Below are positions 1-64,000 of a stretch of DNA of 64,000 bases, piece after piece. The stretch is from contig CAZJTZ010000001.1 in the NCBI GenBank assembly GCA_964549105.1, positions 284,632 through 348,631 on the forward strand, written 5' to 3'. The stretch is from an uncultured Nitrospirales bacterium (GTDB lineage: Bacteria > Hydrogenedentota > Hydrogenedentia > Hydrogenedentales > Hydrogenedentaceae). The notes under the pieces are model-generated. The model was not told the DNA's origin. It made no database searches and was given only the letters and a program-made list of their open reading frames with translations. Position numbers and translations under genes: made by a program. Within the stretch, counting starts at the first letter, position 1; each line of letters begins with the position of its first letter.

Positions 1-2657
1 TAAATCTCGAACTTATAAATACATACAAAATTATTGAAGGGTTAAAGGGTATCTCCCCATACAATTCAATAGACTTTCCGTTCCCCGTTCCAGAACGGGT
101 TCTTTGTGAAATTGAAGATGCGCAAAATAGGTATCCTGACCGTTTTCAAGAAGGTTTAGACCGTAGTGGATATTACAATCCCTACATAAGAGAATGCTTA
201 AAAAAAGAGGGGCTACCTCAGGAATTATGTTGGGTAGTAATGATAGAAAGCATGTATAAATTGAAAGCATTTTCTACTGCAGGTGCTGCGGGTATGTGGC
301 AGTTTATGCGTTCCACAGGTGAACATTATAACCTACGAATAGACTCGTATGTAGATGAAAGATACAACTGGGTTGTCGCTACATCTTCAGCAATTGATTA
401 CTTACAAAGATTACATGATTTCTTTAACGGAAGTTGGGAACTTGCTATTAGTGCTTACAACATGGGAGAAGGCGGATTGCTTCGTGCAATCGAAGCCAAT
501 GGTGGAAATAGGAACTTCTGGACACTTATAGAAACAGCCCCTGCATGTTATCGCATTAAGGAAGAGACAAAGAAATATTATCCTCGTTTTCTCGCATATA
601 TACTTATATGTAATGACCCCGTATCGTATGGTTTTTCACCTTCTCCTTATACCCCAATCAAATGGGATGAAATTGAGATACAGGGGATGTATACATTAGA
701 TATATTAGATGAGGTTATGGGTTACCAACCCGGCACCCTTTCTACATGGAATCCTTTTTTAGTGCGAGAAGTAACCCCACCCCAGGGCTGTAAATTGATG
801 CTCCCTGCAGGAGATGGCATAAAATTAGCAGCGGCTTTGAATAATTCACTTGTTAAGCAGGCTGAACTTATAGCATATACCGTTAAAAAAGATGAAACCG
901 CCTACCATATAGCGAGAAAACACGGTATTTCTGTCGAAGAACTTTTGAAAATTAATGGATTAAATTCTGTCAAATCTGTAAAGACAGGGAAAACGATTCA
1001 AGTCCCATCAGACAAAAAAGGTTCTATTACTTTTGCAAAAAGTGAACATAAAGAGAAGGAAAAGGACAAAGAAAATCAACAATCGGAAGAATATTATATC
1101 GTAAAAAAGGGAGAGACTTTATTCACAATAGCCAAAAATCATAATGTTGAGGTAGAAGACTTAGCAAGTTGGAATGGGATTAAAGAGAATCAAAGATTGA
1201 AAGTTGGAGATAAAATTGCCCTTAAACCGATAAAAGAGCAAGAAATAAACGATAGTTCCGTTCCAGAACTAAAAAACGAAGAGAATAAAACGGTGGTTAT
1301 AAAGAATATTTATTACACAATTAACTCGGGTGATACGGTAAGTGCCATAGCCAAAAAATTCTCTACCCAACCAGAAAAGATTATGGAAATGAACAATCTT
1401 TCTACAAAATCTATACTTCGTATTGGACAAAAACTGATTGTAGGGAAAGAAACGATAGAAGAAGAGGCAAAATCAGAACCCATCGCTATTGCCTCCAATA
1501 CTTCGACTGTAAACACTAATTTTATAGACGATGGTACACAAAAAACATATAAAGTTCAAAAGGGAGATACCCTTGGAAAAATTGCCTCATTAAATAAAAT
1601 TAGTTTAGATAACTTAAAAAAATGGAATAATATGAATGAAAATTCGGTTCTTAAAATAGGTCAAAATTTATATCTTTATAATCCTGAATCTCCAAAGGTA
1701 GAAACTGTAAATGATAATCAAACAACTGGAAAAATCTATGTAGTGAAACAAGGAGATACCCTGTCTAAAATAGCGAAAGAAAACAATGTATCATTGAAAA
1801 GTGTTTTAGAATCAAATAATCTTAAAGAAAATTCTCGTTTGCAAATCGGTCAAAAAATTGTTTTATCTCAAAATTTGGCAAAAGAAGAAATTGTCAAGCC
1901 TCAATCGTCAGTAAAAAACACACCGATAAATACAGCAAGTTCACTTCAAAACGAAGGACCCAAATCGGATATTATTTCACCTCAAGAATCTGTAAAAACA
2001 GTTGAACATGTAGTTCAGCCTGGCGAATCATTGTGGTCTATTTCAAAAAAATATAACATTAATGTAGCAAAGATTACCCAGAATAATCCTGGTATAAATT
2101 CTGAATCATTAAAAGTAGGAACAAAACTTTCTATTCCGACATCTCAAAATTTATTATTTGCTTCTGAAACAAAAACGATAGATAAAACGGCAAAATCAGA
2201 ACAACAGACAACTACTCTAAGTGAACCTGCCAATCAACAAATAAGTGAAGAGGCAAAACAGGTGGCAAAATCAGAGCAACCATCAGATTGTATTATCTAT
2301 CAAGTGCAGCCCGGTGATAATTTGTGGATAATTGCCAGAAGGAATAATGTTTCTGTATCCGAAATAACACAATGGAACAATATGGATAAATCTGCCCAGT
2401 TAAAGATTGGACAGGCAATAAAAATCTATTCAAATACTCAGCAGAAAACAGTTACAAATAATAAAAAACAAATATCTACCTCTTCTGTAAAAGACAAAAA
2501 AGAAGAACAAACAAATACTTACACTGTGCAAAAAGGAGATTCTTTATATACTATCTCAAAGAAGACCGGGGTCCCTTTGAAAAGAATATTAGAAATTAAT
2601 AATTTCAACGAAGCAAAGGTTCTCCAAGTAGGAGAAAATGTAAGAATAAGCCAATAA
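1..2657 (+). CDS. Membrane-bound lytic murein transglycosylase (MltD-like), 5'-truncated by the window edge. N-terminal SLT/transglycosylase domain followed by eight tandem LysM domains.
   Basis: The frame is open from position 3, upstream of the track Met at 240 (…FQEGLDRSGYYNPYIRECLKKEGLPQELCWVVMIESMY…). SLT-type motifs are present (ESxF-like MIESMYKLKAF, AISAYNMGEGG). Eight repeats of the LysM pattern Y-x-V-x-x-G-D-T-L-x-x-I-A… are visible (e.g. YTVKKDETAYHIARKHGISVEEL, YIVKKGETLFTIAKNHNVEVEDL, YKVQKGDTLGKIASLNKISLDNL). Confidence 0.85.
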   Translation, partial: NLELINTYKIIEGLKGISPYNSIDFPFPVPERVLCEIEDAQNRYPDRFQEGLDRSGYYNPYIRECLKKEGLPQELCWVVMIESMYKLKAFSTAGAAGMWQFMRSTGEHYNLRIDSYVDERYNWVVATSSAIDYLQRLHDFFNGSWELAISAYNMGEGGLLRAIEANGGNRNFWTLIETAPACYRIKEETKKYYPRFLAYILICNDPVSYGFSPSPYTPIKWDEIEIQGMYTLDILDEVMGYQPGTLSTWNPFLVREVTPPQGCKLMLPAGDGIKLAAALNNSLVKQAELIAYTVKKDETAYHIARKHGISVEELLKINGLNSVKSVKTGKTIQVPSDKKGSITFAKSEHKEKEKDKENQQSEEYYIVKKGETLFTIAKNHNVEVEDLASWNGIKENQRLKVGDKIALKPIKEQEINDSSVPELKNEENKTVVIKNIYYTINSGDTVSAIAKKFSTQPEKIMEMNNLSTKSILRIGQKLIVGKETIEEEAKSEPIAIASNTSTVNTNFIDDGTQKTYKVQKGDTLGKIASLNKISLDNLKKWNNMNENSVLKIGQNLYLYNPESPKVETVNDNQTTGKIYVVKQGDTLSKIAKENNVSLKSVLESNNLKENSRLQIGQKIVLSQNLAKEEIVKPQSSVKNTPINTASSLQNEGPKSDIISPQESVKTVEHVVQPGESLWSISKKYNINVAKITQNNPGINSESLKVGTKLSIPTSQNLLFASETKTIDKTAKSEQQTTTLSEPANQQISEEAKQVAKSEQPSDCIIYQVQPGDNLWIIARRNNVSVSEITQWNNMDKSAQLKIGQAIKIYSNTQQKTVTNNKKQISTSSVKDKKEEQTNTYTVQKGDSLYTISKKTGVPLKRILEINNFNEAKVLQVGENVRISQ

Positions 2658-2770
2658 TAATAATGTTTATTTTAACTATAAACCACTTCTAATAATTTTG
2701 TTTATTTTGATTTCAGAATTTTATATAATCATATAACAGGTGTAATAGAGGCATTAAAAGGAGAAAATAT

Positions 2771-3337
2771 ATGAAGAACATAATGTATTTATTTCCTCTG
2801 TTCCTGTTGTTATGTTGTGTTTCTATATGGTGTGAGGACAACAAAGTTATAGGAGATGCAGATATGTCATCAAGTCCGAAATTAACTATTGTTAGCCCTG
2901 CTTTCAAACTGGGCTCGCCTATCCCAAAAAAATACACAGGGGACGGTCCCGATGTTTCACCTCCTCTTAATTGGGATGGGATTCCTGATGGGACAAAGTC
3001 CCTCGCTTTAATTTCCGACGACCCAGATGCCCCTGTGGGAACATGGGTCCATTGGGTAATCTTCAATATCCCTCCAACGGAAAAGGGACTTCCTGAAGGG
3101 GTTCCCAAACAAAATAGTCTGGCAAATGGTGCGAGACAAGGGACAAATGATTTCCGAAAAGTTGGGTATAATGGTCCTGCACCACCACCGGGTAAACCGC
3201 ATAGATATTATTTTAAGTTATACGCATTGGATATGATACTTGACCTGCCCGCAGGTGCAAAAAAGTCAGATTTACTAAAAGCAATGGAAGGGCATATTTT
3301 ATCACAAGCAGAATATATGGGAACTTATCAAAGATAG
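2771..3337 (+). CDS. YbhB/YbcL-type PEBP family protein (Raf-kinase-inhibitor-like), secreted.
   Basis: N-terminal signal peptide (MKNIMYLFPLFLLLCCVSIW). PEBP hallmark segments DDPDAPVGTWVHW and GYNGPAPPPGKPHRYYFKLYALD. A good SD (AAAAGGAGAAAAT) precedes the ATG. Confidence 0.8.
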   Translation: MKNIMYLFPLFLLLCCVSIWCEDNKVIGDADMSSSPKLTIVSPAFKLGSPIPKKYTGDGPDVSPPLNWDGIPDGTKSLALISDDPDAPVGTWVHWVIFNIPPTEKGLPEGVPKQNSLANGARQGTNDFRKVGYNGPAPPPGKPHRYYFKLYALDMILDLPAGAKKSDLLKAMEGHILSQAEYMGTYQR

Positions 3338-3438
3338 ATTGTTTTAGGGTCATTGTAAAAGTTAAAACATGAAAAAATAGTAACCAATGAGGTGTCTTTT
3401 AAATTTTTTAATTATCAAAATTATGGAAAGGGAATAAA

Positions 3439-6400
3439 ATGCTTCCATTAGAAGTAGAACATAAGTTGGAAAATCGTCTTGGAGCGATTAACAAGTGGCG
3501 ATACGGAAAGATATGTGATGTGATTTTAGAAATGGCTTCGACAATGGAGCATTTTAGGCAACCACCTGAACATCTTGAATATGAACCTGCACCAGTAGGC
3601 TCAAAATGGGGAAAGCATTGGGAAACGGTTTGGTTTCGTGGAAAAATAGAAATTCCGAAACAATACAAAGGGTATCGTGTTTATTATCGTCATGAGAGCG
3701 TTACTGAAAAGTTGCTGTTTGTCAATGGCAAACCTTATGCCGGTATGGATTTGAAGCATAAAGAAGTATTACTCAATCCTTATGTGCGAGGAGGTGAGCA
3801 GTATGATATTTATATCGAGGCTTATTGTGGTCATCCGATTATAGGAGTTGAAGGCTATGATTTAAAATTGCGAACCCTACATTCTATTGGCGATGCTCCG
3901 ACAATTGACCCACCACTTGAATTAGAATCAAGTGAACTGCTTTTTGAAAGAACCCATGTCTCACAACTATATTTTGATAGTTTCGTTCTTTTACAAACAG
4001 CAAAAATTCTCGACATAAATTCTTTAAGGCGAGCAAAGATATTACAAGGGTTAAATGAAGCGTTAGACCTTATTCCAATACATTGGGAAACGGAGGAAGA
4101 ATTAGAATCGGCAGTAAAATCTGCTCAGAAATTAATTGTCCCACTGCTAAAATGTCATAACAGTTCTACAACACCTTTTATTGGTATCGTGGGACATGCG
4201 CATATAGATATTGGTTGGCTCTGGCCTGTCAAGGAAACAATACGAAAGGCATCCAGAACATTTTCAACGATATTATTACTAATGGATACTTATCCTGAAT
4301 TTCGTTTTATCCAATCCCAGCCTGTCTTATACCAGATGATAGAAGAACATTATCCTGAACTACTTGCAAAAATAAGTAAAAAGGCAAAAGAGGGGCGATG
4401 GGAGCCTAACGGTGGAATGTGGGTCGAGGCAGATAGCAATATTGCTGGTGGAGAATCATTAGTGCGACAATTTCTTGAAGGGATTAAAGCAGTAAAAAAA
4501 TATTTTGGCTATACTCCTGATACCTTGTGGCTACCCGACGCCTTCGGTTATTCGGCTGCTTTACCACAAATTTTGAGTAGATGCAATATTAAAAACTTTG
4601 TGACAAGTAAATTGAGTTGGAATGATACCAACCGATTTCCTTTTGATACCTTCTGGTGGCAGGGTATTGATGGTTCTCGAGTTTTTGCACACTTTTTAAC
4701 GACAAGAACGGGTAGTTATAATGCCTTTCCAACACCTACTGTGATAAAAGAAACCTGGGATTATGTTCAGCAAAAAGAGATACAGGATTCTGTGCTTTGT
4801 TCTATTGGATATGGTGACGGAGGTGGTGGAACAACATTGGAGATGATAGAGATTGCTCAAAGGTTAAAAGATTTGGAAGGTTGCCCTAAGGTTGATTTTG
4901 TAAATGTATCAGAATTTTTATCAAAACTTCGGGAAGAGACAAAAAACGAACTTCCTTGCTGGGTCGGCGAACTTTATCTCGAATTGCATAGGGGGACATA
5001 TACTACTCAAGCACGGACAAAGAAATACATGCGGAAATTAGAATTATTGTTTCGAGAAACGGAACTCTGGCTTTCTTTAGCACTTGTATATGGATATGAA
5101 TATCCATCTCAGAAATTGGAACAATTATGGAGAAAATTGCTGACCAATCAATTCCATGATATTCTTCCTGGAAGTTCTATCCGAGAAGTATATCAAGTTG
5201 CAGAGCAAGAATTTGCAGAAATAGAAGAGGAATTAAAGGATATCAAGCAATCTGTTATTAAATTTCTAGGCCAAAAGATATGTTCAGACCCAGAAAATCA
5301 TGGCTATTTAGTATGTAATTCCCTTTCCTGGTCAAGGAATGAGGTTATTTTTATTCCAAACAATGATTATAATGAAGCGGTAAATGTGAAAGGGGATAAT
5401 TTAGAAACACAGCAAACTCAGGACGGTTTATACATCTATCTGGATTTGCCTCCTATGAGTATTGTCCCTATTGGGTTAAGGAAATCTGAAAGTATTAAAT
5501 TAAGTCCATTTGTCAATTTAAATGATACATTGGAAACACCATTTTATCGTGTAAAATTTGATAAAGCAGGAAGAATTATTAGTTTATGGGATAAAGAGGC
5601 ACATAGAGAGATAGTGAAGCAAAGAAATTATTTGAACTGTCTATATACTGCAGAAGACATACCCATTTCCTGGGATGCGTGGGATATTAATGCTGATTAT
5701 AGAGATAAAATACGATACGAAGAACATCTTTTATCTACTGAAATAATTAATGATGGTCCGATTTTACACACCATCCGCCGTCAATATAATATTGGGAAAA
5801 AATCAAAATTAACACAGGACATAATTTTTTATGCAAAAAGTCGTAGAATTGACTTCAAAACAGAGGTAGATTGGCAAGAACGGCATACAATCTTAAAAAC
5901 TGGTTTTAACTTTGATATTCTGGCAGAAGAGTTTAAAAATGAGATACAATTTGGTCATGTCGTTAGGCCTTTACATCAAAATACATCATGGGATAGAGCC
6001 AAATTTGAAGTGTGTGCCCATAAGTGGGTAGATGTTTCGGAAGCGGATTATGGGGTCGCCTTATTAAACGACTGTAAATATGGACATGATGCCTTTAACG
6101 GTCGTATCTCTTTGACCTTGCTTCGTTCGCCTATGGCACCAGATATGGAAGCAGACCAGGGCAAGCATCAATTTACCTATACTATTCTGCCCCATATCGG
6201 AGAGTTCAGTGTTAAAACAGTTGTGCATGCTGCCTATGAACTAAATGTCCCTTCCGAGGTGTATATTCATGAAAAACAAAATAATTTATGTGAGGAAAGT
6301 CTTATATTAGGTTGGGTGAACAATCCCAATGTTATTATCGAGGCTGTGAAGAAATCTGAATCCGATGACTCACTCATTATCCGACTATATGAAGCAGGGA

Positions 6401-6570
6401 AAACAAGAGGGCAAACTACAATTTCCTTCCCATTCCGTATTCGAAAAGTGTATGAATGCAATATGTTGGAGGAAAATCTTGTTTCATTAGATATTACGAA
6501 TGGAGATACAATATTAATAGACCTTGCTCCATTTGAAATTAAAACATTAAAAGTATATTATCGTAGTTAG
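3439..6570 (+). CDS. Glycoside hydrolase family 38 alpha-mannosidase (1043 aa). No signal peptide, so predicted cytoplasmic.
   Basis: GH38 N-terminal catalytic motifs (GHAHIDIGWLWP, FWWQGIDGSRVFAHF) and C-terminal GH38 beta-domains. SD GGAAAGGGA is upstream. Confidence 0.85.
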   Translation: MLPLEVEHKLENRLGAINKWRYGKICDVILEMASTMEHFRQPPEHLEYEPAPVGSKWGKHWETVWFRGKIEIPKQYKGYRVYYRHESVTEKLLFVNGKPYAGMDLKHKEVLLNPYVRGGEQYDIYIEAYCGHPIIGVEGYDLKLRTLHSIGDAPTIDPPLELESSELLFERTHVSQLYFDSFVLLQTAKILDINSLRRAKILQGLNEALDLIPIHWETEEELESAVKSAQKLIVPLLKCHNSSTTPFIGIVGHAHIDIGWLWPVKETIRKASRTFSTILLLMDTYPEFRFIQSQPVLYQMIEEHYPELLAKISKKAKEGRWEPNGGMWVEADSNIAGGESLVRQFLEGIKAVKKYFGYTPDTLWLPDAFGYSAALPQILSRCNIKNFVTSKLSWNDTNRFPFDTFWWQGIDGSRVFAHFLTTRTGSYNAFPTPTVIKETWDYVQQKEIQDSVLCSIGYGDGGGGTTLEMIEIAQRLKDLEGCPKVDFVNVSEFLSKLREETKNELPCWVGELYLELHRGTYTTQARTKKYMRKLELLFRETELWLSLALVYGYEYPSQKLEQLWRKLLTNQFHDILPGSSIREVYQVAEQEFAEIEEELKDIKQSVIKFLGQKICSDPENHGYLVCNSLSWSRNEVIFIPNNDYNEAVNVKGDNLETQQTQDGLYIYLDLPPMSIVPIGLRKSESIKLSPFVNLNDTLETPFYRVKFDKAGRIISLWDKEAHREIVKQRNYLNCLYTAEDIPISWDAWDINADYRDKIRYEEHLLSTEIINDGPILHTIRRQYNIGKKSKLTQDIIFYAKSRRIDFKTEVDWQERHTILKTGFNFDILAEEFKNEIQFGHVVRPLHQNTSWDRAKFEVCAHKWVDVSEADYGVALLNDCKYGHDAFNGRISLTLLRSPMAPDMEADQGKHQFTYTILPHIGEFSVKTVVHAAYELNVPSEVYIHEKQNNLCEESLILGWVNNPNVIIEAVKKSESDDSLIIRLYEAGKTRGQTTISFPFRIRKVYECNMLEENLVSLDITNGDTILIDLAPFEIKTLKVYYRS

Positions 6571-6584
6571 AAATAGGAAAAACG

Positions 6585-7061
6585 ATGGATACGAAAGAAA
6601 AAGATATAGATACTTGTCTGTTAAATTTTTCACATGGCTGTATACGCTGGATTGTTCGATTTCTTACATTAATGATGATTATTGTGATTGCTTACTCGGC
6701 ACTGGATATTGTTAGTATAGTCACTTTAAAAATAATAAACATTCCAGAATTTTTCATCACGATAGATGACCTGGTTGATATCTTTGGTGCTTTTCTTAGC
6801 GTTTTAATTGCAATAGAAATATATGAAAATATCGTGCTTTATCTGCGAAGAGATGCGATTCATGTTCAGGTAGTTGTTGCTACGGCCTTAATTGCAGTAA
6901 GTAGAAAAGTTATTGTGATGGATTTTAATAAGGTAGAAGCCTTTAATATTCTTGCATTAGGAGTATTAGTAATTGCAGTTGCTACTGCCTATTGGCTTGT
7001 AAGTTCGAGAAAAATAATGTTAAACGACGAAAGCAAAAAACATGAAGTAGCCGGTAGATAG
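6585..7061 (+). CDS. Small polytopic membrane protein, PsiE-like (phosphate-starvation-inducible E family).
   Basis: 158 aa with about four hydrophobic helices. Its architecture resembles the PsiE family. There is a good SD (AGGAAAAACG ATG). Confidence 0.4.
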   Translation: MDTKEKDIDTCLLNFSHGCIRWIVRFLTLMMIIVIAYSALDIVSIVTLKIINIPEFFITIDDLVDIFGAFLSVLIAIEIYENIVLYLRRDAIHVQVVVATALIAVSRKVIVMDFNKVEAFNILALGVLVIAVATAYWLVSSRKIMLNDESKKHEVAGR

Positions 7062-7062
7062 T

Positions 7063-8040
7063 ATGAAAATGTATACAGTTTTAAAGACTACCGCTTTAAC
7101 AAAAAAATATTCAGGGCTATCAGGAACGAGAAAGTTTGCAATAGAGGACCTTTCTTTAGAAGTTAAGAAGGGAGAGATTTTCGGTTTTCTTGGGCAAAAT
7201 GGCGCAGGTAAAACAACTACCATTAAAATAATTTGCGGGCTTTTAATCCCAACCTCAGGCGAGGTCTATATCAACGATATAGAAGCAACCAATCCTATTT
7301 CCCGAAAAAGTCTCGGTTATCTGCCTGAACAGCCCTATTTCTATGAGTATCTTACCCCGCGTGAGACTATTAACTTCTATGGGCAATTAAAAGGCATGCC
7401 ATCAAAAGAAAGACAACAAGAATGGCTACGACTTGCTGAAATTCTCGATTTGCAACCCATTGCAGATATTCGGTTAAAAAATTTTTCCAAAGGCATGAGA
7501 CAAAAAATAGGTTTTGCTATTGCATTGGTGGGTAATCCTGATTTATTGATATTAGATGAACCCATGAGTGGATTAGACCCAGTAGGGAGGAAACATATCC
7601 GCGAACTGATACAACAGCAAAGAGAATTAGGCAAAACAATCTTTTTTAGTTCCCATGTATTAAGTGATGTAGAGCAACTTTGCGATAGGGTAGGTGTTTT
7701 GTCCTCAGGCAAACTTGTAGCCATAGGGCATATCAAAGAAATCCTACAGCAAGATGTGAAAAGGGTTGAAGTAGTATTTAAGGATTTAAATGAACTATCA
7801 ATTCAATCTCTTCAACAGAAAGGCTCGCTCATTAGAAATTGGGAGGACTATACTCATTTTCAATTTGAGGATTTAGCAACAGCAAATCAGGCAATTACAG
7901 AGGCACTTCAAAAAGGTGGATTACTAATAGAATTAGCCCCACAAAAAGAGACGCTTGAAGATTTTTTTATTCGAATGCAGATAAAAGAAGATAGTCAGGG
8001 GAAAAAGGAGAAAATCTATTATTCTCAGGTAGAGGAGTAA
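7063..8040 (+). CDS. ABC transporter ATP-binding protein (ABC-2 type).
   Basis: Walker A GQNGAGKTTT, ABC signature FSKGMRQKIGFAIAL, Walker B LLILDEP, H-loop SSHVL. Confidence 0.9.
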   Translation: MKMYTVLKTTALTKKYSGLSGTRKFAIEDLSLEVKKGEIFGFLGQNGAGKTTTIKIICGLLIPTSGEVYINDIEATNPISRKSLGYLPEQPYFYEYLTPRETINFYGQLKGMPSKERQQEWLRLAEILDLQPIADIRLKNFSKGMRQKIGFAIALVGNPDLLILDEPMSGLDPVGRKHIRELIQQQRELGKTIFFSSHVLSDVEQLCDRVGVLSSGKLVAIGHIKEILQQDVKRVEVVFKDLNELSIQSLQQKGSLIRNWEDYTHFQFEDLATANQAITEALQKGGLLIELAPQKETLEDFFIRMQIKEDSQGKKEKIYYSQVEE

Positions 8041-8043
8041 ATC

Positions 8044-8808
8044 ATGGGGAAAATAATTGCCGTAGCATATAATACTTTCCGCGAATCTGTGCGAGATAAA
8101 GTATTGTATGTTCTGTTATTTTTTGCTATCGCAGTTATCATAGGTTCAAAGGCAATTGGCTGGATTAGCATAGGTCAGGACATAAAAATTATTAAAGACC
8201 TTTCATTGGCAGGTATATCTATCTTTGGAGCTTTAATTGCAATTTTTGTGGGCACGAGTCTGGTGTATAAAGAGATAGATAAACGGACAATCTATACTAT
8301 CATCGCTCAACCGCTTTATCGTTATGAATTCGTAATAGGCAAGTATCTGGGTTTGTCTGCTTTGATAGCGGGGGTGGTTATATTGATGAGTCTAATCTCT
8401 GCTGGATATATAATGATTTTAGGTGGAGAAATAAACCATTGGTATTTCATTGCCTCTTTTTTGATATTTATGAAATTACTTTTAGTCACCGCACTTGCCG
8501 TGCTATTTTCAACATTAAGTTCACCCATACTGGGTGCTATTATGGTATTTTGCTTTTATGTATTTGGTCATGCCACAGGCGTATTAATCGACCTTCCTCC
8601 CCAATTTGAAGGAACATGGAGTAAATCCATATTACAGGCTCTATATTACATACTTCCAAACTTTTCTAACTTTGACATTCGTTCAGAAGTCGTCAATGGG
8701 ATACCTGTCGCCTTTTCGTATATCATTTATGCAACTATTTATGGAATCCTTTATTCAATTTTCTTCATATACCTTGCCACATTAATGTTCCAGAGGAAAG
8801 ATGTATAA
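8044..8808 (+). CDS. ABC-2 family transporter permease.
   Basis: 254 aa with six predicted TM helices. It sits immediately downstream of the ATPase with SD GGAGGAG. Confidence 0.75.
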   Translation: MGKIIAVAYNTFRESVRDKVLYVLLFFAIAVIIGSKAIGWISIGQDIKIIKDLSLAGISIFGALIAIFVGTSLVYKEIDKRTIYTIIAQPLYRYEFVIGKYLGLSALIAGVVILMSLISAGYIMILGGEINHWYFIASFLIFMKLLLVTALAVLFSTLSSPILGAIMVFCFYVFGHATGVLIDLPPQFEGTWSKSILQALYYILPNFSNFDIRSEVVNGIPVAFSYIIYATIYGILYSIFFIYLATLMFQRKDV

Positions 8809-9880
8809 TCAACAATCATTGATAAAAAACCTGTTTCATATCTTTCTTATTGTAGTCATAATCTCTCTCATTATTATTGTCCAATACCAAATAACTTCTA
8901 TTCATCGTGCTACAAGTAAAGACCTGCTCTACCTGCCTAATGAAAAATTATTGAGACATTTTACTGCTGGGTTAGACTCGGTTATAGCAGATTTATTATG
9001 GATACATTGTTTACTGTATACAGGCTCAGAAATCAAGGGCGATTATGAATTTAAATGGCTAGAGAAAATGCTAAACGCTGTGGTTCAATTAGACCCTTAT
9101 TTTAGAGAAGCGTATCGTTTTGGAAGTATCTTTCTGTCCTCTTTAAGAGCCGATTCAGACGCAGCAATAAACTTACTACACCGAGGCATGTATTATCGGC
9201 CGGAGACATGGGACCTACCTTATGAAGCGGGAATGATTTATCTCCTGAATAGAGCAGGTGAACCAAACTCAAAAAAACTTGCTGCTTTTTACTTCGCTAT
9301 GAGTGCTGCAACAGGAAAAGCACCACAGTTTATTATTGACCTGGCTGAAAAATTAAATTACGAATATGATTTGATTGAGGTGGAAAAGGATATGTGGGCT
9401 AATCTATTAAATAGTGAAGACCAACTATTAAAAGACTTAGCCAAACGGAAATTAATTCTGGTAGAAATAAAACAGGTGTGTCGTGAACTTAATAATAGAT
9501 TGGAACAGTATAAAAAAACATACAATAAATTGCCAGAAAAGTTAGAAGATTTAGGACTTGCCTTAGAGTCCATAAAAGACCCATTAGGAGGCACATTTTT
9601 TATAACAAAATCAGGGAAGGTTGAAAATACTACAATTTTAGACGAACAACAGGAACGAAACAAGCACTTATTAGAAAATGGAATAAAAATGTATCATGAG
9701 CGATTTGGAACTTATCCCTCTGACCTTAAAGGATTACTTGAAAAACAAGTAATGACCTTTCTTCCTGAACAGCCTTATGAAGATAGAGAATGGGTTTATG
9801 ACCCCAAAGCAGGGACTTTATCATGGCGTTTTCGTCAAGTAGATTTACATCCCTCTAATACCACCACAAATAACCAATAA
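8801..9880 (+). CDS. Membrane-anchored hypothetical protein. N-terminal TM helix, a TPR-like helical region, and a C-terminal region with two pseudopilin (GspG)-like motif pairs.
   Basis: Overlaps the permease gene by 8 nt, so it is likely co-transcribed. N-terminal TM helix IFLIVVIISLIIIV. C-terminal motifs YKKTYNKLPEKLEDLGLAL followed by DPLGGTFFI, and MYHERFGTYPSDLKGLLEK followed by WVYDPKAGTL. These resemble the Y-x-x-x-G-x-YP…L…L / DPWG-x-x-Y-x-Y pattern of type II secretion pseudopilins. Confidence 0.55.
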   Translation: MYNQQSLIKNLFHIFLIVVIISLIIIVQYQITSIHRATSKDLLYLPNEKLLRHFTAGLDSVIADLLWIHCLLYTGSEIKGDYEFKWLEKMLNAVVQLDPYFREAYRFGSIFLSSLRADSDAAINLLHRGMYYRPETWDLPYEAGMIYLLNRAGEPNSKKLAAFYFAMSAATGKAPQFIIDLAEKLNYEYDLIEVEKDMWANLLNSEDQLLKDLAKRKLILVEIKQVCRELNNRLEQYKKTYNKLPEKLEDLGLALESIKDPLGGTFFITKSGKVENTTILDEQQERNKHLLENGIKMYHERFGTYPSDLKGLLEKQVMTFLPEQPYEDREWVYDPKAGTLSWRFRQVDLHPSNTTTNNQ

Positions 9881-10188
9881 CTTTTACAATAAGCACCTTT
9901 TTATACAATAAAGAAAAAAAATGGGAGACGATGTATAGAGTTGATTTATCAAACCCCTGAATTATCTTTGTTTATAGAACGCAATAAATTGAGCCACTAC
10001 ATTTTTTAGTATGTATAAATGACCTGGCACAATTACAAAAAAGACGCAAAGATACTTCTGGGTTTTCGATATTTTTTGGTTAAGAATAAATTGAACCGAA
10101 CGACTAAAACTCACAAGTAGTGAAGAAGAAATTATCTTACTTTTGCTGGTGCTTTTTTTGCATTCTTTGTGGTTAGAAGATGTTTTTA

Positions 10189-11034
10189 TCAATACACCGT
10201 AATGATATCTTGAATAATCGGGTTGCCGTATTCTACTTCGCCAACTTTAATATGTAGATTAGGTAAAATGTGAACATCTGCGAAGCCGTGAGTATGTCCA
10301 CAAAGGACAAGAAATTGATGATACATGCTATTTAAAGCCGCAGGCTGAATTACTTCTCCAAGTGCTCCACAAGTATAGTTCGGAAGCCATTTTGCGTCTC
10401 CTCTTCTCCCTTGATGCCAACATGCCTCTGAAAATGGAGGTACATGTGTGGCAATAATAATATATTGTGCATGATTCATGGCTTCAGGTAAAATACGAGC
10501 GATATGGCGGGCTGAGTCTGCTCCAATAGATTGAATCACCTGCTTAATCTGGTGTCTATCAAGACCTATAAGTTCTTTGATAAAAAGATAATCGCTCATT
10601 TTTGTATCGGCATGGTCAAAATCGCCTAACCGAGCATCTCCCCATCCATCACAACCAATAAGTGCTGTATTCGGGGTTAACATCACTAATCCAACTTCTT
10701 GTAGCCAGCGAACCCTTTGAGAATATCGTGATACCTGTTGGATTTTCTGTCGGACCTCTTTAATAGACCCATGATAATAATCATGGTTTCCTAATACAAA
10801 ATATACAGGGCAATTAAAGACTCTGTCCATATATAACAACCATTTGTCTACCGTCTCTGCTGTGGAAATATCCCCCGTGATTACGACAAGAGAAGGATTT
10901 TTATTTGCCATTTCTTTAATAAATATCGATGCTTTTTCAGGTGGAATGTGGTCTAAATGAAGGTCTGTTACCCACAACAGATTTAAAGGTTTACTTTTTA
11001 CCTCACCCATTTTATTCTTTCTTATTGTAGACAT
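10189..11034 (-). CDS. Calcineurin-like metallophosphoesterase.
   Basis: Motifs DLHLDH, ITGDISTAE and GNHDYY are typical of the MPP superfamily. Confidence 0.8.
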   Translation of the reverse strand: MSTIRKNKMGEVKSKPLNLLWVTDLHLDHIPPEKASIFIKEMANKNPSLVVITGDISTAETVDKWLLYMDRVFNCPVYFVLGNHDYYHGSIKEVRQKIQQVSRYSQRVRWLQEVGLVMLTPNTALIGCDGWGDARLGDFDHADTKMSDYLFIKELIGLDRHQIKQVIQSIGADSARHIARILPEAMNHAQYIIIATHVPPFSEACWHQGRRGDAKWLPNYTCGALGEVIQPAALNSMYHQFLVLCGHTHGFADVHILPNLHIKVGEVEYGNPIIQDIITVY

Positions 11035-11427
11035 ACTAAAAAATATTTACTTTTTAAATTGGTTTTAACATTTTCTTGTTCATATACTTTACCCAGATAG
11101 TATAAGATATATCATAAGTATATCACTAATAATCAAATTAACACTTATTGTAATCTTTTTTTCTATATTAATTCCAAATATAGTAGTAATTTAAACACAC
11201 TTTTAAATTTTGTCTTTTCCTTAAACATAATATCCTATAACTTTTGTTCCAAAAGACTACTTAAATCCATCAAAACTATTAATTCTAACCAGTTATTAAA
11301 ATGAAGATTTTTATAAAATAGAATAATTATTTTTTACAATAAAGTAATTTTATTCTTTTTCCAGAATATGGTAATATAAAAAATCAAGTATGATAAAGAA
11401 GGAAAAGGTATATACAGTTATTAATAT

Positions 11428-12330
11428 ATGTTTACATTTCTCAAAAAATACAATTATAGAATAAAAATAATTGTTTGGATTATTTTAATTGTTTTTCTTT
11501 TATTAAATGAAGGCTGTGCTATCTTTTGTACGCAAAAAGGGGAATTCATCCATGATACTATTTCTTTACATTACACAGAAAAGGGTAAAGGGGAGCCTGT
11601 TATTTTAATTCATGGAATTCTTGTTAATTCAGACCTTAATTGGCGATTGCCAGGAATTAAACGGCAATTATCAAAGAATTTTCATGTTATTGCTTTTGAT
11701 TTAAGGGGGCATGGAAAATCTGATAAACCGCATGGAGTAGAAATGTATGGACTTAATTTAGTTGAAGATGTATGTAGGGTAATGGATAGTTTAAATATAG
11801 AGAAGGCTCATATTATAGGGTATTCATTAGGCGGATTTATTGCACTAAAATTTGCTACTTTGCATCCAGAACGATGTTATTCAGTTACAGTCGGAGGTGC
11901 AGGATGGGAAAAAGCAACTGAGGAAAATTTAAACAGGTTTAGAAATATTTACACAGCAATTAGGAATGAGAGGGACTGTGCTCCACTTCTTGAACTTGTA
12001 GGCATGAAAAAACAAGGTCTTCAAAGGGTATCGGTTGCTGTTGCAAATAGGTATTACCGTAAAATAAATGATTTGGAAGCCATAGCAGACTTGTTAGAAA
12101 GTGCTGCAGCATTAGAAGTAAAAGAAAATGATTTGAGGAGTTGTAATGTTCCAATACTTCTCATGGGTGGAACAGCAGACCCCTTAGCAACAACAATTGA
12201 TGAATTAAGCACTGTATTACCGAACAGTCATGTAGTCTGGATAAAAAGAGGAACTCATTTTACCACTTTGTTTAAAAAGGATTTTGTAAAATCTATTGAA
12301 AACTTTTTACAAAAGAATAATCCTGATTAA
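11428..12330 (+). CDS. Alpha/beta-fold hydrolase with N-terminal signal/anchor.
   Basis: Nucleophile elbow GYSLGG, an HG oxyanion motif (ILIHGIL), and an N-terminal hydrophobic segment. Confidence 0.75.
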   Translation: MFTFLKKYNYRIKIIVWIILIVFLLLNEGCAIFCTQKGEFIHDTISLHYTEKGKGEPVILIHGILVNSDLNWRLPGIKRQLSKNFHVIAFDLRGHGKSDKPHGVEMYGLNLVEDVCRVMDSLNIEKAHIIGYSLGGFIALKFATLHPERCYSVTVGGAGWEKATEENLNRFRNIYTAIRNERDCAPLLELVGMKKQGLQRVSVAVANRYYRKINDLEAIADLLESAAALEVKENDLRSCNVPILLMGGTADPLATTIDELSTVLPNSHVVWIKRGTHFTTLFKKDFVKSIENFLQKNNPD

Positions 12331-12346
12331 GGAGAGAATATTCCTA

Positions 12347-13099
12347 TTATTTTTGACGAAATAATTTATGAGAGATAGTAAACATTGTTTTCAGTATTCG
12401 TAAAGAATCGCAAATTTTACGAAAATGAGATGAACGGTTTTTTTCTTCATAGATTGATGGGATGGGGATAATACCAATAGACCGTTTTCTTTGCAGGGCA
12501 AGCAATAATATCCATGTTTCCGTTTCATAGCGACCTGGCTTTACTCTTGCAACTATTTCCTCTGCAAAGGAGCGTGAATATAAACGAAAGCCGCATTGAG
12601 TATCGGAGAGATGACATCCCGCTAAGAAATAGAGGATATATCGCATTAAGTAATTTCCTAATTTGCTGGGGAAAGGGACTTTTTCCGACTTGAAATCTCG
12701 TTGTCCTATTATCAAGTCTTTTTTTTCATTTTTCCAAGCCTCTAAAAAAAGCGGGAGTAATTGTGGGTCATGTTGTCCATCCGCATCCATAAAACAAAAG
12801 GCTTCATATCTAGGATTTTTTAACACATTCTCTAATCCTTCAATGATGGCAAAACCTTTACCACGATTTTCTGGAAAGGAAAGAATAGATACGGGCAAGG
12901 ACACTATACTATCTATGCAATTATCGGTTGAACCATCATCGACAATATAAACATCCACAGGAAATTGAATAAGGGGACTTACAGTCTTTTTCAATCTATT
13001 TTCCACATTATAGCAAGGGATAATAACTGCTATTTTGTTTTCCTGTGTCTGTGTCTGTTCTGTGTAATAATTATTTCCCTTTTGTTCTTGATTCTTCAT
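12347..13099 (-). CDS. Family 2 glycosyltransferase (dolichyl/polyprenyl-phosphate sugar synthase-like).
   Basis: VIIPCYNVENRL, DDGSTDN and DADGQHDP are the classic GT2 DxD architecture. Confidence 0.8.
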   Translation of the reverse strand: MKNQEQKGNNYYTEQTQTQENKIAVIIPCYNVENRLKKTVSPLIQFPVDVYIVDDGSTDNCIDSIVSLPVSILSFPENRGKGFAIIEGLENVLKNPRYEAFCFMDADGQHDPQLLPLFLEAWKNEKKDLIIGQRDFKSEKVPFPSKLGNYLMRYILYFLAGCHLSDTQCGFRLYSRSFAEEIVARVKPGRYETETWILLLALQRKRSIGIIPIPSIYEEKNRSSHFRKICDSLRILKTMFTISHKLFRQK

Positions 13100-13174
13100 A
13101 AATTGTTTCTCTGTTTTTATTTTTTGATAATAAATTATAATTTATTATAATTTAACTAAAAAAGGAAATGAATT

Positions 13175-13567
13175 ATGTCAATTTTAGTTTCTTTCATTTT
13201 GTTAATGAACATCGCAGAAAGTTCGGATGTAGGAAATAAAGATGAACCTATTGACTATGCGTATGCGATGTATGATAATTTTGATCTATTAGATTCTAAT
13301 CAAGATGATCTGGTTACATTACAGGAAGCACAAAGGGTAATAGAGGGGCTTGATGAAGAAACCTTTCTTTCTTTTGATACAGATGGAAATCAGCAGTTAT
13401 CAAAAGAAGAGTTAAGTTCGGCTATAGATAATTTAAAAACATGCGGAACTCAATTGCAAAGAGGCTGTTCTTGTACAGTGAATAGAGTGCAAACATGGTT
13501 TTCAGACTTTATCTCTATCCTTTTTGTAATGACAATTCTTATGTTTATGGGCTCTTCCAAAAAATAG
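13175..13567 (+). CDS. Secreted EF-hand calcium-binding protein with a Cys-containing C-terminal hydrophobic tail.
   Basis: Signal peptide MSILVSFILLMNIAES. Two canonical 12-residue EF-hand loops (DSNQDDLVTLQE and DTDGNQQLSKEE, with D1/N-or-D3/D-or-N5/E12). C-terminus CGTQLQRGCSC followed by a TM-like segment FISILFVMTILMFMG and KK. Confidence 0.6.
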   Translation: MSILVSFILLMNIAESSDVGNKDEPIDYAYAMYDNFDLLDSNQDDLVTLQEAQRVIEGLDEETFLSFDTDGNQQLSKEELSSAIDNLKTCGTQLQRGCSCTVNRVQTWFSDFISILFVMTILMFMGSSKK

Positions 13568-13580
13568 GGTTCCAGTGTAA

Positions 13581-14552
13581 TCAAATAAATGTACGGGAAA
13601 CTTTATCAATCTCATCCATTTCTGATTCTGTTAAATTAAAATTAAAAGTTCCTAAATTCTGTTGTGCTTGTTCTATGCGTGTAGCACCGGGTATTGCAAC
13701 CACACGCTCTCCATGGAAATTAATAAGCCAGTTTAATGCCACTTGAGATGGTGTAGCGTCATGCTGTTTTGCAATTTTCTTTAATGTGTCAATGACAGGT
13801 TTTGTTCTTTCAAGTCCAGAAGGGCGATATAAGGGGAGATACTTTCGCCAACCTACCCGTGTCTTTATTAATTGAGGATTATCATGAAACTTTCCGGTAA
13901 GTAAACCCTGTTCCAATGGAGAATAAGCGATAATAGTGATACCTAATTCCTGAGCGGTTTTTAATGTCCCATCTTTTTCAATTTTACGATGAAGCAAACT
14001 ATAATGGACTTGATTGGACACAAGAGGGAATCCCAGTTTTTCGAGGTACGCATGGGCTTTTCGCATCTGATTTGCTGAATAATTGCTAACCCCAGCAGCA
14101 CGAATGACATTGGATTTGAGTAACTCTGCCATTATCTCCATTTCTCTTTCGATTGATGATAGTGAGGTAGGAGAATGGATTTGGTATAGGCTGATTTTAT
14201 AAGGAGCTAAACGCTGTATTTGTTCCTCGATAGAACGAAACATTCTTTTTGCTCTTCGTAAAATAGGATGCCATTTAGTAGCAATAATTACTTTCTCTAT
14301 GGGCACATTACCTTTTTGTAAACCTTGTGATACGCATTTTTCTGACGCACCCCAACCATACGCTTCAGCCGTATCAAACCAATTAATACCACCTTCCCAG
14401 GTTACTTTTATAATCTCATCACTCGGTACTTCTTCGAGCGAGGGCCAAATTTTACCAGGTAAACCAATCCTATTGCTAAATTGCCAGCAGCCGAGTCCCA
14501 GCGGGGTGATGAAAATATCACTCTCACCTAATTGTCTCCATTTAATATTCAT
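13581..14552 (-). CDS. Aldo/keto reductase family oxidoreductase.
   Basis: N-terminal LGLGCWQF, a 323-aa AKR architecture, and a catalytic tetrad context (…YQIHSP…). Confidence 0.8.
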   Translation of the reverse strand: MNIKWRQLGESDIFITPLGLGCWQFSNRIGLPGKIWPSLEEVPSDEIIKVTWEGGINWFDTAEAYGWGASEKCVSQGLQKGNVPIEKVIIATKWHPILRRAKRMFRSIEEQIQRLAPYKISLYQIHSPTSLSSIEREMEIMAELLKSNVIRAAGVSNYSANQMRKAHAYLEKLGFPLVSNQVHYSLLHRKIEKDGTLKTAQELGITIIAYSPLEQGLLTGKFHDNPQLIKTRVGWRKYLPLYRPSGLERTKPVIDTLKKIAKQHDATPSQVALNWLINFHGERVVAIPGATRIEQAQQNLGTFNFNLTESEMDEIDKVSRTFI

Positions 14553-15682
14553 TTACCTTTCCTCCCAACTATTTGTTGGATGTTAACCTTTTGAAAAACA
14601 ATTTTTTCATAAGGTTTTTTTTCACCGCACTCAAATAAAATTCCTATTTCTCCCTCGTTTATTGAACAAAGTGATGAGTATGCAGAAGGGCTCTCGTAAA
14701 CTAATCTCTGATATTTCCATGTTTTACCATAGTCATCGCTAATCTTTATTGTCATTCTAATTCTTTTTTTCTTATCAGCAGGATTGGAAAATACAAGGTA
14801 ATCATGGCTTTTCAATTGATGCTTAATTAAACTTGCTTGACACCTGGGCTCAATAAGTGCTGAATTATAACTTAAACTTCCCCAATTTATACCTCCATCT
14901 TCACTTATGGATATTGCCCTACAATTATAATCAGAATTGTAATTCCTCATGTTCAATAGCAATTTGCTATCGGGTATTTCTACAACCTGACATTCATCTG
15001 TATCTACACCTACGGGTTTGCCATATTCCCATGTCTTACCCCCATTATCGGAATATATTACATGGGAATACATTTCTTTGTTATTTTTATCTGAATGGTC
15101 ACAGGGAATAATTAATCTGTTTTTATATTTTTCTCCTGCCATTTGAATACCTATGCCGGGACCCGTTGCATACCAATTCCAATCAGGATGTTTTGTGGCA
15201 ATTGTTATTTCCTCTGGCTTAGTCCATGTGAAGCCATCATCTTTAGAACGAGTAATGAATACCCGACGGGTGTCTTTTGATGTTCCCTCTATTATTCCAT
15301 CTTCACTATCATCTCCCCTATTCCAGGTCATCAACATAATTATATCGCCTGTAGTTCTATCAATCACAGGACAGGGATTTCCACAGGTATTTTGGCTATC
15401 ATCCCATAGGATTTGTAGATGTCCCCATGTATCGCCGTTATCCTCAGACCTCTTAAAAACAAGGTCAACATTACCAGCATCAGAAATGGACTCTTTTCGT
15501 CCCTCACAAAAGGCAATCATAGCCCCTGAAGAGGTTTTAATCAAGGATGGAATTCTGTAAGTATGATAGCCATCGTTCCCCGCTTGAAATACTGTAAGGA
15601 GTGAGTTTTCTCCTTGTGCAAAAGCAAAAGTGGTTAATACACAAAACATCACAAACTCTATAACTTTTACATGTTTATACAT
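14549..15682 (-). CDS. Exo-alpha-sialidase (GH33), secreted.
   Basis: Signal peptide. FRIP-type motif YRIPSL. Five Asp-box (BNR) repeats: SEDNGDTW, SKDDGFTW, SDNGGKTW, SEDGGINW and SDDYGKTW. Confidence 0.9.
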   Translation of the reverse strand: MYKHVKVIEFVMFCVLTTFAFAQGENSLLTVFQAGNDGYHTYRIPSLIKTSSGAMIAFCEGRKESISDAGNVDLVFKRSEDNGDTWGHLQILWDDSQNTCGNPCPVIDRTTGDIIMLMTWNRGDDSEDGIIEGTSKDTRRVFITRSKDDGFTWTKPEEITIATKHPDWNWYATGPGIGIQMAGEKYKNRLIIPCDHSDKNNKEMYSHVIYSDNGGKTWEYGKPVGVDTDECQVVEIPDSKLLLNMRNYNSDYNCRAISISEDGGINWGSLSYNSALIEPRCQASLIKHQLKSHDYLVFSNPADKKKRIRMTIKISDDYGKTWKYQRLVYESPSAYSSLCSINEGEIGILFECGEKKPYEKIVFQKVNIQQIVGRKGK

Positions 15683-15705
15683 TGTTTTCTACCTTTATAA
15701 ATACA

Positions 15706-15748
15706 GAATAAAAAATGGAGACATGCTCTCGTAGTTCATGCCTCCATT
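15706..15748 (-). terminator. Putative rho-independent terminator downstream of the sugar-phosphate isomerase gene.
   Basis: Imperfect 10-bp inverted repeat (tggagacatg … catgcctcca, one mismatch) with an 11-nt loop. It is followed on the minus strand by a run of 6-7 T. Confidence 0.45.
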
Positions 15749-15773
15749 TAATTTTTGTTAAATATATAAAAAA

Positions 15774-16676
15774 TTACTTTTTCGAGGATAATTCTTTAGC
15801 GACCTCATCAAAATACTTTACACATTGAGATATTTCCGGAAGAGAATTTTCCCAATTGTATTCATATTCTATAGAAAATACCCCTTTAAAACCTTTCTGG
15901 TAAAGGTGGGTTAGAATGGCTTTCATATCTGCTTGCCCTGTACCCCAAATAACATCATGGGCTTCTCTATTGCCAAACTCATTTAAATCCTTAAGATGGA
16001 AGGAGATAATACGAGAATCTAATGCTTGTATGGCTTCCATCGGTTTGATACCTGAGCGCATCCAATGTCCTGTATCTGAACAAGAACCGATAAGCGGACT
16101 CGCATTTTTTGTAACTTCGAGAACTTTTTTGTAATCCCAATACATAGAAGGTTTGGGATGATTATGAATTGCTACTTTAATATTATATTCTTTAGCAAGT
16201 TTATCTACTAAAGCAATGGCATTGGGAGATGGTTCTGAAACAATGGTTTCAATTCCCATCGCTTTTGCAAACTCAAAAACTTTGCGTGCTCCTGCTTCAT
16301 CATTGGGCAAACCAACCACACCATAGTTAACAAGTTTAATGTTAGCGGCTTGTAACTTTTCTTTTACCTTCTGTTGAAGTTCGGGAGAAATATTATGGTC
16401 GAATTTAATATCTCCCGTTTCTTTAGAAAGTTTCTGCTCAGGATAGGCTTCAATATAATGGAGACCGATGGAAGCAGATTTATCAATTGCTTCAAAAAAG
16501 GTGAAGCGGTTAAAGGAATATGCCTGACAACCAATTCTCCAACCGATAGCTTCGGCATTGGGAGCACCACCGGTATATAGTTCTTCCTCAGCATAGGAAA
16601 GCCCTGAACCTAAAAACATTACCGACAAAATCAATAAAAGTGAAAATGAAAACGAAGAGACAAAAATATTTTGCAT
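15774..16676 (-). CDS. Sugar phosphate isomerase/epimerase (xylose-isomerase-like TIM barrel), secreted or periplasmic.
   Basis: Signal peptide MQNIFVSSFSFSLLLILSVMFLG. TIM-barrel AP-endonuclease-2/xylose-isomerase-like fold motifs (IETIVSEPSPN…HNHP…GHWMRSG). Confidence 0.7.
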   Translation of the reverse strand: MQNIFVSSFSFSLLLILSVMFLGSGLSYAEEELYTGGAPNAEAIGWRIGCQAYSFNRFTFFEAIDKSASIGLHYIEAYPEQKLSKETGDIKFDHNISPELQQKVKEKLQAANIKLVNYGVVGLPNDEAGARKVFEFAKAMGIETIVSEPSPNAIALVDKLAKEYNIKVAIHNHPKPSMYWDYKKVLEVTKNASPLIGSCSDTGHWMRSGIKPMEAIQALDSRIISFHLKDLNEFGNREAHDVIWGTGQADMKAILTHLYQKGFKGVFSIEYEYNWENSLPEISQCVKYFDEVAKELSSKK

Positions 16677-16809
16677 AAATAGACCCTTTCTTATTATGTG
16701 TTAATTACTATCTATTTTGGACACCTAAATTATTATTATGTTTCACTAAACAGAAAAAAATCAAATTCTGGTTTCTACAAATATCTATATGCTTAAACAT
16801 TAGGAAAGT

Positions 16810-17568
16810 CTATTTTTGGGGAAAAACGATTCTAACCGCAGCCGAAATTACCCGAAACAATCTCTCTTCTTTGTAATTTTTGTTCCTTTTGTCTTCCAGG
16901 TGCTGATATACAGTAAGTATTATAGATTTTTCTTGTGAAGTAAGCATCTCTGGTTTTCTATTCCATACCTTGTCCAAACCGGATACAAGCAAACTTCTAA
17001 GTTGCAAATAAGCAGGGTTTGATTTGATTGCGTTTTCTATTTCTTCATCTGATTTAGTGTGAATCTCTTCTTCTTTACTGTATGTTTGAAGAATGCTTTT
17101 TTCCTCAGACGGTTTCATTCCAAGAATTATTTGAGAAATTTCGCCTATACTTACTTCACCCCATTTGTCAGCAGGGGTCTCAAGAATTTTAAGGGCAAGT
17201 TGCATATCTTTAACTTTTCGATTATCAATCAGTTCTAATTCTTTTTCAGATAAAAGAATTTCAGGAAGAGAAGAGGACTCTGTAGAGGTAGTACCTATCA
17301 ATAATTCCTGATATTCTTTTTGTAATTTTTGGAGATTTACCGTTCTTCCCTGGAGAATCCTGCGTCTTTCCACTAACGAATTTTCAAGGTTTTCGATAAT
17401 ATTCACCCACCGATTATAATTTTTTGGTTCTTCTTTAAGTCTCTGGTCTGCTTTTTTTAAGAGTTCATTAATTTTCTTTATTACTTCCTGGTCATTTTCT
17501 ATCCGATTTTTTAGTTTTTCTATTTCATCGTTAATTTTTTTTAGTGTATTTTTTTTATCCTCTGACAT
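16810..17568 (-). CDS. Hypothetical coiled-coil protein.
   Basis: 252 aa, K/E-rich with heptad-like periodicity. No recognisable catalytic motif. Confidence 0.5.
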   Translation of the reverse strand: MSEDKKNTLKKINDEIEKLKNRIENDQEVIKKINELLKKADQRLKEEPKNYNRWVNIIENLENSLVERRRILQGRTVNLQKLQKEYQELLIGTTSTESSSLPEILLSEKELELIDNRKVKDMQLALKILETPADKWGEVSIGEISQIILGMKPSEEKSILQTYSKEEEIHTKSDEEIENAIKSNPAYLQLRSLLVSGLDKVWNRKPEMLTSQEKSIILTVYQHLEDKRNKNYKEERLFRVISAAVRIVFPQK

Positions 17569-17595
17569 TCTGAAAAGCCTTCAAATTACTCTTTA

Positions 17596-17868
17596 TTACC
17601 TGATTTCAAAATTTACATGTCTCGAATCAACTTCCTCCCATTGAATATCAATATTTGACACATACGCTCCGATAGGTCCCTCATAACACCATTGAAGAAT
17701 TTCATCCAACTTTTCACGCGGACCTTCAAACACTGCTTCAACCGTTCCATCATGCCGATTTCTAACCCAGCCTGTTAGACCCATTTGTAAGGCTTTTTTA
17801 TAAGTTGAGTATCTATACCCAACCCCCTGGACGATTCCATGAATTATTAGATGGAGTCTACAATTCAC
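17596..17868 (-). CDS. acyP: Acylphosphatase.
   Basis: A 90-aa protein with the acylphosphatase signature VQGVGYR…GWVRNRHDGTVEAVFEG. Confidence 0.85.
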   Translation of the reverse strand: MNCRLHLIIHGIVQGVGYRYSTYKKALQMGLTGWVRNRHDGTVEAVFEGPREKLDEILQWCYEGPIGAYVSNIDIQWEEVDSRHVNFEIR

Positions 17869-19214
17869 ATTTCGCCTTCTAATTTAATATATCTTTCACG
17901 GTACTCAGGTAAAGTTACCCCTACGGCTGCACGACAAGCCTCAAAAGCAACTTCCATCTCTCTATTTTCTATAGAGGAGGGTAAAATTTTTAGAAGGTTC
18001 TTATCGCCCACCTTAAATATAAGTTTACAAATCTCTTTCCGAACATTTGCACTACCTTCACGCATTAATTCTTGATACTGTGGTAAAACTGTGGGGTCTC
18101 CTCCTTGATAAAGAGCCGTTATCGCTTTTGCCCGATAAATAAAATTTGCATCTGTTGGATTTTCTCTACGAGTTAAACGATTTCTTAAAAATTGTTGAGC
18201 GTTCCAATCCTGGCTTTTAGCGAGAATAAGGGCTATTTCAGGTCTAAGAGTTATCTGTTCTTCATATAATTGGGTAAGCAAGGTTTTTCCATCTGGGTCT
18301 TTAAGATAGAAAATTGTCTTAACGGCTCTGTATTTAGCCATTCCATCGAGTTGTGGAATAAGTTGTTTGACCTGTTCACGAATATCATCACCACCTAACA
18401 ATACAAGCGAAAATACAGCAGATTCCGACTTTTCCTCATTTGGTGAAGTTAGCATTTCAAGAAGTTTGGGAACAATTTCTCTCGCACCTAAAAAGGCTAA
18501 TGCACGAGCAGCAGGTCCACTAATTTCACCCGAACGGTCTTGTAGCATATTCATCAATAATGGAATTCCATCTCGATAACCCACCAACCCACTCAGGATG
18601 GTCGCCTGAATCCGAACATTCCTGTTCCCATGTTCCAATCCACTACGAAGCAGAGCCGATGGAATTTGATTTCCCGAGAGGAACATACCCCTTGCAGCAA
18701 CTAATTGCGTTGTAATTTCATTTGCATCAAGTAATTTTTGTAAATAGTCCATAGCCTCCTGGGAACCGTGCAACACTAATAGAGTTGCACATTCGACTTT
18801 TAAATCCTGGTTGCTTTCAGAGGATTTAAAGATTTCATCCATTCTACTCCATGCTCGTTCTACGGTTAAGCGGTCCTCTGACCTGAGGGATACACCTGGT
18901 CCAAGTTGTATGGCTGGTTTGGGTTTTTTATCTGTTTGAACAACTATTTCAGAAATTTGGTCTAAACGATAAGTCACTCTGTCTTCTTTTTCAGACTCAA
19001 ATACTAAATATTGTGGATATACTTCCTTGAGTTGAAGGTTTACATCTTTTGCTCCTGAATCCTTCAAAATTACTGTAACTAAATTGTCTGAATTTAACAA
19101 TTCATTTAATGACTTACCCCCTGATATCTTAACATCATCCGCTATAATTGATAGACAAAAAGAAATTGAAAATACAAATACTAACATCATTTTTATACTT
19201 CTCTTCTGTTTCAT
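17865..19214 (-). CDS. Secreted HEAT/PBS-lyase-like repeat protein.
   Basis: Signal peptide MKQKRSIKMMLVFVFSISFCLSIIA. Repeated helical-pair units with the HEAT-like pattern …NVRxxAxxxLGxLG…. Overlaps acyP by 4 nt. Confidence 0.65.
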   Translation of the reverse strand: MKQKRSIKMMLVFVFSISFCLSIIADDVKISGGKSLNELLNSDNLVTVILKDSGAKDVNLQLKEVYPQYLVFESEKEDRVTYRLDQISEIVVQTDKKPKPAIQLGPGVSLRSEDRLTVERAWSRMDEIFKSSESNQDLKVECATLLVLHGSQEAMDYLQKLLDANEITTQLVAARGMFLSGNQIPSALLRSGLEHGNRNVRIQATILSGLVGYRDGIPLLMNMLQDRSGEISGPAARALAFLGAREIVPKLLEMLTSPNEEKSESAVFSLVLLGGDDIREQVKQLIPQLDGMAKYRAVKTIFYLKDPDGKTLLTQLYEEQITLRPEIALILAKSQDWNAQQFLRNRLTRRENPTDANFIYRAKAITALYQGGDPTVLPQYQELMREGSANVRKEICKLIFKVGDKNLLKILPSSIENREMEVAFEACRAAVGVTLPEYRERYIKLEGEM

Positions 19215-19426
19215 ATACTTCCTTTCTTTACCACCAATGTTTCACAGATAATAATACTTTTTTCCTTTGAGCTATATAATAACATATCGAGTTTTATAAT
19301 ATAATTATCTCATAAATAAACGATATAAAGACACTTTTTAATTAATTATTCAAGATATACCCGTCATTTATAAAATAATCACCCTTTTCCAATGCTATAA
19401 AGATAAAACATAATACATCTAAATAA

Positions 19427-20005
19427 TTAAGTTAGTAGAATATTATCAGGCTCAGTAATAGGTTCGCCTTTTTTACAAAGTTCACATTCCTCTGGAAGCC
19501 AACTTGCCAGATTAATTTCGGCTAATGAGTAAAAGGGAACATCAAAAGATACATTGCCAGGATTTCTGTTTACAATGCAACCGACACCTACAACTTCTGC
19601 ACCTCTTTCTTGTAAATGTTTAATACATTTCTTTACAGAACCACCTGTGGTAGTCACATCTTCTATAACTATTACTTTCCAGCCTTTGACAAGTGTAAAT
19701 CCTCGTTTCATAGCCATACTTCCATCAGGTTCTTTTTCAAGAAATGCTGTAGAACAATCAAGTTGTTTTGCTACCTCGTAAGCCAAAATAATTCCACCTG
19801 TCGCAGGACCTACAACTAAATCGGCATGGAAACCCTGGAAATGATTTGCAAGTTCAACACACAATTTTTCTGTTATCTCTGGATGTTGTAATATTCGGGC
19901 AAATTGAAGAAATTGACTGCCATGTCTACCACTGGCATAAATAAAATGTCCTTCAAGTAAGGCTTTATGCTGTATAAATACTTTTAAGATTTCCTTATTA
20001 TTCAT
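19427..20005 (-). CDS. pyrE: Orotate phosphoribosyltransferase.
   Basis: PRPP-binding motif VIVIEDVTTTGGS. Start placed at the ATG at 20005 (MNNKEIL…), preceded by SD GAGGAAA. The track TTG at 20032 is less likely. Overlaps the pyrF stop by 8 nt. Confidence 0.85.
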   Translation of the reverse strand: MNNKEILKVFIQHKALLEGHFIYASGRHGSQFLQFARILQHPEITEKLCVELANHFQGFHADLVVGPATGGIILAYEVAKQLDCSTAFLEKEPDGSMAMKRGFTLVKGWKVIVIEDVTTTGGSVKKCIKHLQERGAEVVGVGCIVNRNPGNVSFDVPFYSLAEINLASWLPEECELCKKGEPITEPDNILLT

Positions 20006-20690
20006 TTTCGATTTCCTCAATAATTTGGTCAAAAGCGGCTTGTGGGTTATTTGCTTTTAGAATAGGACGGGCAAGAACTAACATATTGGCACCGGAACGG
20101 ATTGCTTCAGAAGGAGTCATAACCCGCATCTGGTCGTGAGTCTCTGACGCCCATGTAGGACGGACACCAGGTGTAATTAGCAAAAAATCATTGCCTATTT
20201 TTTTTCTCAAAAGGGAAATCTCCATCGGAGAACATACAATCCCATGGGCTCCGGCTAAAAGTGCCATATTTGCAAGGTTAAGGACAGCATCCTCTAATTT
20301 CCATACGATACCCAATTCTTTTTGAATTTGCTCTTCATTATGACTTGTCAGAATAGTAACGGCAATGATTTTTACAGGGGTTCCTATAACTGCCTCGCTT
20401 GCACATTTAATCATTTGACTTCCACCCAAAGCATGGACCGTCAACATATCTACCCCTAAATCACGGGCTGCACTTACCGCATTTTTCACGGTATTCGGTA
20501 TATCATGATATTTTAAGTCAAGGAATATTTTCTTTTTCCGTTCTTTGAGCAGGGATAGAGATTGATGACCCCAACGAGTAAATAATTGGCTACCGACTTT
20601 GAACCAAGCACATTGGGGACACAAATCAAGAATCCGCTTAACATCATCCATAGTATCAACATCCAGCCCTAAAATAACCTTATCTAACAT
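19998..20690 (-). CDS. pyrF: Orotidine-5'-phosphate decarboxylase.
   Basis: OMPdecase active-site motif FLDLKYHDIPNTV. N-terminal GLDVD. Confidence 0.9.
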   Translation of the reverse strand: MLDKVILGLDVDTMDDVKRILDLCPQCAWFKVGSQLFTRWGHQSLSLLKERKKKIFLDLKYHDIPNTVKNAVSAARDLGVDMLTVHALGGSQMIKCASEAVIGTPVKIIAVTILTSHNEEQIQKELGIVWKLEDAVLNLANMALLAGAHGIVCSPMEISLLRKKIGNDFLLITPGVRPTWASETHDQMRVMTPSEAIRSGANMLVLARPILKANNPQAAFDQIIEEIENE

Positions 20691-20714
20691 ATATACACTT
20701 TCTAAACCATTGAT

Positions 20715-21647
20715 TTAATTTATTTTTACAGTACCAACAAGTTTATTAATATCCTCAATATTGTTTGAAATACAATAGTCATGTAGACCCTGTATAATTC
20801 GGATAGGGGCAAGGGGGTCTCGAAATAGATAAGAACCTACTGCAATGGCTTTTGCTCCAGCGATTATGAATTCTAAAGCATCTGAGGTAGAGCAAATGCC
20901 ACCCATTCCTATTACGGGAATTTTTACCGTTCTACTAACATCCCAGACCATTTTTACGGCTACAGGCCGAATGGCAGGTCCACTCAGTCCACCTACAACA
21001 TTTTTCAATCGGGGCTTACGGGTTTCAGTATTTATAGACATTCCAAGCAAGGTATTTATAATAGAGATAGCATCCGCACCGCCTTTTTCTGCGGCTAAAG
21101 CAGGCTCGGTTATATCTGTAATGTTTGGAGTAAGTTTGACAATGAGAGGTAATTTTATTTTTGAACGGACAGCAGAGGTATATTTTTCGACCCATTCTGA
21201 GGATTGTGCAATCAGGGGACACTTGTATTTATTGAGGGCATTATGGACATTGGGACAGGAGAGATTCATTTCAATTGCATCGGCTCCCCCTTCCTTTTCC
21301 AACCGTTCTGCTAATTGTTCATATTCCTCAATAGAAGTTCCATAGATGTTTGCAATAATGGTGCAACTTTTTTCTCGTAAAAAGGGAAGTTTTTCTTTCA
21401 AATATGTTTCTATTCCGACATTTTGTAAACCAATCGCATTTAACATTCCCGCAGGTGTTTCTACAAGTCGTGGAGGTGGATTTCCCAGACGAGGTTGTAG
21501 CGTAAGACTTTTTACAGTTACTGCACCCAATTGGGATATGTCAAAATATTCCGAATACTCTTCGCCATAACCGAATGTTCCTGAAGCCACAATTACAGGA
21601 TTCTTTAATGTTAGATTTCCAATAGATACTTGAAGATTTACATCCAT
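20715..21647 (-). CDS. pyrD: Dihydroorotate dehydrogenase, catalytic subunit (class 1B).
   Basis: NLSCPN active-site loop, a GGI…SG FMN-binding C-terminus, and 310 aa. Confidence 0.9.
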   Translation of the reverse strand: MDVNLQVSIGNLTLKNPVIVASGTFGYGEEYSEYFDISQLGAVTVKSLTLQPRLGNPPPRLVETPAGMLNAIGLQNVGIETYLKEKLPFLREKSCTIIANIYGTSIEEYEQLAERLEKEGGADAIEMNLSCPNVHNALNKYKCPLIAQSSEWVEKYTSAVRSKIKLPLIVKLTPNITDITEPALAAEKGGADAISIINTLLGMSINTETRKPRLKNVVGGLSGPAIRPVAVKMVWDVSRTVKIPVIGMGGICSTSDALEFIIAGAKAIAVGSYLFRDPLAPIRIIQGLHDYCISNNIEDINKLVGTVKIN

Positions 21648-21648
21648 T

Positions 21649-22449
21649 TTATTTTTCTCCGATTTTTTCCCAGAGAATTAGTTGTGTATCGAAAACAGGC
21701 CCTTCTTTGCAGACGCGTGCCATCATTTCGTGTTCTATCTCCATTTTTGCAGGAACAACGCAACCCAGGCACACTCCTTCACCACAAGCCATTTCCGCTT
21801 CTAATGACGCATAACAAAGCCAATTTCGTTGTGTACAAATTTCGTGAACTTTTTTAATCATAGGCAAGGGTCCACAGGTATATACAAGTGTTTTCTCCGT
21901 TTGTTCCAGAGATTGTAACAAATCTGTAGCAAGTCCTTTATAGCCTGCGCTACCATCTTCAGTAGCCAGATGCAATTTACACCCCATCTGACGAAAATCT
22001 TTCTCACATAATAAATGATTAAAATCTTTACCTGCTAAAATAATTTCAGGTGCCATTCCGCGAAGATTCAATATTTTTTCTACAAGTGCAGGAAAAGGAG
22101 CCACACCGATTCCTCCTGCTATAATAAAATAATGTTGATAATCCAATGGTATAGGGAATGAATTTCCTAAAGGACCCTGCACATTTATCTTTTCTCCTGC
22201 AGATAAAGTAGACAGTAATTTTGTGCCTTCACCACAGACCTTATACAGGATAGAGATACTATCAGAAAATATGCGTTCAATAGACATGGGTCTTCGTAAA
22301 AAAGGATAATATCCCGGAGAGACTTCTATCATAAGGAATTGCCCGGGAGAGACTTGACTTGCAAGTTCTTTGTTTTGAAGCACCAGCCGATAATGATTGG
22401 GAGCCACTGAATTATGCAGGGTTATGATACACTCATGGAGTTTATTCAT
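21649..22449 (-). CDS. pyrK: Dihydroorotate dehydrogenase electron-transfer subunit (FAD/2Fe-2S).
   Basis: C-terminal cysteine cluster CGEGVCLGC…C. Ferredoxin-reductase-like fold. Located immediately upstream of pyrD. Confidence 0.85.
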   Translation of the reverse strand: MNKLHECIITLHNSVAPNHYRLVLQNKELASQVSPGQFLMIEVSPGYYPFLRRPMSIERIFSDSISILYKVCGEGTKLLSTLSAGEKINVQGPLGNSFPIPLDYQHYFIIAGGIGVAPFPALVEKILNLRGMAPEIILAGKDFNHLLCEKDFRQMGCKLHLATEDGSAGYKGLATDLLQSLEQTEKTLVYTCGPLPMIKKVHEICTQRNWLCYASLEAEMACGEGVCLGCVVPAKMEIEHEMMARVCKEGPVFDTQLILWEKIGEK

Positions 22450-22450
22450 A

Positions 22451-23527
22451 TTACCTCCGAATTTCTAATCCCATTTGACTTCTTAATAAATTTAGACTTC
22501 CACGAATTCTTTCTGCCAGAATATCTCCGATACCCTCTGTATCCATCAAATCTTCCTTAGAGGCATGAAGAATTTGTTTGAGTCCTCCAAATTTTGAGAC
22601 CAAATTTTCTATTAATGGAGAGGGAAACCTATGTGTCATCACTAAAATCCGATAGCCTCGTGGCGTTAAATAAGTATCCACCGAACGAAGATTTGAGCCA
22701 TATCCTAAAATCTGACTTATGTTCCCGAGGTCTATTAATTCTTCTTGTGATAAAGCATGAATTTTTTCTTGAACAGTATTATAATCGAATCCCGGTCGTT
22801 CACGGTAGTAATCTTTTATTACTAATTCTGCTTCAGGGACAGGAACTAATAACTCTTTAAGTTGCATTTGTATCAATCTTCCTTCCGTGCCCAGTTCAAG
22901 GATAATTGGCTCTAACTCATCTGCAAGCCTTAAAACAACCTGTATTCTTTGAATGGTTTTACATACATCAAAAATGGTAACAATATCCTGAAATTCACGA
23001 ATAGTTAAATCTTGAAGTGATTGGTTCATAGTAACCAGAAATTTTTCAATAGCCTGTAATGACTGCATTGCACGACTAAGCAATGTAGGCAAAGATGTTA
23101 ATATATGTTTTCGGTCTTTTACATAAAGGGTGATAGAAGAACGTCTCTGTGATACGGCAACGACGATGCAGTGGGCTTGTTGAGACATCCTTTGTGCAAC
23201 ACGATGCCGTGTTCCTGTTTCGTCAGACGGTATTTTGGCATTGGGTTTTAAAAAACGATTTGCATACAAAATCCGTGTACCATCGGAATTGAGGATAATA
23301 GCACCATCCATCTTTGATAATTCATAAATCAATTGGGGTTTTAGTTCTTCATTTAACGCAACTCCGCCTTCTGAAAATTGTGACAGTTTTCGTGGCTCAC
23401 CAAAACAAAGTAGAGCACCCATCCTACTCTGAATAATAGCGGATAGGGCTTCACCCACTTTACTTCCCGGAGCAACCATTTGCAAGGCTTTTTTAAACAT
23501 TCCTTCTGTGTCCGGAATATTGCTCAT
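22451..23527 (-). CDS. disA: DNA integrity scanning protein DisA (diadenylate cyclase + HhH DNA-binding domain).
   Basis: DAC-domain motifs DGAIIL and GTRHRVAQR, and a C-terminal HhH region. Start placed at the ATG at 23527 (SD GGGAGA upstream). The ORF track's longer start is 23548. Overlaps radA by about 35 nt. Confidence 0.85.
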   Translation of the reverse strand: MSNIPDTEGMFKKALQMVAPGSKVGEALSAIIQSRMGALLCFGEPRKLSQFSEGGVALNEELKPQLIYELSKMDGAIILNSDGTRILYANRFLKPNAKIPSDETGTRHRVAQRMSQQAHCIVVAVSQRRSSITLYVKDRKHILTSLPTLLSRAMQSLQAIEKFLVTMNQSLQDLTIREFQDIVTIFDVCKTIQRIQVVLRLADELEPIILELGTEGRLIQMQLKELLVPVPEAELVIKDYYRERPGFDYNTVQEKIHALSQEELIDLGNISQILGYGSNLRSVDTYLTPRGYRILVMTHRFPSPLIENLVSKFGGLKQILHASKEDLMDTEGIGDILAERIRGSLNLLRSQMGLEIRR

Positions 23528-24899
23528 AGGTCTTCTCCCGTTTATCAAATAATTTGTTTAGTTCATTTACATTTTCTAATGAAATAATCTGGTGATTATC
23601 AAAAATTTCTGGGATGTCAGAGGGTTCATTTCTTGGTGTTATAGATGTCTTGAAACCAAATTTTGCAACCTCGTTAAGACGAATCCGTGTCCCGTTCACA
23701 CGCCGAATCTCACCTGCTAAGCCAACTTCACCAAAAGCAATCCAATGAGAATCTAATGGAAAATCCCAAAAACTGGATAGTAAAGCAATTAGAACAGGTA
23801 AATCAACTGCTGTTTCGTCAACAAACACACCACCCGCAACATTAACAAAAATGTCTAAATCAGAGAGATAAATACCTGCCTTCTTTTCAAGTATAGCGAC
23901 CAGCAAAGATACACGCTGGCTGTTTAATCCCATTACACCCCTTCGTGGTTGGGGAACTCTACTTTTTCCCACTAATGCCTGTATTTCTACCAGCAAAGGT
24001 CTAGAACCACCTATCATGGGGAACACAAGGGAACCGCTTACTCCAACAGGTCTCTCCTGTAAGAATACAGCACTCGGATTAGAAACTTCTCTTAATCCTT
24101 CACAACTCATTTCAAATACACCAATCTCCTGGGTGGAACCAAAACGGTTTTTAATTGCTCGTAATATCCGTAAAGATAATCTACCTTCTCCTTCAAAATA
24201 TAAAACTGTGTCTACGATATGTTCCAAAACTTTAGGCCCTGCAATATAACCTTCTTTAGTGATATGCCCAACGATAACCATAGGGATATCTTTTTCTTTG
24301 GCTTTCTGAACTAATTCAAAAGCACATTCTCGAACTTGAGTAACACTACCCGGAAGCGAATCTATATTAGGATTACTAATACTCTGGATTGAATCAATTA
24401 TTATCAATGAAAAATGATGTGCATCTATAGTCGAAAGTATATCGGATGTATCTGTGGACGCATATAGATATAGATTTTCATTGATAGCGTTGAGCCTTCG
24501 TGCCCTATCTTTAACCTGGCGAAACGATTCTTCTCCATGCACATACAGAACAGAACCGTTATTTTGCGCCCAATACCCGGCTATCTGTAGGACTAATGTT
24601 GATTTCCCGATTCCTGGCTCACCACTTATCAGCACCACATCTCCGGGAATGAAGCCTCCACCAATTACACGGTCAAACTCTTGAATGCCTGTTGGAATTT
24701 TTTGCGAAATATTTTCAAGTTGAGTATCAGTAATTAGAACGGGTTGTGAATTTTTAATTATATGTTTATTTTTAGAGGTATTTGTTGTAATCTGCTCCAA
24801 AAAAGAGTTCCAGGACTCACATTGTGGACAGCGTCCAAGCCATTTGGGTGAAACAAAGCCACAATCGGAACACTCATAAATTTTTTTTTCGCGTGTCAT
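23493..24899 (-). CDS. radA: DNA repair protein RadA/Sms.
   Basis: N-terminal zinc ribbon CSDCG…CPQC, Walker A GEPGIGKST, KNRFG motif, and a C-terminal Lon-protease-like domain. Confidence 0.9.
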   Translation of the reverse strand: MTREKKIYECSDCGFVSPKWLGRCPQCESWNSFLEQITTNTSKNKHIIKNSQPVLITDTQLENISQKIPTGIQEFDRVIGGGFIPGDVVLISGEPGIGKSTLVLQIAGYWAQNNGSVLYVHGEESFRQVKDRARRLNAINENLYLYASTDTSDILSTIDAHHFSLIIIDSIQSISNPNIDSLPGSVTQVRECAFELVQKAKEKDIPMVIVGHITKEGYIAGPKVLEHIVDTVLYFEGEGRLSLRILRAIKNRFGSTQEIGVFEMSCEGLREVSNPSAVFLQERPVGVSGSLVFPMIGGSRPLLVEIQALVGKSRVPQPRRGVMGLNSQRVSLLVAILEKKAGIYLSDLDIFVNVAGGVFVDETAVDLPVLIALLSSFWDFPLDSHWIAFGEVGLAGEIRRVNGTRIRLNEVAKFGFKTSITPRNEPSDIPEIFDNHQIISLENVNELNKLFDKREKTYEQYSGHRRNV

Positions 24900-25004
24900 A
24901 GTTGTAAAATCTTATTAACTTTATTTTATTCTTTATTTAAACATCATCTAAATAATAACGAAAGATAGTGTTATATCCCAACTTAGCAGAATAAAGGAAT
25001 AGGA

Positions 25005-26258
25005 ATGGAACAGTTATTTTTCTTATCCGAAGAGGAAGTTTTACACATTCAAAAGGAATTTGGAACCCCAATTTTTGTATATGATGAACAAATAATGTAT
25101 AAAATGGCAAAGAAAGTTTTGTCTTTCCCTGCCGCTTATGGTTTTACGGCTCGTTTTGCAATGAAAGCACTACCTACTCGCCGAATTTTGCAAAAATTTC
25201 ATGAATGGGGATTACATATTGACGCAAGCAGTGGTTATGAAGTAGAACGGGCTTTGTTGGCAGGGATTCCTCCTTCACATATACAGATTACTGCACAGGA
25301 AATACCCTACAACTTAAAATCTCTTATTGAAAAAGGCGTTTTATACAACGCGTGTTCCCTTCAACAATTGAAGGTTTATGGTGAATTATTTCCGGGAACA
25401 GAAATCTGTGTTCGAATAAACCCGGGGTTAGGTTCTGGTTCATCTAATCGGACAAATGTAGGTGGACCTTCATCAAGTTTTGGCATCTGGCATGAATATC
25501 TAAATCACATCTACGATATAGCAAATAAATATAATTTAAAAATTACAGGTATGCACACACATATCGGTTCGGGTTCAGACCCAGAAGTATGGTTGCATTG
25601 TGCACACCTGGCGTTAGAAACAGCAGCAAAGATGCCAGAAGTTACAAGAATTAGTCTTGGAGGTGGATACAAAGTAGCACGAATGCCAGATGAAAAAACA
25701 GCAGATTTGCATAAGATAGGAGAAAGAATACTCCCAGCGTTTTATGATTTTGAGAAAAAGTATGAGAGAAAACTTCATTTAGAAATTGAGCCCGGAACTT
25801 ACCTCGTAGCAACTGCGGGTTCTCTTATATGCACTGTAATAGATGTTGTAGATACAGGACCCTCAGGTTACCGTTTTATTAAGATTAATTCAGGAATGAC
25901 AGAAAATATTAGACCTGCTATGTATGGGGCACTTCATCCCTTAATTGTAATACCCCAAGAAAAAAATAACCAGAGAGGGGAATATTATTACATTGTAGCA
26001 GGACACTGCTGTGAAAGTGGGGATACTTTCACTCCTCAGCGAGGGAATCCCGAAGGTTTAGAACCACGGAAACTTGTAGAAGCAAAAATTGGAGATGTCT
26101 TAGTAGTTGAAGGAACAGGTGCTTATTGTTCGAGTCAATCATGCAAAAATTACAACTCGTTCCCTGAATGTGGAGAGTTATTACGGAAAGCACCTTTCGA
26201 ATTTGAATGGATTAGAAAGCCACAAGCATTAGAACAAATGGTTCAAAACGAGTTGTAA
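25005..26258 (+). CDS. PLP-dependent decarboxylase of the Orn/DAP/Arg decarboxylase family 2 (alanine-racemase fold), divergent LysA-like.
   Basis: N-terminal PLP-lysine region FAMKALP, a glycine-rich HIGSG loop, and a C-terminal GHCCESGD motif. The usual EPGR motif reads EPGT here. Confidence 0.7.
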   Translation: MEQLFFLSEEEVLHIQKEFGTPIFVYDEQIMYKMAKKVLSFPAAYGFTARFAMKALPTRRILQKFHEWGLHIDASSGYEVERALLAGIPPSHIQITAQEIPYNLKSLIEKGVLYNACSLQQLKVYGELFPGTEICVRINPGLGSGSSNRTNVGGPSSSFGIWHEYLNHIYDIANKYNLKITGMHTHIGSGSDPEVWLHCAHLALETAAKMPEVTRISLGGGYKVARMPDEKTADLHKIGERILPAFYDFEKKYERKLHLEIEPGTYLVATAGSLICTVIDVVDTGPSGYRFIKINSGMTENIRPAMYGALHPLIVIPQEKNNQRGEYYYIVAGHCCESGDTFTPQRGNPEGLEPRKLVEAKIGDVLVVEGTGAYCSSQSCKNYNSFPECGELLRKAPFEFEWIRKPQALEQMVQNEL

Positions 26259-26276
26259 AATTATTAGGAGAAACTA

Positions 26277-27056
26277 ATGAGCAACTTAACTGCATTAATT
26301 ACAGGGGGCAGTAAGGGGATTGGAAAAGGGATTGCTACTGCTCTAGCGCAACAGGGTTATAATATTGTAGCCATTGCGCGAAACTATGAAGGACTTCAAA
26401 AATTAAAAGAAGAAATTGAAACCCATTCAAATGTAGTTTGTTATCCTTTTTCTCTAGATATTGGCAACCTTGAAGAACAAAAAAGGTGGTTTTCAAATGA
26501 ATTTTTGAAGTTGCCTGAAATTGATTTATTAGTCAATAATGCAGGAATTGCACCTGAACGCCGTGCAGATATTCTTGAATGCTCAATTGAAAGTTATGAT
26601 AAATTATTAAACACAAATTTGAGAGGTCCTTTTTTCTTTACGCAAAAAATAGCACAACGGATGATAGATACATTAACAAAAAATACAAAAAAAGACTATA
26701 AACCACGAATTGTTTTCATTACGAGCATATCCGCAGTAACCGCTTCGCTTAATCGTGCAGAATATTGCATTAGCAAGGCTGGATTGAGTATGGCGGCACA
26801 ACTTTATGCAGTGCGACTTGCCGAATATGACATTCCCGTGTTTGAAATCCGTCCCGGGATAGTCATGACAGATATGACAGAACCTGTCCGTGCGAAATAC
26901 GATGAACTTATTCGACAAGGAGTATTGTTACAAAAGCGGTGGGGAATACCGGAAGACATAGCAAAGTGCGTCAAGGCTATTGCAGACGGGCTTTTTGATT
27001 ATGCCACAGGCTCCATATTTGAAATCAATGGTGGTTTTAGTGTACCGAGGTTATGA
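26277..27056 (+). CDS. Short-chain dehydrogenase/reductase (SDR).
   Basis: Rossmann TGGSKGIGKGIA, NNAG, and catalytic YCISKAGL (Y-x-x-x-K). Confidence 0.85.
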   Translation: MSNLTALITGGSKGIGKGIATALAQQGYNIVAIARNYEGLQKLKEEIETHSNVVCYPFSLDIGNLEEQKRWFSNEFLKLPEIDLLVNNAGIAPERRADILECSIESYDKLLNTNLRGPFFFTQKIAQRMIDTLTKNTKKDYKPRIVFITSISAVTASLNRAEYCISKAGLSMAAQLYAVRLAEYDIPVFEIRPGIVMTDMTEPVRAKYDELIRQGVLLQKRWGIPEDIAKCVKAIADGLFDYATGSIFEINGGFSVPRL

Positions 27057-27062
27057 TGTTTT

Positions 27063-27728
27063 ATGGTTATTAAGAGACATGAATTATCAAGAATGATTGA
27101 CCATACTTTACTTCATTCTTATGCAAAAGAGGACGATATTCGGATTTTGTGCCAGGAGGCTATAGAAAATAATTTCTATGCCGTTACTGTCAATCCCACA
27201 TGGGCTAAATTATGTGCTCAATTATTGAGAGATACCCCTGTCAAAGTTGATGTGAGCATTGGCTTTCCATTAGGCGCTACAACAGCCTACATTAAAGTTT
27301 CTGAAACAGCAGAAGCCATAAAAAATGGTGCCCAGGAAATTAATATGGTCATTAACATTGGAGCACTTAAATCAGGTTTTACTGCGTATGTAGAAAAGGA
27401 AATTGAGGCAGTAGTAAAAACTGCCAAGAATGTTCCTGTAACAGCAATTTTAGAAACAAGTTTCTTAACCGACGATGAAAAATTTGAGGTATGTGAAATA
27501 GCAATACGAACAGGTACCGCATTTGTGCAAACTTCAACGGGGTATGGAATAAAAGGGGCTACTGTCGAGGATATAGAGTTTTTACATAAGGCGGTTGGAA
27601 ACCTTCTGGGTATCAAGGCAGCAGGAGGCATACGGACTTATGGAAAAGCGGCTGTTATGATTGAAGCAGGTGCCAATCGGATAGGCACAAGCACAAGTTT
27701 AGATGTGATACAAGACGCACCACTATAA
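27063..27728 (+). CDS. deoC: Deoxyribose-phosphate aldolase family (DeoC-like class I aldolase).
   Basis: IDHTLL start, VSIGFPLG, KVILETS-type segment (AILETS), and the Schiff-base lysine context IKAAGGIRT. Confidence 0.75.
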   Translation: MVIKRHELSRMIDHTLLHSYAKEDDIRILCQEAIENNFYAVTVNPTWAKLCAQLLRDTPVKVDVSIGFPLGATTAYIKVSETAEAIKNGAQEINMVINIGALKSGFTAYVEKEIEAVVKTAKNVPVTAILETSFLTDDEKFEVCEIAIRTGTAFVQTSTGYGIKGATVEDIEFLHKAVGNLLGIKAAGGIRTYGKAAVMIEAGANRIGTSTSLDVIQDAPL

Positions 27729-27778
27729 TTCTTGGATTGAATATTAAAATCTAATACAAAGATATAGGAGTATGAAAT

Positions 27779-28270
27779 ATGGATGCGATAGAAGCAATTA
27801 GAAAAAGGCGTGCTGTCAGAAAATACCTTGATAAAGAGGTATCAAGAGAATTATTAGAAACCATAGTAGATTGCGGCAGGCTTGCAGCAACAGCAAGGAA
27901 TGAACAGCCCTGGGAATTTATTGTAATTATAGACAAGGAACTAAAAAAGAGTGTGGCTGACCAAACAGACAATGGTAGGTTTATTAGTGAAGCAGGTGCT
28001 TGCATAGCGGTTGTATGTAAGGACACAAAATATTATATTGAAGATGGTTCGGCTGCAACACAAAACATGCTCGTTGCTGCAGCGGCTTTAGGGCTGGGTT
28101 CATGCTGGGTTGCTGGCGATAAAAAGCCTTATTGCTCGTCTATTTTGGAACTACTTAATGTTCCTTCATCGTATCGTTTAGTTAGTTTAGTTGCGATTGG
28201 ATACGCTGAATCTATTCCATCTCCACATAAGAGAAGTCTAAATGATGTTCTGCACTGGAATTCATTTTAA
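27779..28270 (+). CDS. Nitroreductase family protein (FMN-dependent).
   Basis: AIRKRRAVRKY N-terminus, 163 aa, nitroreductase fold pattern. Confidence 0.75.
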   Translation: MDAIEAIRKRRAVRKYLDKEVSRELLETIVDCGRLAATARNEQPWEFIVIIDKELKKSVADQTDNGRFISEAGACIAVVCKDTKYYIEDGSAATQNMLVAAAALGLGSCWVAGDKKPYCSSILELLNVPSSYRLVSLVAIGYAESIPSPHKRSLNDVLHWNSF

Positions 28271-28295
28271 CTGTTCTTAAATTCTTTATATCTTT

Positions 28296-30320
28296 TTACT
28301 GGTTGTGCTTGGAAGTTTTAAGGTATCTGTCAAAATATTCATAAGTAGCATATTGGGCACGTACTGTGCCTTTCCCATGCTCGACATAACGGTTTGTTTG
28401 CCGTTCATCTAATATACGTGCTTTAACATTATCATGGATTTGAAAGGACATCATATCCAGGACTTGCTGTTTTAACTCAAGGGCAAGGACGGGAAAGGCA
28501 CATTCAACTCGATAGTCAAGGTTTCTTTCCATTAAATCGGCAGAGGCAAGATAAATATCGGATTGAGGTTCTTTGCCAAAAAGATAAACCCGCTGATGTT
28601 CTAAAAATCTGTCAAGGATAGAAATGGCATTGATATTGGGATGTGGACTCATAGCATAAGTAGTGCGAACAACCAGGTCAATATGGACACCTGCGTCTGC
28701 GGCTTCTCTAAGTTTTTTTATAATTTTTGTATCTGTAAGATGGTTCACTTTCAGGAAAATATATCCCTCTGCACCTTTATCCTTTTCCCGATTAATAAGT
28801 TTATTTAAAGATTTCCGAAGTGAAAATGGTGAAATCCATAAGTATTCAAAAGCGGGGGTAGTTAAAGGAGGTAAACCTGAACTCCGGTCCAGCAATTTGA
28901 AGGCGTCTTCTACTTCATCGGTAATTTGTGGATTGGATGTGAGCAAAATGCTATCAACATATTGCTGTGCTGTCTTTTCATTAAAGTTTCCCGTGGATAT
29001 TCCGACAAAACTCCTATCTTTCCGTTTTATAAGTAAAATTTTTGCATGGACTTTCATTGGTGGAACACCATAAGTTACTCGAACTCCTGCTTCTGATAAT
29101 CGTTCTGCAATCTGGATATTTTGTTGCTCATCAAATCTCGCTTGAAGTTCTATGGATGCAAAAACTTTTTTCCCATTTCTTGCTGCATTAATTAACGCAT
29201 TAATAATCTTTGATTGATTCGCAACGCGGTAAATCGTTATCTTAATTTCTTCAACATTTGGGTCAATAGCCGACTCTCGAATTAAACGCTGAACATAGTC
29301 AAAAGACTGATAAGGATAGGTAAGCAGAATATCTTGCTTTTCTATAATATTTAACATCGGAGTTCGAAAACCCCTCAATAAAGGATGTTCCACAGAAGGT
29401 AAAGGTTCAAAAAGTAAATCTCGCCGTTTTGCAGGAAAGTTAATTAAATCTTTCATGTTGTGATAACGACCCCCTGCGATTACAGTGTCCTCTTCTGTAA
29501 CATTCAAATCTCTAAGTAATTTTTTACATAGTTTTTTGGGCATTTCCTCGTCATAATGAAAACGAGTCGGTCGTCCTCCCTTTCGTTGTTCCAGGAGTTT
29601 CCTCATTTTACGGATATAGCCCTCAGAAAAATCATTGTCAATATCCAGTTCCGCATCTCTTGATATTTTGAACTCATAAGCCTCAATATTTTCGAAAGGA
29701 AAGATATACAGAACATCTACCAAAAAAAGGCGAATCACATCATCTATATACGCAATGTTTCCACTGGGAAGTTCGACAAAGCGTGGAAGAGAGGAAGGTA
29801 TCTCAAGTATAGCATATTGTTTTTTATCCTGCATGTCCATTTGAATTGCAAAATATAATGCACCATCAATTAATGGTGGCAGAGGGACTTTGTCTTGCAA
29901 TATTACAGGTACAAGGGCATGCAAAATATCTTCTTTAAAATATTCAGATAACCATTTAAATTCTGAAGGTGATAATTCATACAAATCTTCTTTTGCTAAT
30001 ATTCGTATTCCATGATTTTCTAATTCTTTTGTAATAGTCTCATACGCTTGACGGAATCTTTCATCTAACTCGCGTGAAAATTCACCTATCACTTCTAACA
30101 AATAAGCCATCTTCTGTTCGCCTAATTCCAGCCGCCTCTGAACACTCGCCACGCGAACCTTAAAGAATTCATCCATATTTGATGAAAAAATGCCTAAAAA
30201 TTTTAACCGTTCTAAAAGAGGATTTCTTGAATCTTCCGCTTCTTGTAAGACACGTTCATTGAAAGATAAAACAGAAATTTCGCGTGTATAAAAAATTTTT
30301 TCTTTATTTAACATAAACAA
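28296..30320 (-). CDS. ppk: Polyphosphate kinase 1.
   Basis: A 674-aa protein with the PPK1 N-terminal signature (F-x-N-R-E-L-S-W-L-x-F-N-x-R-V-L-x-E-A; here YTREISVLSFNERVLQEAED) and two PLD-like HKD-type C-terminal domains. Confidence 0.9.
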   Translation of the reverse strand: MFMLNKEKIFYTREISVLSFNERVLQEAEDSRNPLLERLKFLGIFSSNMDEFFKVRVASVQRRLELGEQKMAYLLEVIGEFSRELDERFRQAYETITKELENHGIRILAKEDLYELSPSEFKWLSEYFKEDILHALVPVILQDKVPLPPLIDGALYFAIQMDMQDKKQYAILEIPSSLPRFVELPSGNIAYIDDVIRLFLVDVLYIFPFENIEAYEFKISRDAELDIDNDFSEGYIRKMRKLLEQRKGGRPTRFHYDEEMPKKLCKKLLRDLNVTEEDTVIAGGRYHNMKDLINFPAKRRDLLFEPLPSVEHPLLRGFRTPMLNIIEKQDILLTYPYQSFDYVQRLIRESAIDPNVEEIKITIYRVANQSKIINALINAARNGKKVFASIELQARFDEQQNIQIAERLSEAGVRVTYGVPPMKVHAKILLIKRKDRSFVGISTGNFNEKTAQQYVDSILLTSNPQITDEVEDAFKLLDRSSGLPPLTTPAFEYLWISPFSLRKSLNKLINREKDKGAEGYIFLKVNHLTDTKIIKKLREAADAGVHIDLVVRTTYAMSPHPNINAISILDRFLEHQRVYLFGKEPQSDIYLASADLMERNLDYRVECAFPVLALELKQQVLDMMSFQIHDNVKARILDERQTNRYVEHGKGTVRAQYATYEYFDRYLKTSKHNQ

Positions 30321-30373
30321 TTATTAGCAATTTAATTTTAATGTATTATTTATATCTGCTGTTTAAATATTTG

Positions 30374-33300
30374 TCAGTTGTTAAGACAGAAATTATCCTC
30401 ACTTTCTCCCGGGCAGGGATAATACCCACCTACATTGAATATCTGAATTGTTCGCAATAATTCTCTTAAAGAAATTATCCAATCTTGTGGATTGTAATCA
30501 CTGGAGTGTGGTGAACATTCATAGTTTTCACCTGTTCCTGGCAAATATCCATCCTCGCTATTATTGGTTATATCGCAACAGTAAGCAAGTGAATTATATA
30601 GTTGAACAATTCTCAAAATCTCTGTAAGACTAATTCTTCCATCATGGTTTAAATCAGAACTGTGATAAAAAATATACTCTCCTTCATAGACGCCTTCTGG
30701 TGAACCTTCAATTGTTTTACATACATCATAATTCAAAAAATCAGACGACTCAAATTGTTCAGGAGTGCCTGTACCTCTTGACAGTCCTGCTATAAAACTT
30801 GAAGATGAACAATTGAGCCATGTAATAGCAATTCGACCATCGTAGAATAACTCTACCTGAGCATTAACTACCCCTGACCCATATCTTGGAATCTGGAAAT
30901 AGGTAATCACAAGGGCATTCCAATCAAATGTATAAGTTAATGAACCACCTGCTTCTGGATTCAAATCGTCAAAGAATAAGGATATTCTTGGGAGGTCAAA
31001 ATGGTCTGCTGTGGACTCGGAATAGTCATCATCTCCTGCGGTAAAGGTGATATAACCATTGCTTCCAACATAACATTGTGAATAGGCAGTCCCATAAAAA
31101 TAAATACGAACCCCTAATGGAAAATCTATTTGAAAATAATCATCATCAGAAATTGAGATAGGTGTTGAGAATTCCGTATTTCGTAGAAACACACTTGCAG
31201 GTTCTATACATGCGGAATAGTAATCCGGGGAATCTTCTGGTGTGAATAGAATTCTATGATTGGACAGCGGAACGGTATCTACAAGGTTAGATGTATAATA
31301 ATATGTAAAAAAATCGGGACGGACTAATGTTTTGAAAAGCATGCAATCGCTTACATATTCGTTTCCAGCAAGGTCAGTTAGAATGATTCTATAGGAATAT
31401 TCTGTATCTTGACTCAAACCAGTAATTGAGAATGTGTGATTTGTATCCGTCGTAAAGGATGTATCGTTTCCAGGGAATGGGGTAACACATTCTTGCCCAT
31501 ACTCAAAACGGGCAAGACAATTTTCGTCGGAGACTAATTGAACATTTACACTCAGTATTGCAGGAACCACAGATAACTGAAGTAATTGTGGTGGATAAAT
31601 ATCGGTAGTAGCCTCAACAGTAATTGTTTGAGAAGTCCCTGACTCTGTATATTCATCATAATATTCTGCTGTTATTGTTCCATTGTGCACTACGGATAGC
31701 AATCCATCATTATTTTCTGTAACAGAAGTTGTTAATTGAATCGTTCCTTTAAATAATCCCATAATTTCGGTTTCAGTCAAAGATACTTGTTCCATGTCTC
31801 CACCACTTGAATAGACAGAAACAAGAATAACGCCCTGACCTGACAAATCAGAATCAGTCAATGTGAGAGTAGCCAAAGAAGAACCATTATAAAGGGTTTT
31901 ATCCCAGAGTATATTTCCAGTGGAATTAGCGATAACAGGCAAATCAACCTGATATGGGAATATCGGATTTCCTGTTACAGTAAGTTTGACTGTGGAAACC
32001 GTTCCAGGCGGACTAGTATTTATAATATTATTCCCGAATTGAGATAATGAAGCACCCAACAAAGTGGTTGAACTCGAAATAGCAATACTTGCATTTTCCC
32101 ACCCTATATAAACAGGAAATGGTAATCCATCAGGGCTCACACTTATTCCATGAGTAATTGTCGGATTTTGAATCAGTCCTGCCCAGATTTCAGTTGAAGG
32201 GTCACCTAAAAGATTATACATTTCAAAGTATCTTTTTGTGGTATCACCATTACCATAATAGTTAAAAAATTTTAATTTTCCTTCGAGTATCATCCCTGCG
32301 GTCCATGTTTTGTTTGAAGTAAAGAAACTCTCCATAATCCTTTTTTCTAATATATCGTCCTGGTCCCAATATGAAGTTACAGAACTTCCCAAAAAGCCTA
32401 CGCCGCCCGATGAAGCCCTCTGCCATGTTTCCCCAAAGCATTCGGGCCTCCCATATTGTCCTGTTTCGCAGGCAAAACTTAGAACCCATGGATAAACAGT
32501 ATTTGTTAAATTAGAAACCTGAGTTTGAGACAAAGGTGGTCCATCAGCCCAACTCGAATCACTACCATGTCCAGAATAGACTATCCAACCTCTGCCCTCA
32601 TTAATTGCATTAATAACATCGGAAGTAGTCGCGCTATAAGTCACAGTATACAGTTTTTGAGAATTAAATTCGGCAGGTTCAAAATAATTAGAAATTACAT
32701 AATTATGAGTGCCCTCTGTTACTGAATATTTATCAGTACTCGCCAGAAATGAAGCCTTAATATACCAAGGTTCGGTTAGTGTCCATTGTGCCTTTTCATA
32801 TTTAAGAATCTTGTTTAATGAATTGTTTAAGTTTGCTGAGTCACTAACGCTAATTCTACCAACCCATAAATCAGGAGTATAATACTCATCACCATCCACC
32901 GTAGAGTAATACAAGTCTGTTATCGGATTACTATAAGCAGTCCCTTGAAATGCAGGGAGAGTATTTAAATCTCCTACGAGCACTACGAATGATGGCGGTA
33001 TATCCCAGTTTAAGTATGCTTGTTTGATATATTGTTTTATTGAAACTGTGCTTAACCCAATATCTGCAACACTTACAGTAGTAACCACAAATCCTCTTTG
33101 TGTCTTCCACTCAATCCATTCGTTCAATTTGCTATTGCCAATAAAAGGAGAGCCAACAATAACAATCATTCCTGTCGGAATGTTATATCTTGCAATCTTT
33201 GACTTATCCAGTGCAGACAAATCATTTAAAATATATGGTTTCCATAAATCATCAATATATTTGGAACTGTATTTCTTATCTCGAGAACTATTCGATTTTT

Positions 33301-33880
33301 CAATCTGCCAATATACATGCACCAAAATTTTGCCTGTTATATATATTTTGGAATTTGTAGGGTCATAACATACAGGAAAATAACTTATCTGATATAGTCG
33401 TTTATTCCGAACAACGCCAAAAGGTTCTATCTCAACTACCTTTTCTCCAAATTTCTTTCCTGACTGGTAAGCGGCATCATTCATAGTAAGTTTGGGTTTC
33501 TCTTTTCCCAGAATTTTTTCCCATGGTGGCTGAATGGGGTAAAGAGGATAATCCAGTTTTATTTCCTCAGAGGCACCCAACGACTCATATTCCATTGAAA
33601 CCGATTGAGCATTTAAAGGAACTTCTATATATCTTCTCCAAACAGGCAACTCGGGTTCACCAACCGAACCTATTATTCCCATCTCGGGAATTATTAAGCG
33701 ATTGAAGATATGAGTCTCAATGATTTCCTTTTTAATATCAGGAGGGGTAGACAAATTCACATCAATTTCTAAGCCATCACTCTCTTGCTCTGTCTTTATA
33801 AGCACGGCTTCACTACTTAACTGAATAGTGATAAAGGATATTGTGAACAAAAAGACAACAATTTTTAACTTATAATTCAT
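30374..33880 (-). CDS. Secreted peptidase C25 (gingipain-like) family cysteine protease with Ig/FN3-like domains and a C-terminal dockerin-type module.
   Basis: Signal peptide. Catalytic His/Cys region YSGHGSDSSWADGPP…VLSFACETGQYG, matching the gingipain G-H-G…W…x-A-C-x-x-G pattern. FN3-like segment (…SITGLSQDTEYSYRI…). Two dockerin-like Ca-binding repeats (DLNHDGRISLTEILRIVQL, SSDYNPQDWIISLRELLRTIQIF). Confidence 0.75.
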   Translation of the reverse strand: MNYKLKIVVFLFTISFITIQLSSEAVLIKTEQESDGLEIDVNLSTPPDIKKEIIETHIFNRLIIPEMGIIGSVGEPELPVWRRYIEVPLNAQSVSMEYESLGASEEIKLDYPLYPIQPPWEKILGKEKPKLTMNDAAYQSGKKFGEKVVEIEPFGVVRNKRLYQISYFPVCYDPTNSKIYITGKILVHVYWQIEKSNSSRDKKYSSKYIDDLWKPYILNDLSALDKSKIARYNIPTGMIVIVGSPFIGNSKLNEWIEWKTQRGFVVTTVSVADIGLSTVSIKQYIKQAYLNWDIPPSFVVLVGDLNTLPAFQGTAYSNPITDLYYSTVDGDEYYTPDLWVGRISVSDSANLNNSLNKILKYEKAQWTLTEPWYIKASFLASTDKYSVTEGTHNYVISNYFEPAEFNSQKLYTVTYSATTSDVINAINEGRGWIVYSGHGSDSSWADGPPLSQTQVSNLTNTVYPWVLSFACETGQYGRPECFGETWQRASSGGVGFLGSSVTSYWDQDDILEKRIMESFFTSNKTWTAGMILEGKLKFFNYYGNGDTTKRYFEMYNLLGDPSTEIWAGLIQNPTITHGISVSPDGLPFPVYIGWENASIAISSSTTLLGASLSQFGNNIINTSPPGTVSTVKLTVTGNPIFPYQVDLPVIANSTGNILWDKTLYNGSSLATLTLTDSDLSGQGVILVSVYSSGGDMEQVSLTETEIMGLFKGTIQLTTSVTENNDGLLSVVHNGTITAEYYDEYTESGTSQTITVEATTDIYPPQLLQLSVVPAILSVNVQLVSDENCLARFEYGQECVTPFPGNDTSFTTDTNHTFSITGLSQDTEYSYRIILTDLAGNEYVSDCMLFKTLVRPDFFTYYYTSNLVDTVPLSNHRILFTPEDSPDYYSACIEPASVFLRNTEFSTPISISDDDYFQIDFPLGVRIYFYGTAYSQCYVGSNGYITFTAGDDDYSESTADHFDLPRISLFFDDLNPEAGGSLTYTFDWNALVITYFQIPRYGSGVVNAQVELFYDGRIAITWLNCSSSSFIAGLSRGTGTPEQFESSDFLNYDVCKTIEGSPEGVYEGEYIFYHSSDLNHDGRISLTEILRIVQLYNSLAYCCDITNNSEDGYLPGTGENYECSPHSSDYNPQDWIISLRELLRTIQIFNVGGYYPCPGESEDNFCLNN

Positions 33881-33974
33881 AAACTAAATATCCTCTTTTT
33901 TATAGTCACAAACCTCAGCCATCATTATATAGTCTTTAAAAATTATACCACATCCTCTTCACTTTTATTCTTTG

Positions 33975-34010
33975 TAAAAAAATACTGCAGTCTTTTTAGA
34001 CTGCAGTATA
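33975..34010 (-). terminator. Rho-independent terminator downstream of the HU gene.
   Basis: Perfect 12-bp inverted repeat ATACTGCAGTCT / AGACTGCAGTAT with a TTTT loop. It is followed on the minus strand by a run of 7 T. A T-rich tract also follows on the plus strand. Confidence 0.7.
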
Positions 34011-34039
34011 AACCGAAAAATTATTTTTTTCTTTAACAT

Positions 34040-34354
34040 TTACTTCTTTGCAGGAAGAACCGCATCTTTTGCCGCTTTTGCAATCCGGAATTTCAGAACT
34101 TTCTTTGCAGGTACCTTCATCTTTTCTTTAGTCTGCGGATTGATTTGAATGCGAGCTTTTCGTTGGACAACAACAAGTTTGCCTAAACCAGGAATGACAA
34201 AACTGGCTGGCGCTTGTGCATAAGCCAGTTCTACTAACTTTTGAAGAACTTCATTAATGTTCTTCTTAGTTAGTCCAGTTTCCTCCGCAAGTGCTTGAAT
34301 AATCTGCGCTTTGGTCATGGGCTTATCGCTTTCTTTTGCTTTTTTGAATGGCAT
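34040..34354 (-). CDS. hup: HU/IHF family nucleoid-associated DNA-binding protein.
   Basis: A 104-aa bacterial histone-like fold (MTKAQIIQALAEETGLTKK… and the beta-arm RKARIQINPQTKEKMKVPAKKVLKFR). Confidence 0.85.
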   Translation of the reverse strand: MPFKKAKESDKPMTKAQIIQALAEETGLTKKNINEVLQKLVELAYAQAPASFVIPGLGKLVVVQRKARIQINPQTKEKMKVPAKKVLKFRIAKAAKDAVLPAKK

Positions 34355-34586
34355 AACTATTTCTCCAGTGGGTTACTCCCCATCGTTTTTATTTGTCGGT
34401 TTATTAAGCACTACAACTGGTAGTACCCAATAGTAACCAACTCTTTTATTGCTATAATACATGTAAGATATACAATTTAAACATAAAAATCAAATCGCAA
34501 AATGGGCTTTTTCTAAAATTTTATAAAAAAACAAGTTGAAATATATACCTTAATGTTACAACAAAAAACTTAAAAGGTTTCTTACT

Positions 34587-35321
34587 ATGCTTGCACATTT
34601 AATACAAGGGAAAAAAGGTTGTTTTTTTGGACAAGAGAATAACATAGGAATTGTTATTGTAGATGCATTAAGAGCTAGTGCTACTGCTACCATGCTACTT
34701 CATTCTGGAGCCACACGGATTCTCATTGTAGATGAGGTAGATAAGGCACTTCGATTAAAGGCATCGTTTTTCCCTAATGCGATGTTATTTGGTGAACGAC
34801 ATGGATTGCCTCCTGCTGGTTTTGACTATGGAAACAGTCCGTATGAGACAAAATATGCTAAGGGTAAAGAAGTTATCTTTACAACCACAACAGGTGCTCG
34901 ACTCCTCTTTGAAGGGTTTTGTGAAACAATCCCTTTTATAATCATGGCAACAACTATCAATGCCAATGGGGTATGTCAGTTCTTAAAAAAACAAAATAAA
35001 GATTTTGTTATTGTCCCTGCGGGTTTATATGATGACTCTAATTTTTCAGCACAGGAAGATTGGACTGCTGCGAGTTATATTGTGAGTTTATTACACATTA
35101 ATATTGGCGAGGGAAAGGAAGAATATAAATATTGGGAGAAAAGGATTGAAAACGAAGGCATTGAAAGATTATTTGAAACGGCACCGCATGCAGACAAACT
35201 TCGAAAAGTCGGACTATCCAGAGATATTCTCTGGTGTGCTCAGGTTAGTATCTCTGATGTTATACCCATAGCGACTAAAAAAGAACAGGATTATATTGTT
35301 CTTGAGAAGTTATCAGAATAA
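34587..35321 (+). CDS. 2-phosphosulfolactate phosphatase (ComB) family protein.
   Basis: ComB-family motif VIVDALRASATA, 244 aa. Confidence 0.6.
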   Translation: MLAHLIQGKKGCFFGQENNIGIVIVDALRASATATMLLHSGATRILIVDEVDKALRLKASFFPNAMLFGERHGLPPAGFDYGNSPYETKYAKGKEVIFTTTTGARLLFEGFCETIPFIIMATTINANGVCQFLKKQNKDFVIVPAGLYDDSNFSAQEDWTAASYIVSLLHINIGEGKEEYKYWEKRIENEGIERLFETAPHADKLRKVGLSRDILWCAQVSISDVIPIATKKEQDYIVLEKLSE

Positions 35322-35328
35322 GAGTAAT

Positions 35329-35796
35329 TTACTCGGGTTCATACCCTGCAGGAGATTTCGTCAAGATAACCCAGGCTGTTTTATCTACCCATTCATACAG
35401 TTTTTCCAATCCAAGCCCAAGAGCATACCAGAAGGGAATATAAAGAAGTGTGATTTGCCCATGAAGATTGAAAGGTAGATTTGAGTAATCCCAGATTCTT
35501 AAGCCCAAGACTTTATGGAACAGGATACCTGATACATATTCAACAAAAAATATGCCTATCATATATACTACGGCTCGTAAGGGTAGAGGCACTTTCTTTG
35601 CTTTCAATGGGTTTCTCAACCAGGGGGTAACAATACCCAACAATCCATAATCCAGCATCATCCACGGTGAGGAATGGCCTCGCATACTAATATTACCATG
35701 AGATATTAAACTACTTATCCCTGTAAAAAGAACTTCCATAACTAAACCAAGTAAAGCAAAAATTAAAAATCGAACCCACGCTTTGCGAGATAACAT
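35329..35796 (-). CDS. Small integral membrane protein (about four TM helices), function unknown.
   Basis: 155 aa, hydrophobic helices, W/Y-rich loops. No catalytic motif. Confidence 0.5.
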   Translation of the reverse strand: MLSRKAWVRFLIFALLGLVMEVLFTGISSLISHGNISMRGHSSPWMMLDYGLLGIVTPWLRNPLKAKKVPLPLRAVVYMIGIFFVEYVSGILFHKVLGLRIWDYSNLPFNLHGQITLLYIPFWYALGLGLEKLYEWVDKTAWVILTKSPAGYEPE

Positions 35797-35841
35797 AAAT
35801 TTTCCCTTTCTACAATTAAATGGTTAACATGATTATTTACT

Positions 35842-36747
35842 TTATGCTCGAGGATGAGCATTTTTATGTGCTTGCGTAATTCGTTCTACACTTACATGTG
35901 TATAAATTTGTGTCGTAGATATATTTGAATGTCCAAGAAGTTCCTGCACAACTCTTAAATCGGCGCCTCTATTTAATAAATGGGTTGCAAAGGTATGCCG
36001 CAAAGTATGAGGTGTTATTCTGTTAGTTAAACCCGCTAACATTGCATAATGTTTAATAATTCGCCAGATAGTTACTCTGCTCATGGATTTCCCGGAACTT
36101 GTTAAAAAGATTGCTATTGACTTCACTTTCCCCAATTCTCTTACCCGAAACCAGTCCTGAAGTCTTTCTATGGCTTTATTCCCCAAAGGAACAAGGCGGA
36201 CTTTATCTCCTTTTCCTCGGACTCTTAATATCCCTTCCTTCAAGGAAAGGTCATGGATAGTAGTGTGGGTAAGTTCACTCACCCTTAAACCACAAGAATA
36301 AAAAAGTTCTAATATGGCAAGGTCTCTCTCTTTATTTTTTACAGTAGTTTCTGCGACCTTAAAGATTTTTTCTATTTCCCCTTCTGTTAAAAAGTGGGGG
36401 AGTTTTCTAGATAAGCGTGGAGTATCAACACCTTCGATAGGATTTATTTCAATTATTTGCTCATTACATAGGAACCGATAAAAGCCCCTTAATGAACTAA
36501 GATATTGTGCTAATGAACGAGATGATAATCCTTTTTTTTGTAAATCTATAAGATATTCTAATATCAGAGATGGAGACACTTTAGATATATCGTCTATTTT
36601 TTTATCAGTTAAGAATAGGAGAAAGGAATTTAGATTTCGTCTATAAGTATTTAATGTATTTTCTGAGAGTCCCCATTCGAATACGGCAAGTTCCAGAAAA
36701 TAATCTAATAAGGGTTTAAAATCGGATGTTTTTTCATTCAGGGTCAT
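35842..36747 (-). CDS. xerD: Tyrosine site-specific recombinase XerC/XerD.
   Basis: C-terminal catalytic box RHTFATHLLNRGADLRVVQELLGHSNISTTQIYTHV (R…H-x-x-R…Y). Start placed at the ATG at 36747; the track's TTG start is 36765. Confidence 0.85.
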   Translation of the reverse strand: MTLNEKTSDFKPLLDYFLELAVFEWGLSENTLNTYRRNLNSFLLFLTDKKIDDISKVSPSLILEYLIDLQKKGLSSRSLAQYLSSLRGFYRFLCNEQIIEINPIEGVDTPRLSRKLPHFLTEGEIEKIFKVAETTVKNKERDLAILELFYSCGLRVSELTHTTIHDLSLKEGILRVRGKGDKVRLVPLGNKAIERLQDWFRVRELGKVKSIAIFLTSSGKSMSRVTIWRIIKHYAMLAGLTNRITPHTLRHTFATHLLNRGADLRVVQELLGHSNISTTQIYTHVSVERITQAHKNAHPRA

Positions 36748-37339
36748 CCAGAGTAAAATCCCCAAGGTCTTTTGTATGTATTTCTTTAACTTTTACTTCT
36801 TCTACTTGCTTGTTTTTCTTTTCTTCTTCTAATTTCTGCATTACTTTTGATAATAGTTTAACTGCTGTAGGATGTTCCAACTCTACTGCCTTTTCTAACA
36901 TCCAGCGACTACGCTTCAAATCTCCTAACTTATAATAACAAAATCCCAATCCATAATAAGCATCTCGATGCTCTGGATTTTCTTCGCAAATCCAACGATA
37001 TAATGCCACGGCTTCAATAAGTTTGCCACGACTTACTAATGCGGCTGCTTCTCGCGAACGAGTTTTGATATCGGAGGAAAATGATAAGTAACTTTTGCCA
37101 GAAGGTTCTAATCCATCATCAGGAAGTGGGAGTTTTACTACAACTTTTGGAGTTTGCTCGTGGGGAGGAGGAGAATCCTTTGCAGAGATAGGGTCTGCTA
37201 TAGGATGTTCTAATCTAACGGATAAACTTTTACCGCATACAGGGCAAGTTCCCTTCATCTCATTTCCTTCTATTCTGGGAACTATTCTTGCACCACATTC
37301 ACACTCCAATATTTTTGTCATCGTTTCCCGTTCATTCAT
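36734..37339 (-). CDS. Zinc-ribbon plus TPR-repeat protein.
   Basis: N-terminal C-x-C…C-x-x-C (CECGARIV…CPVCG), a proline-rich linker, and a C-terminal TPR pair (AYYGLGFCYYKLGDLKRS…). Confidence 0.55.
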   Translation of the reverse strand: MNERETMTKILECECGARIVPRIEGNEMKGTCPVCGKSLSVRLEHPIADPISAKDSPPPHEQTPKVVVKLPLPDDGLEPSGKSYLSFSSDIKTRSREAAALVSRGKLIEAVALYRWICEENPEHRDAYYGLGFCYYKLGDLKRSRWMLEKAVELEHPTAVKLLSKVMQKLEEEKKNKQVEEVKVKEIHTKDLGDFTLDDPE

Positions 37340-37360
37340 TTGAACACTCCTAATTCTTGT

Positions 37361-38446
37361 CTAAATTGCATTTAATTCCGTTTTTTTATCCTCGTCCGAA
37401 TTATTTTGTATATCTTTTTGATTCTTTGTTTCTCCCGTATTGGCTATTTCCCGACACGAGAACCTTCTGATGTTTTCACCAATACGCCCAACCAAATTTG
37501 ATTCTACTGCTTTAACAGCGCCACGAATTCCATTTGCAATGCCTAAAGGTAAAGAAGCACCATGCAAAGCAATAACTACACCCTGAACCCCCAAAAGAGG
37601 GGCTCCCGGATATTCATTGGGGTTAACTGTTTCCTTCAATTTTTGAAGTGCGCTTCGGGCAAGAACAGCACCTAACCTGTTCATAGAAGTCTTCAGTAGT
37701 TGTTCCTTCATAAAATTGCCAACAAATCTTGCCACAGATTCAGCAGTTTTTAGAATGGTGTTGCCAACAAAACCATCACATACAACAATGTCTGCTTCTC
37801 CTCCAAAAACGCCTTCCGGCTCAACATTACCGACGAAATTAATACCCTCAATTTTACTTAATATCTGGAAGGTCTGTTTTAATACATTATTTCCCTTAAC
37901 CATCTCTTCACCAATGTTAATTAAACCCAGACGAGGATTCTCTACATCAAGGGCATAATGAGAATAGGCTATTCCCATAAAGGCAAAATCGCATAGATGT
38001 CTTACCTGACAATCTACATTGGCTCCTAAATCCAATAAGACTACTTTTCCCCCCTTGGTAGGTAATGCCTGAGCTAATGCAGGACGAGAAATCCCTTCAA
38101 TAACTCCAAGCACTATTCGAGAACCCACCATAACTGCACCCGTATTCCCTGCACTCACCACAGCGTCAACTTCGCCCCTTTTTAACATTCTCAAAGCGAC
38201 TAAAAGACTACTATCTTTTTTCTGTCTCAGAGCAAGCACAGGCTGGTCGTGCATGGAAACAAATTCTGGGGCATGGATAATATCGATAGTACCCCTTTTC
38301 GGATACTTATCTAATTCTTTCTTTAATATTTCCTCATTTCCGACAAGGACAATATCACAATTGCGGTCCAAACTCGCTTCCACAGCCCCTTTTATTTCTA
38401 TATCAGGAGCATTGTCCGAACCCATCGCATCCAGAGCGATGCGCAT
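37361..38446 (-). CDS. plsX: Phosphate acyltransferase PlsX.
   Basis: MRIALDAMGSDNAP N-terminus. A 361-aa PlsX architecture in the conserved rpmF-plsX context. Confidence 0.9.
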   Translation of the reverse strand: MRIALDAMGSDNAPDIEIKGAVEASLDRNCDIVLVGNEEILKKELDKYPKRGTIDIIHAPEFVSMHDQPVLALRQKKDSSLLVALRMLKRGEVDAVVSAGNTGAVMVGSRIVLGVIEGISRPALAQALPTKGGKVVLLDLGANVDCQVRHLCDFAFMGIAYSHYALDVENPRLGLINIGEEMVKGNNVLKQTFQILSKIEGINFVGNVEPEGVFGGEADIVVCDGFVGNTILKTAESVARFVGNFMKEQLLKTSMNRLGAVLARSALQKLKETVNPNEYPGAPLLGVQGVVIALHGASLPLGIANGIRGAVKAVESNLVGRIGENIRRFSCREIANTGETKNQKDIQNNSDEDKKTELNAI

Positions 38447-38472
38447 GTTTTTTTCTCCACTTATAGTTTTTT

Positions 38473-38655
38473 TTATTCTTCTTCAAGGTTTAATATTAAA
38501 CGGTTTTTATAATATCCACACTTTGGGCAAACCCGATGTGGAAGGATTTTTTCACTGCAATGAGGGCACTCTATCAAATTTGGTTTTCCCAAAGCATGAT
38601 GTGACCTTCTCATATTCTTTTTGGCTTTACCAGTTCTTCGTTTTGGGACAGGCAC
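38473..38655 (-). CDS. rpmF: 50S ribosomal protein L32.
   Basis: MPVPKRRTGKAKKNMRRSHH…CPHCSE…CPKCGYY (zinc-ribbon L32). Confidence 0.9.
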   Translation of the reverse strand: MPVPKRRTGKAKKNMRRSHHALGKPNLIECPHCSEKILPHRVCPKCGYYKNRLILNLEEE

Positions 38656-38657
38656 TT

Positions 38658-39263
38658 TTATTCCTCCTTTAAGTTAAGGTTTATTTCTTGTAGTAATTCA
38701 GATAACTTATTATTTGAAAGATGTATTGACTCTGTTTCCTTATCAACATCACAAAAACAAGTAATATGATTTAAGTTTACACCACATATCGGACATAAGC
38801 CAGCACAATCTTCTTTACATAAAAATTTATAAGGCATATCTAACACCAATTCTTCCCAGAGATAGGGAGTCAGGTCAATTTCATCACCTTGAAATGTCCT
38901 TTTTTCTGCCAACTCATCAAATGCTCCTTTTGTTTTTCTGGCTTTGCCATCATCCCGGTTGGCTTCAATAATTACATTCAAATACATATCACAAAGTCCA
39001 CGCTCAAATAACCACATAATTTGTCTATTTAATTCATACTCCATTTTGTCAAGACAACGGTCACATACATGAGTAAAATATCCACCAATCTTACCCTGAA
39101 ATAGAAAATTTTTCCCTATCTTTTTCATTACTCCATTTACCTGGATAAATTCGATAGGAAGCGATTCTACATCAACGGGTTGAATATCAGAAACCTTAAT
39201 GGTTTCATTAATCTCATAGCCCTCATCTGACACATCCACTATTCTTATTTTTAGCATATCCAA
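38658..39263 (-). CDS. yceD: YceD/DUF177 family protein (large-subunit rRNA accumulation protein).
   Basis: Conserved cysteine pairs (CDRC…CAGLCPICG), a 201-aa protein upstream of rpmF. Confidence 0.8.
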   Translation of the reverse strand: MDMLKIRIVDVSDEGYEINETIKVSDIQPVDVESLPIEFIQVNGVMKKIGKNFLFQGKIGGYFTHVCDRCLDKMEYELNRQIMWLFERGLCDMYLNVIIEANRDDGKARKTKGAFDELAEKRTFQGDEIDLTPYLWEELVLDMPYKFLCKEDCAGLCPICGVNLNHITCFCDVDKETESIHLSNNKLSELLQEINLNLKEE

Positions 39264-39497
39264 CGAAGTAATCCTTAATCAGAAAGGGCCTAACCAAACA
39301 CATTAATTTTTGAAAATTGTATCACAATCTCCAAAAAAATCAAAAATATTCAAAAACTTTTTATACTTTATTATATAACATTATACAACATACAAATAGT
39401 GACTTTCCAAAAAGATTTTAATTATTCTTAAAATATTAGACATTCCAATATTATTTTGATAAAATAGAATAAACATATCTTGAAAGGAGATTCAGCC

Positions 39498-40121
39498 ATG
39501 AGAAAGGGTTTCTTCCTTAAAAATTTTAAGAACAAAAATAGGATTATCACTTCGTTATGTCTGGTTTTTTGTGTAATTCTGGGATTATCTTGTCGTGGGA
39601 CTGCTTTAAGCATTGGTGAAGCCATGCCTGATTTTAAGTTAAAGGACTACGATGGAAAGGAATATACTTTGTCCCAATACAAAGGGAAAATTGTCGTAAT
39701 TGAGTTTTGTTCGAAAGAATGCCCTTATTCAAGAGGAGCAGACCCTGATTTGATAAAACTTCATGCAAAATATAGCAATCAAGGTGTAGTTTTTCTTGGG
39801 ATAGACTCTCACTTTCAAACACAACCCGAGGACATAAAAAAATATGCCCTTGAAATAAAAAAACCATACCCCATATTAAAAGATGTAGAGAATAAATATG
39901 CTGATATAGTGGGCGCTAAAGTAACACCCGAGATTTTTATAATTGATAAAGAAGGGAAAATAGCATATCATGGAGCCTTTGATGACCGTAAAAGTCCTGA
40001 AGGTAAGCCTACAGAAAAATACTCTGAAAATGCTATTGAATCGCTATTAGCGGGAAAAGCCGTTGAGAAGACAGAAACAAAAGCATGGGGCTGCTCTATA
40101 AAAAGAGTAAAAAATAATTAA
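39498..40121 (+). CDS. Secreted thioredoxin-fold (TlpA/AhpC-TSA-like) protein with an atypical CxxS active site.
   Basis: Signal/lipobox-like N-terminus (…ILGLSC). The active-site position reads EFCSKECPYS, i.e. CPYS instead of the canonical W-C-x-P-C. Start placed at the ATG at 39498 (SD AAAGGAGA 8 nt upstream) rather than the track's TTG at 39480. Confidence 0.7.
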   Translation: MRKGFFLKNFKNKNRIITSLCLVFCVILGLSCRGTALSIGEAMPDFKLKDYDGKEYTLSQYKGKIVVIEFCSKECPYSRGADPDLIKLHAKYSNQGVVFLGIDSHFQTQPEDIKKYALEIKKPYPILKDVENKYADIVGAKVTPEIFIIDKEGKIAYHGAFDDRKSPEGKPTEKYSENAIESLLAGKAVEKTETKAWGCSIKRVKNN

Positions 40122-40143
40122 GGTCTTTATTAAAAAATAATCT

Positions 40144-40710
40144 ATGGCAAGAAACATCTCTATAATAATTATGGCAATTGTTGTTTTTTGTTTTATTTCA
40201 TTTTCTTCAAATGCTGTAGATAAAGGACAAAAGCAGAAAGAAGAAACATCTACTATTCAAAATATAAAATTAGACCAAATTGAATCTCTATTTTTGAGCC
40301 ACAATCAAGGACTCACTATTATAAATCTATGGGCTACATGGTGTAGTCCCTGTGTTGCAGAACTTCCCTATTTTGGAAATATTTATAAACGCTACTCTAA
40401 GGAACAAGTTCATCTGTATCTTCTGAATATTGAAGGTAAAGATATGGAAGAAAAGAAACTAAAGCCTTTTTTAAAGAAAAATCCTCTTCCCTGTCCTGTA
40501 TATTTGCTGGAAGATGGGTCACCCACTGATTTAGAGAAAGTTCTTAAAACAGAGATAAGTGGTGCCTTGCCCACTACATTGATTTATAACTCCAATGGGA
40601 AACTTATAAAAAAATTTGAAATGCCTATCACAGAAGAAGAAATTGAAAAAATTCTTAAAGAATATAGAATAACACCTATTGTTCAAATTCAAGAGGAAAA
40701 GTCCGGGTAA
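40144..40710 (+). CDS. TlpA-like thiol-disulfide oxidoreductase (periplasmic thioredoxin).
   Basis: Signal peptide. Canonical active site WATWCSPCVAELP (W-C-x-x-C). Confidence 0.8.
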   Translation: MARNISIIIMAIVVFCFISFSSNAVDKGQKQKEETSTIQNIKLDQIESLFLSHNQGLTIINLWATWCSPCVAELPYFGNIYKRYSKEQVHLYLLNIEGKDMEEKKLKPFLKKNPLPCPVYLLEDGSPTDLEKVLKTEISGALPTTLIYNSNGKLIKKFEMPITEEEIEKILKEYRITPIVQIQEEKSG

Positions 40711-41062
40711 TTACCACATTAACCCCCGTACCCTCAAAATCAAAAATAAGGATTTGTCCACATTTTGTAGGGATAGGGACTTTAAGTTCGTATAGTTTTT
40801 TTAGTAAGGGTTTGATAAATTTTTTGGGGATAGGTTTATCCGTTTTTACGGGGATATAAGGCATTTCATCTGAATTCGTAACGACAACAGCAGTAACAAC
40901 GCGTTTTGGTTCTGTAATTTCTTCATAAGCATAAACTTCGCCCCGTTCACATTTTGCTCCCTGAAACTGATATTTGCCAGGCTCCTTCTCCTGCACGAGA
41001 ATATGACAACCATTAGGACAACTTAAGCAAATAATTTCTTTTCCCATATTAGTCTTTCTCAT
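40676..41062 (-). CDS. DUF1667-domain protein (small Cys-rich subunit associated with GlpA-like oxidoreductases).
   Basis: A 128-aa protein with CPNGC…C…C. Located immediately downstream of the two oxidoreductase genes. Confidence 0.65.
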   Translation of the reverse strand: MRKTNMGKEIICLSCPNGCHILVQEKEPGKYQFQGAKCERGEVYAYEEITEPKRVVTAVVVTNSDEMPYIPVKTDKPIPKKFIKPLLKKLYELKVPIPTKCGQILIFDFEGTGVNVVITRTFPLEFEQ

Positions 41063-42324
41063 TAACTCAATGAAAATTCTATAGGTAATAACTCTCCATT
41101 GACAACTAATTCTTTCAAATCATCTGGCTTTAACTCCACATGAAACATTTCAGCAGGTTTTATGTATCTTAAAGTAAACTTCCGTATTACCTTCTCACCC
41201 TGACGGACAAGCAAGGTCGCTTTATCCTGAACGATTAGAGAACGCATAGAAAAACGATTTTTTTCATCAGGACGGTATCTATTGGGAAGGACATATTTTA
41301 AGTTAGCACCTGCAATGACTTTTCCTTGTTGAATTTCCTTCGTTTTTCCTTCCAAGTAGTTTACCAATTCGACTCCACATCGTTGAGCTTCATCCGATAC
41401 CCAATCTACAAGGTCGTGGACATGCAGCACATTCCCACATGCAAACACCCCTTCTGCTGAGGTCATTAATCTTGTGTCCACTAAGGGACCCCCTGTTTCA
41501 GGATTTATTTTTATTCCTGCGGACTGTGTTAGTTCATTTTCAGGAATGAGCCCCACAGAAAAGAGCAAGGTATCACATTCAAGTTTAAATGTTTTTGAAT
41601 AATTAGGTGCACCATTTTCTAAAGGAGTAATATTTACGGCTTCTACCCTGTCTTTTCCTTCAATCTTTGTAACGATATGGCTTAAATATAAGGGAATATC
41701 ATAATCATTTAAGCATTGAACAATATTTCTCGTTAAGCCTGATGGGTAAGGGAGGATTTCCACAACGCCAAGGACATGAGCACCAGTCCAGGTAAGTCGT
41801 CGTGCCATAATTAAACCGATATCACCCGAACCTACAATAACTACGCGTTTGCCTGGCAAATAGCCATCAATATTTATAAGTCGTTGTGCTAATCCTGCTG
41901 TAAAAATTCCTGCGGGCCTTGTCCCGGGGATACCTAAATTTCCTCTATTCCTTTCACGACATCCCATAGCCAAAACAATGGCTTTTGCATTGATTTGAAA
42001 AACTCCATGTTGGCTGCTGCATAAATTTGCCTGTTTTATAGGCTGATGAACTGCCATGTTTGTCGCTGTGGTGTTCAGGAATATGTCTATATCTGATTTG
42101 ACAACATTCTGAATAAATCGTTCTGCAAATTCTGGTCCTGTAAGTTCTTCTTTAAATAGGTGCACACCAAATCCATTATGAATACACTGGGGAAGAATCC
42201 CCCCTAAGTGCGGTTCACGGTCAACAAGGGCTGTTTTTAAGCCTTGTCTGGCTGTTTTTAAAGCAGAAGCCATACCCGCCGCACCTGCACCTATCACTAA
42301 AACATCATAATTTCGTTCTTTCAT
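41062..42324 (-). CDS. NAD(P)/FAD-dependent pyridine-nucleotide-disulfide family oxidoreductase.
   Basis: Two dinucleotide-binding GxGxxG motifs (VLVIGAGAAG, VVIVGSGDIG). Confidence 0.8.
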   Translation of the reverse strand: MKERNYDVLVIGAGAAGMASALKTARQGLKTALVDREPHLGGILPQCIHNGFGVHLFKEELTGPEFAERFIQNVVKSDIDIFLNTTATNMAVHQPIKQANLCSSQHGVFQINAKAIVLAMGCRERNRGNLGIPGTRPAGIFTAGLAQRLINIDGYLPGKRVVIVGSGDIGLIMARRLTWTGAHVLGVVEILPYPSGLTRNIVQCLNDYDIPLYLSHIVTKIEGKDRVEAVNITPLENGAPNYSKTFKLECDTLLFSVGLIPENELTQSAGIKINPETGGPLVDTRLMTSAEGVFACGNVLHVHDLVDWVSDEAQRCGVELVNYLEGKTKEIQQGKVIAGANLKYVLPNRYRPDEKNRFSMRSLIVQDKATLLVRQGEKVIRKFTLRYIKPAEMFHVELKPDDLKELVVNGELLPIEFSLS

Positions 42325-42327
42325 ATC

Positions 42328-43800
42328 TTACTCCTGACACTGTCTCTGCTCTTTTGCAAATTCTTGAAGTCGCTGATAAATAACCCAACTATTATTTCCC
42401 CGTTTTGTAATTTTTTCTATTGGAATACCTGTTTCTCTTGAAATAATTTTTAAAACTTTGTAAGTGCAGAAGGCTCCCTGACAACGACCCATACCAGCAC
42501 GAGTATAAAATTTAATTCCGTCCAATGTAGTGTGCCCTTTTGAGATAGCCTCGATTATCTCTGCTTCGGAAACATTTTCACAACGACATACAATATGTCC
42601 ATATTTCGGTTCTTTTTCTACAAGTTGTTCTAATTGTTCAAAAGTTAAATCACGGACTTTAATAGGATGAGTTAAGAAGGGGTCAAAATTTGTTTTCTCA
42701 ACTAATCTTAAGCCTTCCTGCTTTAATACATCTTTTACATATTCTCCGATGGCAGGTGAAGCTGTTAAGCCTGGGGACTGAATCCCTGCTACCTGAATAA
42801 AATTAGGCTGTATATCTGAAGATTTAATATAGAAATCGTCTCCTTTTATTGTGGGTCTCAAACCTGCAAAAGAAGTGATAATTTCTCTACGGGAAATAGC
42901 AGGTACCATGTAGGTTGCTTGCATAAAAACGGTTTCCAAATTTTGTGCCGTCGTTTCCACATCACTTTTATCCTCTGTCTCTATTGCGGTGGGTCCTACC
43001 ATTAATGTCCCTTCAACCGTAGGTATAACTAATATTCCTTTGGTATGAGCACCTGGCACAGGGAAAATTACATGGTTGGGTAAACCTCGGGCATTGCGTT
43101 GTAATAAAAATTCTTCGCCCTTTCGAGGAACAATCTTGAATGATTCTGCGTCAAAAGACTTCGAAACTTCATCAGCAAATAAGCCAGCGGCATTTACCAC
43201 ATATCTCGCTTTAATGACATCCCCATCTTTCGATTTTATAATCCAACAATCCTTTTCGCGTATTCCCTGTCCAACTGCGAACTGTGTCTTTACCTCTACT
43301 CCATTTTTCTGGGCTGATTCAACCAGGGCAAAAACATAACGATAAGGTTCAATAATTCCACCCGTAGGGGCAAAGAGTCCTCCAACCACATCCGGATTTA
43401 GTTGTGGCTCTAGACTAAGCATTCTTTCTCTACCACATATTTCCATACGAGGAACACCATTTGCCACACCCTGAGAGTATAAATATTCAATCGTCTTCAT
43501 CTCTTCTATACTAAATGCTGCAACAATAACGCCTACCCTTTTAAATGGAAATCCTAACTCATAATGTAACTGGTCAAACATAAAATTTCCACGAATTTCC
43601 AATCGTGCTTTAAGAGAAGTTATCGGGTGATGGAATCCCGCATGAATAATCCCTGAATTGGCTTTTGTAACACCGAACCCAACATCAACACATTTTTCTA
43701 AAAGGGCTACAGAAACTTCATAAGCAGATAATCTACGGGCAATAGACGCACCACAACATCCTGCACCAATAATTGCAATATCATAAATCTTATTATTCAT
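42328..43800 (-). CDS. FAD-dependent oxidoreductase (GlpA / L-2-hydroxyglutarate-oxidase-like) with a C-terminal BFD-like [2Fe-2S] domain.
   Basis: N-terminal IAIIGAGCCGASIA FAD motif. C-terminal CRCENVSEAEI…C…C BFD-like cysteine pattern. Confidence 0.8.
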   Translation of the reverse strand: MNNKIYDIAIIGAGCCGASIARRLSAYEVSVALLEKCVDVGFGVTKANSGIIHAGFHHPITSLKARLEIRGNFMFDQLHYELGFPFKRVGVIVAAFSIEEMKTIEYLYSQGVANGVPRMEICGRERMLSLEPQLNPDVVGGLFAPTGGIIEPYRYVFALVESAQKNGVEVKTQFAVGQGIREKDCWIIKSKDGDVIKARYVVNAAGLFADEVSKSFDAESFKIVPRKGEEFLLQRNARGLPNHVIFPVPGAHTKGILVIPTVEGTLMVGPTAIETEDKSDVETTAQNLETVFMQATYMVPAISRREIITSFAGLRPTIKGDDFYIKSSDIQPNFIQVAGIQSPGLTASPAIGEYVKDVLKQEGLRLVEKTNFDPFLTHPIKVRDLTFEQLEQLVEKEPKYGHIVCRCENVSEAEIIEAISKGHTTLDGIKFYTRAGMGRCQGAFCTYKVLKIISRETGIPIEKITKRGNNSWVIYQRLQEFAKEQRQCQE

Positions 43801-43871
43801 TGTTATCCCTGTTTTTATCGTATTCCTTTTAACAAAAATAATTACAGTATAAAATATAACAATTAAATATT

Positions 43872-44894
43872 CTACTTCGCCAAATAACGGGAATAAGAAA
43901 TTAGTTCTTCTAATTTTCTAATTGCATTTCCCGAATCAATAGATTCTTCAGCAAGTTCCATCGCATCCTTCCAATCAGAAGTTTTTCCACTTGCAAGAAT
44001 TGCAAAAGCAGAGTTCAACAAAACAGAATCTCTATATGGAGATTTTTCTCCTGACAAAACGCTTCGAATAATTTCCGCATTTTTTTTAACTGTTCCACCT
44101 TTGATTTCGTCTATAGAATGTCTCTCTATTCCATAGTTTTCAGGTAAAACCTGATAATATTTGATATCCCCTTCTGAAACCTCGTAAATTTCTGTTTTAC
44201 CCGAAGGACTTATTTCATCAATTCCATCACTGCCCCAAACGACAAAACCTCTTTTAATCCCCAGCCGCTGCAAGGCTTTTGCCACAGGGGCTAAGAATTC
44301 TCTTGCAAAAACACCTATGATTTGTCCATCCAATAAAGCAGGGTTAGATAATGGTCCCAATAAATTAAATACAGTAGGGAAAGGCAATTCAGAACGAATT
44401 TTTGCCACATTTTCCATCGCAGGATGAAATTTTCGAGCAAATAGGAAACCTATTCCAACCTCATGTAGACAGGCTAAAACTTTTTCTGGGGGCAAATCAA
44501 TAACGGCACCTAAGTATTCAAGGACATCTGCGCTACCGCAAGAACTGGTTGCACTTCGGTTTCCGTGCTTTGCCACATAAATACCTGCACCCGCACATAC
44601 AAAAGCGGTTGTTGTTGAAATATTAAAAGTCCCTTTTCTATCTCCCCCTGTTCCGCAAGTATCAATAACGGGATGTTTTTCTACGGGAAGTTGTAAAGCA
44701 AATCTACGCATAGCCTTTGCAAGACCGGCTAATTCTTCTCCCTGCAAAGGACGGAGTGCAAGTGCTGAAAGGAACGAACTTGTAAGGATTTCGGAAGCGG
44801 TACCTTCCATAATTTCAGAGAGCGCAAAGTCCGAATCTTCAAGACTAAGTTTTTCTCCTTGCATAATTTTTTTCACTACTTTAGGAAGAAACAT
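43872..44894 (-). CDS. Anthranilate phosphoribosyltransferase family protein (TrpD homolog, stand-alone).
   Basis: TrpD glycine-rich loop DTCGTGGDRKGTFNISTT…AGAG and HGNRS. No other trp genes are nearby. Confidence 0.75.
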   Translation of the reverse strand: MFLPKVVKKIMQGEKLSLEDSDFALSEIMEGTASEILTSSFLSALALRPLQGEELAGLAKAMRRFALQLPVEKHPVIDTCGTGGDRKGTFNISTTTAFVCAGAGIYVAKHGNRSATSSCGSADVLEYLGAVIDLPPEKVLACLHEVGIGFLFARKFHPAMENVAKIRSELPFPTVFNLLGPLSNPALLDGQIIGVFAREFLAPVAKALQRLGIKRGFVVWGSDGIDEISPSGKTEIYEVSEGDIKYYQVLPENYGIERHSIDEIKGGTVKKNAEIIRSVLSGEKSPYRDSVLLNSAFAILASGKTSDWKDAMELAEESIDSGNAIRKLEELISYSRYLAK

Positions 44895-44930
44895 TTATCT
44901 ACACCATTAATTTTTAATTTATTTTTATTG

Positions 44931-46295
44931 TTATGGAATTTTTAAATCTTTTTGTGATGAATAGTATATGCCTACAAAATCCAGCGTTGGGCAAACAAGT
45001 GCTTTATCAATTTCTATTTTTATTTCACTCGTTTTTTGCTCAGGAATGCAGTGAATCCTTTTATATCCAATTGTTGTCCCTGAACTTACTTTCTTCCAAT
45101 CACTTTTATCCTTTATCCAGATAGAATGTTCTTCGACCCTTTGTCCAAGGACAATCTGTTCTTTAATAATAACACGGTCAAACACAATGGGTGAAGCAAA
45201 TTTCAATGTTATATATCCTGTAGAAAGGGTATCGTCTGTTGCCCAATATTTTTCATCGTTTTCTTCTAAACACATTTCAGGAGAAAACTCTTGTGCATTA
45301 CCTCGGATATTGCTGGCACTCCATTCTGCTTGTTTCGCAAGATTTGTTTTGAATGTCTCTTCTAATACAGAATGCCATTCTAACAATCTATCCACATCAG
45401 ATTGTGGCAAGTGCCCCGAACGGTCAGGGGAAACATTCAATAACAAAACGGAACCCCTACCTACCGAATGATAATAAATTTTTAATAATTGATTCAAGGG
45501 TAGCAGTTCTTTTTCCCCATTGGTATGATAAAACCATTGTCCTTTGCGAATAGGAACATCACATTCGGCAGGCCACCAAACTTTTTTCCCATCTCTTTCC
45601 TGAACATTCCATAGCGTTTCTGGAGCCAGACCATCCTCGTTCCCGACCCATCGAATATCCGGACCACAAATAGCAATTAGAGCATCAGGCTGTAGTTCCC
45701 GAATAAGTTGGTAATATCCGTTCCAATCGTATATATGACCTTTTGTTCCTGCCCCATCAAACCATACCTCAAAGATAGCCCCATAATTTGTTAAAAGTTC
45801 TCGTAAAAGGTTTTTAAAATATATATCATACGCAGTATTGTCATTATATCGCGGTTCATGACGGTCCCATGGAGACAAATAAAATCCGAAGTAAATCCCT
45901 GCTTCCTTACACGCTTCTGAAACTCCTTTCACAACATCACCCTGTCCGTTTTTCCAGGGGGAAAGTCGGACACAATAATCAGTATGCTTCGTAGGATATA
46001 GAACAAAACCGTCATGATGTTTTGCCGTCAGGATTAAATAACGCATACCTACTTTTTTAGCCACTTCTGCCCATTGTTGAGGATTAAAATCAGTAGGATT
46101 AAAACTCTCAGCAGGTTTTGTCCCATCTGTCCATTCTTCATTGTGAAATGTATTTATCCCAAAATGACAGAACATACCCATTTCTTGTTGGTGCCAGATG
46201 AGTTGTTGTGATGTAGGTATAGGATACAAAGGTGTCGGTGGAGTTACCCCAAACATATTTATAGCAATAAAACCAATCAACACAATTAGATTCAT
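44931..46295 (-). CDS. Alpha-L-fucosidase (GH29) with a C-terminal F5/8-type-C / carbohydrate-binding domain, secreted.
   Basis: Signal peptide. GH29 motifs (YLILTAKHHDGFVLYPT, WFDGAG). A C-terminal beta-sandwich domain of about 130 aa. Confidence 0.85.
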   Translation of the reverse strand: MNLIVLIGFIAINMFGVTPPTPLYPIPTSQQLIWHQQEMGMFCHFGINTFHNEEWTDGTKPAESFNPTDFNPQQWAEVAKKVGMRYLILTAKHHDGFVLYPTKHTDYCVRLSPWKNGQGDVVKGVSEACKEAGIYFGFYLSPWDRHEPRYNDNTAYDIYFKNLLRELLTNYGAIFEVWFDGAGTKGHIYDWNGYYQLIRELQPDALIAICGPDIRWVGNEDGLAPETLWNVQERDGKKVWWPAECDVPIRKGQWFYHTNGEKELLPLNQLLKIYYHSVGRGSVLLLNVSPDRSGHLPQSDVDRLLEWHSVLEETFKTNLAKQAEWSASNIRGNAQEFSPEMCLEENDEKYWATDDTLSTGYITLKFASPIVFDRVIIKEQIVLGQRVEEHSIWIKDKSDWKKVSSGTTIGYKRIHCIPEQKTSEIKIEIDKALVCPTLDFVGIYYSSQKDLKIP

Positions 46296-46311
46296 TTCTT
46301 TCCCTTTTACT

Positions 46312-47220
46312 TTATTTGATGTTCCTTCTATCTATTAATATTCCATTTATAATTTGCGACCTACATTGCGCATGTAAATGTTTTAACGAGTCAAACACTG
46401 ATTGTGGTGATAATGTCGAAGTAGGACTACAATGTAGACCACACAGATATTGGCTAAGAAGTGGCTCCCTTTTATCTTTTAAATTTTCCGAAGTTAACTG
46501 GTAACTTGAATATATTTCTGGTAATAATTTTTCCCATGATTGTTTTAAATCTTTTAAAAATGATTCTAAATCTTTAGGAGGAATCATTAATATAAAATGA
46601 CCCTTACCAATGTGTCCTAACTGATAATTTTTACCAAAATAACCAGTTGCTATTGCTTTTATGTGTTTAACAAAAATATTAATTATTTTCAAAACATCGG
46701 ATTCAGAAATAACATTCTGTAAAGAAGGAAACCTTGTTAACTCAATATAGACTAGGCCAAAACTTTGACGAAGTAGAATGGCTCTTTGTAATTCTAATCT
46801 TATAAAGCGAACTGTTCCAATACCGGTGGAAGAATCAATAAGTGTATTGTTTTGCTGAGAAGCAATCAAGGCATTTAGTCGAGATGAAAGTAATGGCATT
46901 GAAATAGGCTTTACGATATAGTCATCTCCACCTTGTGAAAAACCATGCTCTAATTCCTCCCGGTCTTTCATCGCAGACATAAAAATAATACCCGTATTAT
47001 AGACATCTCTGTCAATACGAATACGCCTGCAAAGTTCAAACCCGGATACTCGTGGCATCATTATATCTAACAAAATAATAGGAATTTTTTCCTTCTTAAT
47101 CGTTTCTATAACCTGTTCTGGAGCAGTCAGAACAAAACACTGATATTTTTGCTTTTCAAGAACATGTGCCAATTGAACAGCGAAATCGGCATCATCATCA
47201 ACAATAAGTAACTTTGTCAA
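46312..47220 (-). CDS. Response regulator with receiver domain and a C-terminal degenerate GGDEF-like domain.
   Basis: REC motifs (LLIVDDD…ILLDIMMP…GGDDYIVKP). The C-terminal domain shows GGDEF-like secondary motifs (DSSTGIGTVRF, FGLVYIELTRF), but the active site reads GKGHF instead of GG(D/E)EF. Confidence 0.7.
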   Translation of the reverse strand: MTKLLIVDDDADFAVQLAHVLEKQKYQCFVLTAPEQVIETIKKEKIPIILLDIMMPRVSGFELCRRIRIDRDVYNTGIIFMSAMKDREELEHGFSQGGDDYIVKPISMPLLSSRLNALIASQQNNTLIDSSTGIGTVRFIRLELQRAILLRQSFGLVYIELTRFPSLQNVISESDVLKIINIFVKHIKAIATGYFGKNYQLGHIGKGHFILMIPPKDLESFLKDLKQSWEKLLPEIYSSYQLTSENLKDKREPLLSQYLCGLHCSPTSTLSPQSVFDSLKHLHAQCRSQIINGILIDRRNIK

Positions 47221-47386
47221 GTTATAAGTCCCGCTTTTATGTATTTTATTAAAACATAGATTATTAACTAATATTATTTTATTTAAAATTAAGACAGTTG
47301 AACAACTCGCAGGTAGATTTATTTTTGTATAATATCTAATAATATAATTTATATTAAGAATAGGAGAAATAGTTAAAGATTAATCC

Positions 47387-49999
47387 ATGAATGAAGAAGA
47401 TAAAAGTAAAGACATAAAAGATGAAGAACAAGTAATAAGTGAATATAAGGAAAAAGTTCTTCAAGTTTTAAACCCAGAAGATAATAATTTAGATAAAAGC
47501 CACTGGGATTCTCCTGTTAAATCAGACACATCTGAAAAACAATCTCCTGAAACCCAGGAAGGAGAAATTTTAGACCAATCTGTTATAGATTCTCTATTTC
47601 AAAGCAATCAAAAGGATGGGGGCTCTGAACAGAAAAGCCAGGTTCAGGAAGAGAAATCTCAATCAACAACACAATCCAAAGAGGAAATTCTTCCCGATTT
47701 AGGACAAAAAGTTGTTGCTCCCCCTAAAAAACAAAATTCCGAAGTAGCACTCCTCAGCCAAGACGAAATAGAAGCATTAATCGAGTTGGCACAGAAAGAA
47801 GATAAAGAACGTCAGAAGAAAAAACAGGAAATATTAGAACATCTTGAAACCTCAACACAATTGACGGCTCCAATAAAATCTCAATTAAAACCAAAGATTA
47901 ATTTAAAAAAATATCTAATACCTATCACTTTAAGTTTAATATTAGGATTAGCAAGTGGTTTGGGGACTTATGTTTATCTTATGAGAAATAGAATAGCGAT
48001 TCCTGAAGAGGTAAGACCCACATATAGCAAGGATATATCTGCTGCAAAAGAATACGCCCAAATTTTAATAGAGGATAAACAATATTTTAGTGCAATATCT
48101 GTTCTAGAAGATGCTTTAAAAAATGACACAAAACCTTCCGCAGATAGAATAGACGCTCAATTTCTTCTTATAAAAGCAAAATATCTTTCAGGAAAAATAA
48201 CACCGGATTCAAGTGAATTTCAGGAACTCATATCTGACATGGAATCAGCAGTAAAAGAAAATCCTACCCATCCCATGGCTCCTCTTATTCTTTTTTGGAA
48301 AGGAAGGCTACATGAGGAAGACCATTTCCCTTATCCTGCAATAGACGCTTATGAGCGTATTATTCGGAATTATCCACAATTCGAAGCAAAAGATGAGGTG
48401 CTGTTTGCTCTAAGCCGACTCGAATTGCGAATGAATAATACAGTTAAATCGGTACAATGGGCACAACAATTAATAAAGGAATTCCCTGCATCTCGTTATG
48501 TATTGAGAGCAAGGTTTAATATTGCTGAGGCCTATAGAATAACAGGATTGATGGAAGATGCAAGAACACTATATATACGAATTGTAGATACGGCTCCCGA
48601 CACTGAGATAGCCTCTCTTGCTATATTACGCCTATCAGAGATGGCATATAATCAGGGTAGATATGAGCAAGCATTAGTTCAATTGGAAACGAAGTTAAAG
48701 CACATCAAACAGTTTCAATACAATGATGAGGCTTATCTTTTATTAGCAAAAACTTATAGGGCTCTTGGGAAATTAGAAGAAGCAAAAACAACGCTACAGG
48801 ATTTATTAGTGTTTTTTCCTAATTCCAGGGTCCATCCTCAGGCATGGATAGAGTTGAGCCAGATTTTCTATGCTCTAGGGAATAAGGAAAAAGCATTTCA
48901 AACTGCGAATGAAGCCTCTCTTCTCTACCCAAATCATCCCGAAGTGCTGGCAAACAAAGCCGATTTCCTTGCGCTACAAGGTAACACTTTCGCTTCTGCG
49001 GTTGCCTACCTTGAAGCAGAAAAGAACGGAGGAACGAATCCTTCCTACTTGTTAAAAGCAGGACAACTTTTAGTTTTATGCTCCCAATTAAATGAAGCCG
49101 TGACTACATTTGAGAAATTAAAGGACCGATACTACGGTACGAAGGAAGCACTATTAGGAAGTATTGACCGGGCTAAATGCCTATATAAATTAGGTAAAAT
49201 TCCTCTGGCTATCTCTGAACTTGAAGACTTGAAAAAACTTACCCCTTCCACTGATTCGGAATACAAAAACATACTAAAAAATTTGGCTTCTATGTATCAT
49301 GAACTCGGGCTTAAAGAAGCGGCTGTGGAAACCGCAAGTGAATGGTTCCAGATGGAAGATAATCCAGAAGAAAAAATAGAAGCAGGTCTTATTCTCCTCA
49401 ACAATGATAAAACAGAAATGGTTTATTCAAGTCTTAAAAATATTGATTTATCCCCTGTGAATAGAGAAAAGGCTCATAACTTTCTTTATTCCTTATCTAA
49501 AAAACTATTAGATAAAAATCCACCTGAAGGATTATCCCTCATTGAACAAGTTTATTATCAATATCCAGAATATCGGACACCCGAACTCCGATACTCTTTG
49601 TCCGAAGCATATATAAAAACGGAACGAACCACTTCTGCCCGTCGGATTATTCAAGACTGGGAAAATGAAGTTGGAACGAGCGAAGAGTCCGTGCGCGGTC
49701 TCATAGACGCAGAAATTATGTGGGGTGATTATATGTTTGAAATGAAAGAGTGGGATACAGCATCCAGTGCCTACAAAACAGCCATTCAAATTTCACAGAT
49801 AAAAGGCACTCCCTTACAGGGGGTAAAATATCCTATTGAATGGGCAAAATATCAATATGCAAACATACTTGTTGAAAAAACTAATTTTGAAGAAGCATTA
49901 AAAATACTTGAAGAAATTGCAAATTCAAATTCATCCATTTCTTCTATGGCACAATTAAAAATAGAACAGATAAAACTTGAAATGCTTGCAATGAAATAA
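47387..49999 (+). CDS. Membrane-anchored TPR-repeat protein (870 aa) with an acidic/Lys-rich low-complexity N-terminus.
   Basis: Single TM helix ITLSLILGLASGLGTYVYL at about residues 170-190. More than 10 TPR-like repeats follow it. Confidence 0.7.
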   Translation: MNEEDKSKDIKDEEQVISEYKEKVLQVLNPEDNNLDKSHWDSPVKSDTSEKQSPETQEGEILDQSVIDSLFQSNQKDGGSEQKSQVQEEKSQSTTQSKEEILPDLGQKVVAPPKKQNSEVALLSQDEIEALIELAQKEDKERQKKKQEILEHLETSTQLTAPIKSQLKPKINLKKYLIPITLSLILGLASGLGTYVYLMRNRIAIPEEVRPTYSKDISAAKEYAQILIEDKQYFSAISVLEDALKNDTKPSADRIDAQFLLIKAKYLSGKITPDSSEFQELISDMESAVKENPTHPMAPLILFWKGRLHEEDHFPYPAIDAYERIIRNYPQFEAKDEVLFALSRLELRMNNTVKSVQWAQQLIKEFPASRYVLRARFNIAEAYRITGLMEDARTLYIRIVDTAPDTEIASLAILRLSEMAYNQGRYEQALVQLETKLKHIKQFQYNDEAYLLLAKTYRALGKLEEAKTTLQDLLVFFPNSRVHPQAWIELSQIFYALGNKEKAFQTANEASLLYPNHPEVLANKADFLALQGNTFASAVAYLEAEKNGGTNPSYLLKAGQLLVLCSQLNEAVTTFEKLKDRYYGTKEALLGSIDRAKCLYKLGKIPLAISELEDLKKLTPSTDSEYKNILKNLASMYHELGLKEAAVETASEWFQMEDNPEEKIEAGLILLNNDKTEMVYSSLKNIDLSPVNREKAHNFLYSLSKKLLDKNPPEGLSLIEQVYYQYPEYRTPELRYSLSEAYIKTERTTSARRIIQDWENEVGTSEESVRGLIDAEIMWGDYMFEMKEWDTASSAYKTAIQISQIKGTPLQGVKYPIEWAKYQYANILVEKTNFEEALKILEEIANSNSSISSMAQLKIEQIKLEMLAMK

Positions 50000-50010
50000 G
50001 GGAACACAAA

Positions 50011-50454
50011 ATGCCATCTTCCAAAGAACAAAAAATTAAAAAATTTAATTATTGGGCACAGCGTCAAATTAAGTGGTTAGAATCACAAATTACAACTGCA
50101 GAAAAATTAAAATCTACTTTACAACAAAAACCTATTGACGAAATAGAGTCACTTGTGAGCCAACATGCAAGCCAGAGTAAGCAATTAGATACATTGATTA
50201 AGGAATACGATATTATTAAAAAAGAATTACAACAAAAAGAGCCCCATTACCAGCCTGACGCCGAAATTATATCTACTATAAAAAAATTGATTGAAGATTT
50301 AATAAAAATTAACAATGAAGTTTACCAGATTATTTTAAAACAACAAGAAAAACTCCAAAAAGAAATGGAATCATTTTTCCCCTTAAAAAATCGATTTAAT
50401 GGCTACAATTCACAAGATAAAACAAAATCAGAAAATTTGAATTATGATATCTAA
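50011..50454 (+). CDS. Hypothetical coiled-coil protein.
   Basis: 147 aa, K/E/Q-rich heptad pattern. Lies 11 nt downstream of the TPR gene and overlaps the kinase gene. Confidence 0.5.
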   Translation: MPSSKEQKIKKFNYWAQRQIKWLESQITTAEKLKSTLQQKPIDEIESLVSQHASQSKQLDTLIKEYDIIKKELQQKEPHYQPDAEIISTIKKLIEDLIKINNEVYQIILKQQEKLQKEMESFFPLKNRFNGYNSQDKTKSENLNYDI

Positions 50455-51640
50455 ACAAAAAAATAAAATGGTTTCTATCTCCCAGGAAGATTTAGAAAAC
50501 CTGACAAAAGCATTAGAAGAATTTAATCGAACCAGTAAATCATGGGAGCAAGCCTATTCCTTATTGCAAAAACAAATTGCAGAATTAAATAGCGAATTGG
50601 AGTGGAAAAACAGCGAATTGGCAATGACCTCTGAATATTTAAGCAATTTACTGGAATCCATTTCAGATGGGGTTATTGCTGTGGATTTGAATGATATAAT
50701 AAATCGCTTTAATCGTTCGGCTACTATAATCTCTGGATATAAATCTTCCGAAGTAATTGGGAAAACCTTTTCTGAAATTTTTCATCGTCCCTTTTTGATT
50801 ACAGACAGTGATGAAAATACTTATCAACTCCAAACAAAGACAGGAAGACTCATACCTATAACTGAGCGCGATTCCCTTATCACAGATGCACAGGGTGAAA
50901 TTATAGGACGGGTAAAGGTCTTTCAAGATTTGAGTGAAATACTTGAACTGAGAGCACATATCCAGCACAAAGAACGATTGGCTGTGATTGGAGAAATGGC
51001 TGCAACCATAGCCCATGAAATTCGGAATCCATTAGGAGGTATTCGAGGATTTACCTCATTTCTGGCACAAGACCTTTCCTCAGATGACCCGCGCCAGAGG
51101 TTTGTGAAAAAAATAATGCAGGGAATACAGTCTCTAGAACATATTATTAATGACCTATTAGAATACACACGCCCCATAGAGTTAAAACGAGAGAAAAAAC
51201 CTTTATCAGAATTAATAGGTGCAAGTTTAGAATTTATCTCCTACGACAAAAAAAAGATTGTAATACTGGTGCGGTGCTCACCCAAAATTATAATAGATTT
51301 AGATTTTGCTCGTATGAAACAGGTAATATCAAACATTGTTCTGAACTCCATTCAAAGTATTAACGATAAAGGAGAAATACAAATAATTGGGGAAGTGGAA
51401 GACAAGTTTGCAAGGATAGAAATCAAAGATAACGGCTGCGGAATAAAACCTGAAATATTACCTAAAATTTTTTCTCCTTTTACAACTACTAAAGAAAAAG
51501 GCACAGGTTTGGGATTAGCCCTCTGTGCTAAAATTATTGAAGCCCATGGGGGACAAATTAAAGCAGACAGCACGGTGGGTGTTGGAACTAAAGTAACAAT
51601 ATGGATACCGATTGAAGCAGATTTTCAAAATAATAGATAA
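50444..51640 (+). CDS. Cytoplasmic sensor histidine kinase (PAS-HisKA-HATPase).
   Basis: PAS-like segment (SISDGVIAVD…), H-box HEIRNPLGGIRGF, N/G1/G2 boxes (DNGCGIKPE, GTGLGLALC). No TM helices. Confidence 0.85.
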   Translation: MISKQKNKMVSISQEDLENLTKALEEFNRTSKSWEQAYSLLQKQIAELNSELEWKNSELAMTSEYLSNLLESISDGVIAVDLNDIINRFNRSATIISGYKSSEVIGKTFSEIFHRPFLITDSDENTYQLQTKTGRLIPITERDSLITDAQGEIIGRVKVFQDLSEILELRAHIQHKERLAVIGEMAATIAHEIRNPLGGIRGFTSFLAQDLSSDDPRQRFVKKIMQGIQSLEHIINDLLEYTRPIELKREKKPLSELIGASLEFISYDKKKIVILVRCSPKIIIDLDFARMKQVISNIVLNSIQSINDKGEIQIIGEVEDKFARIEIKDNGCGIKPEILPKIFSPFTTTKEKGTGLGLALCAKIIEAHGGQIKADSTVGVGTKVTIWIPIEADFQNNR

Positions 51641-51672
51641 ATCAAGATTGAGCACTGGCTAAGGGAAGAAGC

Positions 51673-53043
51673 ATGCCTAAAGCAAAAATTTTAGTGATTG
51701 ACGATGAACCTCTTATGCGTGAGTTTATAGAGGAAGCGATGACGCGTGCAGGTTATCGAGTTGTAAGTTCTGGAAACGGCGTAGAAGGAGTTGAATTTAT
51801 TAAAAACCAACCTTTCGATTTAATAATAACAGACCTAAAAATGAGCCCAGTAGATGGAATGGAAGTTTTAGGTGAAACTGTAAAAATATCTCCAGAAACA
51901 CCTGTAATTATTATGACTGCTTATGCAACAATTGATACAGCCATCGAAGCCCTGAAAAAAGGCGCTGTGGATTATTTAATTAAACCTTTCACCCCTGAGG
52001 TTATAGAAATTGCAGTAAAGCGTGTTTTAGACAAAGTCAAAATGAGTGCCGAGAATAAATTCCTCCGTTCTGAGTTAAATACCTATTTAGGCCCGCCTCA
52101 AATGATTGGGTCCAGCAAAGCAATGAAGGAACTTCATGAAAAGATAGCCAAAATTGCGGACTCTCGTTCGACCGTTCTTATTCGAGGGGAAACAGGTGTT
52201 GGTAAAGAGTTAGTCGCAAGAAGTATTCATCATATAAGTCCAAGACAAGATAAACCTTTTATAAAAGTAAATTGTGCTGCCCTGTCATCAGGAATCCTTG
52301 AAAGTGAACTTTTTGGACATGAAAGAGGCTCATTTACCGGGGCTTATGAAAGGAAAATAGGGCGTTTTGAACTTGCTAATGGCGGTTCTTTGTTATTGGA
52401 CGAAGTAAGTGAGATTCATGTGGACTTGCAACCCAAACTACTGCGTGCCCTACAAGAACGAGAGATAGAACGCGTAGGTGGAACCGAAACTATCTCTGTG
52501 GATGTTAGGATTATTGCTACCTCAAATAGAAATCTTGAAGATGCCGTAGAAAATAATTCCTTCCGTCGTGATTTATTTTATCGTTTGAATGTCATTACGC
52601 TATATGTACCTCCACTACGCGAAAGGAAGGAAGATATTCCTGAATTAGTTCATTATTTTTTGAAACGATTTTCAAAAGAGAATGGGAGAAACATTGAAAG
52701 TATTACAGAAAAGGCTATGAATCAATTTATGGAATATGACTGGCCCGGCAACATTCGCGAACTACAAAACATTATAGAACGGGCTGTTGTCCTCGCCGGA
52801 AAGAAGAAGATACTATCCGCAGAGGATTTTGAATTTTTTAAAATTCCAAGCCACACCATCAAAAATAATTCAAACCTTCAAGCAGGCATTACTTTAGCAG
52901 AAATGGAAAAAAATATTATCTTAAAAACTTTGGAACACTGTGATGGGAACAAAACAAAAGCGGCAGAAACTCTGGGTATAAGTGTCCGAACCCTCAGAAA
53001 CAAACTTCATGAATACGGAATGGTTAGAAGTCCAAACGACTAA
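51673..53043 (+). CDS. Sigma-54-dependent response regulator (NtrC family): REC + AAA+ sigma-54 activation domain + Fis-type HTH.
   Basis: Receiver VIDDEP…D…K. Walker A GETGVGKE, GAFTGA-type loop ESELFGHERGSFTGA, Walker B LLLDEV. C-terminal HTH KTKAAETLGISVRTLRNKL. Confidence 0.9.
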   Translation: MPKAKILVIDDEPLMREFIEEAMTRAGYRVVSSGNGVEGVEFIKNQPFDLIITDLKMSPVDGMEVLGETVKISPETPVIIMTAYATIDTAIEALKKGAVDYLIKPFTPEVIEIAVKRVLDKVKMSAENKFLRSELNTYLGPPQMIGSSKAMKELHEKIAKIADSRSTVLIRGETGVGKELVARSIHHISPRQDKPFIKVNCAALSSGILESELFGHERGSFTGAYERKIGRFELANGGSLLLDEVSEIHVDLQPKLLRALQEREIERVGGTETISVDVRIIATSNRNLEDAVENNSFRRDLFYRLNVITLYVPPLRERKEDIPELVHYFLKRFSKENGRNIESITEKAMNQFMEYDWPGNIRELQNIIERAVVLAGKKKILSAEDFEFFKIPSHTIKNNSNLQAGITLAEMEKNIILKTLEHCDGNKTKAAETLGISVRTLRNKLHEYGMVRSPND

Positions 53044-53064
53044 AAACAATAAATAAATTTAATA

Positions 53065-55314
53065 ATGACTCATGCGAAGCAGGTATTTTGTTTGATGAAC
53101 AAATTATTTATTAAAAAGCATAATACGAGTATATATATCTTTTTAATTTTAGCCATAGCATTCTTATTAAGAGTTATCTATTATTTTTATATTTCTAATC
53201 AAGCCGGGTTTTCTCATTTAATCTTAGACCCTCAATTTAACGACTACTGGGCACATAAAATACTTTACAGCGGGAATTTTCCTTCACCCACAGGCGAAGA
53301 CCCTATGATAGAAAAGACACCTTATGGGCGACCTCCCGGCTATCCATTCCTATTGGCTTTTATATATTTTCTTTTTGGCGATAATTATTATTCCCCACGA
53401 GTTATCCAATTTTTCGTCGGGATATTGAATGTATACTTAATTTTCTTTTTTGCCTCAAAGATATTTCATGATAAAAAGATAGGTTTGATAAGTGCACTTT
53501 TTATGGCAATACTCTGGGAACCTATATATTTTGAGGGAGAAATTAATTACCCAGTGTGGGCACTTACTTTAACGATTACACTCGTCGGAATTTCTTTGTT
53601 GTATTTGCAAAGAGAAAAAACAAAATGGGCATTTTTTATGGGGCTGTTGTTGGGATTATTTGCTCTATTCAGACCCAATGCCCTTCTCCTCTTTCCTATC
53701 TATCTAATACTCATTTTTATTAAGGTAAGAACTTCAGGCTTAAAGAAAATCGCAGCACACTTTGCACTTTTTGTAATACCCCTGTTAATTGTTATAGTGC
53801 CTGTTTTTATTAGAAACTACTTAGTCAGCCATGAGTTCTTTCTAATATCCTGTTTTGGAGGTGTGAACACTTATATAGGCAACAACCCCAAATCAACAGG
53901 AGACAGTCCCAATATCCCTGACATCATTAACCTGTGTGGCGTGGACAACTGGGACTGTTTCAACTACCGATTATTGGTGAAAGGTCTGGGAATAAAACAG
54001 GAAGGCAGACCTTACTCTTTTAGCGAAGCGTCTCATTTCTTTTATCAAAAGGCTTGTAATTTCTGGATACATGAACCTATCTCTGCTATAAAACTGACGA
54101 TCCGAAAGTTTCTATTGTTCTGGGGACCGCCCATCGTATCTGATGGGAAAGTAATTTGCTATGATAGAGATTCATCTATTCTTCGAATATTACCGGGTTT
54201 CCCCATAATATTGGGTTTATCTCTCTTTTTATTCATTTTAGTTATTTCAAAAAGGAAAAACATTTCAAGTGAATTGAAACTATCTGTTCTTTTCCTTTTT
54301 ATTTGGTGTTTTACCTATTCTTTTTCTGTCATTCCTTTCTTTGTATCAGAACGATATAGAGTGCCCATTATACCCCCATTATGTATGATGGGCGGAATTG
54401 GGTTCTCTGTATATGTCAACCACTTTGAAAAGCAAAATGCCCTTCAAAAGTTTAAAATGGCAATTATTTGTTTATTATGTTTTGCAGTTATTTACCTTAT
54501 TCCTGTAAGGTATAATCCTGAAAAGGCTCGTTGGTTTTATCATCAGGCAATAGTATCTTACAAAAGCCAGAAAGTAAATGATGCTATCTATAATGCCAAA
54601 AGGTCTATAGAAACTGACCCAAAATATTACGAAGCATATACTTTACTCGGTATAATCTCGTTAGAGCAGAAAGAACTCAAAGAATCTGAAAATTATTACT
54701 TAAAATCGCTATCCATAAACCCTGATTATGCTATGGCAACTAATAATTTAGGATATGTAATGGAATTGCAGGGGCAACTTGACCTGTCAGAAAAATATTA
54801 TAAAAAGGCATGTGAATTAAGTCCTGTTTACTCTCTGGCGTGGATTAATCTCGGACGAATTTACCTGTATCATCTGGAAAACTTTGAACAGGCAAAAAAC
54901 TGTTTCTTAAAATCTACGGAATTAGAACCCAACTCGTGGGCAGCCTGGTTCCACTTAGGAAATGTATTTGTTCAGACCCAGAAATATGATCTGGCTGAAC
55001 AATCGTTTCAAAAATCATTATCATTAAATCCAGAGAACCCCTATATACTTAACAATCTCGGATTTTTATTTATTCAAAAGCAGCAATACCCTGAAGCAAT
55101 AAATTATTTAAAGAAGTCTTTGGAAATTGAGCCAGACTTTGTTGATGCAATGTTTAATATGGCAAACGCACTAAAAGCCACGGGAAAAATTGAAGAGGCA
55201 AAAGTCTGGTATAAAAAGGTGTTAGAAAAAAATCCAGATTTTGAAGAGGCAAAGAATGAAATCAATCAATTAAATATTCAAGAAAATGATAGGCAAAAAA
55301 ACAATAATAAGTAA
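53065..55314 (+). CDS. GT-C fold polyprenyl-phosphate-sugar-dependent glycosyltransferase (PMT_2/ArnT-like, GT39/GT83-type) fused to C-terminal TPR repeats.
   Basis: Polytopic N-terminal domain with first-periplasmic-loop motif …YWAHKILYSGNF…YGRPPGYPFLLAFIYFLFG. The C-terminal roughly 250 aa carry at least six TPR units (AYTLLGIISLEQKELKESENYYLKSLSINPDY…). Confidence 0.75.
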   Translation: MTHAKQVFCLMNKLFIKKHNTSIYIFLILAIAFLLRVIYYFYISNQAGFSHLILDPQFNDYWAHKILYSGNFPSPTGEDPMIEKTPYGRPPGYPFLLAFIYFLFGDNYYSPRVIQFFVGILNVYLIFFFASKIFHDKKIGLISALFMAILWEPIYFEGEINYPVWALTLTITLVGISLLYLQREKTKWAFFMGLLLGLFALFRPNALLLFPIYLILIFIKVRTSGLKKIAAHFALFVIPLLIVIVPVFIRNYLVSHEFFLISCFGGVNTYIGNNPKSTGDSPNIPDIINLCGVDNWDCFNYRLLVKGLGIKQEGRPYSFSEASHFFYQKACNFWIHEPISAIKLTIRKFLLFWGPPIVSDGKVICYDRDSSILRILPGFPIILGLSLFLFILVISKRKNISSELKLSVLFLFIWCFTYSFSVIPFFVSERYRVPIIPPLCMMGGIGFSVYVNHFEKQNALQKFKMAIICLLCFAVIYLIPVRYNPEKARWFYHQAIVSYKSQKVNDAIYNAKRSIETDPKYYEAYTLLGIISLEQKELKESENYYLKSLSINPDYAMATNNLGYVMELQGQLDLSEKYYKKACELSPVYSLAWINLGRIYLYHLENFEQAKNCFLKSTELEPNSWAAWFHLGNVFVQTQKYDLAEQSFQKSLSLNPENPYILNNLGFLFIQKQQYPEAINYLKKSLEIEPDFVDAMFNMANALKATGKIEEAKVWYKKVLEKNPDFEEAKNEINQLNIQENDRQKNNNK

Positions 55315-55325
55315 TGGTTTGATAT

Positions 55326-57968
55326 ATGAATAAGCAAAAACGAGCAAATAGAGATTGGGTTATCCTGGCATGGATTCTTTTACTTGCCTTTGTGCTGAGA
55401 ATCATCTATTTGTGGCAGATAGTAGATGCTCCCGATTTTATTGCTCTTCGCCAGGATTTGGATGTTCAGGATTATCAAGCGAGGGCTATGTTATCTGGCG
55501 ACTGGTCTTTACGCGAAGGGGTCTCTGACCCACATATACCAACGACTCCTTATTACCGTCCCCCAGGTTATACCTACTTTCTCGCCGTTGTGTATTGGCT
55601 TTTTGATGGTTCCTACCTTGCACCTCGATTAATTCAGTTCACGCTTGGAATACTTCATATCCTCCTAATCTACTTTCTAACCAGAAAACTTTTTAATCGT
55701 GTAGCAGGTTTGTGTTCAGCATTTCTCGTCTCTATCTATTGGGCATTTATTTACTACGAGGGGGAAGTAAATGACCCTGCCCTATTTATTTTTCTCGTCC
55801 CATGTATTCTATTTTGCCTGCATTATGCAATCTCAAAAGATTTTGTGCTTTCTTCTTCCCTTTCAGGATTGCTTATTGGCGTCTATGCCATTATGCGTCC
55901 CAATATTTTGTTGTTTATCCCTTTTGTAATACTCTGGATGTTATTTATCTACTACCAAAAACGAAAATTAATAAGTTGCCTTTTTCATATCCTTTCTCTT
56001 TGTTTAGTGGCAATTGCAGTTATTTTTCCTGTAACACTTCGCAATTATCTTGTATCGGGTGAATTTGTGCCTATCTCTACCTACTTTGGGGAGAATTTAT
56101 TGATTGGGAACAGCAAAGACGCCGACGGAGTAACACCGTGGCTACCTTATCTACAAGATTTAGAAGGAACAGGAAATTGGTCTGTATGGCACTATGACAA
56201 TGTCGTCAAAGGCTTAGGTAAATCGCTGGGTAGAGAGGTAACTCATTCAGAAGCGTCAAATATTTTTGCAAAAATGGCACTTGATTATGTTATTCATCAT
56301 CCATGGAAAACCTTTGTATTAACCCTTAAAAAAGCCGTTTTGTTCTGGAGTCCAAAAGAAATAACCGAGAATAAAGTAGTAGAAGGAGAAAGACAGTATT
56401 ATATTCCTTTGAAATATCTGCCAAGATTTCCAATAGTTCTCAGTACTTTTTTGTTTGGATTGTTATTTTTACTTCACAATATATTTAGAAAGAAAGAACG
56501 AATTAAAACAGAGAATATTTATCTGCTTTCTCTTATTCTCCTATTTATTTTTAGTTATTACATTTCATTCTTGCCTTTTTTTGTAAATGCACGAGCACGC
56601 GTCCCTTTGCTGGGGATAATGCTTATCTTCGGAGGATATGGAATTGCCGAAATTATAAACCTCCTAAAAACAAAAAAAATCAAATTGGCTGTGTTAAACA
56701 ATCTGATTCTGATTTTCCTCTTTCTATTAGTTCACATTGAAATTATTCCATACAAACCTGATATGTGTCGCTGGCATTATGACCGTGCAGATTCGTTTCT
56801 TCGAGTTGGGCGTGTTGAGGAAGCTATACAGGAAGTTTATGCACTCATGAAGCAACCTGAACGACCTATGACCTATATGCCTTTCCGACTGGGGCATGCC
56901 TTTGCAAAATTAAACTATCCAGAACTTGCTGTAAATTTGTTGAGGCTTGCATTAAGCCCCGACCCATCTGAACAACCACCGATGTATCGTGAGGACATTC
57001 ATTACCACATCGGAGCCCAACTTCTAAAATTGAAACGCTACGATGAAGCCATACAGGAGTTTGAAAAAGCACTTTCCATAAATCCCAAAGACCCACGGGC
57101 TCATAATGATTTGGGGGTAATTTATAAAGACAGAGGAAATCTTCAAAAAGCAGAAAGTTATTTCATAAATTCTATTGAAATTGAACCTGAGTTTAACCTT
57201 GCCATTATTAATTTAACAGACTTGTATGTGCAGCAAAACAAATTTTTAGACGCCATACAACTTCTGGAAAAAAGCCTGAAACTAAAACCAAATGATTTAG
57301 AATTTCTCTATAATTTAGGATATGTGTATCACCTTTCTGGGCGTTACGATGAAGCCCTTACCTACTATAATAAGGTCTTATCTATAAAAAACAATGAGCC
57401 TGCAACACTTAACAATATGGCTATGATTTTTTCAGCGAAAGATGATTTTGAACAAGCCAAAAAGACTCTCCGACTGTGCATTGATAAAAACCCGTATTAT
57501 ACACTTGCTTACGCAAATTATGGGGATATTCTGTATACCGAAAATCAAAAAGTCGAAGCAGCCTATTTTTACAGTAAGGGTCTGGAAACCAATCCAGAAC
57601 ATATAGGTTTACGAATGGCTTTATCCAGAATTTATGTAGAACTTGGACAAGCAGCAAAAGGCATTTCGGAATTATTAGAAGGGTTAGATAAAAACCCATC
57701 TTCACCAGATTTATGGTTTGCCTTAGGGAATATTTATAATGGAAATAAAGAATATGATAAAGCAATTGAATGTTTTGAGAAGGTCATATCCATTGATAGT
57801 TCTTTTGTCGAGGCTTATCAAAATTTAATGGAGGTTTACCTTATAAAAAAAGACATTGATAAGGCATCGGAATTGTTAGAAAAAGCGAAACAACAAATTA
57901 AAGATTCTGAACAGATTGGATTCTTATTAGAGAAAATTCAAATAATTAAAGAAGAGAAAAACAAATGA
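55326..57968 (+). CDS. Second GT-C fold PMT_2/ArnT-like glycosyltransferase fused to C-terminal TPR repeats (paralog of the preceding gene).
   Basis: Equivalent loop motif DVQDYQARAMLSGDW…YYRPPGYTYFLAVVYWLFDG. The C-terminal roughly 380 aa carry TPR repeats. Confidence 0.75.
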   Translation: MNKQKRANRDWVILAWILLLAFVLRIIYLWQIVDAPDFIALRQDLDVQDYQARAMLSGDWSLREGVSDPHIPTTPYYRPPGYTYFLAVVYWLFDGSYLAPRLIQFTLGILHILLIYFLTRKLFNRVAGLCSAFLVSIYWAFIYYEGEVNDPALFIFLVPCILFCLHYAISKDFVLSSSLSGLLIGVYAIMRPNILLFIPFVILWMLFIYYQKRKLISCLFHILSLCLVAIAVIFPVTLRNYLVSGEFVPISTYFGENLLIGNSKDADGVTPWLPYLQDLEGTGNWSVWHYDNVVKGLGKSLGREVTHSEASNIFAKMALDYVIHHPWKTFVLTLKKAVLFWSPKEITENKVVEGERQYYIPLKYLPRFPIVLSTFLFGLLFLLHNIFRKKERIKTENIYLLSLILLFIFSYYISFLPFFVNARARVPLLGIMLIFGGYGIAEIINLLKTKKIKLAVLNNLILIFLFLLVHIEIIPYKPDMCRWHYDRADSFLRVGRVEEAIQEVYALMKQPERPMTYMPFRLGHAFAKLNYPELAVNLLRLALSPDPSEQPPMYREDIHYHIGAQLLKLKRYDEAIQEFEKALSINPKDPRAHNDLGVIYKDRGNLQKAESYFINSIEIEPEFNLAIINLTDLYVQQNKFLDAIQLLEKSLKLKPNDLEFLYNLGYVYHLSGRYDEALTYYNKVLSIKNNEPATLNNMAMIFSAKDDFEQAKKTLRLCIDKNPYYTLAYANYGDILYTENQKVEAAYFYSKGLETNPEHIGLRMALSRIYVELGQAAKGISELLEGLDKNPSSPDLWFALGNIYNGNKEYDKAIECFEKVISIDSSFVEAYQNLMEVYLIKKDIDKASELLEKAKQQIKDSEQIGFLLEKIQIIKEEKNK

Positions 57969-59152
57969 GTCTCTCTTCCAACAATATAACGAATAGCCAG
58001 AATAATGGAATAGAATTAAGCGTTATTCTTCCTTGTCTAAACGAAGAACGGACTATTGTTCAATGTATAAATAAAATTAAAGAAGTTTTAGAAAAGAATC
58101 AAATACAGGGGGAGATAATTGTAGCAGACAATAACTCCACAGACAATTCCGCTTCTCTTGCCGAGTCTGCTGGTGCTAAATTAATTCAGGTTCTTTCTCC
58201 GGGATATGGAAACGCATTGAGATATGGAATTAAAAACTCGCAGGGAAAATATATTATTTTTTTTGATTCTGATTTATCTTATGACCCGGAAGATATTCCC
58301 GCACTCCTTTCTAAATTACGAGAAGGTGCGTCTATTGTCATCGGCTCTCGGAAGAATGGGAGTATTGATAAAGGTTCTATGCCATGGCATCATAGATACA
58401 TTGGAACACCCATAATGACGCTACTTGCAAATCTCCTTTTTAAAACAAACATTTCTGATATAAACTCAGGTATGCGTGGAATGTCCCGTGAAGCCTTTGA
58501 ACGATTGGATTTGCATTCGGAAGGGATGGAATTTGCTTCTGAAATGATAGCAAAAGCATATTGGACAAAAATGGAGATTGCAGAAGTCCCCATTCATTTT
58601 CATTGTGACCAGAGAGGACGACGGCCCCACTTGCATTCCGTTCGCGATGGGTGGAGACATTTACAACTTATGTTCCATTATTGTTCTGTCAATTGGTTTT
58701 TTATCCCGGGGTTCTTATTACTGGCAGTTTCATATCTGACCTTTTTACTCCTTCCCTATTATCTAAATATCTACTCTTCTTTTTTTATTTCTTTGCTAAC
58801 AAATATTCTTGCTACAGAAATATTATTAATCGGTGTTATTGCTCAGGGTAGAGTCAGGGGCTCAAAATTTCGATATTCGCCCTCGCGGTATTTAAAGTTT
58901 CTATCAAAGGTTATCAAAGTTGAAAAGGGTATGATTCTTGGGCTAGGAATATGTGTTCTGGGTATTTTTACGGCAGTTCAATCTTTGAACTCCTCAAATG
59001 TTTTAGAAAAAAACCTATTTACTGACCCAAAATTGTTCCTATGGGGAATCTTATTTTTGGTTCAAGGTATTCAAATCTTGTTTAGTTCCATTCTAATTGG
59101 TCTATTTGGTATTCGCGTTTCTGAAGAGGAAGAATTTTTTAGAAAACTTTAA
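57965..59152 (+). CDS. GT2 polyprenyl-phosphate sugar synthase (DPM1/GtrB/ArnC-like) with C-terminal transmembrane helices.
   Basis: LSVILPCLNEERTI, ADNNSTDNS and FFDSDLSYDP (DxD). C-terminal hydrophobic helices (FFIPGFLLLAVSYLTFLLL…). Overlaps the upstream gene by 4 nt. Confidence 0.85.
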   Translation: MSLSSNNITNSQNNGIELSVILPCLNEERTIVQCINKIKEVLEKNQIQGEIIVADNNSTDNSASLAESAGAKLIQVLSPGYGNALRYGIKNSQGKYIIFFDSDLSYDPEDIPALLSKLREGASIVIGSRKNGSIDKGSMPWHHRYIGTPIMTLLANLLFKTNISDINSGMRGMSREAFERLDLHSEGMEFASEMIAKAYWTKMEIAEVPIHFHCDQRGRRPHLHSVRDGWRHLQLMFHYCSVNWFFIPGFLLLAVSYLTFLLLPYYLNIYSSFFISLLTNILATEILLIGVIAQGRVRGSKFRYSPSRYLKFLSKVIKVEKGMILGLGICVLGIFTAVQSLNSSNVLEKNLFTDPKLFLWGILFLVQGIQILFSSILIGLFGIRVSEEEEFFRKL

Positions 59153-59176
59153 TATCGTCAGGGTTATAATATTTAT

Positions 59177-60631
59177 ATGGTTCATATTGTTTTTGTAATG
59201 CCGCCTTATCCTTATTCTCAGTCCATTGGGAATCAAGGAGGAAAAAAGCAAATTGGATTGATGCCCCCTTTGGGAGTAGGGTATCTTACTGCCTATCTGG
59301 AACAGACAGGGAGATATCGTTGCAGTTTTGTAGACGCCGTTGCAGAAAGATTAACTGTCTCTGAAACAGCAAAAAGGATTATAGACTTAAAACCCGACGC
59401 TATAGGAATCTCTTCCTTTACTACTTTTTTGCTAAATTCTGCTTACGAACTTGCAACAGAATTAAAACATGCACTACCTACTACACCTTTAATTATAGGT
59501 GGACCTCACACAACCTCCTTTGGTGAACATATATTAATAGATTGTCCTGACATTGACTATGTGATACCCGGAGATGGAGAAATCCCTCTATTAGAATTAC
59601 TTGAATGCCTTCATTCAGGGAAAGAACCTAACTCAGTAAAAGGACTTATTTATAAAGATAAAGAGGGAAATATTATTGATACAGGTTGTTCTAATGTTGT
59701 TGAAGACCTGGACATTTTCCCTTTTCCTGCAAGGCATATTTATAACCAGGAATTGTATGAACCTCTACCCAGTTTAAGTCCAAAACGACCTGTTACCTCG
59801 ATGATTACATCGCGAGGCTGTCCATGGGCTCGGTGCAAGTTTTGCTATCAGGGAGGCAAGTATGCTTCCCCTTTCCGTAGAAGGTCTCCTGAAAATGTCG
59901 TTGCAGAAATAAAAGATTTGATTAAACAATATCAAATCAAAAATATCGTATTCTGGGATGACAACTTCTGTATTTACCCGGAATGGATTCACAAATTCTG
60001 TGCCCTAATGAAGCAAGAAAAAATAAATATAGATTGGTCTGTGCTTTCGCGTGTAAATACCGTAACAAAGGAAATGCTTCAAGAAATGGCAGAGGTAGGG
60101 TGTTATAGTATTCAATTTGGTATTGAATCGGGCAACCCGGAAATACTGAAACTTATTAATAAAGGGCATACCATAGAACAATGTAAAAAGGCTGTGCACT
60201 GGGCAAAAGAGGCAGGAATGGAGACTCGCGCCTTCTTTGTATTGGGTTTCCCCACAGAAACACCTGAAATGAGTGAAAAAACCATCCAATTTGCCTGTGA
60301 ACTAAATATTGATTATGTTGTATTTTTTTCTTATTATGTAGCACCGGGGACACCTCTTGCTGAAATAGCGATGCGAGAAGGACAGTGTTTTAATTTTGTA
60401 GGACAACACCTGCCCTCCTATCTTCCTAATACTTACCCTGATTTAGGAACATTAACAAAGAAAGTCCAGTCTGCATATAGAAGATACTACCTCAGACCCC
60501 GTTATTTTGCAAGAACCATTGCACGAACTATAAGAAGACCTCTCCACTTAAAAAACCAAATCAAGGCTTTCAATTATTGGCTTGGATTAAGTTTAAGAAG
60601 GTGGTCAGACACTAAAAAAACAACAGAATAA
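59177..60631 (+). CDS. B12-binding domain radical SAM protein (class B radical SAM enzyme).
   Basis: N-terminal B12-binding Rossmann-like domain (…DAIGISSFTT…IIGGPHTT…). Radical SAM core with cysteine triad GCPWARCKFC (spacing C-x4-C-x2-C as read). C-terminal region of about 150 aa. Confidence 0.75.
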   Translation: MVHIVFVMPPYPYSQSIGNQGGKKQIGLMPPLGVGYLTAYLEQTGRYRCSFVDAVAERLTVSETAKRIIDLKPDAIGISSFTTFLLNSAYELATELKHALPTTPLIIGGPHTTSFGEHILIDCPDIDYVIPGDGEIPLLELLECLHSGKEPNSVKGLIYKDKEGNIIDTGCSNVVEDLDIFPFPARHIYNQELYEPLPSLSPKRPVTSMITSRGCPWARCKFCYQGGKYASPFRRRSPENVVAEIKDLIKQYQIKNIVFWDDNFCIYPEWIHKFCALMKQEKINIDWSVLSRVNTVTKEMLQEMAEVGCYSIQFGIESGNPEILKLINKGHTIEQCKKAVHWAKEAGMETRAFFVLGFPTETPEMSEKTIQFACELNIDYVVFFSYYVAPGTPLAEIAMREGQCFNFVGQHLPSYLPNTYPDLGTLTKKVQSAYRRYYLRPRYFARTIARTIRRPLHLKNQIKAFNYWLGLSLRRWSDTKKTTE

Positions 60632-60649
60632 AGAATTACAATAAGAGGA

Positions 60650-62116
60650 TTGTTTATGAAAATGAAAATTTTTTCTATATGCTTATGTGTATCTATATTT
60701 TTACTCCTATCCTTTGTTAGAACAGGATTTTCTGAGGAGGTTTATAACATAAGCAATCGCAGGGAAATATTTATTGATAATAAGTTGATTGGATACATGG
60801 AAAATGCGTCGTTAAAATTGTGCGAACCCATTGCTGCCGAAAAAGTCTTGTATTTTGACAAACCCTGGGAAGGAAAATACAGTGGCTATATCACTTTAAT
60901 ACATGATAAAGACACATATCGCATGTATTATAGAGGACTTCCTACATCAAAACATGATGGCTCAGAAACTGAAGTTACTTGCTATGCAGAGAGTTCCGAT
61001 GGAATTCATTTTACAAAACCATCTCTTGGATTATTTGAGGTTATGGGGACAAAGGATAATAATATAGTCCTTGCCCATGACCCTCCCTTTTCTCATAATT
61101 TTGCTCCTTTTCTCGATGAAAAACCAAATATCCCTAAAGAAGAACGGTATAAAGCAGTTGCAGGTATCCATAACAGCGGACTATTTGCATTTGTCTCTGG
61201 TGATGGAATAAATTGGCAAAAGCTATCGGACCAACCTATATTAAAAGAAAAAACATTTGCACTTGACTCTCAAAATGTGGCTTTCTGGTCAATATCCGAA
61301 GGAAAATATGTTTTATATTTCAGGAGTTGGAACGGGCCTAATTCTGAATTTCGCTGGATTAGCCGAACTACAAGTACAGATTTTATAAATTGGGATGAAC
61401 CTGTTGTAATGGACAAAGGAAGTGCTCCATGGGAACATATCTATATTAACCAGACCATTCCTTATTTCAAGGCACCGCATATATATATCTCTCTGGGTGC
61501 TCGTTTTGTGCCCGGCTGTAAAGCACTTACCGATGAAGAAATCAAGTTGCTTGGTGTCGAAGAAGCCTACAGCCATGACTGTTCCGATGTTATTCTAATG
61601 AGCAGTCGTGGAAGCAATATTTATAATAGACTTTTCCTGGAAGCCTTTATCAAACCGGAATATCCCATTGAAAATTGGGTTTCTCGAACCAATTATCCTG
61701 TTCGAGGAATTGTCCCTGCGAATGATTATCAAATGGCTATCTATATCCATAAAAACTACGCCCAGGATACTGCTTATGTCCAGAGATACTTACTGCGTCT
61801 TGATGGCTTTACCTGTGTAAAAACGGGATATCTAGAAGGATTGATTAAAACCAAACCTATTATCTTTAAGGGCGAAAATCTATACTTGAATTTTGCCTCA
61901 TCCGCAGTAGGCTATATTCAGGTAGAAATACAGGATAAAGAAGGAAAACCCATCCCGGGTTATGAACTAAATGAATCTATCCCTCTCATTGGAAATAAAA
62001 TTGATATGAAACCTACATGGAAAAACAATAAAAATTTATCAGATTTGCAGGGAATACCTATCATACTCTTGTTTAAGATGAAAGATACAGACTTGTTCGC
62101 CTTTCAATTCAAATAG
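60650..62116 (+). CDS. Secreted BNR/Asp-box repeat beta-propeller protein (sialidase-like glycoside hydrolase superfamily).
   Basis: Signal peptide MKIFSICLCVSIFLLLSFV. Asp-box-like motifs SSDGIHFTK, SGDGINWQK and STDFINWDE. Confidence 0.55.
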   Translation: MFMKMKIFSICLCVSIFLLLSFVRTGFSEEVYNISNRREIFIDNKLIGYMENASLKLCEPIAAEKVLYFDKPWEGKYSGYITLIHDKDTYRMYYRGLPTSKHDGSETEVTCYAESSDGIHFTKPSLGLFEVMGTKDNNIVLAHDPPFSHNFAPFLDEKPNIPKEERYKAVAGIHNSGLFAFVSGDGINWQKLSDQPILKEKTFALDSQNVAFWSISEGKYVLYFRSWNGPNSEFRWISRTTSTDFINWDEPVVMDKGSAPWEHIYINQTIPYFKAPHIYISLGARFVPGCKALTDEEIKLLGVEEAYSHDCSDVILMSSRGSNIYNRLFLEAFIKPEYPIENWVSRTNYPVRGIVPANDYQMAIYIHKNYAQDTAYVQRYLLRLDGFTCVKTGYLEGLIKTKPIIFKGENLYLNFASSAVGYIQVEIQDKEGKPIPGYELNESIPLIGNKIDMKPTWKNNKNLSDLQGIPIILLFKMKDTDLFAFQFK

Positions 62117-62130
62117 TAAAGAAAGGAACT

Positions 62131-63231
62131 GTGTATATGCTTCTTTTTATTCTATTATCCTTTACTTGCTTTTCTAATCAAGATATGAATATTGAGCAAG
62201 TCCCTTTTTACAAAGATAAAACGAATCTGCTCTACTATATTGACAAATCAGGAGAGATTCAAAAGATAAGAAATAAAACAGACTGGGCTATAAGAAAAAA
62301 TCATATTCTCAATAATATGCTTCTGGTCATGGGTCATTTACCAAATCGCTCTTCCCTACCTCCATTGGATATGGAAATTGAAAATGTAGAAGATATGAAC
62401 ACTTATTGGAGAAAGAAGATTTGGTTTAATGCAGAACTGAATGACCGACTTTCTGCATATCTATTAGTTCCTAAAAATATTGATAGAAAATTGCCTGCAA
62501 TTGTTTGCTTACATCAAACAGTAGACATAGGAAAAGCAAGTCCCGTAGGAATAGGGGACCATAAAAATCGTCACCTGGCAAAAGAATTGGCAGAAAGGGG
62601 TTATATTGTAATTGTTCCAGATTATCCGGGTTTTGGTGAATATAAAGTTGATGTATATACAATGGGATATGCAAGTGCAACGGCAAAGGGAATCGGGAAT
62701 CATCGGCGATGTATTGATTTACTTCAATCGTTAGAGGAAGTAGACCCTGAGAGAATAGGTGCGATAGGACATTCATTAGGTGGACATAATACGCTATTCC
62801 TTGGTGCTTTTGATGAACGGATAAAGGTAATGGTAACCAGTTGCGGGTTTACAAGTATGAAAAAATATTACAATGGTAATTTAACAGGTTGGTCACATAA
62901 AGGATATATGCCGCGTATTGCAGAGAAATATCAATGCAATCCAGACTTACTTCCCTTTGATTTTACAGAAGTTCTCGGTATACTTGCTCCCCGTCCTGTC
63001 TTTATAAATGCCCCTTTACATGACCATAATTTTGAAGTAACAGGGGTAGATGATTGTGTTTCATCTGCGAAAAAGGTTTATCAACTATTTAACGCTGAAG
63101 ATAAAATCCAGGTAGTTCATCCCGATTGTGGCCATGATTTTCCCCCTGAAACTCGAGAAGAAGCATATCGTTTTTTAGATAAATATTTGCAGTTTACACC
63201 AAAAATTTCAACTATTTCTAATCTCTTTTAA
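62131..63231 (+). CDS. Secreted alpha/beta hydrolase (dienelactone-hydrolase / acetyl-esterase-like).
   Basis: GTG start. Signal peptide. Nucleophile elbow IGHSLGG. C-terminal HPDCGHDFP (catalytic His context). Confidence 0.7.
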   Translation: MYMLLFILLSFTCFSNQDMNIEQVPFYKDKTNLLYYIDKSGEIQKIRNKTDWAIRKNHILNNMLLVMGHLPNRSSLPPLDMEIENVEDMNTYWRKKIWFNAELNDRLSAYLLVPKNIDRKLPAIVCLHQTVDIGKASPVGIGDHKNRHLAKELAERGYIVIVPDYPGFGEYKVDVYTMGYASATAKGIGNHRRCIDLLQSLEEVDPERIGAIGHSLGGHNTLFLGAFDERIKVMVTSCGFTSMKKYYNGNLTGWSHKGYMPRIAEKYQCNPDLLPFDFTEVLGILAPRPVFINAPLHDHNFEVTGVDDCVSSAKKVYQLFNAEDKIQVVHPDCGHDFPPETREEAYRFLDKYLQFTPKISTISNLF

Positions 63232-64000
63232 TCTTCACTGTTAAATATTCTTCAAAAAATGGGTCAACAAAAATATCTTCTGCTCTCAACCGATAATACT
63301 CTTCGAGTGCTTTCTTATAATCCTTCTCTATAAAAATTAAATCAAGCAAGGGTTTCCATGTTTGATAAATTCCCCCTTCACAGTTTAACACAGAATAAAG
63401 CCATTTTTTTGCTTCCTCTTCTTGATTATCCGCCAATGCAATTATCCCCAGCCCAATGCGTGGTAAAGCAAGGTCGGGATATAAAGCGATTATGTCCTCT
63501 ATTTTTTGCAGGGTAGTTTCAGCATCGCCATGAATAGAGGTCATTATAGCATCCAGACAAAGATAAGATGCATTTAAATCTTTATCCAATTCAATCGCCT
63601 TTTTTAGAAAATAGTCTTTATATTTTGGAGTGATACTTCTCTGGCTCATTTGATAATATCTAAGGGCCATCGTAAATCTTTGCACTTCCTTGCTATTGTT
63701 ATTAAGAGAATTATATAAGTTTTGATACTGCAATTTTTGCAACGGGTCTTTACTTATTAATTTGCTGATTAAAAAAGAAGCACAATCTTTATGATTCGTT
63801 TCAACAAAGGTAAGCACAGGGTCAAATAAAGCAGTCTTTAACAGGTCATTATCTAATTTGTTGTCTTTTATCCCAGGATATTCTACTTCTTCTTGTGGCA
63901 TAATTTTGTAAACACGAATAGGTTCTATGCCCTCAAAATCTTTATACTCATATATCAAATGGCTCTCATTGGCAAGTTGTTCAAATTCCTTTGAGCCCGC
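63218..64000 (-). CDS. TPR-like helical repeat protein, 5'-partial: the reading frame stays open to the window edge.
   Basis: The track ORF starts at a TTG at 63958, but the frame remains open upstream to position 64000 (…AGSKEFEQLANESH-L-IYEYKDF…). Helical repeat composition. Its stop overlaps the upstream convergent gene by 14 nt. Confidence 0.5.
   Translation of the reverse strand, partial: AGSKEFEQLANESHLIYEYKDFEGIEPIRVYKIMPQEEVEYPGIKDNKLDNDLLKTALFDPVLTFVETNHKDCASFLISKLISKDPLQKLQYQNLYNSLNNNSKEVQRFTMALRYYQMSQRSITPKYKDYFLKKAIELDKDLNASYLCLDAIMTSIHGDAETTLQKIEDIIALYPDLALPRIGLGIIALADNQEEEAKKWLYSVLNCEGGIYQTWKPLLDLIFIEKDYKKALEEYYRLRAEDIFVDPFFEEYLTVKIKRD

Follow-up and report, generated by a model that had tools for sequence, protein, structure and literature searches.

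The window, i.e. the whole stretch of DNA analysed (64,000 nucleotides), belongs to a Hydrogenedens-like bacterium, a genus-level relative of Ca. Hydrogenedens terephthalaticus; the host is uncultured. Ten open reading frames (g1 to g10) occupy the plus strand at 47387-63231, with coordinates that agree exactly with the first-pass annotation, nine of whose ten domain calls hold in profile, fold and structure searches. Their consecutive spacings, from g1 to g10, are 11, -11, 32, 21, 11, -4, 24, 18 and 14 nt. Gene content, folds and the synteny pattern were established directly, and the comparison of ~170 related loci divides the cluster, which is composite, into three separable blocks within one chromosomal locus: a signalling set (block A, g1-g4: a putative TPR sensor and a coiled-coil protein, with a PAS kinase and a sigma-54 activator), a constant core (block B, g5-g8: two GT-C/TPR proteins, one GT2 and one B12 radical SAM enzyme) and a pair of secreted proteins (block C, g9-g10: a glycoside hydrolase (GH)-like propeller and a CE15-like esterase). 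The features are as follows.

46312..47220, minus strand: REC-only response regulator of 302 aa (REC302), its C-terminal half without an assigned family (Pfam Response_reg, 81 bits)
47298..47333, plus strand: predicted promoter region of g1, with a TTGAACAACT box at 47298-47307, TG at 47326-47327 and TATAAT at 47328-47333
47387..49999, plus strand: g1, membrane-anchored TPR protein of 870 aa (Pfam TPR families, YfiO and TPR_21; NCBIfam YbgF-type TPR, 101.7 bits)
50011..50454, plus strand: g2, helical coiled-coil-like protein of 147 aa without a family, overlapping g3 by 11 nt
50444..51640, plus strand: g3, soluble PAS-HisKA-HATPase_c histidine kinase (Pfam), with no TM segments
51673..53043, plus strand: g4, NtrC-type sigma-54 enhancer-binding response regulator with REC, AAA+ and HTH_8 domains (Pfam)
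53065..55314, plus strand: g5, GT-C (PMT_2) membrane glycosyltransferase of 749 aa with a C-terminal TPR array (PMT_2, 45.6 bits; TPR families)
55326..57968, plus strand: g6, GT-C/TPR glycosyltransferase of 880 aa, paralogue of g5 (11 TM helices; TPR superhelix predicted to be periplasmic)
57965..59152, plus strand: g7, GT2 of the polyprenyl-phosphate-sugar synthase type (Glycos_transf_2, 107 bits), overlapping g6 by 4 nt
59177..60631, plus strand: g8, class-B (B12-binding) radical SAM (rSAM) enzyme (B12-binding, 65 bits; Radical_SAM, 101 bits)
60650..62116, plus strand: g9, secreted five-bladed beta-propeller with a C-terminal beta-sandwich (AF2 model, Foldseek)
62131..63231, plus strand: g10, secreted alpha/beta-hydrolase, carbohydrate-esterase-like (Pfam Peptidase_S9, GCE_fung, AXE1 and DLH)
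63218..64000, minus strand: third GT-C-like membrane protein, of which only the 3' part lies before the window end, the first gene of a convergent arm

The 3' limit of the cluster at 63231 is an artefact of the window, not biology, because the minus-strand reading frame at 63218-63958 is the tail of the third GT-C-like gene; the locus runs past base 64000. At the other end, REC302 is divergent from g1 and is the left neighbour in all relatives whose flank is long enough to tell, the L007/L094 lineage among them. As a neighbour it is conserved; its membership of the system is uncertain.

Profile and TM predictions agree with the calls made previously for g1, g2 and g3. The g1 protein has an acidic N-terminus of ~175 aa, predicted to be cytoplasmic, followed by one TM segment (~178-196) with positive charges on its N side and by ~670 aa of TPR predicted to be periplasmic, and may serve block A as a sensor or scaffold. 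The sole Pfam match of g2 is a sub-threshold hit to FlgN (20.9 bits vs a cut-off of 30.5). Homologues of g1 (44-67% identity) and g2 (52-55%) stand at the same position in relatives. The kinase g3 is generic, NtrB/AtoS-like (299 bits vs an NCBIfam cut-off of 646), and g4 combines Sigma54_activat (232 bits), Response_reg (99.5 bits) and HTH_8 (61 bits), reaching no NCBIfam equivalog cut-off. Its description as a sigma-54 activator with an intact Walker A (GETGVGKE in the translation) and HTH stands, whereas the loop, given as GAFTGA-type, reads GSFTGA. A kinase, a sigma-54 enhancer-binding protein and a large TPR protein beside surface-glycan genes are also the components of the PEP-CTERM/XrtA triad PrsK/PrsR/PrsT (TIGR02916, TIGR02915 and TIGR02917). 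However, g4 scores 404 against the PrsR cut-off of 502.6, no better than on AtoC, ZraR or NtrC, g3 scores 98 against the PrsK cut-off of 300, and g1 is not a match to PrsT. Genes for XrtA or PEP-CTERM proteins were not encountered.

The ten genes had been read as one unit under a dedicated sigma-54 signalling pair, encoding complete periplasmic protein glycosylation with a two-component switch and with g9 and g10 as trimming enzymes. In favour of such a unit, all ten genes are tightly spaced, g4 is a genuine enhancer-binding protein, and the synteny comparison recovered the ten-gene order in most Hydrogenedens-clade assemblies (L089, L092, L093 and L108 among them), including L087, where it is kept together with the same left flank at 71% rSAM identity. 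Nevertheless, we consider this reading improbable. The scan of 47221-47386 and of all gaps for a -24/-12 element yielded no site, whether 5' of g1 or between any of the ten genes, an absence that is directly established, and GG-N10-GC does not occur on either strand of 47221-47386. The few intragenic GG-N10-GC matches follow conserved codons (EYDWPG, PGTPLA) or vary among relatives, one in QAGITLA codons not being kept in relatives. What precedes g1 is an extended -10 of the sigma-70 type (TG + TATAAT), 54 nt before the ATG. In the alignment of the REC302-g1 intergenic regions, the promoter region is conserved in the window, L089, L091, L092 and L093, and the -10 also in L087 (six genomes). 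Block A is probably transcribed from a sigma-70-type promoter, with its sigma-54 target outside the window.

Comparison of relatives also argues against a single unit. Block A is kept in most Hydrogenedens genomes and adjoins the rest of the cluster in about a dozen assemblies, but is cleanly missing from L007, L094 and L095, where REC302, the flank with the fucosidase and TrpD, and both other blocks are retained; block A is therefore separable. The block is an ancestral and dispensable feature of the Hydrogenedens clade. The GT2-rSAM pair, by contrast, is kept across Hydrogenedentota (L002, L004, L009, L016, L018 and L019, at 57-63% rSAM identity), with no two-component genes nearby in the more distant Hydrogenedentota loci. 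As block A adjoins block B in about a dozen assemblies, control of block B by read-through or from an unrecognised site is possible.

The content of block B bears out what had been proposed for it, GT-C transferases accompanied by a GT2 and a class-B radical SAM enzyme. The two polytopic GT-C/TPR proteins are indeed paralogous, sharing residues invariant in their family (D44, D49, R78-P80, E145, P192-N193 and R239-N240). These lie in predicted loops and are candidate GT-C catalytic residues. Homologues of g5 (44-65% identity) are found in all Hydrogenedens-clade loci. No sequence relative of the GT-C domain could be detected in the PDB, not even by profile search, so its assignment rests on Pfam PMT_2 and the predicted fold. 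The DPM1/GtrB/ArnC-type identity of g7 is supported by Glycos_transf_2 and by its closest solved chains, namely Pyrococcus furiosus DPMS (5mlz, E 1e-17), ArnC and GtrB sll0501; the protein has a DxD motif within FDSDLSYDPED and four C-terminal TM segments, and its relatives carry PF26629 (GT2_TM_C). An ordinary ArnC/ArnT lipid A aminoarabinose locus, for which one could cite ArnC among the solved relatives of g7 and the inclusion of ArnT-like enzymes in PMT_2, is not supported, hardly any probability being left for it: g7 scores 47.9 with ArnC vs a cut-off of 529, and ArnA/B/D/E/F-like genes are absent among the window genes screened. Some homologues are labelled 'ArnT family' in source annotations, a label that the same rival could invoke.

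The g8 protein matches both B12-binding and Radical_SAM, as expected of a class-B enzyme, and its family, with an invariant CX4CX2C cluster motif, is essentially confined to Hydrogenedentota. Its best two NCBIfam matches are BchE and HpnJ, at ~183 bits each and far under the cut-offs (577 for HpnJ); the nearest solved structure is AprD4. HpnJ is a class-B radical SAM enzyme acting on lipid-linked glucosamine. One rival reading is a lipid head-group pathway akin to hopanoid HpnI/HpnJ/HpnL, in which the GT2 would put a sugar on a membrane lipid and the B12-rSAM enzyme would rearrange that sugar, the GT-Cs being unrelated neighbours. Relatives also encode a flippase-like LPG_synthase_TM protein, of the family of HpnL. 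We regard this pathway as very unlikely, since the HpnJ score is equalled by that of BchE, g7 matches DPMS, ArnC and GtrB instead of HpnI or HpnB, the screened genes showed neither a squalene-hopene cyclase nor an hpnH-type context, and GT-C genes recur next to the g8 rSAM family. AprD4, HpnJ and the aminoglycoside C-methylases GenK and GenD1 (PMC4340712, PMC4039129), also class-B radical SAM enzymes, share the B12-binding and radical SAM domains with g8. Radical chemistry on the carbons of sugars thus has precedents, one of which, HpnJ, acts on a lipid-linked sugar, although g8, with its CX4CX2C motif, falls outside these equivalogs (<=183 bits vs cut-offs of 481-750).

Recurrence of the core extends beyond the Hydrogenedens clade. 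In L002 and L009, WbuX/HisF/HisH and the GT2-rSAM pair are convergent, and in three distant members with a different gene order (L029, L036 and L039), a gene like the second B12-rSAM of the convergent arm, a g8-like rSAM gene and a GT-C/TPR gene are co-directional at ~40-45% identity, an independent re-occurrence of the association between B12-rSAM and GT-C/TPR. Around ~70 more distant metagenomic GT-C/TPR homologues, a GT2 or rSAM gene almost never occurs within 10 kb; the link of GT-C/TPR to GT2 and rSAM is accordingly lineage-restricted and could partly represent inherited synteny.

The convergent arm past the window is known from relatives. The third GT-C-like protein has 719-734 aa there; it is 54-60% identical to its counterparts in L007, L008, L010 and L012, and the L087 protein has a weak PMT_2 match. 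Behind it come a second B12-rSAM enzyme, the acetamidino proteins WbuX (215.9, cut-off 203.2), AglZ/HisF2 (328.9, cut-off 310) and HisH, and a carbamoyltransferase. The flippase-like LPG_synthase_TM protein is also encoded in this arm; the window itself contains no flippase gene.

For block C, the assignment of g9 as a BNR/Asp-box propeller had to be rejected. The protein has zero Pfam matches, and its AF2 model (pLDDT 91.8) retrieves, with Foldseek, five-bladed propellers of GH130, GH43 and GH32 that carry a beta-sandwich at the C-terminus, as well as BT_0996. As modelled, g9 is shaped like a glycoside hydrolase or phosphorylase of the GH43/GH130 kind and comes from a large unnamed family of likely glycan-degrading enzymes, its >6400 homologues (about 50% identity) being spread over different phyla. 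The g10 protein is a secreted esterase as proposed, an alpha/beta hydrolase with a GHSLGG nucleophile motif, and among solved chains it comes closest to CE15 glucuronoyl and acetyl-xylan esterases. The idea that these hydrolases trim the product of the system fits less well with the spread of the g9 family across phyla and with its position behind SusC/SusD, in a PUL-like context, in L086, one of two Bacteroidota loci inspected, which tentatively suggests glycan breakdown. Block C forms a pair of carbohydrate-active hydrolases that are more likely catabolic than trimmers of the system's own glycan. Block C can decay, as indicated by L001, where g9 persists only as fragments; because g9 and g10 adjoin g8 in most Hydrogenedens loci, a role in the glycosylation system is possible.

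Taken as a whole, the locus is probably best read as lipid-carrier-dependent extracytoplasmic glycosylation of the three-component type encoded by block B, with regulators in block A and likely catabolic enzymes in block C; block B most likely puts a chemically tailored sugar on the cell envelope. Every chemical step, and the acceptor, we infer. The g7 protein would move a sugar from a nucleotide sugar to polyprenyl phosphate at the cytoplasmic face of the membrane, and g8 would tailor it, on the nucleotide or on the lipid, by C-methylation, rearrangement or dehydration. A putative flippase, for which the LPG_synthase_TM protein of relatives is a candidate type, would carry the donor across the membrane, where g5, g6 and the third GT-C would pass the sugar on to acceptors in the periplasm, with their TPR arrays selecting or scaffolding these. 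The convergent arm could add further sugar tailoring through the WbuX/HisF2/HisH acetamidino triad, the NodU-like carbamoyltransferase and the second B12-rSAM enzyme.

Known three-component periplasmic glycosylation systems include GtrA/GtrB/Gtr*, ArnC/ArnEF/ArnT, CsbB/GtcA/YfhO and the GT136 pentofuranose systems (PMC11127046). Block B resembles them in its TM-anchored GT2 polyprenyl-phosphate-sugar synthase beside GT-C enzymes and in cytoplasmic donor synthesis followed by extracytoplasmic transfer, but the window lacks a GtrA, MATE or SMR flippase, long TPR arrays are attached to g5 and g6, a single GT2 goes with two or three GT-Cs, and the GT2 is tightly paired with a B12 radical SAM enzyme. 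The eukaryotic O-mannosyltransferases TMTC1-4 have 11 TM segments and luminal TPRs (PMC7801869). They share with g5 and g6 an 11-TM GT-C/PMT-clan domain followed by an extracytoplasmic TPR array, with a polyprenyl-P-monosaccharide as the expected donor, whereas the bacterial proteins lack the DUF1736 loop signature and any detectable sequence similarity beyond PMT_2; the relationship would be one of analogy or very distant homology, not membership. Among bacteria, actinobacterial Ppm1/Pmt is a GT2 and GT-C pair for protein O-glycosylation. Streptococcal GtrB/PgtC2 and Pgf are others (PMC12041528). In such systems, a DPM1/GtrB-like GT2 makes the lipid-linked monosaccharide donor for a GT-C and exported proteins are glycosylated, and PgfS is among the NCBIfam matches of g7; yet their GT-Cs have no TPR arrays and there is no radical SAM tailoring, and all scores here are far under the family cut-offs. 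By analogy with the TPR arrays of TMTC and OGT, we tentatively favour an envelope protein as the acceptor; a surface glycan or lipid is only slightly less likely. In that rival reading, possible but well behind the main one, the same core chemistry would serve an acceptor such as LPS core/O-antigen, exopolysaccharide or peptidoglycan, and the TPRs would act as periplasmic scaffolds like those of AlgK, BcsC, PgaA and PilF rather than as protein binders.

The ten plus-strand open reading frames at 47387-63231, spaced by 11, -11, 32, 21, 11, -4, 24, 18 and 14 nt, are arranged exactly as the first-pass annotation described, in a region of even G+C content (~35-37%). Pfam and NCBIfam searches, combined with inspection of the translations, gave the following gene content:

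g1, + strand: 870 aa; acidic N-terminal 175 aa, one transmembrane (TM) segment at residues 178-196 (positive-inside) and ~670 aa of YbgF/BamD-type TPR
g2, + strand: 147 aa, helical; its sole match, FlgN, is sub-threshold
g3, + strand: PAS-HisKA-HATPase_c kinase with no TM segments
g4, + strand: REC, Sigma54_activat (232 bits), AAA-lid and HTH_8; Walker A GETGVGKE, loop GSFTGA
g5 and g6, + strand: PMT_2 above cut-off with C-terminal TPR arrays; 32% identical to each other
g7, + strand: Glycos_transf_2 (107 bits); FDSDLSYDPED, in which DSD is the DxD motif; four C-terminal TM segments
g8, + strand: B12-binding (65 bits) and Radical_SAM (101 bits)
g9, + strand: secreted beta-propeller protein
g10, + strand: alpha/beta hydrolase with GHSLGG; nearest solved relatives are CE15 glucuronoyl and acetyl-xylan esterases
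63218-63958, - strand: C-terminal part of a GT-C-like protein, 719-734 aa long in relatives

Nine of the ten domain assignments made from the sequence alone were right, the exception being the BNR call for g9. The extent proposed for the cluster was likewise largely confirmed, except at the 3' side, where the boundary is simply the end of the window: positions 63218-64000 lie inside a third GT-C-like gene (with a weak PMT_2 match in its L087 homologue) and the locus runs on beyond it. In relatives (loci from other genomes and metagenomes, designated L; L007 14040-21464 and L087 17791-22481), this convergent arm continues with a second B12-binding radical SAM gene and with genes for WbuX (215.9 bits, cut-off 203.2), an AglZ/HisF2 acetamidino-modification protein (328.9 bits, cut-off 310), HisH, a NodU-like carbamoyltransferase and a small radical SAM enzyme. 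Because the relatives' genes continue past the third GT-C, the complete locus would be a glycan-building locus of 25-30 kb, of which the window appears to hold about half.

Comparison of 167 related loci, anchored on g8, the GT-C domain or g9 and scored by tblastn and HMM, divided the cluster into a signalling block (g1-g4), a glycosylation core (g5-g8) and a pair of secreted hydrolases (g9-g10). The full order, namely REC(-), g1-g10(+), third GT-C(-), second B12 radical SAM(-), WbuX(-), HisF2(-), HisH(-) and carbamoyltransferase(-), characterises a genus-level clade with at least 71% identity in g8 and was found in L087 (71%; its downstream genes are on the same contig in L013), L089/L108 and L093, with partial order in L092, L008, L010, L012, L015, L090 and L091. 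The closest named genome is that of Candidatus Hydrogenedens terephthalaticus (L012; g8 79% identical), and essentially all relatives above 40% identity are Hydrogenedentota MAGs; a 10-kb metagenome contig (L088) is 100% identical. Exact-sequence look-up of g8 and of its 100%-identity match P0001 returned no record. In one lineage (L007, L094 and L095), the TrpD, fucosidase and REC flank is kept and runs straight into g5, with g1-g4 absent. The signalling block is therefore dispensable and, since the full order is present in the most divergent member, L087, its absence is a derived deletion. In L007, the REC gene and g5 are separated by a 305-nt AT-rich spacer (3638-3942), and BLASTN of the window's intergenic regions against this spacer detected no similarity except in coding DNA. 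A further departure is seen in L001 (GCA_017880035.1, 8816-14820), where the GT2 and third GT-C genes are each split in two, only fragments of g9 remain (29-42% identity), and neither g10 nor the second radical SAM gene is present, owing either to gene decay or to frameshifts introduced by assembly error.

The most persistent element is the g7-g8 pair. Distant Hydrogenedentota (g8 57-63%; L002, L004, L009, L016, L018 and L019) keep only these two genes, often convergent with WbuX/HisF/HisH or beside other PMT_2 genes, and no two-component genes were found near the pair in any of the six. At ~40-45% identity, L029, L036 and L039 contain an rSAM2-like gene, a g8-like radical SAM gene and a GT-C/TPR gene, co-directional and in changed order, with a GT2 gene as well in L039. 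Among ~70 more distant GT-C/TPR homologues (≤54% identity), a GT2 or radical SAM gene almost never occurs within 10 kb, and hence the linkage is a feature of Hydrogenedentota, not of the GT-C/TPR family as a whole.

The signalling block looks like an accessory module composed of a periplasmic TPR sensor (g1), a coiled-coil adaptor (g2), a soluble PAS kinase (g3) and an enhancer-binding protein (g4). The latter combines REC, an AAA+ sigma-54 domain with a GAFTGA-type loop (GSFTGA) and an HTH domain, as in the NtrC family, and the gene for its partner kinase, g3, adjoins. The layout is similar to that of the PEP-CTERM PrsT/PrsK/PrsR system, but the family cut-offs are missed: g4 scored 404.3 against PrsR (cut-off 502.6) and g3 98.4 against PrsK (cut-off 300), and g1 had no PrsT match, so we rejected assignment to this triad.

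The first-pass annotation placed the entire unit under a dedicated sigma-54 regulon, with -24/-12 sites to be sought in 47221-47386 and in the internal gaps. No usable site was found there. Scanning the window for TGGCAC-N5-TTGCW with ≤2 mismatches yielded 27 matches against 23 ± 6 expected, which is the chance rate, and none was usefully placed. The GG-N10-GC string is absent from both strands of the 166-nt region upstream of g1 (47221-47386); between the genes it occurs only where it overlaps the start codon of g2 or g4. When the window and seven relatives were scanned with a weighted form of this motif, one positionally conserved match was recovered, at 60346, within the PGTPLA codons of g8; we discounted it as coding constraint, given that it is present also in L001, where g9 is fragmentary and g10 lost. 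Two candidates near the 3' terminus of g4 coincide, like the g8 match, with conserved peptide motifs (EYDWPG and QAGITLA); in relatives either their synonymous positions vary or the sites are absent. A generic scan for sigma-70 promoters and terminators was uninformative, with counts no higher than in shuffled sequence.

What the REC-g1 spacers of the window, L089, L091, L092 and L093 do have in common is a TTGAACAACT box and TTTTTGTATAATAT, the latter an extended -10 element (TG 47326-47327, TATAAT 47328-47333) whose -10 part recurs in L087. Given this conservation, the cluster is fronted by a predicted sigma-70-type promoter. The TTGAACAACT box lies 18 nt upstream of the extended -10 (TGTATAAT; window 47298-47333; five genomes), a distance too great for a -35 element, and therefore may be an operator. 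The REC-only regulator on the other side of this spacer (46312-47220, - strand, 302 aa), whose ~180-aa C-terminal half has no family assignment, is a constant divergent neighbour of the locus, also in the lineage without g1-g4. With no -24/-12 promoter detected upstream of g1 or in the gaps and a signalling block that can be lost, the notion of a sigma-54 regulon spanning the unit is not supported: no target of the g4 activator is visible within the window, and the sigma-54 pair is better regarded as a removable neighbour of the locus.

The glycosylation core, by contrast with the sigma-54 regulon and the trimming hydrolases of the original interpretation, holds. The products of g5 and g6 are predicted to adopt the GT-C fold with an extracytoplasmic active site; in the g6 model, the positively charged N-terminus is placed inside and 11 TM helices precede a TPR array that begins at about residue 480. 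Residues D44, D49, R78-P80, E145, P192-N193, R239-N240 and R425-P427 are invariant within the GT-C family, a pattern that fits an active enzyme. Searches of PDB sequences with the GT-C domain, as a single sequence or as a 12-member profile, gave no match, and the full-length GT-C/TPR profile had only TPR proteins among the best 60 matches listed; the family is therefore remote from every solved GT-C. Its predicted architecture matches that of TMTC1-4, which have 11 TM segments and luminal TPRs (PMC7801869), in that the TPR array of g6 would lie outside the cytoplasm, after a GT-C domain of 11 TM helices, but the DUF1736 signature of the TM7-TM8 loop is missing: it was not detected in g5 or g6 at E ≤ 0.01 (for g6, among the best 25 of 45 families) or in the precomputed Pfam lists of their homologues.

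The top solved relatives of g7 are DPMS (5mlz), ArnC and GtrB, three classic polyprenyl-phosphate glycosyltransferases, and with its DxD motif and membrane anchor g7 is predicted to be a GT2 synthase of the polyprenyl-phosphate-sugar type. An ArnC/ArnT locus for lipid A Ara4N modification was rejected (47.9 against a cut-off of 529 for ArnC, NF007986, and no Arn-like matches among the screened flanking genes). Pfam and NCBIfam searches identified no flippase of the GtrA, GtcA, MATE or ArnE/F type among the ten genes; in relatives, a flippase-like LPG_synthase_TM protein (34.9 bits, below the cut-off of 43.2) is encoded in the convergent arm, a part of the locus that lies past the window end. 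The partner of g7, g8, has a B12-binding domain and a three-Cys core and is accordingly a predicted cobalamin-dependent, class-B radical SAM enzyme, with AprD4, OxsB and TokK as its nearest solved relatives. Its cysteine motif (CPWxxCxFC; residues 215-223, window 59819-59845) departs from the canonical CX3CX2C in having the spacing CX4CX2C and does not vary among 21 family members of 40-80% identity. None of the NCBIfam equivalogs was reached by g8, which scored 183.8 against BchE (cut-off 481), 183.4 against HpnJ (cut-off 578) and even lower, relative to their own cut-offs, against the remaining models; with HpnJ so far below cut-off, the HpnI/HpnJ/HpnL hopanoid head-group pathway was also rejected.

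The best-supported reading is that the core would constitute an extracytoplasmic glycosylation system of the three-component type (PMC11127046). In this scheme, g7 would make a polyprenyl-phosphate sugar, g8, its conserved partner, would tailor that sugar by radical chemistry, a flippase encoded outside the window would move the donor across the membrane, and g5, g6 and the third GT-C would transfer the sugar in the periplasm. HpnJ is a B12-dependent radical SAM enzyme that acts on a lipid-linked sugar. GenK and GenD1 (PMC4340712, PMC4039129), as well as AprD4, the closest solved relative of g8, are further examples of such enzymes with sugar substrates. As for the acceptor, pairs of GT2 and GT-C enzymes O-glycosylate bacterial proteins (PMC12041528) and, taken with the TMTC-like architecture, this makes a protein acceptor plausible, if tentatively so. 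A glycan acceptor, which we consider only slightly less probable, would accommodate the acetamidino and carbamoyl genes, which are just as characteristic of polysaccharide modification, and the TPR arrays, which have scaffolding roles too in the machinery for exopolysaccharides and pili (AlgK, PilF and PilW were among our matches). A further form of the protein-acceptor reading, which we consider unlikely, is that the core and the convergent arm together form a bacterial counterpart of the eukaryotic TMTC pathway, in which TPR-guided GT-Cs would attach an O-linked monosaccharide, previously tailored by B12 radical SAM enzymes, to particular proteins of the periplasm or outer envelope. Tailoring, for instance by C-methylation and perhaps also by amidination or carbamoylation, would take place on the lipid- or nucleotide-bound sugar, and the adjoining TPR-sensor and sigma-54 module might adjust the expression or activity of the system. 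If so, such donor chemistry would be without description for any GT-C system.

The two secreted hydrolases had been proposed to trim the glycan, and g9 to be a BNR/Asp-box protein. A secreted beta-propeller it is, but g9 has no Pfam matches, BNR included, and its motifs read SxDGxxW/F as compared with SxDxGxTW in BNR. The AF2 model (pLDDT 91.8) comprises a five-bladed propeller and a beta-sandwich; because it matches the propellers of GH130 phosphorylases, GH43 and GH32/68 enzymes and BT_0996, the BNR call fails, and with it a six-bladed sialidase. The g9 family, with more than 6400 homologues at ~50% identity in Bacteroidota, Planctomycetota, Acidobacteriota and other phyla and with no Pfam model, is probably an unclassified family of glycoside hydrolases or phosphorylases. 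Its members lie directly behind SusC/SusD in one Bacteroidota genome (L086 6001-7458) and beside a BNR_2 protein in a second (L085 6001-7458), a context that, in the two loci examined, points to glycan catabolism instead of trimming. Most simply, g9 and g10 are a catabolic pair of a GH-like enzyme and an esterase.

The Arn locus, the HpnI/J pathway, the PrsKRT triad and a BNR protein each having failed as assignments, what distinguishes the locus is a putative three-component system with TMTC-like GT-C/TPR transferases and a donor synthase coupled to B12 radical SAM enzymes. In the open-access literature, we found no reports on such glycosyltransferases in Hydrogenedentes, on bacterial PMT_2-TPR enzymes or on a cluster of GT-C and B12 radical SAM genes. 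GT-C/TPR fusions are common in uncultured and environmental bacteria: our survey recovered hundreds from Hydrogenedentota, Zixibacteria and Auribacterota, none of them named, and no bacterial member that has been characterised. Most occur singly in their genomes, which gives no basis for predicting their donors and partners. The Hydrogenedens locus is among the few in which a GT-C/TPR enzyme lies beside a probable donor synthase and sugar-tailoring genes (two B12 radical SAM genes, the acetamidino triad and a carbamoyltransferase), which makes it a practical point of departure for heterologous reconstitution. Although the case is entirely inferential and its logic unsurprising, the locus offers a useful way into a widespread, uncharacterised enzyme architecture, and it raises the questions of which sugar is made, how the radical SAM enzyme changes it and what the TPR arrays recognise.

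The flanks consist of ordinary chromosomal genes. Immediately to the left, all on the - strand, are genes for TrpD, a GH29 fucosidase and the REC-only regulator, and farther away lie those for PlsX, polyphosphate kinase, RadA, a GH38 mannosidase and a C25 peptidase; the window gave no matches to Rfam at gathering thresholds and none in a tRNA scan. Several of the neighbours deserve mention:

240-2657: SLT lytic transglycosylase domain ahead of eight LysM repeats, in a protein of 805 aa
3439-6570: GH38 alpha-mannosidase
30374-33880, - strand: gingipain-type C25 peptidase, 1168 aa, with a propeptide domain; Pfam covers roughly the N-terminal half only
40676-43800, - strand: DAO/BFD-type FAD oxidoreductase, pyridine-nucleotide-disulphide oxidoreductase and DUF1667 protein in a row
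44931-46295: GH29 fucosidase

Together, the SLT/LysM protein, the mannosidase and the fucosidase make the region rich in glycan-active enzymes, and the layout of the trio at 40676-43800 is like that of an anaerobic glycerol-3-phosphate dehydrogenase.

Follow-up and report, generated by a model that had tools for sequence, protein, structure and literature searches.

The question raised by this locus is what two adjacent genes, here named A and B, encode, and onto which kind of acceptor their products would transfer a sugar. A sequence-only reading of the window (the whole stretch of 64,000 nucleotides that was analysed, from an uncultured Hydrogenedentota bacterium) had described them as tandem fusions of a membrane glycosyltransferase to TPR repeats. 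Open reading frames of 749 and 880 aa were found exactly where that reading had placed them, on the same (+) strand and separated by 11 nt (Table 1). Orthologues with 63–72% identity are present in related genomes, and hence A and B are real conserved genes. The PMT_2 domain (PF13231) was detected with Pfam in A (residues 89–247, 45.6 bits) and in B (residues 78–236, 46.3 bits), in both cases above the gathering cut-off of 26.1, and TPR families gave many matches in the two proteins, with E values from 1e-30 to 1e-46. Pairwise BLASTP over 746 columns, spanning both domains, gave 32% identity (E 9e-103), in agreement with the paralogy and the common architecture that had been proposed. A and B are thus paralogous GT-C-fold PMT_2 transferases fused to TPR repeats.

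Table 1. Coordinates of the genes, domains and motifs in the window
Feature	Coordinates	Strand	Description	Basis
Gene A	53065..55314	+	749-aa GT-C (PMT_2) glycosyltransferase with C-terminal TPR repeats	
Gene B	55326..57968	+	880-aa paralogue of A with like architecture	
A membrane domain, residues 1–480	53065..54504	+	11 predicted TM helices	AF2 helices, 11 family-level hydrophobic peaks, K+R loop bias
B membrane (GT-C) domain, residues 1–478	55326..56759	+	PMT_2 at 78–236; aligns with A throughout	
A TPR domain, residues 487–749	54523..55311	+	7 TPRs plus capping helix (487–748), ~260 aa, predicted periplasmic	Pfam, AF2, charge bias
B TPR domain, residues 486–880	56781..57965	+	~395 aa, about 9–11 repeats	Pfam, alignment to A
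A first-loop segment LDPQFNDYWAHKILYSGNF	53224..53280	+	Invariant D55 (candidate catalytic Asp) and JM1	Alignment, hhalign against ArnT
B first-loop segment QDLDVQDYQARAMLSGDW	55452..55505	+	Counterpart of A D55 and JM1	Alignment to A
A motif YGRPPGYPF, residues 87–95	53323..53349	+	R89, P90, P91, Y93; predicted counterpart of the ArnT YFEKP/K85 phosphate-binding position	
B motif YYRPPGYTYF, residues 76–85	55551..55580	+		
A motif YFEGE	53527..53541	+	Invariant E157, periplasmic loop 2; predicted counterpart of ArnT D158	
A motif FRPN	53668..53679	+	R203 and N205, periplasmic loop 3; predicted counterpart of ArnT K203	
A motif IRNY	53809..53820	+	Invariant R250/N251, end of TM7 to start of loop 4; predicted counterpart of ArnT R270/Y271	
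A motif SERYRVP	54346..54366	+	R430 invariant, R432 near-invariant, loop 5 before TM10	
PAS histidine kinase and sigma-54 (NtrC-type) response regulator	50444..53043	+	21 nt upstream of A	Pfam
GT2 with C-terminal membrane helices	57965..59152	+	4-nt overlap with the B stop	Pfam Glycos_transf_2
B12-binding radical SAM enzyme	59177..60631	+	Directly after GT2, conserved there	

The length measured for the TPR region (about 260 aa in A and 395 aa in B) is close to the 250–380 aa first estimated. The nearest natural solved sequence to the TPR domain of A is that of human OGT (E 1e-52), and in four of the seven repeats of A an Asn stands where OGT has its asparagine ladder, as read by eye from the sequence. 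The best NCBIfam TPR matches, all of them below their cut-offs, were to the envelope assembly proteins PilW, PrsT, Tgl, LapB, BcsC and PgaA.

Membrane topology and candidate active-site residues

The orientation of the TPR domain depends on the number of membrane helices that precede it. Eleven family-level hydropathy peaks were found in the membrane domain. K+R density reached 0.22 at the N-terminus and 0.23–0.35 in the loops predicted to be cytoplasmic, whereas loop 1 had 0.07, loop 2 had 0.00 and the junction between TM11 and the TPR domain 0.06. In the AF2 model of A the first loop carries two juxtamembrane helices, JM1 (residues 54–67) and JM2 (residues 92–104), and periplasmic loop 4 (251–378) is large. 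JM2 lies below the family-level hydropathy threshold and matches the second juxtamembrane helix of ArnT, which starts at K85 (PMC7801869). Hydropathy, charge bias and homology together predict a cytoplasmic N-terminus, 11 TM helices and a periplasmic TPR domain; the periplasmic placement advanced from the sequence is therefore backed both by the 11 hydrophobic segments and by the positive-inside rule.

In a predicted-fold comparison the membrane core of A matches solved GT-C enzymes. This comparison is the only source of the link, as neither the single sequence of the A N-domain (phmmer, E<=1) nor a 14-sequence family profile of this domain (E<=10) matched any PDB chain, ArnT included. A local profile alignment of the family with E. 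coli ArnT was obtained by hhalign (27% probability, 87 columns, loop 1 to TM2 only), in which the family segment LDPQFNDY-WA...SGNFPSP...YGRPPGYP stands opposite the ArnT loop-1 segment that ends in RYFEKP. This pairing agrees with the ArnT-type character attributed to the first-loop motifs. YGRPPGYPF and YYRPPGYTYF were found as quoted in the sequence-only reading; the preceding YxxxxxxSGxW pattern is exact in B (Y-QARAML-SGDW), but in A (Y-WAHKILY-SGNF) it is one residue longer and has F in place of W.

Conservation of these positions was assessed in an alignment of 86 family sequences, in which B is one row. Sixteen residues of the membrane domain are invariant in all 86, among them D55, R112, E157, R250, N251 and R430 (numbering of A); R89 and R203 each recur in 90% or more of the sequences. 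Since B belongs to the alignment, it keeps the 16 invariant residues, and the idea that one of the paralogues is a dead pseudoenzyme was ruled out. The segment that contains D55 is paired by hhalign with PDETRY of ArnT, where D55 and E56 form part of the active site (PMC7801869). An invariant acidic residue, as in GT-C enzymes, is thus present in the first periplasmic loop, where the catalytic acid was to be sought, and D55 is the candidate. The remaining motifs would correspond by position to the ArnT reference residues K85, D158, K203 and R270, and SERYRVP lies at the location of the phosphate-binding loop-5 Arg of TMTCs and OSTs (PMC7801869). Neither a cytoplasmic TPR region nor the lack of a GT-C catalytic loop, the two outcomes named beforehand as telling against the fusion, was encountered, since the TPR domain is predicted to be periplasmic and the loop is present.

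Conservation of the pair and neighbouring genes

The N-domain family comprises 767 cluster representatives at E<=1e-30 and occurs in Hydrogenedentota, Planctomycetota, Verrucomicrobiota, Gemmatimonadota, Latescibacterota and Acidobacteriota. PMT_2 was detected with Pfam in all 60 representatives sampled and TPRs in 56 of them, and hence the fusion, which had been considered unusual for a bacterial ArnT, is the common form of this family. The name given by NCBI to full-length members is only 'tetratricopeptide repeat protein'. A single copy is present in 70 of the 86 family loci examined. In another genome, members of the family were observed among SGNH/GDSL esterases typical of glycan modification.

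Orthologous pairs in the order A-then-B occur in at least 10 Hydrogenedentota genomes, without change of order, and the two genes adjoin wherever the DNA of an A-orthologue locus continues downstream, with either an 11-nt gap or a 4-nt overlap at the junction. Identity to the orthologues is 63% and 41% for A and 72% and 52% for B, whereas any A and any B share 33–37%. Judged from these identities, the A-orthologues and the B-orthologues are separate lineages and the duplication is ancient. The difference in TPR length is also conserved (A proteins of 726–749 aa, B proteins of 837–973 aa). It is possible that the duplication diversified acceptor specificity, as first suggested, but obligate co-function fits equally well, because the duplication is old and the order A-then-B is fixed in those genomes.

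The gene that follows B encodes a GT2 whose best PDB matches are the Dol-P-Man synthase of Pyrococcus (5mlz, E 1e-17), ArnC (6e-11) and GtrB (3e-10); NCBIfam matches to AglJ, PpgS and a Dol-P-hexose transferase were all below their cut-offs. Because these are its closest relatives, the GT2 is probably a polyprenyl-phosphate sugar synthase that supplies the lipid-linked donor to A and B. It adjoins B in seven loci of related genomes (L001, L002, L009–L012 and L059). The nearer relatives have A, B, the GT2 and then the B12 radical-SAM gene, and in more distant genomes the A-B pair stands without an adjacent GT2. A-B-GT2-radical-SAM thus forms a compact four-gene module that is testable in a heterologous host.

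The genes from 47387 to 63231 are tightly packed, with every gap of 32 nt or less. The kinase and regulator genes upstream of A are particular to the window and lie outside the conserved module; none was found upstream of A in the syntenic loci of the nearest relatives (L001 and L002). Among the ORFs of the cluster (47387 to 63231) no flippase gene of the GtrA, SMR or MATE type was found, and the cluster has no homologues of ArnA, ArnB, ArnD, ArnE or ArnF. Pfam scans of the neighbours revealed no pilin, and no obvious glycoprotein gene adjoins the pair. The sigma-54 -24/-12 pattern matched 27 times (23 +/- 6 expected), with no match well placed upstream of A; sigma-70 sites numbered 68 (63.5 expected) and terminators 11 (12.6 expected). 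These scans gave no boundaries of transcription units.

The cluster runs on with a 488-aa GH130/GH43-like beta-propeller protein and a carbohydrate-esterase-like alpha/beta hydrolase. The propeller was modelled as a clue to the sugar and set aside, its family being very widespread (over 6,441 homologues, spread across many phyla) and the gene probably catabolic and unrelated.

Known systems, donor and acceptor

The described architecture closest to A and B in bacteria is that of TfpW, a GT-C enzyme of the inner membrane. Its N-terminus is cytoplasmic, 11 TM helices are predicted, a large TPR domain lies C-terminally in the periplasm, and periplasmic loop 1 carries an acidic motif that is essential and with which the invariant D55 may be compared. 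TfpW is the pilin D-arabinofuranosyl transferase of P. aeruginosa and uses a polyprenyl-phosphate-linked sugar; the best structural template is ArnT for its membrane portion and the TPR domain of OGT for its C-terminal portion, and PhoA fusion placed its TPR domain in the periplasm (bioRxiv 10.1101/2020.04.19.049825). In contrast to the conserved pair followed by a GT2 similar to Dol-P-Man synthase, TfpW (646 aa) is the product of a single gene, located directly downstream of pilA, and needs D-Araf synthesis genes; neither is near A and B.

In eukaryotes the same design is found in TMTC1-4, ER proteins proposed as O-mannosyltransferases of the cadherin O-mannosylation pathway. These share with the predicted topology of A and B the 11 TM helices, the cytoplasmic N-terminus and an extracytoplasmic (lumenal) C-terminal TPR domain; they also have ArnT as closest solved structure and several paralogues per genome, and the motif positions in common are the loop-1 Asp, the basic residue before the second loop-1 helix, the loop-2 acid and loop-3 base pair, and the loop-5 Arg (PMC7801869). 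TMTCs differ in their DUF1736 signature in loop 4, which is absent from A (Pfam, E<=0.01) and from the best 25 families of B, in their Dol-P-Man donor in the ER and in having no operon context. The eukaryotic PMT and OGT logic to which the fusion had been likened is a more distant model than TfpW and TMTC1-4.

PMTs (GT39; Pmt1-Pmt2, Pmt4, POMT1-POMT2) carry a MIR beta-trefoil inserted in loop 5 and, unlike A and B, have no C-terminal TPR domain. PMT (PF02366), MIR and PMT_4TMC were found neither among the 23 Pfam families of A (E<=0.01), which are PMT_2, TPR or TPR-like families plus four weak sub-threshold helical-repeat families, nor among the best 25 of B. ArnT (GT83) has 13 TM helices and a C-terminal periplasmic domain of its own, acts on lipid A and belongs to the arn operon. 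The identification with ArnT does not hold for A and B: their 11 helices are followed by TPRs, the C-terminal domain of ArnT is missing, the neighbourhood lacks arn genes, the profile match to ArnT is weak and local, and none of their listed NCBIfam matches is to an ArnT model. Gtr-type systems (GtrA/GtrB/Gtr*, GT136) also set a GT2 polyprenyl-phosphate sugar synthase beside one or more GT-C enzymes acting in the periplasm (PMC11127046), but their acceptor is O-antigen, their accessory domain is absent or a CBM instead of TPRs, and the three-component systems include a flippase, for which the A/B cluster has no gene. A and B are therefore members of neither ArnT, PMT nor TMTC; the 11-TM design with an extracytoplasmic TPR domain is already known from TfpW and TMTC1-4, and A and B are a new, uncharacterised case of it.

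We would give about even chances to the proposal that A and B are inner-membrane GT-C enzymes that move a lipid-linked sugar made by the GT2 onto an acceptor selected by the TPR domains, most likely envelope proteins. That a GT2 synthase should supply a GT-C enzyme with its donor follows an established logic (PMC11127046). The adjacent GT2 would load polyprenyl (undecaprenyl) phosphate with one sugar at the cytoplasmic side; a flippase would flip the product, and A and B, with active sites at the periplasmic face of the membrane, would hand the sugar on to an acceptor that their TPR domains hold or select. A polyprenyl-phosphate-linked donor is suggested by the relatives of the GT2 and by the Arg residues at phosphate-binding positions. 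Catalysis or activation of the acceptor would fall to D55 and binding of the donor phosphate to R89, R250 and R430/R432, and E157 and R203 may act as a loop-2/loop-3 pair as in ArnT. In a single pathway, the two paralogues may each serve acceptors or sites of their own.

By analogy, the most likely acceptors would be exported or envelope proteins, modified by O-glycosylation of Ser/Thr as with TfpW, TMTC1-4 and TMEM260, the last of these being a GT-C O-mannosyltransferase with a TPR domain. The TPR domain is no proof of a protein acceptor, because TPR domains are also found in polysaccharide export scaffolds, and in BcsC, PgaA and PelB-type systems TPR modules dock to assembly or export machinery. 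A non-protein envelope acceptor (LPS core or O-antigen, exopolysaccharide or a peptidoglycan-associated polymer), with the TPRs as periplasmic docking scaffolds for an assembly or export machine, is a possible though rather unlikely alternative. It agrees with the sub-cut-off TPR matches to envelope assembly proteins, with the esterases around family members in another genome, with the carbohydrate-related genes in which the cluster continues, and with the fact that most characterised bacterial systems of GT2 plus GT-C decorate glycans (PMC11127046). On the other hand, the likeness to PilW, BcsC, PgaA and the others is generic, the propeller neighbour looks unrelated, and TfpW (which glycosylates pilin; bioRxiv 10.1101/2020.04.19.049825) and the TMTCs, the two characterised families with 11 TM helices plus TPRs, have proteins as acceptors or belong to a pathway of protein O-mannosylation. 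If the acceptor is indeed a protein, the animal TMTC and TMEM260 O-mannosyltransferases would have in this family a widespread counterpart in bacteria, and the family would indicate that proteins are O-glycosylated in the periplasm in phyla from which nothing of the kind is known. As it stands, the result is a sound improvement of the annotation and no surprise.

Whether A and B are independent enzymes or an obligate heterodimer like Pmt1-Pmt2, POMT1-POMT2 or EmbA-EmbB bears on their division of labour, and the heterodimer can be put forward only tentatively. The fixed order, the short gap or overlap, which suggests coupled translation, the retention of both lineages since before these genomes diverged and the presence of all invariant residues in both proteins are consistent with it. 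PMTs function as dimers (PMC7759382), and EmbA and EmbB, the products of adjacent genes, form a complex (7bvf, cited in PMC7801869). Against it, the family is mostly represented by single genes in other phyla, which indicates that the fold needs no paralogous partner, and the conserved difference in TPR length fits distinct acceptors equally well. A narrower version, in which the pair would be an obligate heterodimeric periplasmic protein O-glycosyltransferase (a bacterial counterpart of Pmt1-Pmt2/POMT1-POMT2) with unequal TPR arms that select envelope proteins as substrates, using a GT2-made donor altered, for example C-methylated, by the radical SAM enzyme, is improbable; if true, it would be a protein glycosylation pathway new to description, in Hydrogenedentota.

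Transfer of aminoarabinose or a similar sugar to lipid A as by ArnT, under the control of the upstream two-component genes and conferring resistance to cationic peptides, is very unlikely, given the differences from ArnT described above (11 TM helices instead of 13, TPRs where ArnT has its periplasmic domain, no partner arn genes in the cluster and listed NCBIfam matches that include no ArnT model), the closer relation of the GT2 to Dol-P-Man synthase than to ArnC, and the fact that the syntenic locus in the nearest relatives lacks the kinase and regulator. Least credible is a cytoplasmic TPR domain, or a non-catalytic TPR scaffold on a degenerate membrane anchor: counting all hydrophobic helices, 92–104 included, gives 12 segments and a C-terminus inside, and the NCBI name would suit a scaffold, but that helix is below the threshold and equivalent to the second juxtamembrane helix of ArnT, the charge bias favours 11 TM helices with the C-terminus outside, the TPR domain of TfpW is periplasmic, and the 16 residues invariant in 86 sequences include GT-C active-site positions, which argues against a degenerate anchor.

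Architecture and predicted topology of the two paralogues

The positions and lengths that the sequence-only reading had given for the two adjacent genes, here named A and B, agree exactly with the ORFs found in the window. Pfam PMT_2 was matched near the N-terminus of both proteins (residues 89–247 of A, 45.6 bits; residues 78–236 of B, 46.3 bits; gathering cut-off 26.1), and many TPR families matched their C-terminal parts (E 1e-30 to 1e-46). The BLASTP alignment of A with B (32% identity over 746 columns, E 9e-103) spanned both domains, and the first-loop motifs quoted for the two proteins were found at residues 87–95 of A and 76–85 of B. The original observation was confirmed.

The N-terminal domain of A was compared with solved GT-C entries, yielding Pmt4 (23.5; 342), archaeal AglB (23.2; 345), ArnT (21.9; 337), ALG12 (21.9; 336), GPI mannosyltransferase I (20.0; 308), Pmt2 (19.4; 353), STT3B (18.1; 391) and AftA (17.6; 355). 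This domain is a GT-C-fold glycosyltransferase, and both A and B belong to the GT-C fold and to Pfam PMT_2.

Eleven membrane segments were obtained in A from the model and the family-averaged hydropathy, with peaks at residues ~24–36, 118–127, 145–149, 166–175, 192–203, 205–215, 235–244, 382–390, 409–422, 440–445 and 467–475. The K+R density was high at the N-terminus (0.22) and in loops 181–187, 220–228, 396–404 and 453–464 (0.23–0.35), and low in loop 1 (0.07), loop 156–162 (0.00) and at the junction with the TPR domain (0.06). These peaks and this charge pattern predict a cytoplasmic N-terminus, 11 TM helices and a periplasmic TPR domain, in agreement with the earlier placement of the repeats. 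The hydrophobic helix 92–104, directly after RPPGY, lies below the family-level hydropathy threshold; its counterpart in ArnT is the second juxtamembrane helix, beginning at K85 (PMC7801869). A 12-helix count with a cytoplasmic TPR domain was rejected, since it needs this helix as a membrane span.

The design of 11 TM helices plus extracytoplasmic TPRs is common to TfpW, TMTC and, by prediction, A and B. Sequence analysis and earlier experiments give the TMTCs 11 TM segments with the TPRs outside (PMC7801869); PhoA/LacZ fusions placed loop 1 and the TPR domain of TfpW in the periplasm, with indeterminate signals for the central segments (10.1101/2020.04.19.049825). A and B probably work like TfpW and TMTC, yet they appear to stand outside both families: the pilin linkage of TfpW is missing at A/B, and a TMTC assignment by sequence was discarded for lack of DUF1736. 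Identity with ArnT was rejected on the different helix number and C-terminal domain, the absence of arn genes nearby and of a full-length sequence match, and PMT/GT39 identity because the PMT, MIR and PMT_4TMC domains are all missing from the Pfam matches of A at E≤0.01 and from the best 25 families of B.

Features of the window
Feature	Position (strand)	Description
Glycan-processing set	240-2657 (+), 3439-6570 (+), 14549-15682 (-), 44931-46295 (-)	SLT lytic transglycosylase (8 LysM repeats), GH38 alpha-mannosidase, BNR sialidase-like protein, alpha-L-fucosidase
Second GT2 glycosyltransferase	12347-13099 (-)	short (250 aa)
Peptidase_C25 protein	30374-33880 (-)	1,168 aa; gingipain-like domain and its propeptide
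Upstream four-gene block	47387-53043 (+)	870-aa TPR protein; 147-aa FlgN-like coiled-coil protein; PAS histidine kinase; sigma-54 NtrC-type response regulator
A	53065-55314 (+)	749 aa
B	55326-57968 (+)	880 aa; 11 nt after A
GT2 (first after B)	57965-59152 (+)	start overlaps B stop
Radical-SAM gene (second after B)	59177-60631 (+)	B12-binding radical-SAM enzyme
Third gene after B		secreted protein, 488 aa
Fourth gene after B		alpha/beta hydrolase

Conservation of the pair and spread of the family

In its N-terminal domain, A shares 63% and 41% identity with its orthologues and B 72% and 52%, against 33–37% for any A versus any B, which shows two orthologous lineages. The same block of A-like, B-like, GT2, radical-SAM, 485–489 aa protein and hydrolase genes occurs in a Hydrogenedens relative; adjacent A-like and B-like genes, but no GT2, are found in a more distantly related genome of 5.1 Mb. 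By tblastn on the fetched loci, the A-orthologue is followed at once by a B-orthologue in the same orientation wherever the locus has DNA beyond it (L001, L002, L003=L015, L009–L013, L020 and L027); GT2 and the radical-SAM gene then follow in L001, L002, L009–L012 and L059. One family copy was present in 70 fetched loci and two or more in 16, a single gene being usual in other phyla and at Hydrogenedentota loci of a third paralogue. Taken together, these findings show that the duplication is old and that the pair forms a module conserved within one Hydrogenedentota subclade; the original observation was correct and useful. On other contigs (L024, L026, L030, L031), the Hydrogenedens genomes with the pair carry at least one additional member of the family; present as a single gene and similarly far from A and from B (36–40%), it is a third paralogue lineage.

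A search with residues 1–492 of A alone returned 195 proteins, whose named sources are Candidatus Hydrogenedentes and Hydrogenedens MAGs; with three exceptions, the 120 listed combine PMT_2 with TPRs in 577–858 aa. Full-length relatives are named only 'tetratricopeptide repeat protein' at NCBI, and one truncated relative 'glycosyltransferase family 39 protein'. When 1.84 billion cluster representatives were searched exhaustively with HMMER, 13,765 of them reached E≤1e-3, 5,408 reached 1e-10 and 767 reached 1e-30. Among 60 members drawn evenly from the best 150 representatives, PMT_2 was found by Pfam in 60 and TPR families in 56. The pattern scan, with one genome per species, yielded 178 loci, essentially all in MAGs, from Hydrogenedentota, Planctomycetota (Phycisphaerae, Pirellulales), Latescibacterota, Gemmatimonadota, Eisenbacteria, Verrucomicrobiota and Acidobacteriota. 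The fusion, which had been considered unusual for a bacterial ArnT, is on these counts the rule in a large bacterial family that is still uncharacterised, and its architecture is one known before.

Candidate active site

In the alignment of 86 sequences, B included, residues D55, P80, P90, P91, Y93, R112, G119, E157, R250, N251, G272, N273, F326, F379, S421 and R430 (A numbering) are invariant, and D79, R89, R203, N205 and R432 are kept in at least 90%. Every invariant residue is present in B, and neither paralogue therefore looks inactive. Only a weak match of the family profile with E. coli ArnT was obtained by hhalign (27% probability, E 7e-4), pairing the family segment 'LDPQFNDY-WAHKILYSGNFPSP...TPYGRPPGYP' with the ArnT segment ending '...LRYFEKPIAGYW'; loop 1 of the family is set opposite that of ArnT, and the ArnT-type reading of the motif was right. 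Beyond loop 1, we infer the ArnT equivalences from position.

Putative topological equivalents in A (ArnT roles, structures 5ezm/5f15, as given in PMC7801869)
Reference residue	Location and role	A
ArnT D55/E56	loop 1, active site	D55
ArnT E84/K85	second loop-1 helix, metal and phosphate binding	R89
ArnT D158	loop 2, just before TM4	E157
ArnT K203	loop 3, just after TM5, salt bridge to D158	R203
ArnT R270/Y271	start of loop 4	R250/N251
Phosphate-binding Arg (TMTCs and OSTs, not ArnT)	loop 5 near TM10	R430/R432

Gene cluster and proposed pathway

Ten plus-strand genes (47387-63231) are separated by at most 32 nt or overlap. The closest solved relatives of GT2 are the Pyrococcus dolichol-phosphate-mannose synthase (E 1e-17), ArnC and GtrB, all polyprenyl-phosphate glycosyltransferases. 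The radical-SAM gene is the best conserved of the cluster (71–80% identity in relatives) and always directly follows GT2; its top NCBIfam hits, to BchE and HpnJ, score only ~184 bits where 481 and 578 are required. The four-gene block between a conserved 302-aa response-regulator gene and A is missing from the otherwise syntenic L001 and L002, and is a window-specific insertion, since it does not precede A in the same gene block of the Hydrogenedens relative. No sigma-54 promoter motif stood out by pattern search.

The data best support a model of periplasmic glycosylation of an established type, where the GT-C transferases would be fed by a GT2 synthase (PMC11127046). On the cytoplasmic side, GT2 would attach a monosaccharide to undecaprenyl phosphate; the lipid-linked sugar would then be flipped across the membrane (no flippase gene lies in the A-B cluster), and on the periplasmic side A and B would transfer it to an acceptor that their TPR domains present or select. 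A GT-C domain joined to TPRs is likewise present in TMEM260, reportedly a protein-specific O-mannosyltransferase. A protein is the acceptor we rate most likely, with nearly even chances, because the experimentally studied systems with 11 TM helices and extracytoplasmic TPRs concern proteins: TfpW glycosylates pilin (10.1101/2020.04.19.049825), and TMTC1–4 are components of the cadherin O-mannosylation pathway, their own transferase activity lacking direct demonstration (PMC7801869). The main rival, less likely in our judgement, is that the acceptor is a glycan or lipid and the TPR domain a scaffold. L006 (ENA contig NODE_1756, 55.9 kb) carries two members of the family, separated by ~3.5 kb and interspersed with four GDSL/SGNH lipase-like genes and one for an AXE1-like esterase; these recurring esterase surroundings might hint at a glycan-related role.

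A and B may act independently on different acceptors, as the sequence-only reading suggested, or one after the other, or they may form a heterodimer in the manner of Pmt1-Pmt2 or EmbA-EmbB; their fixed order and tight spacing are compatible with all three. A heterodimeric enzyme, protein glycosylation in these phyla or a radical-SAM-modified donor would, if true, raise the interest of the pair.

Elsewhere in the window, a gingipain-like protein and a second GT2, far from the A-B cluster, were observed, and the glycan-processing repertoire fits a glycan-degrading lifestyle.
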